From Girardia tigrina (taxonomy: Eukaryota), in the NCBI GenBank assembly GCA_001938485.1, contig MQRK01246051.1, forward strand, positions 1 through 51,750: a stretch of 51,750 nt of DNA, written 5' to 3'. Position 1 is the stretch's first letter. The number at the start of each line of letters is the position of its first letter. Positions 1-51,750 of this stretch are shown in pieces. The notes under the pieces were generated by a model. The model was not told the origin of the DNA. It saw nothing but the letters and a program-made list of their open reading frames with translations, and did not search any database. The position numbers were made by a program, and so were the translations under genes.

Positions 1-250
1 CACTACAACCCATCAATTAACATTCAGAATGGGCAAAGTAAGGTTATTTCAATACTTAAAATTTTTAATTAAAATATCTATGTCATTATTACCCAATAAT
101 ATTTTCATAAATAAAAATAATTAATTTTTTCGTTACTTTTTAGAGTAAATGTATCTTTTAAAATTGTTTTCAAATTGCTGATGATGATGTATGTAAACAT
201 CGAAACATGTCCTATAGTTGTATAAAAAAAGCTTTAATCAAATTATATTT

Positions 251-255
<5 letters not shown>
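1..255 (+). mobile_element. Penelope-like element 3' end (end of GIY-YIG ORF, 3' UTR with hammerhead), followed by (TA)n
   Basis: Frame from base 1 reads HYNPSINIQNGQSKVISILKIFN*, matching the PLE C-terminus seen at 2250-2310 (SKINIQ..LLRIFD*); hammerhead core at 178-211. Confidence 0.7.
173..216 (+). ncRNA. Minimal type I hammerhead ribozyme motif (PLE-type)
   Basis: CTGATGA(178-184)-T-GATGT/atgtaa/ACATC stem II-GAAA-CATG palindromic stem III-TC; stem I is weak. Confidence 0.7.
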
Positions 256-291
<36 letters not shown>

Positions 292-1099
292 CCTCAAAAC
301 ATCATGATGTAGTGACCACCAAATGTAAATATATTAAATAAATAAATTAATTAACAAACTGTAAATAATAAAAAGAAGAAAAACAATTACTTTTGACAAA
401 TTTAAAAAGGTGAAAAAATATAAGGGAACTGCGCTCAAACTACATACAACTGTCTATCAACGTCAAAACTTGGAACAGCAAGAGTGTGGATGTACAAAAA
501 ATTGTTCATATGAATAAACATTGACATCTAATCGAATTCGTGTTATTTATTTTCGTCATATCCAATTGTCGCCTACTAATGATTTTTAGAACACGCGCCG
601 GTGTGAGATCGCATGTTTATGTCGCGTCCCCCATCATAATCATTCTTTGAGTAATGCATCGACCGCATCGATTACTATATCGGACGGTGTCGAACTCGGT
701 AATCAAGAAGCGGGTAGAATCTCGGATCAGGTCGCCAACAGGAACAACGTCCGAACGGCGGCTCTTCGTCGTCCGTGTCGCGGTGCTCGCGGGTGTGGTG
801 GCACCACCAAAAACATGGCAAATTTTATCTACCGACAACCGTTCTTTTTTCCCTTGCATTTCAGTCCCAAGCCACTTGGCGCGCCTCGATCGAAGCCCGA
901 AGCTCATCTCGGGCACTTCAAACCACAACCTTTACAGGGACCACCAACCAATCAGAAGCGTTTTGGGGTAATCGCGACCATTACTAGGAACCCAAGAATC
1001 AATCAGAAGCTTTTCCGAGGTGATCGCGACCGTTGCCATAAAATTTTTCACAAAACATTGCGGATCAGTTTGATTGTATTGTGGTAAGCAGGAGTCTAG

Positions 1100-1346
1100 T
1101 GTCTGCTGGACTGAGAGACTATAATCTGGTTACACTTTTTGAGTCCAAACAGTTTTCACTGCTTTGATCATGTCCCGCAGGGAATTTTGGTGCATGGCAG
1201 GAACCTGTTTCTTCACCTGGTATCAGGCATTCTCAATTGGATTGAGATCGGGAGTTGTTTGGCCAAGGACCAATAATTTGGAAGCTGGCTGCGCTAACCA
1301 CTCTCGAACAGTCTTGACATTGTGGCAATGTGCTCCATCATGCATT
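1100..1346 (-). pseudogene. Tc1 (DD34E) transposase C-terminal fragment
   Basis: Reverse strand reads MHDGAHCHNVKTVREWL...WPNNSPDLNPIENA* with frameshifts and stops. Confidence 0.75.
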
Positions 1347-1656
1347 TAATCATTTAAATGGTTTATGTATACTTATCAAGGAATACACAAGCATGCAGTG
1401 CAACAACCAAAAGCAGTATAGAAACGAGCGTTCACAAACTTTTGCACCTGACTGTATATGATACTTGATTTATATTTAGATAACAGTTGCAAAATAATTT
1501 TTAGTGTGTTATAATTTCAAATATTAAATATAGCGTTTAATATAAAATTAAAATTTTACTTTATTAATAAATCTGTTTTTGGATTTTGTGTTAAACCTTA
1601 CAAATCTACTTTAAAATTTATTGAAAGCAAAACTCCTCCATTAAAAAATATATTTA

Positions 1657-1699
1657 GAGACAATATATTTCGACGGATCAACCGTCATCTTCAGGTCAC
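1657..1699 (-). ncRNA. Minimal hammerhead ribozyme in inverted pLTR
   Basis: rc: gtgac-CTGAAGA-T-GACGG/ttgat/CCGTC-GAAA-TATA-TT-gtctc; perfect 5 bp stem II, stem I GAC/GTC. Confidence 0.8.
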
Positions 1700-2381
1700 T
1701 GATTAATAATTAATTTGCCTCTATATAAATACAAAAATGATGATTATGTAACCAAAACTACTTTTAAAGATATTTCGAAAAATCAGAGTTTGGCTTCTCC
1801 TGATGGATCTAAGAGAGAAATTGAAGTATTATTAGATATTAATAATATGCCTAAATATTGTTTAACTGTACCTTGTTCTGAAGGATTTATAAACTTTAAA
1901 AATGCATTGTTAAAAGCAACTAACAATGAAGTAAATTTAAAAATTATATCACGGTCTCATAAAATTCAAATATGTTCAGTAATAAATCTATTACACCTTT
2001 AACACTTTGTTCTGATATTATTTATGAATATAAATGTAATGGGTGTGATGCCACATACATTGGAGAGACTGCCCGTCATCTCTGTAAACGAATTCAAGAA
2101 CATGGTCGAAAACAGAGTGAGAGTAATATTGCAGACCATAGGAAAAAATCTCAAAGTGATGTTAATATTGATAATTTCAAATTTCTATGTAAGCATTTTG
2201 ACAGTTATTGGGAAAGAGTGTCGTGTGGAGCATTGTTAATTAGGTCACGTTACTCTAAAATCAATATTCAATCGGCAGTCTCAACCAGCTTATTGAGAAT
2301 TTTTGATTAGCATGATTTCATGCATTCGATTACACAATCATCATTTTTGTATTTATATACAGGTGAATTGATTATTAATCA

Positions 2382-2424
2382 GTGACCTGAAGATGACGGT
2401 AGATCCGTTGAAATGTATTGTCTC
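2382..2424 (+). ncRNA. Minimal hammerhead ribozyme in 3' pLTR
   Basis: gtgac-CTGAAGA(2387-2393)-T-GACGG/tagat/CCGTT-GAAA-TGTA-TT-gtctc. Confidence 0.75.
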
Positions 2425-2929
2425 TCAATATATTTTTAAATGTATGAGTTTTATTTTCAATAAAAAATTATCATCCGGATTTCATTTTATCAATAATTAA
2501 AATTTATTGTTTTATAAAAATTAATTTTTTACACTTTTATGAAAATCTTATTTTAACATAATTTATAGATCTACTTTTCGAAATGTACTTGTTTCATTAT
2601 TAAATAATTAGATTTTAAATTCAAAAATTTCATGAACTCACCAAAGTTCCTAACAAGTGTGGTTTTCCAAATCATTATTATAGTTTTCCAAATCATTATT
2701 ATAGTTTTTCAAATCATTAGTTTAAATTTTTAAATGTTTAAAAACGAATATAATTTTTTTCATTTTAACTTGAGAATTTTTCATTTTGAAATGATTTTTT
2801 AGTTTTGTACTGATTTGAAATATAAATTCAATTTTTGTTTTCATTAAATTTTACTTAAATGTAAATATTTTTTGCTCCTTATTTATAACTGAAGTCGTCA
2901 ATATATTTTGAATTCGAGAAAACACATTC

Positions 2930-3240
2930 GAGGGTTAGTTATCCTAATGGGCAATGCAAGAATCCACAGGAGAAGCGATCTTGAGGGAATCATTTCTGGG
3001 TTTGAATTGATTCTGAAATTCTTTTCATCCCTATGTGCTTAATCCAATAGAATATGTTTTTTCCAAGATAAAGACATGTGTAAGAAGTTTACTTGGGTGC
3101 TATTTTGGTAGTGAAAGAACTCTAAAGTCTGATAATGGAAGCAATTAGTGAGGTTACTGAGGGAGATTGCAGTAATTATAATATATAATATGTGATGCCA
3201 ATATTGGGGAATATGTCCAGAGTGGTTACTGGAGAACGAT
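2930..3240 (+). pseudogene. IS630/Tc1-like transposase C-terminal remnant
   Basis: Degenerate (D/G)NARIH ... LNPIEYVFSKIK motif across frameshifts. Confidence 0.6.
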
Positions 3241-3659
3241 ATGTCAGTTAAAATATATTTTGAAATGTTTACTAGTTTTATTGTTGTTGTGTAATAATAA
3301 ATATTCTTAATATTCTTCGTCTTTATATAGTGTTTATATTTTAACGTAAGGCATGAATTTAAGACATGGATGTGACCAGTAGTAGTTGCATAAAATTAAG
3401 AAAAAATATTTACATTTAAATAAAAAAGTAAATATGAAATAAAATACACAAATTTTTATAAATATTTTATATTTATATTTAAAAATATGGAAAATTCTCA
3501 TGTTAATATGAAAAAATTATATTCGTTTTTTAAATATTTAAAAAATTATACTAATGGCTTGGAAATGGTATAAATTCAAAAAAGAAATTACATTGCATAA
3601 ATATTTACAAAAATAATAATTTAGAAATAAATTAAAAAACACCATTTAATGACAACATA

Positions 3660-3900
3660 TTTTATTGCAATATATTTCAACGTAATATCCGTCATTATCA
3701 GACACTTCTGATCCCAAATTTCAAGCTTATATGTCCTATGATGATTAAATACTCAAATTTACAATTACTGTTTCACGCAAACAGTTTCAACAAAGTCGAT
3801 GAGTCACTTGATTGGACATTAATTGGTGGATCAACCGCTTTAATTATTAATGCCTCAACCGAGACTCTTTCAATAATTTTTAAAATTGTTGTATAATACT
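3660..3900 (-). mobile_element. Penelope-like 3' fragment with degenerate hammerhead (3666-3705)
   Basis: rc reads RVSVEALIIKAVDPPINVQSSDSSTLLKLFA*; then CTGATAA-T-GACG..CGTT-GAAA-TATA-TT (core G>A change). Confidence 0.72.
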
Positions 3901-4067
3901 TATAAATTGAATTTATTTTTTCATATACCAATATAATGATTTCTCTGAGATTATTTTCGTTATGTAATTGAGAACACTAATACAATGATTCAAGTTTTTC
4001 TAAGATAAATATATAAAAAAAACTTTTTAAAATTGTGTTTTCAAATGGTATTTAAATTAATTTAAAG

Positions 4068-4181
4068 GTGCGCTGATTACTCTATCGATTCTCATTATCG
4101 GATTCGTTCTATTAGTCGGCGCTTTTCTGACATTTGGTTTATCATCGATTCTGTTAGTGTTGTACGTGTTCATCAAACATG
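4068..4181 (+). CDS. Probable host internal exon encoding a hydrophobic (transmembrane) segment
   Basis: tttaaag| acceptor and G|gtaag donor, 114 nt, phase 1-1, open frame GALITLSILIIGFVLLVGAFLTFGLSSILLVLYVFIKH. Confidence 0.55.
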
Positions 4182-4821
4182 GTAAGCTGTTCTCTTGTTT
4201 CCGTTTATTTTTTATTTAATTTTCAATATTTTTTATTCAATTAATTAATATTTTTAAATGCTAGTATGTTTCTAGAAAGCATTTCCTATTGAATTGAAGT
4301 ATAATTATTTTTTTACACATTGATCTCTAATTTTAACTTCTTACCGCATGGTACATGATCAAAAATAAATTTTCATCATTTTATAACCCTAACTGCATAG
4401 CTTGCCATTTATGGACCAAACTGTTGTTTTTTGGATATTCTACATGAAAAAAATCATTTTTTTAAAAAATTAAAAAAAAACTTATATCTTAATTTCTCTT
4501 TTCCTATATTATACATTTTTTATTAAAATTCTAGTGTGAATTTTCTCACCCTAGATCTCCTTTGGATGGATTCGGTATGCATGCCTTTCACTTTGTATGT
4601 GTTTCTGTTCTTCTCTTTTTTGTGTGTATGGTGGAGTCTTGTGTAATATTTCTGAAATCAGTTTTTTATGATGAGTTATCTATTTATTTTTTTTCTTTTT
4701 GTAATAATTATTATACCACTGATTTTGTTAATAAATTTGATTTTGAGGTTAATAAATTAATTAAATTTTAAGCATTTTTTGTCTGATTATCATCAGTTAT
4801 GTTTTAGTGAAATTCATATTG

Positions 4822-4852
<31 letters not shown>

Positions 4853-4910
4853 NNNNNNNNNNNNNNNNNNNNNNNNNNNNNNNNNNNNNNNNNNNNNNNN
4901 NNNNNNNNNN

Positions 4911-4947
<37 letters not shown>

Positions 4948-4951
<4 letters not shown>

Positions 4952-5198
4952 GTTGGTCGAAAAATAATGACGGTTTTTGAGCTTTATACTTTGTTTATCT
5001 ACTTTGATATATATAAGTTTAAATGCATTAGTGTTAGATATTATTTGAAATCTTATGCCTAGCTGTATATTCCTATAGTCATTATTAACATATTGCTGTT
5101 ACTTTTTAGAATATTTACGGTGCTAAATTAATAATGGAAAAAATTAAAATTCGAGCAATTTTCTTGTACGAATTTAAACTGGGTCGTAAAGCAGCAGA
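4948..5198 (+). mobile_element. mariner element 5' end (same family as 20130-21899) inserted in (TA)n; remainder in N gap
   Basis: TIR ttaggttggtcgaaaaataatgacggtttt; ORF start MEKIKIRAIFLYEFKLGRKAA at 5134. Confidence 0.9.
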
Positions 5199-6091
5199 NN
5201 NNNNNNNNNNNNNNNNNNNNNNNNNNNNNNNNNNNNNNNNNNNNNNNNNNNNNNNNNNNNNNNNNNNNNNNNNNNNNNNNNNNNNNNNNNNNNNNNNNNN
5301 NNNNNNNNNNNNNNNNNNNNNNNNNNNNNNNNNNNNNNNNNNNNNNNNNNNNNNNNNNNNNNNNNNNNNNNNNNNNNNNNNNNNNNNNNNNNNNNNNNNN
5401 NNNNNNNNNNNNNNNNNNNNNNNNNNNNNNNNNNNNNNNNNNNNNNNNNNNNNNNNNNNNNNNNNNNNNNNNNNNNNNNNNNNNNNNNNNNNNNNNNNNN
5501 NNNNNNNNNNNNNNNNNNNNNNNNNNNNNNNNNNNNNNNNNNNNNNNNNNNNNNNNNNNNNNNNNNNNNNNNNNNNNNNNNNNNNNNNNNNNNNNNNNNN
5601 NNNNNNNNNNNNNNNNNNNNNNNNNNNNNNNNNNNNNNNNNNNNNNNNNNNNNNNNNNNNNNNNNNNNNNNNNNNNNNNNNNNNNNNNNNNNNNNNNNNN
5701 NNNNNNNNNNNNNNNNNNNNNNNNNNNNNNNNNNNNNNNNNNNNNNNNNNNNNNNNNNNNNNNNNNNNNNNNNNNNNNNNNNNNNNNNNNNNNNNNNNNN
5801 NNNNNNNNNNNNNNNNNNNNNNNNNNNNNNNNNNNNNNNNNNNNNNNNNNNNNNNNNNNNNNNNNNNNNNNNNNNNNNNNNNNNNNNNNNNNNNNNNNNN
5901 NNNNNNNNNNNNNNNNNNNNNNNNNNNNNNNNNNNNNNNNNNNNNNNNNNNNNNNNNNNNNNNNNNNNNNNNNNNNNNNNNNNNNNNNNNNNNNNNNNNN
6001 NNNNNNNNNNNNNNNNNNNNNNNNNNNNNNNNNNNNNNNNNNNNNNNNNNNNNNNNNNNNNNNNNNNNNNNNNNNNNNNNNNNNNNNNNNN

Positions 6092-6126
<35 letters not shown>

Positions 6127-6371
6127 ATATAGAATAAATTCTATATTTTCATGGCTTTATATAGAATTACAACAGGCACATTGTACCCTCAGATAGAAAT
6201 GGGCCTTTTTGACATTTTATTGATCAGATTGTTAATATACAAATACATAATAGTTAAAATTTATATTTTATTAAAAAAAGACCATCATATATGACGGGGA
6301 GCTGAATTTTTAACTGTGGAAGTTTCTGTTTTAATTTTTAAATCGTAATTATTATAATTTATTATTTATTG

Positions 6372-6529
6372 TTTCGAACTCCGTGTTGATTTAACAGTCA
6401 GTCAGTTAAATCGGCCCCGGAACCTTTCGGCAAAGGAGCTGTACAGACAGAACCGTCTCGATGCGGACTTTTCAGAGTTATCTCAACTTTACGCCGATTC
6501 ATTCACTGTTCCTCCCCTATTTCTCATTT
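6372..6529 (+). pseudogene. Degenerate coding segment, copy 1 of a local paralogous pair
   Basis: FELRVDLTVSQLNRPRNLSAKELYRQNRLDADFSE aligns with the translation of 6897-7075, with synonymous and conservative changes. Confidence 0.4.
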
Positions 6530-6690
6530 AGGGGCCTTCCATAAATGAGATCACACAATTTTAGCAGATTTCCAACCCACCTTCCCCTCGTCAAATTTCC
6601 TCACAAAAGCCTGACCCCCCTCCTTCCCACGTCACACTCCGTCACAAAATTCTGCCACCCTCACCCCTCCTGTGTGATGTTTTTATCAGC
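6530..6690. mobile_element. MITE remnant with Zator-like terminus
   Basis: Begins AGGGGCCTTCCATAAATGA after TT, followed by C-rich internal tracts; second TIR degenerate. Confidence 0.4.
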
Positions 6691-6896
6691 ATATATATGA
6701 TCATTGTAAAATTTGAGCTTGACTGACAAACCGTGAATCAGATGATAACGAAATTTTCCAAATTTAACCTAAATTGATTTTTATGAATATAATTAGTAAA
6801 TAAGTGATAGAAATCGTCATTTATCAAATAAATTAGTATTTTCATAAAAAAAAGTTTCACGAAAATCCGTGTAGGAATCGTTAAAATCGTCATTAT

Positions 6897-7075
6897 TCGA
6901 AATCGGTGTTAATTTAACCATTTAACGACTTGTACGGTTTTCGATCGATTTCATCGCCTTCCGGGCGTCTGTTCGCAAAGGCGCTGTACCGAAGAAATTG
7001 TATTGATGCGGATTATTCAGATTGACCACGATCTTAAATGGATTCACTCTGGTTCCTTCGCAATTTCACATTGAA
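6897..7075 (+). pseudogene. Degenerate coding segment, copy 2
   Basis: FEIGVNLTI*RLVRFR...FAKALYRRNCIDADYSD then frameshift, continuing VPSQFHIEK. Confidence 0.4.
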
Positions 7076-7199
7076 AAGCGTGACCGACAAAAAAACAAAC
7101 ACACTTTTTAGACAAAAAATTTGGTAATTTTTTATGATTTCAATAAATTTGAAAAAAAATTGGCAAATCATTGAAATTAAAATTAAAAAGCCAATTAAA

Positions 7200-7680
7200 A
7201 TGCTTAAAATTGTTGATTAATTTCGATGGATTATTCGTCATCTTCAGAACAACTAATTTTTTTTAGAAAATAAATGTACTTATATACTGCCGGTAGTAAT
7301 TATGCAATCATTATTTCATCAATAAATCATTAAAAACCCTCAATAAAGTTGTCGAGTGCATTTTTAACGTTAATTTTAATTGAGTTAATGACAAGACAAA
7401 TACGACAGTATATTGGTGATCGAGTGCGTCGAGTCGACACTCCGCCGATTTATCATCGATTATCGGTTTCGTTGATATTGGTGCGGCGGTTTCTATCGGT
7501 TCGATTCTATTGGAATTGTTACTCGTGTTATTCGAATCGACTTTGACGGGATTAACCGATTCGATTGGTGATTTATTCTTTTCGTTCTTGTTGTTTTTGT
7601 TGTCGTCATCACTAAATCATGTAACAACCCTCAATAAAGTTGTCGAGTGCATTTTGAACGTTAATTTTAGGATCCAAGGA
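7200..7680 (-). mobile_element. Penelope-like 3' end with duplicated ORF terminus and hammerhead (7208-7254)
   Basis: rc SLDPKINVQNA..STTLLRV; ~57 bp direct repeat 7323-7378/7613-7669; agttgtt-CTGAAGA-T-stem II-GAAA-TTAA-TC-aacaatt with a 7 bp stem I. Confidence 0.7.
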
Positions 7681-7964
7681 TCTTATATAAAACGTTTCAC
7701 ATATCACTATTTTCCAATAATTCTTAAATTGAGTGCATAGAATATTAAATTTATGGGTGTGTATCTCCCCTTTACAAAGCTCGCTGCTGCACCTTTACGT
7801 TCTTGTTAGCGTTCCGGTGTGGTACTGTTTGAACTTTATACGTTTTTAAACCCACAGACTGTTTTATTTTCGCACTGTTTTCTCGCTACAATTTGCCTTT
7901 ACCGACAGTTTTCGATTTAATAGACGAGGATTTCTCTCTAACAGAGCCTTTATTACAAATAAAG

Positions 7965-9106
7965 AAATGGTTGCATGCAGGAGACAATAATAACTTAGAT
8001 GCCACTGACCGGCTCACAAAAATTCGTCCATTCCTTGACCCGATGAAAAAAAAACATTCTACGTTGGGGAATTCATTCTGAACATTTGTCTATTGACGAA
8101 AGTATGGTACCTTATTTTGGGCGATGTGGTTTGAAAATGTTTCTTAAAGGGAAGCCCGTACGTTTTGGGTACAAAATTTGGTGTTTGTGTGATTCACAAG
8201 GTTTTCTGTACAACTTCGATGTCTACACAGGCCGCAAAAGTAATCAACCAGTACAGAAAACTCCATTAGGCACACGTGTAGTTCGTGACATGGTTTCAGT
8301 TATCCCGCATCCATCCTCACACATGGTCTTTTTCGATAATTTCTTTACAAGCCCTGAACCATCAGAGAAAACCGTTTTCGCCAGGCGCCTCTTCAGAGCC
8401 ATGCACAAATGAAGAAAAAACCGAGAGGTTTTTATGAGACATGTACTGAGCGTGACAACAATATCTGTATTGTCAAATGGCACGACAATAGCCCTGTTGG
8501 TATAGCATCTAATTTTGAAGGTCCATTACCAGAATCCACATGCACACGATGGTCTGCAAAAGAGAAGAAAAGAATTACGGTAAGTTACATATAAAAATAT
8601 ATATATATGGAAAACATTACTTAAAGTTTTTGTTTTTCTTGACACGCAGATTCCACAACCCTTTCTTTTTGGCACGTACAATAAACACATGGGCGGTGTA
8701 GACGTCATGGATAAATTGTTAGCATCCTACAGGCCATCAATTCAATCAAAAAATGGTACTTTCCGTTTCTGACTCATTTTCTGAACATCTGTGTTACAAA
8801 TGCATGGATTTTGCATAGGAAAGCAGTTGAACATCCTATGACTCTCACTTACAATTTCCCCGAGATGTCGCGAATGCATTAATGAACGCAAATACTGATA
8901 ATTTTTATGTACGTCGCGAAAATCCTGGTCATCAACCTGTTGTTGTGCCTGTTCGTCGATTTCAAGGTTGGAATCATTTTCCGGCGTCCATCGACCGTCA
9001 ACTGCGCTGTGCAGAATGCCACCAGAAGGCGAAATTTAAGTGCATTCAGTGTTCTGTAACTCTTCATCCTCTTTGCTTTCATGCATACCACACTCGCCCA
9101 CAATAG
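7965..9106 (+). pseudogene. piggyBac transposase (DDD plus C-terminal cysteine-rich domain), 5'-truncated, internally deleted, with one intron at 8580-8649
   Basis: SIDESMVPYFGR, KPVRFGYKIW, FFDNFFTS, MGGVD, CAECHQKAKFKCIQCSVTLHPLCFHAYH; removing gtaagt...cgcag gives KRIT|IPQP in frame. Confidence 0.9.
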
Positions 9107-9889
9107 CTTAGTGATGCGTGTTTTTTATATTATTGCTGTGTATTAAAAAGTTTAGTACTCTAATAATGCGGCTGTCCTATAAAATACACGAATAATTAAT
9201 TCGCGACTTGCTGTTCCTGACGACACATTCATGAAAAATGAAATTTAAAAATGAATACTAAAATAACTTTTATTTTGATTTATTCAAACAACAGCCCACT
9301 TGATTAGTGTTTTGTAATTTGTGAATTTGTGTTGGAGTTATAGAGATTTAAAGTTAGCAATATTTTTCGCACACAGTCCTTACTTGACAACCTTTTAAAA
9401 GAACTTTATCATCCTCCAAGCTATCAATGTTATCGAGATCGTTATGTAAATCAATTATAAGGTATCGAATTGATCTCAGATTCCAACACCATAATCTTCC
9501 TGATCTTTGTAGACATAATTAAAATATTTCAAAGACAGTATCGATCGTTTTATGAGGGGATTACTTTTTAATAATAATCAATATTTCTTTGGTAAATTAA
9601 ACATAATCCTATAATCATTGATTATTGTTTCGTCGAATTTCAGTCGGTTCTTATTTTGATAAATTCAAACATTTGACGAAACAGAAATTGAAGCAATCCG
9701 CAGATTGATGATTGTGAAACTATTTGATTGTACAAAAGATTCCCTGGGTTTAGTTTTGTATTGCAATAAAATTTGATTTATTTCTTTTACAGACTCATAT
9801 TTTTGAGTTTTACTTTTTATTTTTTTTTAAAGACGCATGGTCGAAACATTTTTGGTCTAAACATCCGTGGTCGAAAAGTCCAATCACCA

Positions 9890-10140
9890 TTAACTAATAA
9901 CACGATTAAAAACAGCAAAAATAGTCAATACAGTGTCGCGTCTACTTTTACCTTGACAACCGTGCGAATTCGTAAATGCATGGAGTCAAAGAAACGATTT
10001 ACAAAAGTTACCGTAAGCGAAGACATACAGCTTGAATTGTTTTCTTTGTACCTCCCTTATCGTTGTCCTTCAAATGTTCAAAAAGGAGGCACAACACGCT
10101 TTTAACTATTTTTACTGTTTTTAATAGTGTTATTAGTTAA
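9890..10140. mobile_element. MITE/foldback with ~39 bp terminal inverted repeats bounded by TTAA
   Basis: ttaactaataacacgattaaaaacagcaaaaatagtcaa vs the reverse complement of 10102-10140 (3 mismatches). Confidence 0.55.
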
Positions 10141-10390
10141 TATTCAGTACAGTGACTCGGTTAATAATCCATTAACATGAACAATAATGAGTAAATGATG
10201 CCAAAACGTGATGTTATTCTATTTTAATTACTTATAGCAACATATTTACGAAAAGTGCTATGGGAAAATTAAAAATTATGTATTGTAGCGACTACAGTCG
10301 TACTTTTGAAACTAATAATCGAACAAATAGATTTGTCAAGGAAGATTATAAATATGAGTGAATTATATTAACGATGAAAAAATCTATAAT

Positions 10391-10948
10391 GTTTGGTTCA
10401 TCCCACATCGCCAGTTCTGCTTACCAAAAATGGCCCACTAGGCATTTGTATTCGATGTACACCTCCAACAAAAATATTAAAGAGAGGCGCACTTCGAACC
10501 CATTTAAAGTTTGAGAATAAGTTGAGAGCATTTCGCCCCCAATACTTCTAATCATTCGCTTTACCAGGTTCAACTACGGAATCATAAACGCCAGCTATCC
10601 TGAGGGAAACTTCGGAAGGAACCAGCTACTAGATGATTCGATTAGTCTTTCGCCCCTATACTCATGTCCGACGATCGATTTGCACGTCAGAACCGCGGCG
10701 GTGCTCCATCAGAGTTCCCTCTGACTTCAACCTGCACAAGCATAGTTCACCATCTTTCGGGTCTTTACACGATCGCTCGAACTCCGCCCAGATGCGAACA
10801 CCTTCAGACTGGTTGATGTTGCACTCGTCCGGGAAAACCGGACAAGGTCACATTCACAGCTCACCGAAATGAACCTTTACATTAATTTCGCCGTGGGGTT
10901 TCGTAAAGCCCTTTGACTCGCGATCATATAAAACTCCTTGGTCCGTGT
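10391..10948 (-). rRNA. 28S rRNA gene fragment (dispersed pseudogene, roughly D3-D5 region)
   Basis: Conserved LSU blocks in reverse: ccagttctgcttaccaaaaatggcccact, gctatcctgagggaaacttcgg, ttagtctttcgcccctatac, catagttcaccatctttcgggtc, ccttggtccgtgt. Confidence 0.93.
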
Positions 10949-11006
10949 ATTATTGGATAGAATAAATTCAAATTAAATCAAACAAATCTAAACAAAAACA
11001 TTATTA

Positions 11007-13040
11007 CAGTTGAATTCGCTTAATGTCACATCGCACGGGATAAAACTTTATGTCGATATTAACCGGATGTGGATATTAACCGACTTCCTCAGAAAATGAA
11101 TGCACCGTATCTTACACGTTCAAGTACAGTATACTGCATTCAGTTCAAAAGCAAACCAATCATAATAGCCAACGCCAAGAACAGTATGCGCATCAGAAAT
11201 TGAGAACATGTTAAGACATAAATTCAGTAATTTTACATTGTTTCAGTGTTTTTGTGAGTGCACAATTTTCTCAATGATAATCAAAGAAGACGACGTACTC
11301 TCGTACATATCACGCGAAATCATATATCGTCGAAGAGTTTCAACAACTTCCAGCGCAGCAGCATGTGTTGGTGGAATCGTGGCGATATCAACTGTTTGGA
11401 TGTCACTGTTCGATTCCGCGTCACTGTCGCTATGAGCAGCAGCTGCACTAGCGTTGATATCTCTCACAATATCCGCATCAGTTGGCACCTCTGTAATGAT
11501 GATGTCCTTGTTCATATCGACATAATCACAGAAGTAGATACTTTCAGGAATGAGACCGGCCTGAGCCAAGCGTTCCCACAATGTGTCACCGTTGTAGGCG
11601 GAAGTGACCAAGCCCTCTTCAGGTTCAGTTCCAATTTCTTCTGCAACAGAAAAGGCGGAGGGAAATGCTTTCCTGAAGCAGTTGACAATTGTTTGCTCAG
11701 TGACGCGTTCCCAAGTAGTGCGGAGGAACAGTAGACATAAATTCTTGGCCGAGATCAAATGCAGAAATTCACTTTTCAATTAGGATTCGACGATAATGGC
11801 TTTTGAAGCTCCAAATCACTCCGGCGTCCTTTGGTTGGGAAACGCTTGTTGTGCCAGGAGGGAGGAAGAAGAGGGTTATGTTGCGCAAGCCGAAGATGTG
11901 GGGATGTGCGGGGCAGTTGTCAAGTATCAGGGCAATTAGACGTTTGTTAGCTGCCATTTTCTTATCCAGGTCCCGGATCCACTTGTCGAATAGCCCCGAC
12001 GTCGTTATTGTAGTCCGATCCACACCAATTTTTTCAGCCCCTGCCTTCTGCTGCTGCCCAGAATCAATTTCATTTATAATCTCAATCTTCGAAGCGAGGG
12101 ATAAATCAGCACGTTTTCTTTTCATTAACATGATGTTTTGCATGCGTCACGTGTACAGCAATAATGAAATCGCCGACTGAGTTGAGTGGATGTGTGACTG
12201 GATGATTGTTATTGTACAGATACTATACGCCTGAGCAACACACCTACAGTATCATCCGTGTTGTGCGAGTGCTTGTGGGTATCAAGACTGGTGGCTGGGA
12301 ATATCTATGAGTGTCCAAATCAAATGCACCAACGCAGCTACTCATGTCGCCATCTCCACTCAGCATGATGATTCATTTAAAGAGCTCCATCACCATACAG
12401 GCGCTATACTGCTGGTGGGCCCGTGACAATGTACATGTGTGTGTGTGCGCGCAGAGCCGCAGACACGTGAGTGCTTAAATGTGATATTATGCGGCCTCGT
12501 CGCCGGCTGGGCATGCTAAATCATGTTGATATTAAGCAGATTGTGACAATAACCGACGTGATAATAAACGAATATTTTTCTTAAGGACACAGTAGAAGTT
12601 GACGACAACAGCTCTATATGTTCAGATAGCTCTGTCATCACATGCCTCAAAACTCCCAAAGGCAAGAGACTACGGGGTCCGAAATATGCTCAATGACGGG
12701 ATGGCTCCATAATCCCGAACACTGAGGAGATTATGGAAAAGCCTCCAGAACCCAATCGTAAATACTGGTTCGACGATATGGACATCCATATGTACCTAGA
12801 AACTGTTGAAAAACCAGATAATATTCTGCTTGCACCGAGCTGGGCAATTACCAGAGTACATGAAGGAGAAGAAGACCTATCTTACGTAATGCGTGGATTC
12901 AATTTCGAAAAGTTACAGTACTGTATCGCAGCCGTCAACCATGGCAACACGACACAGTAGAAGACACCAGAGAATCTCCACCATGTTGATAATAACTGAA
13001 TGTGGATATTAAGCAGTGTGACATTAAACGGATTCAACTG
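11007..13040 (-). mobile_element. pogo/Tigger-family DNA transposon, internally deleted
   Basis: TIRs cagttgaattcgcttaatgtcaca / cagttgaatccgtttaatgtcaca with TA flanks; ORFs 11243-12143 with HTH start, LILDNCPAH, FLPPGTTS..QP.DAGVI. Confidence 0.9.
12599..12950 (+). pseudogene. Ulp1/SENP-like cysteine protease fragment inserted in the Tigger element
   Basis: KYWFDDMDIHMYL...CIAAVNHGNT; flanked by a 13 bp direct repeat GACACAGTAGAAG (12586-12598, 12951-12963). Confidence 0.55.
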
Positions 13041-13205
13041 TATGTTTACATTCAATTTGACATTCAATGTCTGTAAAAAATCATTTTATCAATTTTAAAA
13101 TAATTAATGTGAACTTTTTTTTACTTTTTTGAAATTTTACTGACAATTATCAACAGTATATTTTTAAAGTGGTATGATAAATATCAATAAAATTATTTAA
13201 CACTT

Positions 13206-13294
13206 GACGGGCATAGCTCGATGGTTACTTCTCTTGAAATTGATAACGAAACAAATCGTATGACATTAAAACCATGAGTGCGATCCGGTCTTTT
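13206..13294 (+). ncRNA. Vault RNA-like Pol III gene, copy A
   Basis: GACGGGCATAGCTCGATGGTTACTTC...AAACCATGAGTGCGATCCGGTCTTTT; A-box TAGCTCGATGG, inner stem GCTC-G-ATGGTT/AACCAT-GAGT, T4 terminator. Confidence 0.7.
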
Positions 13295-13904
13295 GTGTTT
13301 ATTTACTTGTTTCTAATAAAATTATTTTAAGTGAAATTACAAATCGTTGTTAATTAGTATAACTATTTATTTATAATATTCATAAATTTTTAATAATTTC
13401 ATTTTAATTACTAATATGATGAACAAAATTTTCTTTATGCTGATCAAAATATAAATAATTTAAAAACTCAATATAATTTTTAAAAAATAAAAACTTCTTA
13501 TTTATAATTTCAAAATTAATAAATTTTCATAATTCAAATAAATAATAATTTCAAATTTTTAGTTTAGAAATAGTTTTGGCGATTTAAAATTACAATGTTT
13601 AAATTATTTAGAATTAGGTTTTTCATATGGTTTGAAATTAAATTTTTTACATATTTTAAAACTAAATGTTATTTTTGAATAAGTAAAATTAAATTAAAAC
13701 AAGCAAAAGTAATGATTTAAACCAAGAAATTTATAATAAAAAATTTTATTGAATATTACGTTTAATGTTGAATTTTAAAAATTAATGCAGATTAAGTAAT
13801 AAAAAAAAGAAAATTTGTTTGAGTTTTGTTTATGAATAAAAATTATTAATTTTCATTAACCTTGACTACAAAAATTGATGACTTCAAAAAACTACTTTAA
13901 TGAT

Positions 13905-14170
13905 TCTCTTTTTTATAATTTCTAAATAAATATTTATCAATATCTGATATAACATTTTTCTAAAAAAATACTTTTGTATTCTTTTATATTGAATTCTGTG
14001 TGAAAAATAATATTTTAATTTGGTCACATTGACAAATATATACGTAAAGATTAAAGTTGTTCAACGTTATTTGAACCCGAGCTCTACTTTCATTTGATAT
14101 ATTTGTAAATAATTAATTACATAATATACTACTAATGATCTGTAAATAAAATGTTTCTAAAGCAGTTTTA
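13905..14170 (+). repeat. Spacer block associated with the vault-like array (paralog at ~30066-30320)
   Basis: Near-identical ~260 bp block containing atttgaacccgagctctactttcatttg. Confidence 0.8.
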
Positions 14171-14295
14171 TATTTATATTCAATTTTTGATTGGAATCTG
14201 TTTATTGAATTTTTAACAAATACATTTTTAGGGCCCAATTTTAAATTTCATTTCATCTGTATTGATGATTTCATCGCTTAAATTTAAAACGGTAA

Positions 14296-17200
14296 TGTAA
14301 GCGCAGAAACAATAACAACACAGAAATATTTATTAAATGTAACTGCGAGATTTCAGTAAAGTGAAATTGCGTGCATTTATGTCCATTAAAACAAATGCAA
14401 TATCAACCATATTGCTACATTCCCTCTTCAGAGCTTTGATCCAACTCGTACTCCCTCAAAAACACAGGCGGCCTCCTACGCCGTGTCGATCGCCGCGATC
14501 CCGTTCTTTCATCTGACAACGTTAGATTCACGCCGGTTATTGTCCCTTTTTGCCACGCTTCTGAACAGCGAACATTTGGAGGTTTCACGTATACCCGCTC
14601 ACCAACATTATAACCCACTTCGACGTCTCGTACATTTGGTGCAACCTCTCCTTGTCTTAACATCTTCCATCCGTACCGGAACAGATCCTCCTTCGGAGAT
14701 GTCCTCTTTCCAGTTTGAGGGGCAACGTTATACCAATAAACGGCATCACGTGAGTTTATGCCTGCTCTTGCCACCGATGCACCCATTCGACCACGCCGTT
14801 GCCGCTCGGCTTGTTAGCGCTTTGAAAATGCAACTTTACTTTCCACTCTTTACACAGCTCCTGAAAAGCCTCAGATCTGAAAGCTTTCCCACTGTCTCTA
14901 AAACCACCTTTAGTGACCCAAACTCGTAAAATATTTGACTGAAATGCCTTAATAGCTCTTCTGTTGATTCCCCGTTCACCTCTCTCCAGATGGAATAACA
15001 TGAGTAACAGTCTATGATTGTCAAGAAGGGCTTCCGATTGTGATGCGTGAAATCCGTCGCCAAGGTATTCCACACCTTGTCATTTGTTAACTGTCCCTTC
15101 TGGATCCGAACAGGATGCGGGTCTATCGAATTACATTCGTTACAATTCTGAATTATCCTTTTTATATCGTCTTTATTCACGTGGAATCCTTGTCGAATTA
15201 AAATGTTGTGACTTCTCTCAACTCCGAAATGATGTTTTGAATGCTCTCGACGGATATCTGTGTCAGTGAGCTTCGTATCATTCGCCATCATTACAATCTC
15301 TCTATGACTCCGGTCTAACCACGAACTTCTTACCCGTTTTAAAGCGTCAGCTCTGTTCAATTCCGAGGGTATCCAAATCGGTTTCTATTTCACGTTATAA
15401 CTTTCCAAGATCTCCCCGATGGTCGTTAATCGCCTTCTGAATAACATCTCCTTCATTCCGGTTACTTTTATCTTCTTTTCTCTGTGCAGAATCCCACTCA
15501 ACCAGCCAAAGACAGATGCAGAGTCAGTAACGATATCCAATTCCCTCACTCCCCATTTTATCGCCAAATTTATTCCCCTCACGACCGCATCGCGTTCGGT
15601 AACATTGATGTGTGCACATTCAACCTCGCATAGTAACCAACAGCCGTCCTCTACAATGTTTCCTGCAATTTCCAATACGCATCCTATTGCAATTTTACTC
15701 GCATCACACCATACTTTGCCAGATTTCTCACTTCTCGGGACGTACCAGACACCGTTTGCGGGATCATCATTCCTCACTCGTTGAATTGTATCTTCCAACA
15801 TTGTTCGTATATCTTCAGATACTGATTCTTGCCAACGATATCGATTGCATTTTCTTTTTATGAAATTTGCAGCTACCCTCAACCATGCTACGATTGGATA
15901 ATGACTAATTAACTGTCCACAAAACGAAAACACACCCTTTTTCGTTAAACGACTGACAATTTCCGGAACAGTCCTTCCTCTGGTTCACATGACTGTTCCA
16001 TCTTCCTCATAAATTTATAGACCGAACAACTTCGATCCGATGAAATCCGACGTTTCTTTGCACTCCAAACCGAAACACTTCAGATGCTCAACAACTTCTT
16101 CTACCGAAACAACTGATCCGTCTACTAAAATGTCGTTTACTTAAATGCTGGTTTCGGAACGTATTTTTACTACGAAGCTCAACACATGTTTCAGGACTGT
16201 CGTCATAATACATGGAGCCCACGCCAAACCGAAACCTAGCTTTGTCATATTTTATACGACCCCATCGTAACATACCCTCTGATATTTCCAAAGATTCTCT
16301 TTGACATGTAACTGCAGGTACACGTTCCGAAGATCCAATGCCTGTTTATTTTCAGATTTTTGTCGCCATTCTCGGAGTTTAGCGTCGCACGAGTCAAAAT
16401 CCATCATGTGTGATGAAATGGAGGGATTTAACTCGCGAAAATCAAGTACTGGTCTTCCTTTATTTTTCTGCTTCTGAACCACCGCCATCAGTGGTAATAA
16501 CCCTTTCTTTGTTGGATCATCACTTTCCACCAGCCATCCTTTCTCTATCCAAGAATTGATTTCGTCCCTAAATCTCGTCCGTACTTCTGGATCTTTGGTT
16601 GTATAAGAATCAATTTGATTTGTCAGCTTAGGTTCTTTGCGGCTCCATTTCCATTCCACTGTCCACCTTCTATGACTAAATTTTGCGCTAAAGTCTAAAT
16701 CTTCAATGGATATCTCTTTTCTGCCTTCAATCTCGCAATCCTATTTGCAAAAAACGTACTTCTCAGATTCCGGTTTTTTTCCGATTTCATTTGCCTTAGG
16801 AAAATAAATATTTTCCTTATGATCGATACAAAGCCCGCCTAATTTCTCTATTGAATCCATTCCCAATATCACATCGATATTATCAAAAATAAATGAAACG
16901 ATCATACACGAAACCTTGATTTTCGGCATCTCTTCTACTCCTATTATCACATTGCACGTGCCTCTCGTGATTAACGTCGCTCCTCCTATCCCATATAATT
17001 TATGAGACCATCGCTTCTCTACGCCGCAGAGCGTCTCACGAACCATTGTCAGGTTGCTTCCCGTGTCTATTAAACAACGCACCCGTCTCCCGTTCCCACT
17101 CAGTATCGTCTCGGCCGGTGAACCTGGGTTCGACAGAAGTTTCACGGCGCCAGCTATATTCTTTTTTTAAAATCAGTTAACGGAGGCTTACTTTGGGCAC

Positions 17201-17999
17201 TGCCTGACTTCGCGTTATGACTGCTTTCTCCGCAGGAATAACATCTTGCTGGTGACACCCGTTGTACGTGACAATCTCTCGCGAAGTGTCCTCTCTTTCC
17301 GCATCTAAAGCACGTAACACCTTGAAGATATGATCTGGTCGCAAAGGCCACACTTCCATCATTCTTTCTCGCCTCTTGTCAAAGAATCCGAGCTTTCTCG
17401 ACAATGTCATCCAACGACACTTTGTCAAGGTCTCCCATTCTGATCATCGTTTGAATCTTCGTCCCGATATTGCTCGGCAATCTGAGAACAACCAAGAACA
17501 ACACCAGCAGTTTCTCACTCTCACTCACTCCGGACCTTTTACTCAATTTCCGGATGGCCTGAACGTATTCGTCCAACAACTCGTCTCGCCTCAACTTCCT
17601 TTCGCGTAATGACTCAAAACAGTCAATTTTCGACATACCGAAAGCCTCGAACAACGCTTTCTCTATTTCAGCCTGTTCCACCTTCGAGTCATAGCTTAGG
17701 TTGTTCCACACATCATAAACGACGCCCTCCAGAAGCATCGGAATGACTTCTGTTACACATTCTTTCGTAATTTTCGCGACGGTCGTTAATTTTTCAATCC
17801 AGGCCACCACATCGTAATTTTTTCCGTCAAAAATTTTTATCGACTTAAGAATTTTCGATATAAAATCCGATGATAGCTCGTAAGCGTAAAAACAATAACA
17901 CCGAAATATGTATTCAATGTAACTGCGAGATTTCAGTCAAGTCAAATTTCGCGCATTTATGTTCATTAAAAGAAATACAATATCAACCATATTGCTGCA
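14296..17999 (-). mobile_element. Compact Ty3/gypsy-like LTR retrotransposon with ~120 bp LTRs (degenerate gag-PR-RT-RH-IN)
   Basis: LTRs 14296-14419 and 17879-17999, PPT aagagggaa, TSD GGTAA/GGTAT; CFRCGKRGHFARDC knuckle, LIDTGS protease, PVLDFRELN RT, WCDAS..HIN..E RNase H, HHCC/DFT integrase. Confidence 0.92.
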
Positions 18000-18249
18000 G
18001 GTATTTTGAACGTCAAATTGACAAACGACAAATAATTTACGTAAATTTATAAATTTTTTATTCAGTGAATAGATTTTGTTTTTTAAAGATTGTTAAATAT
18101 ATTAATAAAAATCCTAGAACATATATCAATGTAAAAATCATCACTTATATTAGCTTTATCTCATGTGGCTTTGTATAATGTAACACAAAAACAGAAGTTT
18201 CAGAGTTGCTTCAATAAATTAAAACAAGAAAATAAACAACTGTGAAATG

Positions 18250-18960
18250 AGATATCAAAAATTAAAAAATGAAAGTTACACCAAAGTCTGATATACATGC
18301 TATGATTCAAAAAATGCACGAATGACTGTTACATATATGTATAGAGAGAACCACAGCTGCATTAAAAATGAATTCTATTGATAAAGAATGGATCCCGATA
18401 TAAAAGATTTTGTTTCAAAGTGTGAAGCGTTATGAAATAAAAATAAAAAATTGTAGCGATGGAGCACCAATTAACCATATAGAAGCAAATATGTCATTTG
18501 AAGAAATTGGAGTGAATATATCTGGGCCGGCTTGAAACTTCTGAAAAAGCATCTTGTTATATTTTAGGAATAATCGACTACTTCGTCAAATTTGTGATTT
18601 TAATCCCTGTTAGAACAATATAATGAGATTATTATGGGATCAATCGATATCAAAGTACGGGAAACCGGAGCGAGTAAATTCAGATAACGGTTCTTATTTT
18701 TTTGATTGAACCATTTATTTCTAATGAATATTAATTAAACTTAAAGCTCATCATAATACCCTCAATCATATAGATAAATCGAATTATTTAATATAGATAA
18801 ATTAAATTAAATTAAAGCAATCATATAGATAAATCGAACGAAATTTTCTTATAGCTAAAGAAATGATAAGTGTATCTATCTAATCTTTTAAAACTCTGGA
18901 TTGTACAGAAGTTCTAAGTATTGTAGAATATGGTTTGCGATGTGTAATAGTTTATGGAAG
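18250..18960 (+). pseudogene. Gypsy integrase remnant
   Basis: FEEIGVNISGP, YILGIIDYFVKFVILIP, YGKPERVNSDNGSYF across frameshifts. Confidence 0.7.
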
Positions 18961-20129
18961 AAAACCATAATTACTAAATTTTAATGGATAAAAATGAGGG
19001 AAGAAGATAAGAAAGTAAATACGTATCATAGCTTAAGAATGCACAACAAAAACTGAATAAATTAGTCTCATATAATATAAAAATAGTTTGAAGTATTCAG
19101 ATAATTTGTAAAACAAAAACATGTGTATTCTTAGGGTTTCAAAAAATGCAAAGGAACATTTTTAGTAAAATATTTATGTAGAAAAAAATTTAAAATAATT
19201 CTTTAGGTAAAATTATTAATTTCAAACAAAATAAATTTAGTTTAACAAAATTTGGAATTGAAAATTAAAAATATTTTAGTCTTTGCTTTATTTGATCAAT
19301 TTTCAAGGCTGATGAAAACTACTATATAAACAGCAGCAAATTTAGTTTAGTTTGCCCAAAATTTTCTCTTAATGACATTAAAAAAGGGAAGTCACAAGTA
19401 AAATTACTATTTGTTCTTTAATATATTTTTTAAATTGTATAAATTCATAAGTATCCCGTGTGCAAGAAAAAGGTTTTTAAGTAGTATTCAAATTATTGTT
19501 CGTTTTGGAGATTCACAGTTTTTACTGTAATCTGTTAACTCCCACGAAATATTGATTTGTGTTTGTGTTCTGTCATCAAAGAATTGAATTATTATTATTG
19601 TTCTACGTGTTAATTTTGTTATTTGAAAATAAAGTTTTTATAAAAGAATTTGTGTTCATCATTTATATGTTAATGTTGGAAGTCCTTACTGATTAATTGG
19701 AGTCAGATTAACGATTAAAGATTAAAGATTTGTGTTTTAAAAAGTAAATATTTAAATTTAAAGATTTTAATACCCAACAGTATACCAAATTCAAATTCGG
19801 AGATAAAGATTAAAGAAAAAAATATACATTGGACAGTTTAGTATAAAAATTATTAATAATAATTGGACTTCTGAATTATTGGACAAAATATCTCATAAGC
19901 TCCTGAAAAGAAACTTCAATCAATTTTAAAGATATGAAGGACGATTAAGTATTCCTTGCGATCGAACATCAAGTGTATCATCCAGCTTCGTCTTGAAAAC
20001 ACTATCGTTAAAAAACAGATATCCAGTAAAAAGCACAAGAAGTCCCATTCCAAAATTATGGTGACTCCAGAGGGGGATGTTATATTATCATTTATAATAA
20101 TGTATTTAAAAAAAATAAAAGACTAAATA

Positions 20130-21899
20130 TTAGGTTAGTCGAAAAATAATGGCGGTTTTGGGACACAAACTTCAAAGACGTGCAAATTCACAGAAGCAAA
20201 AGTTTATTAATCAAAGTATGAACCGTTGGCATTAATACATTTTTGCCAACGAGAAACAAGTTGTTTTATTCCATCAGCATAAAATGCATCGGTTATCGAA
20301 GCGACGAATTCTTGGAAGGCATTTTGAGCATCATTTTGGTTTTTAAAATTTTTTCACGTAGGAAGTTGTACAAATACCTGAAAAAGTAGAAGTCTGTTGG
20401 CTAGAGGTCTGGTGAATATGGTGGATGAAGCAGGGTTCTATAGCCCAACTCATTAAGCTTTTGAAGAGTCACTTTTAAATTTGAGGTCTAGTGTTATTAT
20501 GAAGAAGGATGGGACTTTTTCGATTGACCAATCCCGGACAAAGGGTTTTCAATTTCTTATGCATTTCATCAATTTCATGACAGTACCTCTCCGCTGTGAT
20601 TGTTTCACCTGTGTGAGGAATATTTGGTGTGTGGATGTTTTTGTGTAGTTTTTGCATGTTCAAATGTTGTATGTTGATTTGGGATTGTGCCTCTCCTAAC
20701 CAGATCGATTATCAATATTTAATTTTTTATAATCTGAAACTAATTTATTTAAATTTAGATTTAATATTCAAATTTTTAGTTTTTATTATTGCAACTTTTA
20801 AATAATTTTAATGATTTTATTTTTGTAAATTTTTCAATAATTAAAATCAAATTAATGTTTAAAAATGACTATAAAAATATTTTATTTTAGCCAATCAAAT
20901 TTAAATTAAATATTTTTAAATAAAATAATCTTATCAAGTATAGTTCAGATTATAATGGGAGATATTGAAAATTGATTGATGGATTCTAGTGAAAGCAATA
21001 ATATTGATCATCATAAAGATGATAAAAATTGTGAATATAATAAATGTTCTGTCAAATGTGTGAGTTCTCTTAACAACCTGGATTCAAGAAACTATAGTGG
21101 ATGATTCCAGTATCACGACACCAAACTGTCACCATAACCTTATAGGGTGTTAGTTTCGGTTTTGGAAAGTGTTTCGTACTTCATCTTTGTCCAACCACTG
21201 TGCAGATTGACGTCGGTTATCATACAGGATCCATTTCTCATCACAGGTAACAATACGATGAAAAGAAATGGATCGTTTTTATTGCGAAGATGATTGGCAG
21301 AACAAATTTCATAGCGTCTGTTCTTTTGATTTTCATTCAAGTCATGTGGAACCCATTTATCAAGTTTCTTGATTTTTCCAAGTTATTTTAAATGATCCAG
21401 GACTGTTGAATGACTAATGCCCAACCCATCTGCAAGTTCTCTGATTGTTGTATGGGGATCTGTTTCCACCATTGTCCTCAAATTGTCGTTGTTCACAGCA
21501 ACTGGACGACCACGACCTTCTTCATCTTCAAGGTTTTCATCTCCATCAGAAAATTTTCGGAAGCATCGTTGCACTGTGCGCTCAGAAGATGTTCCCTTGC
21601 CAAACGCTTTATTGATATTGCGAGCCGTTTCAGCTGCTTTACGACCCAGTTTAAATTCGTACAAGAAAATTGCTCGAATTTTAATTTTTTCCATTATTAA
21701 TTTAGCACNNNNNNNNNNNNNNNNNNNNNNNNNNNNNNNNNNNNNNNNNNNNNNNNNNAATAATGGCTATAGGAATATACAGCTAGGCATAAGATTTCAA
21801 ATAATATCAAACACTAATGCATTTAAACTTATATACATATCAAAGTAGATAAACAAAGTATAAAGCTCAAAAACCGCAATTATTTTTCGACCAACCTAA
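20130..21899 (-). mobile_element. mariner (cecropia-like) element, full span, disrupted by a solo LTR
   Basis: TIRs ttaggtt(a/g)gtcgaaaaataat at both ends, TA TSD; KWVPHDL, LLHNNTRP, HPPYSPDL motifs; ORF 21383-21694. Confidence 0.93.
20612..21075 (+). mobile_element. Solo LTR of the gypsy family at 30797-34060
   Basis: TG...CA ends, 5 bp TSD ACCTG (20607-20611/21076-21080); removal restores mariner NPGETIT; similar to 30797-31251, ~24025-24185 and ~49582-49860. Confidence 0.88.
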
Positions 21900-22009
21900 T
21901 ATATTTTAAAATAATTATTTTTGTAACAATCTGTTTGATAATAAATAATAAGATTGTTCGAATTTTATTAATTTTATAATTATTGAGATATACAACAATA
22001 GTACAGAAA

Positions 22010-22890
22010 TAATCGCCTCAAACATCAACAATGCCAGAGTGCGACAAGTTTTGTCAAAAAAAACAACGAACCGATAATTTGCAAAGTTCCTCGAAGGTAA
22101 AATGTTTTGAATAATAAACTACGACCAGAAAGAGAAGCAAAATGGATCGGGATACAGTCAATGAAGTATTTCAAGAAACTCCAACTTTATCAACTGAAAA
22201 CTTAGCTAGTTATATTTGACTGTTCTTAGATAACAATTTTGAAGATATTGGAAGCATCCTAAATCAGTTGCTTGGGTGCAATAGGATCCTACACGCTCTC
22301 ATTCACGTTGAGAAGAACAAGAGAAACGAAATTTCAAAAAAAGTTGATGCGCCGTCAAAATCGCATTTCATTTGGCCAATAATTTCAAAATTGATGAGAA
22401 GTGAATATTTTTGAAAAACCAGAGACGTCAAAACTAAGACTTGTCGTTTGGATAACAGGAAACTCAATATTAAAGTTCAAATCAATTGTCGCTGAAAGCA
22501 ATGTTGTAATCATTTGACACATAACTGAACCTATTCATTGAAACTTATAGCAAGATTAACAGATTGGACAGTTTCAATCAGTCTCTTTCGTGCTGTCGTA
22601 ATGTCATTCTTTTGTGGGATAACGCTCATTCTCATGTGTGACAATTGACACAAGCCAAGCTTTACGAATTTGATTGGGAGTGTCCAGATCACACACAGTA
22701 CTCTCCTGAGTTTTCCTTCCTACCATATAAATACTTCCTTAATAAGAACAAGTTTTAAGACGTTAAGCATTTGAATCAAGATTTGTCAGTTTTATTAGAA
22801 TCAAAGGATCCAGTATTTTGAAGCTAAGGTAATGATTTATTGCCAGAGACGTTTCGAAAATGAATTGATTCAAATTGAAAATATTTAATA
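22010..22890 (+). pseudogene. Old mariner transposase remnant
   Basis: IDEK*I, LLWDNAHSH, HTQYSPE motifs with many stops. Confidence 0.7.
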
Positions 22891-24213
22891 AAAATTATCT
22901 GATACTTTTTGTTATTTGGAATAATAAATTATTGTATTCATTATGAAACTTAGTTTAAGACTTAATCAAATAAAGTTCCACGGGTGTTAAAATCAATTGT
23001 GAATAAATTAATGCTTGTATATTTTTGCTAAGTATTTTAATAGAAAGCTAAGTTTTTATTTTATATTGATAATTTTAAGTGTCAAAAACATGATAAAAAG
23101 ATACATAGTTAAAAACGAAAAATTCAAACACAATGAAAATATAATTCTTCACTAGAACATATTTTTTTTAACCAATACCTTATTTGGTAATCGGGAGGGT
23201 TACCAGTTTAATATACTCTTAAGACGCCGTTTTAATCAACAGTTGACAATTTATTTTGGTGAGTATAAGGGATGCTGATTTAGTGATAAACACGTGGAAG
23301 CTCTTAGAGACTGAAGAATCGCGCAGCTGCTGCAGATATCGGAACACATGAGCGGGATCATCCGTACGTTCGACAATCGATCGGTCCTGTCAAGAATGGA
23401 GGCAAGAGCTATAGTTGTCGCATAAAAGCTTACCGGATCGAGATGGCTGTCGACGAAAACGTAACGGGCGGCCATCTTACCCGATAATCCCTGAAGTGAC
23501 TTTTAATCTAATAAAGTTTACTGGCATATCAATTTCGAAAGTAAAGATGCAAATAAATCGATGAGAAGTTTTATTTTTAACACAGAGAATCGGATCGACA
23601 ATTCATAAACATTGCAACACCACGCTTTTAGTCTTACATTCAATTTTCAATTAATCAACAAAAACTTTAAAAATTCTTCTTTTTAAAACAAAGTTATTTT
23701 TTTAATTCTTTTCGATTTTAATTAATTATTGTTAAATTTTGCAACTAATGAATTTTATCAGTTTCTTTTTTTTAATTCGTAAATTATAATTCATTTTTGC
23801 ATACGTAATTCAAAATCGAAATCCGAAATTAAATTTATGATTATCTTGAGTATTTTTAAATTTCAGTTGCTGATTCTATTTTTGCTTAACTCAATTAGTT
23901 ATTTCTAATAGTAGAATCGATTTTGAATTAAGTTTTTGTAATTGAAATTCACTACACCTTACCTGAGCGTATTTTCGTTTTTGCATAGAAAGAGAGGTCA
24001 CCTTGGAAAGAATCGCATTGTTATTGTAAGGAATATTTGGAATGTTTGATGTTTTGTGTTTGAATGTTGTATGTTGATTTGGAATTGTGTCTCTCCTACC
24101 CAGATGGATGATTAATATTTGAATTCTTATTATCTAAAATAATGTAATGTTTAAATTTATTTTTAATTTAAAATAATTGTAAAAGTAATAATCGGCAAAC
24201 CAAATTGCTATAT

Positions 24214-26220
24214 CACACCAGGTTCTTAAGAAATAGCAAATGTATGTTTTTAGAGAGTAACTCTTTTTTACGTACTAATAAGTAGTAGTTAACCGTTACA
24301 ATAATAAATAAATAGTGATAATTATAAATATTATAATTAATTATATGTATGTAAACCTTCTGTTTATGTTAAAGATACATAATTAATTCAATTGCATCTT
24401 TAGAGGATGTGTTTTACTATGTCATTTAAATTATTTCAGTGTTTGTATACCAATCAACTAAACGTTTAGTTTATTTTAGTCATATACGTGTATAAGTAAA
24501 CAAATACATTGCAATTTAAGTATCATAATAGTATTTTGCTTTTTTATCGCCTTGTTATAGATTTGATTAGATATGACATCGCGTGGTTGTATTACTTCTA
24601 AGAATAAAATTTTTTATGTTTGTTGACTTTCACAGACAAGAGTCACCAGAAGATTATAACTCCACTATTAAAGAAAACATATAAGCTCTACTTTGATTCA
24701 AAAGTAAATATTGGCAATTTGTGGGCTCCATCAATTTTTTATTCAACGTGTGCTAATACACTGTCAGGGTGGTTACGCATGTCCAAAACAAGCAGGCCCG
24801 TGCCATTTGGTGTGCCGATGATATGGAGAGAGACCATGGATCATGTGACCGACTGCTATTTATATATGACCAATGTTCGTGGATTTAACTTCAAGACACG
24901 AAAGTCGATTGCATACCAAAATGTCAACTCTGTGTCAAAACCTCTACCACATGATCCCATAAGCTGCCTTGCACCAGTTCCTCCAATGGAGTACTCATTC
25001 GAAGATACACTGGATAATATGTTATCTGATGAAGATTGCGATTCTGATTCATATTATAAACCAAATGATGATGTGCATTTAATAAACTATGCAGAACTTT
25101 GTGATCTTTTTCGTGATTTAGCACTTACAAAAGGTCCGGCAGAAGTTCTAGGTTCACGACTTATAGAGTTTAACTTGCTTGCTCCTGGTACTTTGATAAC
25201 AAATTTCCGATACCGACAGAAAGTTTTTTTTCAGTACTTTAATACGAGTGACGCTATCTCTTACTGCAAGGATGTTAATTGCCTCATAAAGTCTCTTGGG
25301 AATGAATACCAGTCAGATGAATGAAGACTACTTATCGATGCGTCCAGGAAAAGTCTCAAGGCAGTTCTTTTGCACAATGGCAACAGACTTTCTTCTATAC
25401 CAGTCGCCTATTCTCTGCACATGAAAGAAACATATGATAACATGGTGCTACTCCTTGATAAAATCCGGTATCGTGACCACAATTGGCGTGTCTGTGGAGA
25501 CTTAAAAGTTGTTGACATTCGTCAACTGTTATGCAAACAGGTAGGTAAATCATATAATACATAATGAATATAGATGTACAGTTATACACACATTACCCAA
25601 ATACTCTTGTCTTAGGTTATACGAAATACTGTTCTTTATTTGCGAGTGGGATTGCAGAGACAGAAAGCAACACTATATCAAGAAGTCTTGGCCAATTCGT
25701 GATCGCATGCAACCTGGAAACAAAAACGTTATTCATAATCCACTTATGGATCGAGAGAAAGTGATTATGTCACCACTGCACATTAAGTTAGGCCTCATTA
25801 AGAACTTTGTAAAGGTATTGGATATAAACAGTAGAGGCTTCCTTTACCTACGCCAAAAATTTCCTCAAGTAAGCATGTTTGTTTGTTTGATAAACCATAT
25901 TCCAAACATCATATTTTATTGAATTTTTTAGATTAGTTTGCACAAAGGTAATGGAAGGTATTTTCGTTGGCCCTCAGATCAGATGCATTATAACTGATCG
26001 ACAGTTTAAGGAACTTTTAGTCGAAAAAGAAAGAAATGCTTGGATTTTGTTAAAGTCAATTGTTGCAAACTTCTTGGGAAATAATAAAAGTGGTAACTAC
26101 CAAACAATCGTATAAACGAGTATTGATTCATACCAACCGATGAGTTGCAAGATGTCGTTTAAGATTCATCTCCTTGATTCGCATCTTGATTTTTTTCCCG
26201 ACAATCTTGGTGCAGTCATT
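24214..26220 (+). mobile_element. Chapaev3-like (CMC) transposase pseudogene with two short introns (25545-25615, 25869-25931)
   Basis: PFGVPMIWRE..DH.TDCY, LIDASRKSLKAVLLHNGN, CGDLKVV, LHIKLGL, EGIFVGPQIR, HLDFFPDNLGAV; GT-AG removal gives QVG|YTKYC and KFPQ|IS. Confidence 0.8.
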
Positions 26221-26450
26221 TCTTTCGAAGATCTTTTAAGCTACTTTGAATATACATACATAAGGAAACGTCAGATGATAAATGGAAGCTGGAGGAATAG
26301 TTTGTTTCCACCGAATTCATCATGAAGGTTTATCATTTCATAGTTTAGAGAGAAAAACAAATACGGTTGAAGGTGTGTATAATATTGTGTTATCTTAATA
26401 AATATTTAATGTAGTAGAATTGACATTATCTTATAATTTTCTTTTTATTT
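26221..26450 (+). repeat. Local duplicate of MULE internal segment 27345-27578
   Basis: Near-identical ~230 bp, including the same apparent deletion junction after FPPNS. Confidence 0.85.
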
Positions 26451-26593
26451 AATGGTGAGCGTTTTCACAAAGTTTTTCAGTTATGGAATCACGATATTAA
26501 GGCCGTTGGAGTGCGGTCATATTTTAATTGCTGAGTATTTTAATAAAATAACTTTTAGAATTAAGTCACATCTAACCTAGCCTTTTATTAAAT

Positions 26594-28047
26594 GGCTCTA
26601 TGAGATTTCAACATATGACATTTCATCATATGACATTTCATCATAAAAATTTCATTAAATTATTTTATAGCTTAAATATTTTATTTGGTTACTTGGAAAA
26701 AGTCAAAAATGCTCTATGAAAAAGTTAGAGGCTCTCAAACTTTTAATTCCACGTGCTTCTCCTACCAGAATACTTATTAATTTTGAGACAGTAGCTATGA
26801 AGTTATTCGAAATTTTCTTTCACAATTGTAAAGTGTTCCTTTCGTCGATCGTGCTAAAGTACTTCGCTCCATTTAATGTATTTAGCATTTCTTATACATT
26901 TGGCATTGGAAATGCTTGTCTGATTGTGACTTTATTTAATTGACGAAAATCAGCACATACTCGAATATCCTGTTTGTCTTTTTCCATACGCATACTAACG
27001 GAAAATTCCATGGTGAACTGCATTTTTCAATGATATCTTTTTCCTCATAATTCTTGATAATATCACCTAGTTTTTCCTCAAAGTGTTTTGGCTGTCTGTA
27101 CGGTTTTATCAGTATTGGTTCTCCTTGCGTTTCAATTTTATGCTTAGTTAGTGTGGTCTTCACTTATCACTGTCAGCTTTTAGAAAAATGAGTGAACTGG
27201 GTTTAAAAAGAGAATACTTATTAAAAATACAAATAAAAAAATACCATTTGCACAAAAATGTTGTGTGAACTTTCTCTCATTCCAATTTTTGAGGTGTTAG
27301 AGGGATTTTTAGAGGTTTCAGAACAGTTTGAGTTTACGTGAAGTTCTTTCGAAGATCCTTTAAGCTACTTTGAATTTTCATACATTAGGAAACGTCAGAT
27401 GATAAATGGAAGCTGGAGGAATAGTTTATTTCCACCGAATTCATCATGAAGGTTTATCATTTCATGGTTTAGCGAGAAAAACAAATACGATGAAGGTGTG
27501 TATAATATTGTGTTATTTTAATAAATATTTAATGTAGTAGAATTGACATTATCTTCTTATAATTTTCTTTTTATTTAAAAATCAATAAAATAATTTGTTA
27601 ATTGATTTTACAGTTATTTGTTTCGGAATTAAAACAGTATATATGAAAAAGTGCAAAAGTGTGATGGTGTCAATTAATGTGTATATGTAAGAATTAAAGA
27701 GAAAAAAAATGTTTTTCAAATCATTTTTAGTTGTTTTCATGAATATTTTACTTTTATTTATAATATTTTATGTAACGAATTTCCGAACAAAATATTTAAT
27801 ATATTTTTAATTATTATTAAAATTTCAATAGTTATCTACAAAATAGAAATAAAGTTTTAAAAATATATTAATTATTTAAAATTACATAATTAATTAATTT
27901 TTTATTTTAAATTCATTTTTTAATTTTTTGATTATATTGGGTATATGTCAGTATGATGAAATTTTATATGATGAAATGTCGTATGATTAAATGTCATTTG
28001 ATGAGTTGGATCTGATTAAATGTTATGTGTTGAGGTGTATGAACACC
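26594..28047 (+). mobile_element. MULE/Mutator-like element with tandem-repeat TIRs, carrying a gypsy RT fragment
   Basis: 9 bp TSD TTATTAAAT (26585-26593/28048-28056), GG...CC ends, 15 bp units atatgacatttcatc inverted at both ends; PTRILINFE..A, HL...RK..LGL, YFE.SYI...FPP. Confidence 0.85.
26840..27161 (-). pseudogene. Gypsy RT N-terminal fragment (copy of ~32140-32461) inside the MULE
   Basis: TTLTKHKIETQGEPILIKPYRQP...SSPWNFPLVCV; high nucleotide identity to 32140-32461, no LTR. Confidence 0.88.
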
Positions 28048-28350
28048 TTATTAAATAAATTTTCATTTTTGAAACATAAACGTAGCATTTTATAAAAAAT
28101 TAGCAAAAATATATACCTGATAAACAAAAATTTGAAGAAAATTTCACGTTTTGAAATTTATATCAAAATTGGTATTTTAATTTGTAAATTTAATTTATAA
28201 ATCATAAAAATCTGTTATTATTTAAATTTTAAAATAATGAAATATTAATTCACTTTTTTGAAAATTTGATTTGTATTAATAATCTACTGAAAAGTATAAG
28301 TAAACTATTTTATTTATTATCATTTAAATAAAATAGATGACATCATTATT

Positions 28351-28431
28351 GACAGGCATAGTCTGATGGTTACTTCAGGAACTAATTATATTTCAAATAC
28401 AATGTTAACCACGGATGGGATCCTGTCTTTT
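28351..28431 (+). ncRNA. Vault RNA-like Pol III gene, copy B
   Basis: GACAGGCATAGTCTGATGGTTACTTC...TAACCACGGATGGGATCCTGTCTTTT; perfect GACAGG/CCTGTC stem, inner GTCTG-A-TGGTTA/TAACCA-CGGAT. Confidence 0.7.
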
Positions 28432-28964
28432 GCCTATAACGAAAGTTTTTAGTTTTCAACTCCAATATCAAAATTTTTTTTATTTTTATTTCTGTAATTT
28501 ATACACTTTTCTTTTTAAACTGTGTATAATTTCACCTATTTTACTAATTTTTCTCTTCTTTATGATCCGAAAATTTCATTATGAAAATAACAAAATTTAA
28601 TAAGCATAAAAAAGGACAAACTGAATTAATTAGCTGTATTATTATTAATAATAATATTATTATTTGGAGCGGAAAATTGTTCATTTACCGAACATTTTGC
28701 CAAAATTTTGGGTAAAAATAAATTTTAATTAAATTAAATAAAAACTTAAAATAAAATAAATTGAATAAATAATTAAATTAAATTAAAGAAAAATAATAAT
28801 AGTCATTAAAAATATATTAATTAAATAATTAGAACACCACTTTCAATGCTTTATTTTCTTGGAGAGAGAGATTATAATAATACATAATAATAACAGAGAG
28901 ATTATTATTATGTAACTGTTAGTAACTTATCTATTATCTATTATCTATTATCTATTCCTTATTA

Positions 28965-29987
28965 CGGTGATTCAAAAGTTTTTCGTTTTTCGATGCCTTA
29001 CATTGTGACAGTTATTTTATATGAATAATCTATTTTGGCATTATTGATTTTTACACTATTTATTATGGCATTGCGTAACCAATCTCCTTGTATAGTGTTG
29101 GTCTATTCATTAAACGTATGTTTGTTTATTCTTATCAGATTATGCAGAGCGAAAAATACGGAATTTTCGTCCTTTCACGACATTAGTGGAAAAAAGGCTT
29201 CAACGCAGCTGCTGCAGCCCGGGAAATATGTGAAATAGAAGGCGAAGGTACGGTCAGTGTTCGATTGCCACAATTGTGATTCAAGCGCTTCTCAAGTGGT
29301 GACGTCAATTCGGAAGACCTACCCCGCTCTGGGTGACCATCTGTTGTTGATGTTGACACTCTACGTCAAACTGTGGAGGAGCAGCCCTGCACCAGCACAT
29401 GGAGATTATCAGCAGAGCTTGGTCCTTCGCAACTAACTTTTCAACGTCATCTTCATCAGCTTGGCCTCTTTAAAAGACGTTGTAGACAAATTCATCACTA
29501 ACTGATAGCCACTCAAGCACAACGACTTTATCTCTGAAAAGAATTGGTTGCTTACCTCCATGACATGCGCTTCTTCAGAAGAATCGTGACGGTTGATGAA
29601 AAGTGGGTATTTTTTCGTAATTCTAACAAGGAGAATCAGTGGCTCTACCCTGGTATGCCGCCAAACTCGTGGTGAAGCGAGGACGCTTTGATTACAAATT
29701 TACGCTCTGTTTATGGTGGAATTTCGAGGGGATGATCGACTTCGAACTAGTTCCGTAGGGGTGTACTATGAATACCAATCTCTACACTTAGCAGTTGGAT
29801 AGAGTCTACACCATTCTCTGTGAACGTTACCCAACATTGGTCAATCGCAACCAAGTTCTTCTACAACAAAACAACGCTCTGGTACACACTGCACACTTTA
29901 ATCGTGGTAATTTGCAAGAGCTGCAAGGGGTTGAAGTATTGCCATACTCTGCCTACAGTTCAAACCTTTCCCTCAGTGACTACTTTT
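28965..29987 (+). mobile_element. mariner element, degenerate, 3'-truncated
   Basis: TA-cggtgattcaaaag start; EDLPRSG*P, TVDEKWVFF, WWNFEG, QQNNALVH, YSSNLSLSDY. Confidence 0.85.
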
Positions 29988-30320
29988 AATTTATTTAAAT
30001 TACTGATTTATTAAAGAAAAATATACTAATCAAAATATTTAAAGTATTGATCAATTAAATACAAGCCTCTTTTTTTAATTTCTAAATAAATATTTATCAA
30101 ATCCGATATAAAATTTTTCTAAAAATACTTTTGCATTTTTTATATTTAAACCTGTATGAAAAATAATATTTTAATTTAGTTAGATTGACAAATATATAAG
30201 AAAAAATTAAATTTGTTCAACGTTATCTGAGCCCGAGCTCTACTTTCATTTGGTATATTTTTAAATAATTAATTACATAATATACTACTAATAATCTGTA
30301 AAAAATGTTTCTCAATCAGT

Positions 30321-30517
30321 TATTAACTTTTTTCGAGAGTTAGTCCTTGCGGCCCCCACCTACATTAATTAGGTCACACACCCTCGCAGGGCCGCCGCTA
30401 CCCCTAATTGACCTTTAATTTATCTTAAAATTGAATATTTATTACATCTTAATTAATTACATTCAATGATACTATCTGATGTCATCCGTTACTCTAAAAC
30501 ATTGAATTCAAGCTGTC
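30321..30517. repeat. Unidentified structured two-copy element, copy 1 (paralog 45203-45388)
   Basis: Shared blocks cgag(a/t)gttagtccttgcgg...cacacaccctc..agggccg...cctaattgaccttt and tatctgatgtcatccgttactctaaaacattga.ttcaagctgt. Confidence 0.75.
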
Positions 30518-30796
30518 TGTTATTGTTCTGAATTGTTTTTCTATGATCCGTTACTCTAAAAATATGAATTCAAGCTGTCAAACATCTCACCGCTGCCCTA
30601 CTGTATATACATTGTAGTGCCATTAAATGTATATCATTTATTTATGTTAAAATAAATATACATGTATTTATATTCAATATGTGTAGTCATTCATGCATTT
30701 AAAGATAGTTTGAAGATCCAATTTATTAAACGATGTTCAAAATAAAAAAATAGATTTAAACAAAAGAAAGAAAGAAAAGAAACATCTTTTAAAGAA

Positions 30797-33700
30797 TATT
30801 AAGAACATTTAAACAAGTCTCGTTTGAATGTTTATTAGAATCACATTTAGAGTCATTATGACTCTCAGAAAGTCTTTCATCGTTTGTCATCCTTCTAATT
30901 GGTTTTCTTATTTCTATTTTTAATCATGATTATTCGAACAATTTTTCTAAATTATTTTTAAAATAATTAGCCTCTAAAAATATTAATTAAAAAAATAGTA
31001 ATTTTTACCATTTTTCAATAAATCTTAAAATAATAAAAATGTCATTATTAAAAATGCATTTAATTTAAATTTTACTAAAAAATATTAAACTTAATTTTAA
31101 TTGTGTTCGAATAGTCAATCACTTTAAATTTAAATAAAAAATACCAATGTCCATCTGGGTGGGAGAATCACCATTCTAAATTCAAAATACTTAAATCAAC
31201 ATACAGCATCCATACATTTACACATTCAAACAAATTAAAATATTCCTCACATCCCCCATCGGTTTAAATGGCTTTAGCCATTCTTCAATGTTAGGATTAT
31301 AGTTTTAACTTTTGCTTTTTTAGCGTCATCGAGCATTGTCTGACATTGTACATATAGTTCACATGTATTTCTCGACATTGCGTCTGCATTAGTGTGTTTT
31401 TTGCCCTTGCGGTATTCCATCCTCATGTCTAGTCCAACAAAGAAGTTTATCCAAGTTTGGAATTGTAGAGTTATTGAGTTCTTCGTTGTCATCATGAATG
31501 TGATGGACTTATGGTCCGTTCTAAGTAAAACCTTCTAGGATATGCGAGGATCGGTGTTTTTGTCATTTTATCTTTTAATGTCTGAAATACTTCGTTACAT
31601 TCCTTTGTCCATGTCAGTTTTTTATCTTTATTTTTTCCACATAGTCCTTCCAGTATTTTTGAATATTTTGCATAATCATTCAAAAATTTTCTATAATAGT
31701 TCGTTAGCCCCAAGAAACTTCTTAAATGTTTAATGCATGAAAGATTTTGAAATTTTTCGATTGCTTCAATTTTCGTTTTATCCGTCTCTATACCATCTTT
31801 GCTCACGACATATCCTAAAAATTTTGTCATTTCTACCATGAATTGATACTTTTCAGGGTTTATCCCAAGGACCGATTCTTTAATCTTTTGAAATATTTGT
31901 TCGACTCGACTGAAATATTCTTCTTTGTCTTTTGCGAAGATTAGAATATCGTCCAGGTATACAACTGCTTCTTTCCAGTTTAATTCTCCTAACACTCTTG
32001 TCATTAGTTCTTGAAATGTCGCTTGGGCAGCTGCAATTCCGAATGGCATTCTTATAAAACAATATTGGCCGTTCTTTGTCGAAAATGCAGTTTTTAATTT
32101 TGAATCGTTCTCCAATTCAACTTAATGATATGCACTCCCCAAGTCAATCGTGCTGAAGTATTTCGCTCCATTTAATGTATTTAGCATTTCTTATACATTT
32201 GGCATTGGAAATGCTTGTCTGATTGTGACTTTATTTAATTGTCGAAAATCAACACATACTCTGATAGCCTGTTTGTCTTTTTTCCATATGCATACTAGCG
32301 GAAAATTCCACGGCGAACTGCATTTTTCAATGATATCATTTTCCTCGTAATTCTTGATAATGTCATCTAGTATTTCCTCAAAGTGTTTTGGCTGTCGGTT
32401 TGGTTTTACCAATATTGGTTCTCCTTGCGTTTCAATTTTATGCTTAGTTAGTGTGGTCTTCCCTATATCCCATTTGTCCGCAATAAATATCGTTTTATAT
32501 TCTATTAGTAATTTCATTAATGGTTCATCTATCTTATCTGTGTATATTTCACTTATTCTTCTAAGTCTGTCTCCGTCAGTTAAAGTATCACGTATTACTA
32601 GCACTCCTTCGTTGTATCATGTTTCTTTCTTTAGTTTTATGTTGAATTTATTTAGGAAATCTATTCCTGCAATCATTTCGGGTTCCAAATCTTCTACCAC
32701 AAAAAAATCCACTGTTTTCTGTATTCTTTCAATCTTAATCTTTAGTTGTACTATTCCATAATTTACTAGTTCCGAATCGTTAGCACAGTGTATATGTCTT
32801 TTTGACTCCTTTATTTTGAAATTTTTCATATTTTTGAGTACGTCTACTTTAATTACATTGACTCGTGCTCCCGTATCCAGTAGACATCGTACTTTTTATT
32901 CTTTATTTGAAATCCTATACTAGGTCTCCCTTTCAGTTCTTCATATTCTATTTTAAACATTGATATTTTCATTATCTCTGTGCTTCTTTAGAGTTATTGA
33001 GTTCTTCGTTGTTTTATATTTTCTACATTTATATTTTCATAATCTTTTTCTGTGATCAAACTCTCACATTTCTCATTGTGTATTTCTTTTTCACCATCTA
33101 ATATACACAATTCTTGAGGAATATTTTCAACAGCATCCCATAAACAACATACGTCATCATACAAACAATCATTCATACAGTCAAACATACACATACATTC
33201 GTTTCTTAGTGAAGTGCACTTATCACTTCTCCCTGTGACCGTGCCTCCTCTTTTCCCTGTTCGTCTCGGAAATTTTTCCTGTTTGTAATATTTTCTCTTC
33301 TTGTTAGACTTCCTCTTTTATTCGATCTTTCCGACATTCTTTCCCACTCGTCGTCGAAGTCTTCTAATTCTGCTACTTGGTCTCTTCTATTCGTATATCC
33401 CATTCTACCTCTGTATTATGTGTTTGTGTATTCTTTTCGTTCATTTTTTCTATTCCTTGTATCTTCTCTTCTAGATTGTTCGCGCTCTCTAAATCTGTTT
33501 GGATTTTCATAAAATTGTGTTCTTACATGCCCTTTCTTATTACAATGGCTGAATTTAACATTTGGGCATTCCCGTCTCATGTTCTTCTTCATGGCAGGCC
33601 CGATATATGATTCTTCTCACATTAAAATTTCTTCTTGGTTCTTCGATCTTTCTCTCTTCGTATCTTGGTCTCGGTCTTCTTGTTCTATATTCTACTTTCT

Positions 33701-34060
33701 TCCATTCTTTATTTTCCTTTGTCGTGTACGCGTCCACTCTTATATTCCTGTCTTTAAGCTCAAATTCGTAAATTTTCTCCTGGATATTTTTTATATCTTC
33801 TGCTTTTGTGGAATTTCTCAGAGTCCTTTCTCTTCTTACTTCTGTATCTTCCACGGCGTTGGCGTACGCTAGATCTGAAAGTTCCTTTTTCCTAGTTTTT
33901 TCTCCACAAGTTTTTCCACTAGTTCATCAATCTTTTTAAATACTTCTGATGATCGTCAATCTTTTTAAATACTTCTGATGATCGCCGATTCTAATCTCTA
34001 CAAGCTCCTTCATTATTTCTAAAATATTTTTCTCTTTTGAGAATGCATTTCTCATTCTCG
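30797..34060 (-). mobile_element. Ty3/gypsy LTR retrotransposon (gag, PR, RT, partial RNase H; integrase deleted) with 3' LTR 30797-31251
   Basis: CLLDTGARVNVI, RVCVDFRQLN, MPFGI, VVYLDDILI, FLGLTNYYRKF, ADAMSR; PPT gatggggga directly before TGTGAGGAATA. Confidence 0.92.
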
Positions 34061-34065
34061 TTTCC

Positions 34066-34258
34066 CAGCATCTAAAACAGTGTCGTATTCAGTTAATTGA
34101 ATGTGGTGAAGAATGACCATAAATATTAATATTAAAATATTCGGAAAGCGTTTTTAATAAAATTTTATAGTTAAAAAAATACAAAATTATATAAAATGCA
34201 AAATTTTAAAAATAATAACATTTGCATTTAATTAAACTACATTTATATTTACAATTTC
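34066..34258 (+). repeat. ~195 bp unclassified repeat, inverted copy at ~48788-48985
   Basis: cccagcatc.aaaacagtgtcgtattcagttaattgaatgtggtga... matches the reverse complement at 48788-48985. Confidence 0.8.
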
Positions 34259-34259
34259 T

Positions 34260-34500
34260 ATTCCTCCTATTATATCTGGTTTTACGTCATTTACTACAAT
34301 GAACGTTATATTTCACTGTTTTTCTTTAATTTCTACGTCCATTGAAATTTTACCCATACAATCTAGTTGATTAATTTAATATCTGCCTTTTCTAATTTTA
34401 CGTTCGTTAGTTTCTCAAAAATCTTTCTGGGGATTACATTTACTCTTGCACCTGTGTCTAATAAACAATGCTCCACGTTACCTTGTATCATCAACTTTAC
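34260..34500 (-). pseudogene. Retroviral-type aspartic protease remnant
   Basis: rc EHCLLDTGARVNVIPE. Confidence 0.6.
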
Positions 34501-35159
34501 ACTCGACTGGCCTTGCTTTCTATCATACGATTGAAGAAAAGAACACAGAATAAAATGTCAGGATTTATGTCAATAGATGAATGGAAAGCAGAAAATCTAT
34601 CATACGATATATTTTCGGCTTTCCATTCATCTATTCACAAAATCCTGACATTTTCTTCTGTGTTCTTTTCTTCAATTGTTCCCACTAAACTTCGTCCAAG
34701 CTTGTCCTCAAAAGTTTCTTTATTTATAAATTTCCGTACTTTATTATTTAACTAGTAAATAACCCGTCATGTATGACGGATATAATTATATAGAGTTAAA
34801 ATTTCAAATAAATTTTCAAGACTTTTTTTTTAAAATTCATTTGTTTTCCACATTTAATCATTAGAAATAAGTGTCTTCACAAAATTTCTTTATAAACTAT
34901 ATTTTCGGTAAATACTCGTTCATTATTCAGTAAATTACCATTTTGAGAAGTTGCCATTGTTGAAAATCCTACCGAAAAATATAATGAATGAAAAATGTTG
35001 AATTCCAAAAGGCCAACCCAAAATTTATATTATATTATATAATAATTATAATAATAATAATTCATATGGAAAATTATCATGAATAATTCTGCTAATAATA
35101 ATTTTCCATATGAATTATTATTAATATAAATATCTACTTACAATTGTAAGTAGATAATA

Positions 35160-35225
35160 TGAGCGTTAGTGAGGCAGTGAGGCAGGCAGGCAGTGAGTGA
35201 CTTGGGCTTTTATAAGATAAGATAT
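35160..35225 (-). mobile_element. Non-autonomous Helitron-like 5' end
   Basis: rc tcttatcttataaaagcccaagtcactcactgcctgcctgcc (TC start, TATAAAA, short tetranucleotide repeat). Confidence 0.4.
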
Positions 35226-35499
35226 CTTGCTTCCCTTATCTCAACATTCCTTTCGTCGTCTATCACTACGTCTATAATATTTGATATATTACTTCTACTA
35301 TAAATACAAATACTTTTGGAGTCGCTGTTATCTTTTAATTTATTGCCCCGACTGGTTCCACTTCTGTCGAGGCGTTGCCTTTTGGGTGTTCACTTCGTGT
35401 AACTGATTCTTTATATTTTTCTTCGGTGAAGAATATATAGAGAATATATAGAGAAAGAATATAGAGTCTTTAACACCAATCTTTCGGGTGGGATTTATT

Positions 35500-36700
35500 A
35501 TGCCATGTAGTTCCATACGAAAAAGCGTCCATAACCCCTGTAAGACAGTAATTCACTAGGTGATTTTACAGGCAAGCCAAACCAGCTTCAGACACCAACA
35601 TATATGAGGTCAAACGAACATTTTTAGGAGTATGTCAACTCATGAGTAGACTTAAATCTTCTTGATTATCATGAAGAAGCTACCACCCCAGTATTGACCG
35701 GGTTTGCAATGCCAAACGCACTTTTTTTGGGGTTGTACGCAACCCGCCATGCCCCGTGACTCTAATTAGTTATGCTAAACGGACCAGAACAGCAAAATTC
35801 CCACTATCGATCTATATAATAACCAGATGGATATTTTCATCCAATCCACCACACGCGAACCTTCCCACTATCTTTTCAAGTTTTTATTCCTCCTTATTCA
35901 AGAAAGGTAGTATATGCCTTACGCGGCCCAGGTTTTTCCATCCACGCGGTATTGGAGGGACCGATGCGTGCCATTTCTTCAATGGGCAGGCAACTGGAGT
36001 TTCCACACCTCGATAAATTAATTTTATCATATTGAGATTAAGAGGCTGTCCTTGGACTGACCCTCATTGATTTTGAAACTCCAGGTGGACTTCTTATACT
36101 CAAACTATCCAGCTCGAATTGACAGATCGTTTTACTTCCACCACAGAAACTAATATCGTCAACACTAGACGCACAAAACTTTTCAATGTCTAGTTAATTG
36201 TAATATACCTTTTGAAAACGCATGATGATATGAGTACAATTATTTTGAGATATTTTATAGCGAATCATAGACACATATATACTAAAGGCTATACATATCT
36301 GAGAAGTGGGATGAATAATGGGAGGGCCTCTTTCCAGATTATATGCTCCGAAAATCATCACCAAAAACTAATTTACATTAGTCCCATGAGAGGAAGACTT
36401 CCTTCCATGCTTCTCTAGTTACCCCATCAATTCAACTCCTTTGACTGACGGTCAGTGACAATCCAACCAGATTGTCGTAATTCGGACAAGTTCGGATCGG
36501 GATCTTTTATCAAATTGACAAAAATAGTAACCAGATGTCAGGCCCCTTTAATTTGGCATCGCATATCACAAAGTGACAAACTTCACCAAGAAGGTCATAG
36601 TCACAGAGAGCGTACAAAACATTTTTAATGCACTCTGAGATGTCCTACTCCTGCAAATGACGCATTTGAGTTTACAGCCAATAATACATTCCAATAGTAA
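35500..36700 (-). pseudogene. Highly degenerate RT/RNase H remnant (DIRS- or LTR-type)
   Basis: Scattered rc motifs DDFRS, SVDDISFCG.S..CQ..LD, FKINE, WGG; many stops. Confidence 0.3.
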
Positions 36701-36705
36701 TGTGG

Positions 36706-36791
36706 ATAGTTACTCCCGCCATTTACCAGCGCTTAATTGAATTTCTTCACATTGACATTCATGGCACTGGGCAGAAATCACATTGCGTCAA
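36706..36791 (-). rRNA. Short 28S rRNA fragment ending just before the R2 target site
   Basis: rc ttgacgcaatgtgatttctgcccagtgc...gaagaaattcaa..aagcgc.ggtaaa.ggcgggagtaactat. Confidence 0.85.
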
Positions 36792-36819
36792 AGCCGTTCT
36801 TCAAAATATTAATGAAGGC

Positions 36820-36899
36820 AAAAGACAGGATCGCGTCTGTGGTTTAATCACAAGATTAATGGTTTCGCTAGAAGAAGTAACCACCGGACTATGCCTGCC
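36820..36899 (-). ncRNA. Vault RNA-like Pol III gene, copy C
   Basis: rc GGCAGGCATAGTCCGGTGGTTACTTC...AAACCACAGACGCGATCCTGTCTTTT. Confidence 0.7.
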
Positions 36900-36904
36900 A
36901 CTGC

Positions 36905-37335
36905 CATTGTGTAATATTTTGTTTATTAATAAATTCAAGCAGTAGAATATCAATGCTAATAAAATTTTGAAAACAATTGCTATTATTAATTTATTATTTC
37001 AAATAATATTAAAATTTAATGATTCATTAAATAAATTTACAAATCAAAATTTATTTTCGAAAGAAATTAAAGCGTCATCGTTCATAACGAAAATCAGATT
37101 GATGTTATTCAATTTTATTTTATTTACAAAATAGTACTTATATTAGCTATTTACAAATTATAAGTAGTATATTATGTAGTATATATTTTTTACAAATACA
37201 TCAAATCAAAGTAGAGCTTGGGTTCAAATACATTTGAATAACATTTATTTTTGTGTATAAATTTGACGAAAATTATTTATTATTTTTATATAAGTTTTGA
37301 TAAAGATGGAGGAAATATTTTTATGTTTCTTATAA
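36905..37335 (-). promoter_or_regulatory. Conserved upstream region of vault-like genes (paralog ~45740-46170) with an opposite-strand B-box-like motif
   Basis: Near-identical 5' flanks of copies C and D; caaagtagagct(t/c)gGGTTCAAAT about 303 bp upstream in both. Confidence 0.45.
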
Positions 37336-37535
37336 ACAAAGTATTGGGTTCGCGATTAAAATTCAAAGTGATAATTTGCAAACTTTATTTCTAATACAAC
37401 TTTTATTACTCAAACAAATTTATGAGGAACAATATTTCAGTTACATAAACCAGATTTTGAAACTCAAAATATAAATAATAATATTGATGTATATATATGT
37501 TATTTTATTCAAATCATATTTTGTTTTTTTTGCTT

Positions 37536-38542
37536 TTATTTTGCTGGAGATATCCCTGTGGTTGCCTGAATTGTGCTATTTAGCATAAACTCTATTTCTG
37601 GCAGGGTTTCCGACCAATCTTTGTGGACCTCGTCTTTCATCCGTATATTCATGTCATCCCTAATTGTTCTGAATTGTCTCTCAACAACCCCATTGGTATT
37701 GTGGTGGTAAGGACTGGAATATACTATCTCAGCTTTAAATTTATTTGCTGTTTCTTTAAAAAGGGCTGATTCGAATGTTTTTCCTCTATCGACATGGATT
37801 TCTTTTGGTGGTCCGTGTTTCCAAATCCATTTGTCTAGTAAGACCTTTCGCACGGTTCTCTCGTCTTGATGAACTACTGCGTTCAAACTGATGTATCTGC
37901 TAAATTGATCGATTATCGCTAGTATGTATTGACATCNNNNNNNNNNNNNNNNNNNNNNNNNNNNNNNNNNNNNNNNNNNNNNNNNNNNNNNNNNNNNNNN
38001 NNNNNNNNNNNNNNNNNNNNNNNNNNNNNNNNNNNNNNNNNNNNNNNNNNNNNNNNNNNNNNNNNNCAACTTTGCACAATTTCTTTTACCGTTTTTCTCA
38101 TATCTTCCATATCGAAATCATCCTTCAAATAATTATAAACTTTCTTGCTACCAGCGTGACACAGCATCTTGTGTATTTCTTCCACCAATTCAGTCCTTTT
38201 ACCTTTCGGAATCCAGTATTTGTTATCCATTGTCGTTACGATATCATCTTTCAGTAACCATTTCTTTGTTTTCCCAGTTTTGATATCTGATCTAATTTGT
38301 TTTANNNNNNNNNNNNNNNNNNNNNNNNNNNNNNNNNNNNNNNNNNNNNNNNNNCATCGTCTAACGCTAGGATTCTTGTTTTAACTTTACCCTTCTTAGC
38401 TTCCTCATGCATAGTTTGACATTGTACACACATTTCACAGGAATTTCTCGACATTGCATCGGTGTTAGAGTGTATTTCACCTTTCCGGTATTCCATTGTC
38501 ATATCCAACCCACTTAGAAAATTTATCCAAGTTTGAAATTTA
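37536..38542 (-). pseudogene. Gypsy pol fragment (RNase H end plus integrase), gapped
   Basis: DAMSR, IHKMLCHAG, YILAIIDQFSRY, IHVDRGKTF, SSPYHHNTNGVVERQFRT. Confidence 0.9.
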
Positions 38543-39663
38543 CAAACAATTTTTACAATGTTTATTAATTTGGAATATAAATTTAGATCTTTAAAATTAT
38601 TTTAATGGACATGTTCTGTAAAAATTCAATTCCTAAATTATTTTTCTTTACTTTTAAAAATTCAATTATAAATAATTTTTAATGCGAATTTCCGTTGACA
38701 ATTAAATTCAATAAACATTATGATTTTTATTTTAGAACTAGATTTTAAAATATTCAATAAATTATATTTTTTTAATAAAACTTTCCATTGACAATTAAAT
38801 TTAATAAAATTTTATGATTTTTTATTTAAAGTGTTACAAGATATATCAAAATTTCTTTACAAATATTCTTTTACTCTGAAAGTGTTATTTTAATTGTGAT
38901 TTTTAAACCTAATTTTTTATCAAAGTTCTTTCGATTTAATTAATAAAATATTATCATTACACTATACTTTTTATAAAATTTATTTTATTTTAATTAGTAA
39001 AAATATTATATTTTATTATTATTATTAAATTTTTATATATAATTTCTTTCAATAGTTCTTTCAATTTAATTAGTAAAATAATATTTTTTAATTTATCTCA
39101 AACATAATTATGATTTTTAATTTAAAAATAACAAAAATTTTCAGTTTACCAAAAAGAACTCCTAACAAAAAGAATAATAATCATTTTCAAAATTATATAA
39201 TTTGACATTGAGATATTTTCGGTAGTTTCGAGAAGGTTGAAGACGAATAAGTAGTTTCGGTAAAATGGAGCTCTAAATGGAGCACCTTTGGAGAATACTG
39301 TATTGCAAGTATAATGCAAGAATAATGTATTGAAATACTGAAACGGAGAAGATAGCGGTATTTGCATGGGCTGCGTGAATGACATAGAGTTTTAGGGTTT
39401 TATGATTAAACGACTAATTATTGAGACATTTAATTGTTTTATTTAAATGTGGTTGCAGTTTGCAAAACATGGACCTATTAAATAATACCTTTTAAATTAA
39501 TCGTACAAAGTTTTTTTCGAAATTCACTTCCTCAGACAAGACATTTGTAAGTAGGACACATTTTAACGTTGCATTTTTATGATTTTGGCGAGTTTTCTGG
39601 CACTATTTAAATTTAGGGACTGGCAGTCCTCATCTCTTAAATGGTAGCTGATCAATTGCACAG

Positions 39664-40610
39664 GGGTCCATGCCGATAGTATTATGAGATTTGAGGAGAC
39701 GTGTGGATTCTCCAATGATAGAACTACAAATGACAGCGATCAGTTTTGTCTTTCTTCCTAAGAAAAAGATAATTCAGAATTTGAAGATATACCCTTGAAC
39801 CTTGCTATAATAGTATCAAAAAGGGTGAGAATAAAGTGCGTTTAAAGGCGATTTGCGATTTTTGAATTCTCAAATTTAGGAAATGATAATGATGTCTCTT
39901 TTTCCCGTGTTAACCGGTCGTCTTTCAGTGTGAGTTTGGAATATGTAGCATCGGTATCGATAAATTCTCATTATCAATTTTTATTAAGTGACTTTAATTT
40001 TAAGCTGACTAGCGTTATGACTTTTTAAAATCTGTTTTCCTGGACGTAAAATAATGAACTTTAGCATATCTAGAACGAATATATCTTTTATTTCGATTTT
40101 AATCAAAATTTATCAAAATCTTTGTATTTGTACATAATTTTATTATAATCACGATAGCATGTGTTTATGTCTGTACATTCGTGTTAATAAATTTCAGATG
40201 AATATACTTGCCACTTTTGTACGTCATATAAATATTTTCCTTGGCCTTCACAGTCCTTTAAGTTTCAATGTTTGATCAAGGAACATCAATAATCAAGTTT
40301 TGATCACCCGTTGCATTTTAAAGCTTTTTTTCGCCTTTTAACAACTCGATTCGGTTAGTGCTGATAGGAGATTATGATACACATGAGCGTTGAAATGTTG
40401 GTTGGAAAACACGTCGAGACGAACACAGTAGATATACAGCTGCAGAGATTATTTAACTGATCACGATACTGACACAAAACGGAATATGTAAGAACAGCAA
40501 ATTTTTCTCAGGAGTTCCATCTTGCATTGCTGAGACAGGGACGCTTTCACCATTTAATGATGAGTAACATGCCACAAGCCTTATGTAATTTAAAGGCTTC
40601 ACAAATTTCA
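39664..40610 (-). mobile_element. Degenerate DNA-transposon remnant, paralog at 47812-48716; superfamily uncertain
   Basis: Two co-linear ~0.9 kb copies; copy 2 reads VIDVPQSNIVVERAVKTMKNIY. Confidence 0.5.
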
Positions 40611-40615
40611 AACAG

Positions 40616-40662
<47 letters not shown>

Positions 40663-40764
40663 AGGACATGGATTATTGTGTATGTTTCGGAATATCTTTT
40701 ATTCATCACCAGCAATCACATTTGCTAGTTATTTTTTTAATGTTACTGATCGTAAAATTTAAAT

Positions 40765-41220
40765 TTGATTATCGACTCGGAGAAAATTATAACAGTTTCT
40801 GAGAATTCCCAGTGGCGCCGGACAGATGATGACATGGTCGGAGTAGCGTTAATGTCACTTTCATTATCAATAAATTTAAAGCTCATAACTCAACACCAAA
40901 ATTTTATTAATATCACAACTAGAGATTTTCAAACAAATTTTCGTTTCGCCCGAAAGAAAATGTAGCGTGGTCGATGCACTCTACTCTTTTCGTTGAGTAA
41001 CCAATCTGGAATACATCTCAAAAGTTCCTACTTCTTGTGAGATTGAAACCACAATATTCCATTTCATTAGACAATTAAAATTCTTGGTCCTAATGAGGAT
41101 CGGTTTTCATTCAAATATAATTAGTTGACCGTAAAATGCGTCTTAGACCATGTCATCATCTGTCCGGCGCTACTCGGAATTCTCAGAAATTTTTATAATT
41201 TCCTCCGAGTCGATAATCAA
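40765..41220. mobile_element. MITE/foldback with ~75 bp inverted repeats
   Basis: ttgattatcgactcggag...ccggacagatgatgacatggtc (40765-40839) mirrored at 41146-41220. Confidence 0.65.
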
Positions 41221-41460
41221 TGGAATTATTCTTTTTTGAAAATTGATGATCAAAGGCTTCATTGAAAGTGTCGTCAACGGACTCGCGATAAACGTATCGT
41301 CTGAGATTCTGTTTATTTGACGAATAATATGATCTCATTGTAATAATTTATTTTCATCAAAAGGATCATTATCCGAATAAAATATTTTTCTTAATTTCTT
41401 AACTTCAATCAATTTTTTCGATAAATTTATATGCAAAGACTCGTACTTAAAATGTTTATA

Positions 41461-43678
41461 GAGTTATTCATAATTATATACCCATCTATTGAAAATTATA
41501 TACACAATATTAAAAATTTTTATTAACCTTCCAGCGGGCGCGCTGAATAACATCACTGGAGCGGGCGCTTGTCGTAAATTTTACGTCATCAAGTTTTCTT
41601 CATGTAAATGGTGTTTTCTTTATATAAATGTAAGGGAATTGCTNNNNNNNNNNNNNNNNNNNNNNNNNNNNNNNNNNNNNNNNNNNNNNNNNNNNNNNNN
41701 NNNNNNNNNNNNNNNNNNNNNNNNNNNNNNNNNNNNNNNNNNNNNNNNNNNNNNNNNNNNNNNNNNNNNNNNNNNNNNNNNNNNNNNNNNNNNNNNNNNN
41801 NNNNNNNNNNNNNNNNNNNNNNNNNNNNNNNNNNNNNTGTAAAGGATTGACAACGGCAACACTTCCTTGATGCTGAGGATCTTTTTTTCTCCAGTGCACA
41901 TGACCGACAGACACCGCGTTTTGGAGGGATTCTTTCTTCTTCTGTTGTCGGTTCAACTTCCCAACGTAATTCACTTTGAGAAAAGCAGTTATATCTTGCG
42001 GTAAATGTTTGACATTTGACCTGAAGATAAGATGCTCTTTCATCATGGTCAATGCCAAATTTTTTAGAAAAATTCTTCTATACTTTGGATCTTTTTCTGG
42101 GCATGCAAATTTGTATAAAATTTGATGGAACGTGTCTAAAATATATAAAAAAATACGTTTAGCAATAAAATGAACTATATAAACGAGAAATAAATAGAAA
42201 AAAGTTGTTTATTGAATGTACTTACATGTTTTATGATATGGTAGGCGCGTGTTGTAAAATTTACGCTCAACGGAAATTCCCAAATATCAATGAATAACAA
42301 ACTTCTAAGCACACTCGATACGTCTGTAGTTTAGAGAGACACTGACCTTCGAATAGGTTGGAGCTCGCCGCTTATAACTAAGTGGTATAAGAAGGGGAAG
42401 CTATAATGCGCATTTGTCGTAAATTTTACGACTGCGCGCCCGTTAGAAGGTTAATATATTTTTAGACTTTACACCTTATTAAATGCCTAGAAAAGAAAAC
42501 TATTACAAAAGATATTTACGATCTAATTATTTCCATGAGTCAAAACCAAAGCCACTCAAAAAAATATATTTGCGAAATTTTGAATCTCGATCGTAAAACG
42601 GTTAGGAAACAAATACAAAATCACGAAAATGGGAAAGAATTCGTGTCATCATCAACCATGATGAGGGAAACATGCCGAATAAAACAGAATACTTTTAATA
42701 ATATCGATCAATTGATATTTAATTCAGTTTCTTGTAATAATAGTCTGATTCAGAATGAATTAGCTAAAATCATTGAGAATCATGAAAATATAACAATATC
42801 GCAACAAACAATATCGAGAAAGTTATCCAAAATGCAAATAAGTAGAAAATGGCTCACTTTAGTGCCAAAACAAAGAAATACAGAAGATAAAACAGACATG
42901 CGATCAATTTATGCATGCGAACTCGGTAGAATCTCGGATTCTAATCTTGTTTTTCTCGACAAAACGGGATTTAATTAACACACGACAAGATCCTTTGGAT
43001 ATTCACTCGTAAATACAAAGGCACATTTAAATGTAGATACCAACAAAGGAAAAAATATTAACTTGATGTGCGCCATTGACGATTCAGGCTTATTGTTTTA
43101 TCAATATAAACAAGGTTCGTTTACATCAGAAACCTTTATTGAGTTTTTGAATAATGGTTTTGGCAGTTATCTAAAGGCAAATCCAGTTAAAATACTTATA
43201 ATGGACAATGCTGCCATTCATAAATCCGCACTCTTAGCTCAATATTTTCAAAACAGAAATATTCGAGTAAAATATACAGTTCCATACTCCCCGGAATTAA
43301 ATCCAATCGAAGAATTTTTTTCGATGATAAAATCTAGATATCACTCGGCCAGAAATACTAACAGTGAAATATGTATTGGGGCTACATTAGACTCGATTTT
43401 ATGTTCGAGACAGGATTATTCGCAGGAATGTCGAAACTTTTTTATAAATATGAGAAGATGGCTAGAAAGAGCTAGAAGAAGAGAAGATTTTATTTAATTA
43501 AATTCTTGGTAAAATTAATAATTATTATCCGTTTGTCGTTTTAAGATATCTTTGTTCAATCTTAATTAAAAAATAATTTAATAATATTTATTTTGTCTAT
43601 AATATTAATAAATGGGTATATAATTTTGAATAGATGGGTATATAATTTTGAATAGATGGGTATAATTATGAATAACCC
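41461..43678 (+). mobile_element. IS630/Tc1-like DD34E transposon, nearly intact transposase (~42482-43497), containing a nested piggyBac
   Basis: TIRs g(a/g)gttattcataattat..acccatctatt with TA flanks; LDKTGFN*, IMDNAAIH, YSPELNPIEEFFS. Confidence 0.9.
41527..42450 (-). mobile_element. Non-autonomous piggyBac derivative
   Basis: TTAA TSD (41523-41526/42451-42454), TIRs CCTTC(CAG/TAA)CGGGCGCGC; residual C-terminal coding RRIFLKNLALTM and GVCRSC..KCCRC. Confidence 0.85.
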
Positions 43679-44309
43679 TATATTTTTTAATTTAGTTCAA
43701 ACATTACAATTCATTATATTATGTTACCGCAAATTCATATATTAAAACAATTTCTTAAACAGCAATTTAATCATTTTACATTTAATAAATTACCAAAAAA
43801 ACTCGAAGAAATTCACATATTAAAATTCAGACTTTATGAAGATAAAAAAATAGAATACCGAAATAACAATCCAAACATAAAATTAAATCAATTTAAAAAT
43901 TATTTCTAAATAAAGACTTTATATTTCTATATTCTATTTCTATATTTCTATATAGAAATATATAAGACTTTATATTTCTATATAAAGACTCAATATTTTT
44001 AAAAAACAAACAATTATTCGGTCAGTTTCGTGGAATGGTTCAAATGACAATTTAGTCCCATCTCACCAGAAATTAGAAACCAAAAAATTAATTTTGATTC
44101 CCAAACAGTTATTTTTTATTAAGTTATTTTTAAAGGGGAAATTTATTTATTTATTCATCTTAATTCAAGATATTATTGGATAATAATAAGAAAATGCTTA
44201 ACAAATTTTCATTAGAGATTTTTCGATTTGAAACGGGTTTACTTTCAATGTTTATTAATGAGTTGTATTGTCTAATTAATAATGATTAAAAAAACTACCA
44301 CTCATAGTG

Positions 44310-44700
44310 TGAATCAAAGCCCTTCTGTAAAACAGAAAACATACTTTGAAACAGAAGAGAACGCTTTTGTTTCTGCTTTTCATTTAACTCATGTGTAATC
44401 TACATATCCAACTTTTTCACTTTACTAATTCGAGCAAAGCAATTTAATAGTACTTTCTTTGTAAGAGCAAACGTTAACTGTTATATCATGTCAACTTTGT
44501 GACAGATCCGACTCCACGGTTACCTTTAGTTCATCATTGTCTACCTGCGTTATTATGTAACTGCTATCGATTAACAAATTCATAATTTTTATCATTTTAA
44601 TCGCTTCAGAGTTGATACTTTTAATATACAACTGGAAATTGTTATCTAATCGAACTAGTTTGGATGATACAATAACACGCCTGTTAAGATGAGAATTTTA
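44310..44700 (-). pseudogene. mariner N-terminal remnant
   Basis: rc VDNDELKVTVESD, KVKKLDM*ITHELNEKQK. Confidence 0.6.
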
Positions 44701-45202
44701 ATATGTATTTTTGTGTGTTTCAACCAAGGGCGTAGCCAGGATTTCGTTTCGGGGGGATTATGATGAACACACCACACTTTCAGCCAGACTCACTCCAGTC
44801 CACACACAAATACAATCACTCGTTCTCACACATACACATAATCATACCTTTAAGGATTTTATTGTTTTGTAAAATACCTTTTCAATATTGTTTATGGTTT
44901 AGTAAGAATGAAGAGAGCCTGGATACGGACGTTACAATGTATTTTACAGTCATTTTAAGGAATAAATAATTTAATATTCATAATATTGATTGCATTCGGA
45001 AATAGATAAAATAGCTAAGTTAATATTTAAAGCTCAAGTCATCGTTGGGAATGATTAAATTCTTCCAGTACTTCATCAGCACTGACTGAAACTTCCCAGT
45101 GGATTGGCAGCATATCCATTTTGTCCTCAATGTTTGTCTGAGGTTTCGGTATTTTTTTGAGGTATCTAAAGTTTTTATGCTATATAAAACCTTTATGTCA
45201 AA

Positions 45203-45388
45203 TATTACTTTTTTCGAGTGTTAGTCCTTGCGGTGTCCTCCCACATTGACAAAGCCACACACCCTCATAGGGCCGAATCTGTTCCTAATTGACCTTTTTA
45301 TTAATGTTTTCATAAATTTACAAATTAATTACATTGAATGATATTATCTGATGTCATCCGTTACTCTAAAACATTGACTTCAAGCTGT
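45203..45388. repeat. Unidentified structured two-copy element, copy 2
   Basis: Paralog of 30321-30517; lies ~250 bp 3' of vault-like copy D. Confidence 0.75.
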
Positions 45389-45642
45389 AATAAATATTCA
45401 GTTTTAAGATAAATTAGTAATAATGTGGAAATGTTACAAAATAGTGGTAATATAGAAACATCAACCTGAATCAATTAATTAAGAAATTGAAATTCTCTGA
45501 TAATAAAGACGCAAAACAAGAGAGAAATTATTAAAAAATATTAAATACACTTTAAAGGCGAAAGAAGTGAACAAAGAGTACAAACTTTTTATTTGAATAT
45601 TTATTTATATATTAAATTTACCAAAAAAATATTAATGAAGGC

Positions 45643-45734
45643 AAAAGACAGGGTCGCGTCTGTGGTTTACTCAATGGAGACATTGTTTCACTAGAAATGA
45701 TTTCGTTAGAAGTAACCGCCAGACTATGCCTGTC
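45643..45734 (-). ncRNA. Vault RNA-like Pol III gene, copy D
   Basis: rc GACAGGCATAGTCTGGCGGTTACTTC...AAACCACAGACGCGACCCTGTCTTTT; A-box TAGTCTGGCGG. Confidence 0.7.
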
Positions 45735-46379
45735 ACAACCATTTGTAATATTTTGTTTATTAATAAATTCAAACAGTAGAATATCAATGCTAATAAAATT
45801 TTGAAAACAATTGCTATTATTAATTTATTATTTCAAATAATATTAAAATTTAATGATTCATTAAATAAATTTACAAATCAAAATTTATTTTCGAAAGAAA
45901 TTAAAGCGTCATCGTCCATAATGAAAATCAGATTGATGTTATTCAATTTTATTTTATTTACAAAATGGTACTTATATTAGCTATTTACAAATTATAAGTA
46001 GTGTATTATGTAGTATATATTTTTTTACAAATACATCAAATCAAAGTAGAGCTCGGGTTCAAATACATTTGAATAACATTTATTTTTGTATATAAATTTG
46101 ACGAAAATTATTTATTAATTTTATAAAAGTTTTGATAAAGATGGAGGAAATATTTTTATGTTTCTTGTAAACTGTATACAAAAGAATAATAATCATTTTC
46201 AAAGATGTATAATTTGACATAGAGATATTTCCGGTAGTTTCGAGTGATCCATTGTTTAACAGTTTTATGGTTTTATGATCTTGAGTCTCGAGTTATGACT
46301 TATTTTTGATAATATTCAAATTTAAAAACGTTTAGTCTTTATCTTTTTAATTGTAGCTGACCTTTCGATCCATTGCATT

Positions 46380-47793
46380 TACCATACTTTTTACTTTGAA
46401 AAGGAGAGTTGTATTTTTCAATGTGAAAATAGTAACTTTTTAATTGAGAATAGAAAAAATATAAGCTATATTTAACGAAAAAATACAACTATGTTTTATT
46501 AAAACTTCATGTCAAACATGTTAATAGCACCAACAACTTTTCTTTGAATTTTCGCAACAAAGTTCGGGCACATTCTTCATTCCTTCTTCCATAAATTCCT
46601 CGAAAGCACGAAAAAGATAGTCTCTAATAACTAAGTTTAGATTGGTCGCAAGATTTCAATGGTTCGCACTGCTAAAAGCCTTTTGACAGTCGATTTTGCG
46701 ACAGACCATATTTTCTTCATTGGATTAAACATATGACTGTAAGGTGCCAATCTCAAGAGGATATTTTCTCTGAATTTATCTTCACAGAATACATTTTCGA
46801 GTTGTGATTAGTAGGTTGTATTATCGATAACCATAATGATATGGTTTCCAAATCTACTCGCGCTAACTCGTAGACACTGATTCATCCATTCGTGTGTCTG
46901 ATCTCCACGAAATGAAAATCTTTTCGACTCATAATAAATGAGACCGATGCTATTCATACAACCTATTGTATTTATGTTAATTCTCTTTGAACCATCAACA
47001 GTCGTGGTACATCTGGTCCTTTTCTGAGAACGACCTTCTCTTCTAGAAATAAGTACACTGTAATTTGTTTCATTCATAGAGTAGATAGGAAGATCTCTAA
47101 CCTGAAATATTAAAAGCCGTTCTACAAACTTATTTCGTTGAAGCTTGTTCTCAGGATTATTAGCACTTTCAGGTTCAAATCGAATATCTTTGAGGGTGTC
47201 GGTTAATAAATCTAAGTGTATCAAAATGCTTGTCTTAGTTAGCATTAAACCATACTTTGCCCCAAGACTAGCTCCAATCTCCTGCAGGATAATCCTCGGC
47301 TTTGACTCAATAAGACTGATCATGAACATTCCCACATCTGCAAGCTGTTGATTCAGGTACGGGTAGTTCTCCTGCTAAATTGAGACAATCACCAAAGGAA
47401 GCTTGTACGGCTACAATCCTTATCCTTTTAAGTGTGACTTGTTTCCTGTCATTTTCTGTCCTTTATGGTATAGGATACTAAAACATTGAAATATTATTGA
47501 TTTTAAATTAAGAATAAATTAAATTTTAAATGAAGAGTATAACTTCAGGAATGTGCATGAAATTTTTTGCAGAAATTTCAAAGAAAAGGTGTTGGTGCTA
47601 TTAACATGTTAGGCATGGAGTTTTAGTAAAACATTGCTATAATTTTTGTTAAATATATCTTGAAATTATTGTTTTTTAGTTTAAAACTAGTTTATTTTCA
47701 ATTCTTACTTTGATAGTTACTTTTCTCACAATGAAATTTACTCTTCTCACATTGAAAGTTACTATTCCCCCAGTGAAAGCAAAAAGTTATAGT
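46380..47793 (-). mobile_element. IS630/Tc1-like transposon with long (~200 bp) TIRs, degenerate
   Basis: Inverted arms 46380-46560/47565-47793; ORF 46808-47335 NETNY..SRREGRS, VIDNTT; LAPYSHMFNPM. Confidence 0.8.
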
Positions 47794-49404
47794 TGTTCGA
47801 CCCACCAGAAAGGTCCATGTCGAGAGTGATATGAGATTGGAGGAGACGTGTGGGTTATCGAATGATAGAACTGCAAATAACACTTATCAGTTTTGTCTTT
47901 CTCCCTATGAAACAGTCAATTCAGAATTTGTGGAGATGCACTTAAACCTTTCTGTGTTAGAGTCAAAAAAGGAGAGAATAAAGTGTGCTTCAAGGTGATT
48001 TGTGAATTTTGAATTCTCAGTGTGAGTTTGGATTATCTAGAATCGGTATCGATAAATTCTTATTCGTTTCGATGTACAAATGTTAGAGATTCTCCATTAC
48101 CCCAGAATCATTATAAATTTTAATACAGTGACATTGGTGTAATGCTGACTAGCGTTATGAATTTTTTAAAGTCTGTTTTCTTGGGGTTTCAAATGACGAA
48201 TGTTAACCCATCTATGAGGAATATATATTTTAATTTGATCACCGTTACAAAACGTTCGCAAGCCAAATACAAAATGAATTACCAAGTAAAACTTATCAAC
48301 TTATCAAAATCTTTGTTTTTTACCTTATGTAAATATAATTACGATAGCGTATGTTTATGTGAACATTCATGTTAATCGATTTCCGATGAAAATATTTGTC
48401 TCTTTTTCGTTTCATATAAATGTTTTTCATGGTCTTCACAGCTCTTTCAACTACAATGTTTGATTGAGGAACATCAATAACCGAGTGTTTGTCATTTAAA
48501 GGCATTTAACAGCTTTTTTCGCCTTTTAACAACCAAATTAGGAGAGTGTTGATAGGAGATTATAATATAAATGAGTGTTGAAATGTTGGTTTTAAAACCA
48601 CGTTGAGTCTAAAACAGAAGATATAAAGCTGCACAGATTTTTTTACTGATCCCGATACTGACACAAAAGAAAAAAGTAAGAAGAGCAAATCTTCTATAAA
48701 ATTGAAAGGCTCCACACATTATTTTGTTTAAGTAAATTGCTGAGGAACACTTTTTTTTATTTTACTTGCACAAACCAATAATATCAAATTGTAAATATAA
48801 ATGTAGTTTAATTAAATGCAAATGTTATTATTTTTAAAATTTTGTATTTTATTTAATTTTGTATTTTTTCAACTATAAAATTTTAATAAAAACGCTTTCC
48901 GAATATTTTATTATTAATATTTGTAGTGATGCCATTCCTCACCACATTCAATTAACTGAATACGACACTGTTTTGGATGCTGGGATAAGAATAGGAGGAT
49001 AACTGCAACTTTTTCGGATTTAAATGTTGAAAATATCTTCGGTAATATTCTGCCTTGAGTGTTGTTTAAGTAAAGATCAGGTAAAAAAATTGTCTTTGGA
49101 TAAATATCGGATAGAGTAAATAACAAAGAATTACTTCGGATCGATTTATCGATTTTGAATTTTTTTAATTTTTCATGCTTAGTTAGCACTGGTTATCTAT
49201 TTTAAACAAAGATGATAATTCTAAATCTAATTTCATTTAATTTTTTTCTTTCAACAAAATACTTCTTTTCTAATTTAATTCTAATTCTACGTTATACGTT
49301 CTAACACGTTGATAATTAAAAAATATCCTCTGTTTACCAAGGGATCGTGACGAAATTTTATACAAAATGAGGGGTCGTACATCAAAATAGTTTGAACACC
49401 GCTA

Positions 49405-50528
49405 CCGTGACGACAAATTAATAGTCCCCCTCTAAATGTTTAGGTTTGTAATGAAAAATTTGCTTGAATGTTTCAAATCCGCATTTTCATACAAAATTTC
49501 TTACTTTTACATAGAAAGATATATAAATAAACACAAAAACAGTTGTTCATTTGTTTATAATTTATTCATTTTGAAGCTGATTGTGAGGAATATTTGAATG
49601 TTTGATGTTTTGGGTTTGAATGTTAATGATGATTTGGAATTGGGTCTCTCCTACCCAGATGGATGATTAATATTTTAATTCTTATTATCTAAAAATATGT
49701 AATGTTTAAATTTATTTTTAATTTCAAATAATTTTAAAATTTTATATAAGTTAATTAATTTTTACAATATTTAATAAATAAATCAAACTAATATTTTTAA
49801 ATAATTAACAATTATTTTAATTATTATCCAATAAGTTTTGAGTAAATATTTTAATAAAATATTTATTTCCCCATTTGCTAAAAAAATAATGAGAATTAAT
49901 TCATTAATCAATTTCGCTTAGAATGCAATTGTACGAAAGTTTTGACAAAGATTATCTTAAGGACAATCAAAGTTGTTGTTTAAATAAAAATATAAAAAGT
50001 CAAATTGGTATTCTTAATACTGATAAATAAATATAACTTACATTGTACATTATTATTAACATTAAAAATTATGACAATTATTACTGCATAATTTTAAAAA
50101 TGATAATTAATTGCCAATTAAAAATTGCCAATTAATTGACAGTTCATGTAGCAAATAACTTGGCACAGAAACTAAGATTTGTTTCATCATGAAAATTTTC
50201 ATGACTTGGTAACAAAAAGATCTTTATTACGGATACCTGTCGAAAGTAGATTGAGTCAAAGCAACAGAGGGTACCAGCCATTAATGCATCAAAAGGTGGT
50301 AACATCATTTTGACTTTTACGTTATATTTAACAAACGGATATTTATTATATAAATTTCTTCAAAACCTTGGAAATAAAAGTGATTAAAAAGTTGTTACTG
50401 TCTTAATATCTCTTTCCTTGTAAAAGTAAGAAATTTTATAAGCACATGCGGATTTTAAAAATTCTAGCAAAAAGTTCTGTAAAAACCCTGAAATTTTATG
50501 AAGATGACTATTAATTTGTCTCTTACTG
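49405..50528. mobile_element. Non-autonomous Tc1-like element with ~160 bp TIRs, containing an LTR fragment from 49582
   Basis: TA-c(c/a)gt..gacaaattaatagtc...aaatccgcat...aaatttcttacttttaca inverted at both ends. Confidence 0.7.
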
Positions 50529-50981
50529 TATATGCACTAAATCATCAATAAAATAAAAAATAAAGTACTGTATTTACAGTTTTAAAAATGTTAAAAATTG
50601 TACAAATTTGAAAAAATAAATTTTAATTATATATTTTTTCAACAATAGATATTTTAGTTAATTATCATATTAATATGTAGTTAATTAGACTTTCGAAATT
50701 CTAATTTTTCATAAACCATTTAACAAGGAGATGGAAAAATTGAAGCCAATGTTTTTAAAAACGGAAAGAAATTTATTAATATTAAAATTTGGTTGTGTGG
50801 AGTATTACGGAAACGAGCTAGTGAGTCAAAGATCGTCACTAACTCGTCTACGCAATCTCGTAACTTTAAAAAAAAATAAAAGAAAACGTATGACAATAAA
50901 AAAATATAATTATATACAACTAACAACAGTGTGATTAATAAAGACGGTCAGAAAAGGTTATTAGGGCAAACGAGAAATAAA

Positions 50982-51259
50982 TCACAAAGCGAAATAATAT
51001 AAAAAATCCGAATGATCAGTCACAACAATAGAATTAAAAGAAACCGGCTTTGTCGGACTGAGATTCTGGCGGAACACCTTTGAAATCGGAGGTCGTATCC
51101 TTTCTTCTTTGTGTCTCCGGTCCTTAGGATAATCAACTAGGTTAAATAAACCAGTTGATGATGGTTCCGGACCGGAATTTGTTTTTTGTGAAACGGGAAT
51201 GATCACAATTTTTCGATAACGAAATCCGGAAAGCAGAATTTTGGCAAACGTCAAAATTC
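50982..51259 (-). CDS. Possible host terminal exon (unknown product)
   Basis: CpG-richer 90-codon open frame preceded by a gattag acceptor; no recognisable motif. Confidence 0.25.
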
Positions 51260-51750
51260 TAATCGAAATTTTAATTTGGAGATCGATTTTTCGATTTATT
51301 TTGCCATAGGCAATTCATCATAATTCATAATTAAATTATTATGAATTATTATTACGTTTCCGTAATAATTATGATAATTTGTCCGGCGTTTGTTGAGGAC
51401 ATGGTCAGCGTNNNNNNNNNNNNNNNNNNNNNNNNNNNNNNNNNNNNNNNNNNNNNNNNNNNNNNNNNNNNNNNNNNNNNNNNNNNNNNNNNNNNNNNNN
51501 NNNNNNNNNNNNNNNNNNNNNNNNNNNNNNNNNNNNNNNNNNNNNNNNNNNNNTCTCACAAGAAAAGAAAAAGTTCACATTGTTTAACCAAAAGTTCTTA
51601 AAAAAAATAATAGACATAGGTAATGCATAAAGGTAAAACATACTGACACGAACACCAGAGGACACAAGCACACACTCGACTAAAAAAAACAAGTGATCGA
51701 AATATACAAAGCTCGCAATAATGTTAAGAAGAGAATCAAAGTCTGCAACA

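What the first reader, a model, noticed from the sequence alone, without database searches (positions are those of the whole stretch)
13206..45734. Four diverged vault RNA-like Pol III genes hidden among transposon debris
Seen: four 80-92 nt copies (13206-13294+, 28351-28431+, 36820-36899-, 45643-45734-) share G(A/G)C(A/G)GGCATAG....GGTTACTTC at the 5' end and AACCA..G(C/G)GA(T/C)CC(T/G)GTC-TTTT at the 3' end, around a variable AU-rich loop. The inner helix covaries (GCUC/GAGU in A, GUCUG/CGGAU in B, GUCU/AGAC in D). Established: vault RNAs have a terminal panhandle, an A-box (human vtRNA1-1 UAGCUCAGCGGUUACUUC), a variable central loop, a B-box and an oligo-U end. Inference: this is a vault RNA gene family in an invertebrate, probably non-deuterostome, where vtRNAs are poorly described. 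The internal B-box is eroded (ATTAAAACC/GTTAACC/GATTAAACC/GAGTAAACC).
Basis: partly seen in the sequence, partly recalled or inferred. Interest (0 to 1): 0.9.

Follow-up and report, generated by a model that had tools for sequence, protein, structure and literature searches.

The report
Cluster of four vault RNA genes
Four short RNA polymerase III-type genes lying between transposon remains in an AT-rich animal genome are real and match the known vault RNA family, so they are new members of a known RNA class, not a new kind of gene.

Summary
Rfam's Vault model (RF00006) is the only one of 4227 families that matches. Three copies pass its gathering score (34.8-35.6 against 34) and the fourth scores 22 bits. 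Each copy folds on its own into the same panhandle. Four base pairs of the inner helix change on both sides and stay paired. The ends are 75-92% identical, while the central loops are only 33-69% identical and differ in length. All four have a TATA-like hexamer 25-28 nt upstream, homologous upstream DNA, no internal T4 run and a T4 end. This fits genes copied as DNA, not SINEs. No assembly gap touches a gene or its conserved flank. The source animal could not be identified, so MVP/TEP1 presence and the 'non-deuterostome' claim are untested. Rfam already holds vtRNAs from Lottia, Helobdella and Macrostomum, and clustered vtRNAs were reported in Fasciola in 2022. That makes this a new member of a known kind. 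One oddity remains: copies C and D share nearly identical flanks but have strongly diverged loops.

The parts
13206..13294 (+). vtRNA-type gene A (89 nt including the T4 end)
   Evidence: Rfam Vault 34.8 bits against a gathering score of 34. E = 1.4e-6 when only this locus is searched, next family E about 6. Folds alone to the panhandle. R1 model 100.8 bits.
28351..28431 (+). vtRNA-type gene B (81 nt); shortest loop, weakest B-box-like stretch, possibly a variant or pseudogene
   Evidence: Rfam Vault 22 bits, below the gathering score. E = 0.0057 in the locus-only search, and still the only credible family. Folds to the same panhandle with z = -2.2.
36820..36899 (-). vtRNA-type gene C (80 nt)
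   Evidence: Rfam Vault 35.6 bits. Fold z = -2.3.
45643..45734 (-). vtRNA-type gene D (92 nt)
   Evidence: Rfam Vault 34.9 bits. Fold z = -2.9.
13178..13183 (+). TATA-like hexamer TAAATA at -28 of gene A
   Evidence: The motif TAAAYA occurs at 0.0024 per position in the window, so about 0.009 per gene for a start within -28 to -25.
28325..28330 (+). TATA-like hexamer TAAATA at -26 of gene B
36920..36925 (-). TATA-like hexamer TAAACA at -26 of gene C
45754..45759 (-). TATA-like hexamer TAAACA at -25 of gene D
28174..28289 (+). Upstream region of B (-177 to -62), homologous to the upstream regions of C and D
   Evidence: blastn 77% identity over 118 nt, E = 3.7e-11. The shared blocks are also visible in A.
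36803..37337 (-). Duplicated unit holding gene C: 17 nt downstream, the gene and about 435 nt upstream
   Evidence: The flank is 97% identical to the D unit, and the loop differs at 32% of sites.
45626..46172 (-). Duplicated unit holding gene D

Best explanation
These are four paralogous RNA polymerase III genes for vault-type small RNAs (vtRNAs), forming a local cluster that grew by DNA-level duplication. Shown from sequence: each unit has a box-A-like stretch at +9 to +24 that aligns to the box-A part of the Rfam Vault consensus and ends in GGTTACTTC. Each has a weak B-box-like stretch just before the 3' strand of the helix, a TATA-like hexamer at -25 to -28, homologous upstream DNA, no internal T4 run and a T4 end. 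Each RNA folds into a panhandle: a 6-bp terminal stem, a small conserved internal loop, an inner helix of about 10 bp with one bulge, and a 29-41 nt AU-rich loop that varies freely. Inferred: transcription is driven by a mixed promoter (internal box A, weak box B and an upstream TATA-like element) and stops at T4. The conserved panhandle would be the protein-binding part, as in known vtRNAs, where it serves the vault particle through TEP1 and La binds the oligo-U end. The loop would be free to diverge. Expression and vault association are not shown.
For: Rfam RF00006 is the only matching family. A, C and D score 34.8-35.6 bits against a gathering score of 34. In locus-only searches the E-values are 1.4e-6 (A) and 0.0057 (B), and the next families have E of 5 or more. 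There is no tRNA. All four fold alone to the same structure, with z from -1.4 to -2.9. RNAalifold gives the same consensus. 93.8% of cells pair, against 25-50% for slid partners, and 4 pairs change on both sides. The ends are 38-47 of 51 sites identical, while the loops are 33-69% identical and carry indels. A TATA-like box sits at a fixed distance in three independent lineages. Upstream homology between B and C/D is 77%, with blocks also visible in A. No copy has an internal T4, whereas only 38% of random 82-nt stretches of this window lack one. There are exactly four copies. C and D lie in an old duplication of roughly 8.8 kb period that different TE insertions have broken. In the literature, the panhandle with a variable centre defines vtRNAs (PMC9179338). 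TTACTTC after box A is the most conserved vtRNA block in Lottia, Helobdella and Fasciola, box B is poorly conserved there too, and 4 of 5 Fasciola vtRNAs are clustered (PMC8824774).
Against: The Vault scores are only 1-2 bits above the gathering score. At whole-genome scale a single 35-bit hit would be expected by chance, since E is about 5e-4 per 52 kb. The assignment therefore rests on the family having been found independently of the model. Copy B is below threshold. Copy A has a G-G mismatch in the terminal stem. With four sequences, two of them recent duplicates, the covariation statistics are thin: 9 to 27 of 500 shuffles reach the observed values. No relatives from other genomes could be fetched. 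The organism is unknown, so MVP and TEP1 could be absent. There are no expression data.
Confidence: 0.78

Rival explanations
1. A lineage-specific Pol III small RNA that descends from, or converged on, the vault RNA design but does not serve a vault particle, for example in an animal that has lost MVP.
For: The Vault scores are marginal. The B-box-like stretch is weak and the RNAs are at the short end of the vtRNA range. The taxon is unresolved: named relatives of one TE protein are spread over sponge, insects, an arachnid and fishes. Arthropods, fungi and plants lack MVP (PMC3762200). Most human vtRNA is reported to be outside vaults (PMC9179338).
Against: The vault-specific GGTTACTTC block and the 3' internal-loop and stem block both align to the Vault model over its whole length, positions 1-99. 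No other Rfam family matches.
Confidence: 0.12
2. Copies of a short mobile element with a tRNA-like Pol III head (SINE or MITE) scattered among the other transposons.
For: The region is mostly transposon remains. There are four copies in 32.5 kb. Copy A is bracketed by a 15-nt direct repeat with one mismatch, 6 nt upstream and 20 nt downstream, a match length reached by 2 of 383 random controls. A separate 120-266 nt repeat lies near every copy.
Against: There are no partial or decayed copies in 52 kb. Homology extends upstream of the transcription start, which RNA-mediated copies would not carry. There is no A-rich or simple-repeat tail, only a T4 end. B, C and D lack target-site duplications beyond chance. 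Divergence is concentrated in the loop with compensatory changes in the stems, which is a pattern of selection rather than neutral decay. ARAGORN finds no tRNA-like gene. C and D were copied as part of a multi-kb DNA segment.
Confidence: 0.05
3. A decaying, unexpressed relic cluster of pseudogenes of a vtRNA family whose working copies lie elsewhere.
For: The setting is TE-rich and lacks host genes. Copy B is below the Rfam threshold. Copy A has a mismatch in the terminal stem.
Against: Stems, promoter-proximal blocks, TATA-like boxes and terminators are kept in all four copies while the loops diverge, and paired positions change in a compensatory way.
Confidence: 0.04
4. Chance similarity in AT-rich DNA.
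For: None beyond the low complexity of the surroundings.
Against: 0 of 100 shuffles give any match to the 5' block, against 4 observed. The four copies score 84-101 bits and the next best place 12.9.
Confidence: 0.01

Closest known systems
Rfam RF00006 Vault RNA (vtRNA)
   Same: Full-length alignment to the model (positions 1-99), with terminal and inner helices, a box-A block ending in GGUUACUUC, a 3' internal-loop and stem block and an oligo-U end. Three of four copies are above the gathering score.
   Different: The scores are marginal. Where the model consensus has UUU ahead of the AG that opens box A, these RNAs have AU (one base fewer). The B-box region is degenerate, the inner third helix of the model is not kept, and the length (80-92 nt) is at the low end.
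Fasciola hepatica vtRNAs, and the Lottia, Helobdella and Macrostomum entries in Rfam (PMC8824774)
   Same: By eye they share the start of the 5' strand, the GGTTACTTC block, a 3' strand ending in ATCC plus the stem plus a T run, poor box-B conservation, and clustering (4 of 5 genes within 133 kb in Fasciola).
   Different: The Fasciola RNAs are about 107-112 nt and GC-richer.
Human VTRNA1-1/1-2/1-3 cluster
   Same: A small local cluster of Pol III paralogues with a conserved handle and a variable central domain (PMC9179338).
   Different: There is no protocadherin or other host gene in the window to test synteny. The upstream elements are not comparable beyond a TATA-like box.
Y RNAs and other panhandle Pol III RNAs
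   Same: Small Pol III transcripts in which the 5' and 3' ends pair and the RNA ends in oligo-U.
   Different: No Y RNA or other family matches, even at E up to 10 in locus-only searches.
tRNA-derived SINEs
   Same: An internal box-A-like promoter and multiple copies among transposons.
   Different: No tail, no convincing target-site duplications, no fragments, upstream homology between copies, and a terminator at the end of the conserved unit.

Membership tests
Vault RNA (RF00006) | Score at or above the curated Rfam gathering threshold (34 bits), with no better family | tested here: met
   A 34.8, C 35.6 and D 34.9 bits. B scores 22 bits and does not meet it. Vault is the only family with E below 1 at each locus tested.
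Vault RNA (RF00006) | Panhandle: 5' and 3' ends pair in an extended stem that is kept across paralogues | tested here: met
   The single-sequence folds agree. 93.8% of cells pair and 4 pairs have both-side changes. The RNAalifold consensus is the same.
Vault RNA (RF00006) | Box A followed by the conserved TTACTTC block | tested here: met
   GGTTACTTC is invariant in all four copies. It is described as the most conserved vtRNA block in PMC8824774 and aligns to the model consensus.
Vault RNA (RF00006) | Internal box B | tested here: inconclusive
   Only a degenerate stretch aligns to the model's box-B positions, and B lacks 5 nt there. Box B is also poorly conserved in published fluke vtRNAs (PMC8824774).
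Vault RNA (RF00006) | Central domain variable in sequence and length | tested here: met
   Loops are 29-41 nt and 33-69% identical, against 75-92% for the ends.
Vault RNA (RF00006) | Pol III terminator (T run) at the 3' end, none inside, length 80-150 nt | tested here: met
   All four end in T4, have no internal T4 and are 80-92 nt long.
Vault RNA (RF00006) | Expressed as a stable small RNA | not testable with these tools
   No transcript data for the unknown source organism.
Vault RNA (RF00006) | Associated with the vault particle; MVP and TEP1 encoded in the same genome | not testable with these tools
   Only 52 kb is available, there is no host gene in the window and the organism was not identified.
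SINE or other retroposed Pol III element | Many dispersed and decayed copies, a 3' tail, target-site duplications and no homology upstream of the start | tested here: not met
   Four intact copies and no fragments. No tail. A duplication-like repeat only at A, and not abutting the unit. Upstream homology is present. The genome-wide copy number is not testable.
tRNA gene | Cloverleaf recognised by a tRNA finder | tested here: not met
   ARAGORN finds 0 genes in the window.

The most novel reading that the evidence does not exclude
In copies C and D the promoter-proximal flank and the stems are kept nearly identical (about 97%). Their central loops are as diverged as, or more diverged than, the old parts of the same duplication (32% mismatches plus a 12-nt indel). 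This could mean that the loops are under diversifying selection while the rest is homogenised by gene conversion. The loop would then carry a sequence-specific function, such as a guide or decoy, rather than being a neutral spacer. A second possibility is that the host lacks MVP and these RNAs work without vaults.
Probability: 0.12. Interest if true: 0.6.

Novelty: new member of a known kind. Interest (0 to 1): 0.35.

Why it matters
Vault RNAs are hard to find outside vertebrates because only the ends are conserved. A clean four-gene cluster with intact promoters adds members that could sharpen models of the family for invertebrates. The paralogues also give a small natural experiment. Their stems co-vary, their upstream blocks are kept and their loops run free, which marks the parts of the RNA and promoter that are under constraint. 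If the source animal belongs to a group with no described vtRNAs, or one without MVP, the value rises. As it stands, a routine Rfam annotation would already label three of the four as Vault.

Tried and rejected
1. Relatives elsewhere. Exact-pattern scans with the 5' block plus the AACC anchor gave one hit in metagenome contigs and one in bacterial/archaeal genome contigs. One is a coding-like stretch (13.6 bits with R1) and the other is in a bacterial MAG (no R1 hit). Both are chance matches.

2. Identifying the organism.
- Two TE proteins hit mainly unnamed metagenome fragments at 79-91% identity. The word-index search excludes full-length TE proteins by length.
- An exhaustive search with the 234-aa ORF found named relatives only at 36-45% identity, in a sponge, a moth, a sawfly, a pseudoscorpion and bichirs. 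No taxon follows beyond 'metazoan'.
- Contigs carrying relatives gave no usable context.

3. Other readings of the RNAs.
- Other Rfam families: none.
- Complementarity of the loops to the rest of the window, as for a guide against the local TEs: the longest exact matches of 10-14 nt are no longer than for shuffled loops.
- A conserved far-upstream octamer (AATTTTAA at -115 to -126) is probably a composition effect.

4. The sub-threshold MIR847 and mir-297 matches lie on simple AT repeats and are spurious.
Full report
**Observation**

- The 5' block (GGCATAG, then a short variable stretch, then GGTTACTTC) occurs four times even with three mismatches allowed. It occurs zero times in 100 shuffles.
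- The 3' block, from AACCA to the T4 run, is shared by all four.
- A covariance model of the four (R1), run over the whole window with filters off, returns them at 84-101 bits. The next best place scores 12.9 bits.
- There are therefore exactly four copies in the window, with no degraded fragments.

**Assembly gaps**

The window has gaps at 4853-4910, 5199-6091, 21709-21758, 37937-38066, 38305-38354, 41644-41837 and 51412-51553.
- None lies within 600 nt of a gene or of the flank shared by C and D, so no feature described here crosses a gap.
- For the gap at 21709-21758, both sides match adjacent parts of one transposon copy at 5007-5198, in the same order and orientation (pairs I11 and I13). 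The two sides therefore look collinear.
- For the other three gaps inside the finding I could not establish continuity. They sit in transposon remains.
- The gaps make the A-B and C-D spacings uncertain and could hide further copies. I did not fill them or look up their letters.

**What the units are**

Rfam's Vault model (RF00006) matches A, C and D at 34.8, 35.6 and 34.9 bits, against a gathering score of 34. The alignment covers the whole model. B scores 22 bits.
- Searching each locus alone against all 4227 families gives Vault at E = 1.4e-6 for A and E = 0.0057 for B. The next families have E of 5 or more.
- ARAGORN finds no tRNA.
- At whole-genome scale a lone 35-bit hit would not be significant, since E is about 5e-4 per 52 kb. 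The weight comes from the family having been found by mutual similarity first and then matching only this model.

**Structure**

Each RNA folds on its own into the same panhandle. It has a 6-bp terminal stem, a small internal loop whose letters are almost invariant, an inner helix of about ten pairs with one bulge, and a 29-41 nt AU-rich loop.
- RNAalifold predicts the same consensus.
- On the alignment, 93.8% of cells form standard pairs, against 25-50% when partners are slid by 1-3 columns.
- Four pairs of the inner helix change on both sides and stay paired.
- With only four sequences the shuffle statistics are modest: 9 to 27 of 500 shuffles reach the observed values.
- Copy A has one G-G mismatch in the terminal stem.
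- The ends are 75-92% identical between copies. The loops are 33-69% identical and differ in length.

**Gene anatomy**

- The box-A part of the Vault consensus aligns to +9 to +24 of each copy and ends in GGTTACTTC. A published search for fluke vtRNAs used box A plus the flanking TTACTTCG of Lottia and Helobdella as the most conserved vtRNA block. The same study found box B barely conserved (PMC8824774). Here too, only a degenerate box-B-like stretch precedes the 3' strand of the helix.
- Every copy has a TATA-like hexamer starting 25-28 nt upstream. The motif's frequency in this window gives about 0.009 per gene for that placement, and A, B and C/D are three independent cases. The motif was chosen after looking, so this is supportive only.
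- No copy has an internal T4 run, and all end in T4. Only 38% of random 82-nt stretches of this window lack T4.
- Upstream DNA is homologous between copies. B (-177 to -62) matches C and D at 77% identity, and the same blocks can be seen in A.
- Homology upstream of the start, a terminator at the end of the unit and the lack of a tail argue for DNA-level gene duplication and against retroposition.
- Only A has a flanking direct repeat longer than chance: 15 nt with one mismatch, which does not abut the unit.

**The C/D pair**

C and D lie in an old duplication whose copies are now about 8.8 kb apart.
- The distal parts (39168-40479 against 46180-46244 plus 47812-48668) are 75-92% identical. 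Different transposon insertions interrupt the two copies.
- The 0.55 kb around each gene is far more alike. The upstream flank has 12 mismatches in 435 sites, the stems 4 in 52 and the 17 nt downstream none.
- The loop, in contrast, differs at 9 of 28 aligned sites and carries a 12-nt indel (Fisher p = 5e-7 for flank against loop).
- Gene conversion that spares or predates the loop, or fast divergence of the loop, could each produce this pattern. I could not decide between them.

**Mechanism**

Shown: the sequence features above. Inferred:
- Pol III transcription comes from a mixed promoter (internal box A, weak box B and an upstream TATA-like element).
- Transcription starts at the conserved G and terminates in the T4 run.
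- The product is a panhandle RNA whose conserved handle is the protein-binding part. The loop is free to vary, as described for vtRNAs (PMC9179338).
- Binding to a vault particle is assumed by homology only.

**Surroundings and organism**

- The window is 31.5% G+C and consists largely of transposon remains: BEL/Pao-like and Gypsy-like retroelement pieces, pogo-like, Tc1-like and mariner-like DNA transposons, and a GIY-YIG domain ORF. No host protein gene was recognised.
- TE proteins have close relatives (79-91% identity) only in unnamed metagenome fragments. Named relatives at 36-45% identity come from a sponge, insects, an arachnid and fishes.
- The source is a metazoan, and nothing finer can be said.
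- MVP is reported from sponges, cnidarians, bivalves, annelids, some nematodes and echinoderms, but not from arthropods (PMC3762200).

**Novelty**

According to PMC8824774, Rfam already carries vtRNAs of Lottia, Helobdella and Macrostomum. The same paper reported five vtRNAs in Fasciola, four of them clustered. Three of the present genes pass Rfam's own threshold, so routine annotation would label them as Vault. This is a new member of a known kind. Interest is moderate to low, raised slightly by the clean paralogue set and the C/D loop pattern.

**Limits**

- No relatives from other genomes could be fetched.
- The comparison with the published Fasciola sequences was by eye, because they have no reference id and were not typed into tools.
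- In my private working I recalled a few short strings from memory: the start of a human vtRNA, the Pol III box consensus and a piece of typical 28S rRNA. None was entered in a tool or used as evidence.

Noticed in passing
window 10284-10932 (-): A 649-nt fragment of eukaryotic large-subunit rRNA (Rfam LSU_rRNA_eukarya, 417 bits, model positions 675-1446 of 3401). It stands alone next to a pogo-like transposase remnant and is probably a displaced or decayed rDNA piece.
   Followed up: no
window 13906-14170 (+), 30067-30325 (+), about 37148-37265 (-), about 45982-46094 (-): A 120-266 nt repeat lies near every vtRNA-type gene and in the gene's orientation. It is downstream of A (+700) and B (+1716) but upstream of C and D (about -360 to -250). 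The A and B copies are 89% identical, and they are 80-83% identical to the C and D copies. It contains a short GC-rich core. No Rfam match.
   Followed up: partly
window 14308-17999 (-): A BEL/Pao-like LTR retroelement bounded by 112-nt direct repeats that are 88% identical (D13). Its integrase, RNase H-like and DUF7047 domains were checked with Pfam; the gag, protease and reverse transcriptase parts are inferred from their translations only. Its coding region is split over at least six ORFs, so there are at least five interruptions. Whether they are stops or frameshifts was not resolved.
   Followed up: partly
window 31287-32761 (-) and 37385-38540 (-): Gypsy-like reverse transcriptase/RNase H and integrase fragments. 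The second abuts two assembly gaps. Both are incomplete pieces. The closest relatives, at 79-91% identity, are seen only in unnamed metagenome contigs.
   Followed up: partly
window 46478-47647 and 42535-43497: Two Tc1-like DNA transposon remains. The first has 87-nt inverted terminal repeats that are 83% complementary (I17) and sits inside the D copy of the C/D duplication. The second carries HTH and DDE_3 parts in two ORFs.
   Followed up: no
window 4922-5198 and 21630-21925: Two inverted copies of a mariner-like element, 87-99% complementary, each running into an assembly gap (I8, I11, I13). Long (AT)n tracts flank the first copy, and these explain the spurious mir-297 match.
   Followed up: no
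window 13186-13200 and 13314-13328: A 15-nt direct repeat with one mismatch brackets gene A, 6 nt upstream and 20 nt downstream. A match this long was reached by 2 of 383 random controls. It could be chance in AT-rich DNA or the trace of an insertion or duplication event.
   Followed up: partly
window 24620-25324 (+): A 234-aa ORF with no Pfam domain belongs to a large family with no function assigned: 2418 cluster representatives at E up to 0.001. Members are found in sponge, insects, an arachnid and bichirs, which suggests a transposon-borne protein.
   Followed up: partly
loops of A, C and D (window 13232-13269, 36836-36873, 45661-45708): The 'variable' loops of A, C and D share a short motif, (C/T)GAAA(C/T), present twice in A and D. 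D's extra 12 nt looks like a local duplication of it. B lacks the motif in this orientation.
   Followed up: no
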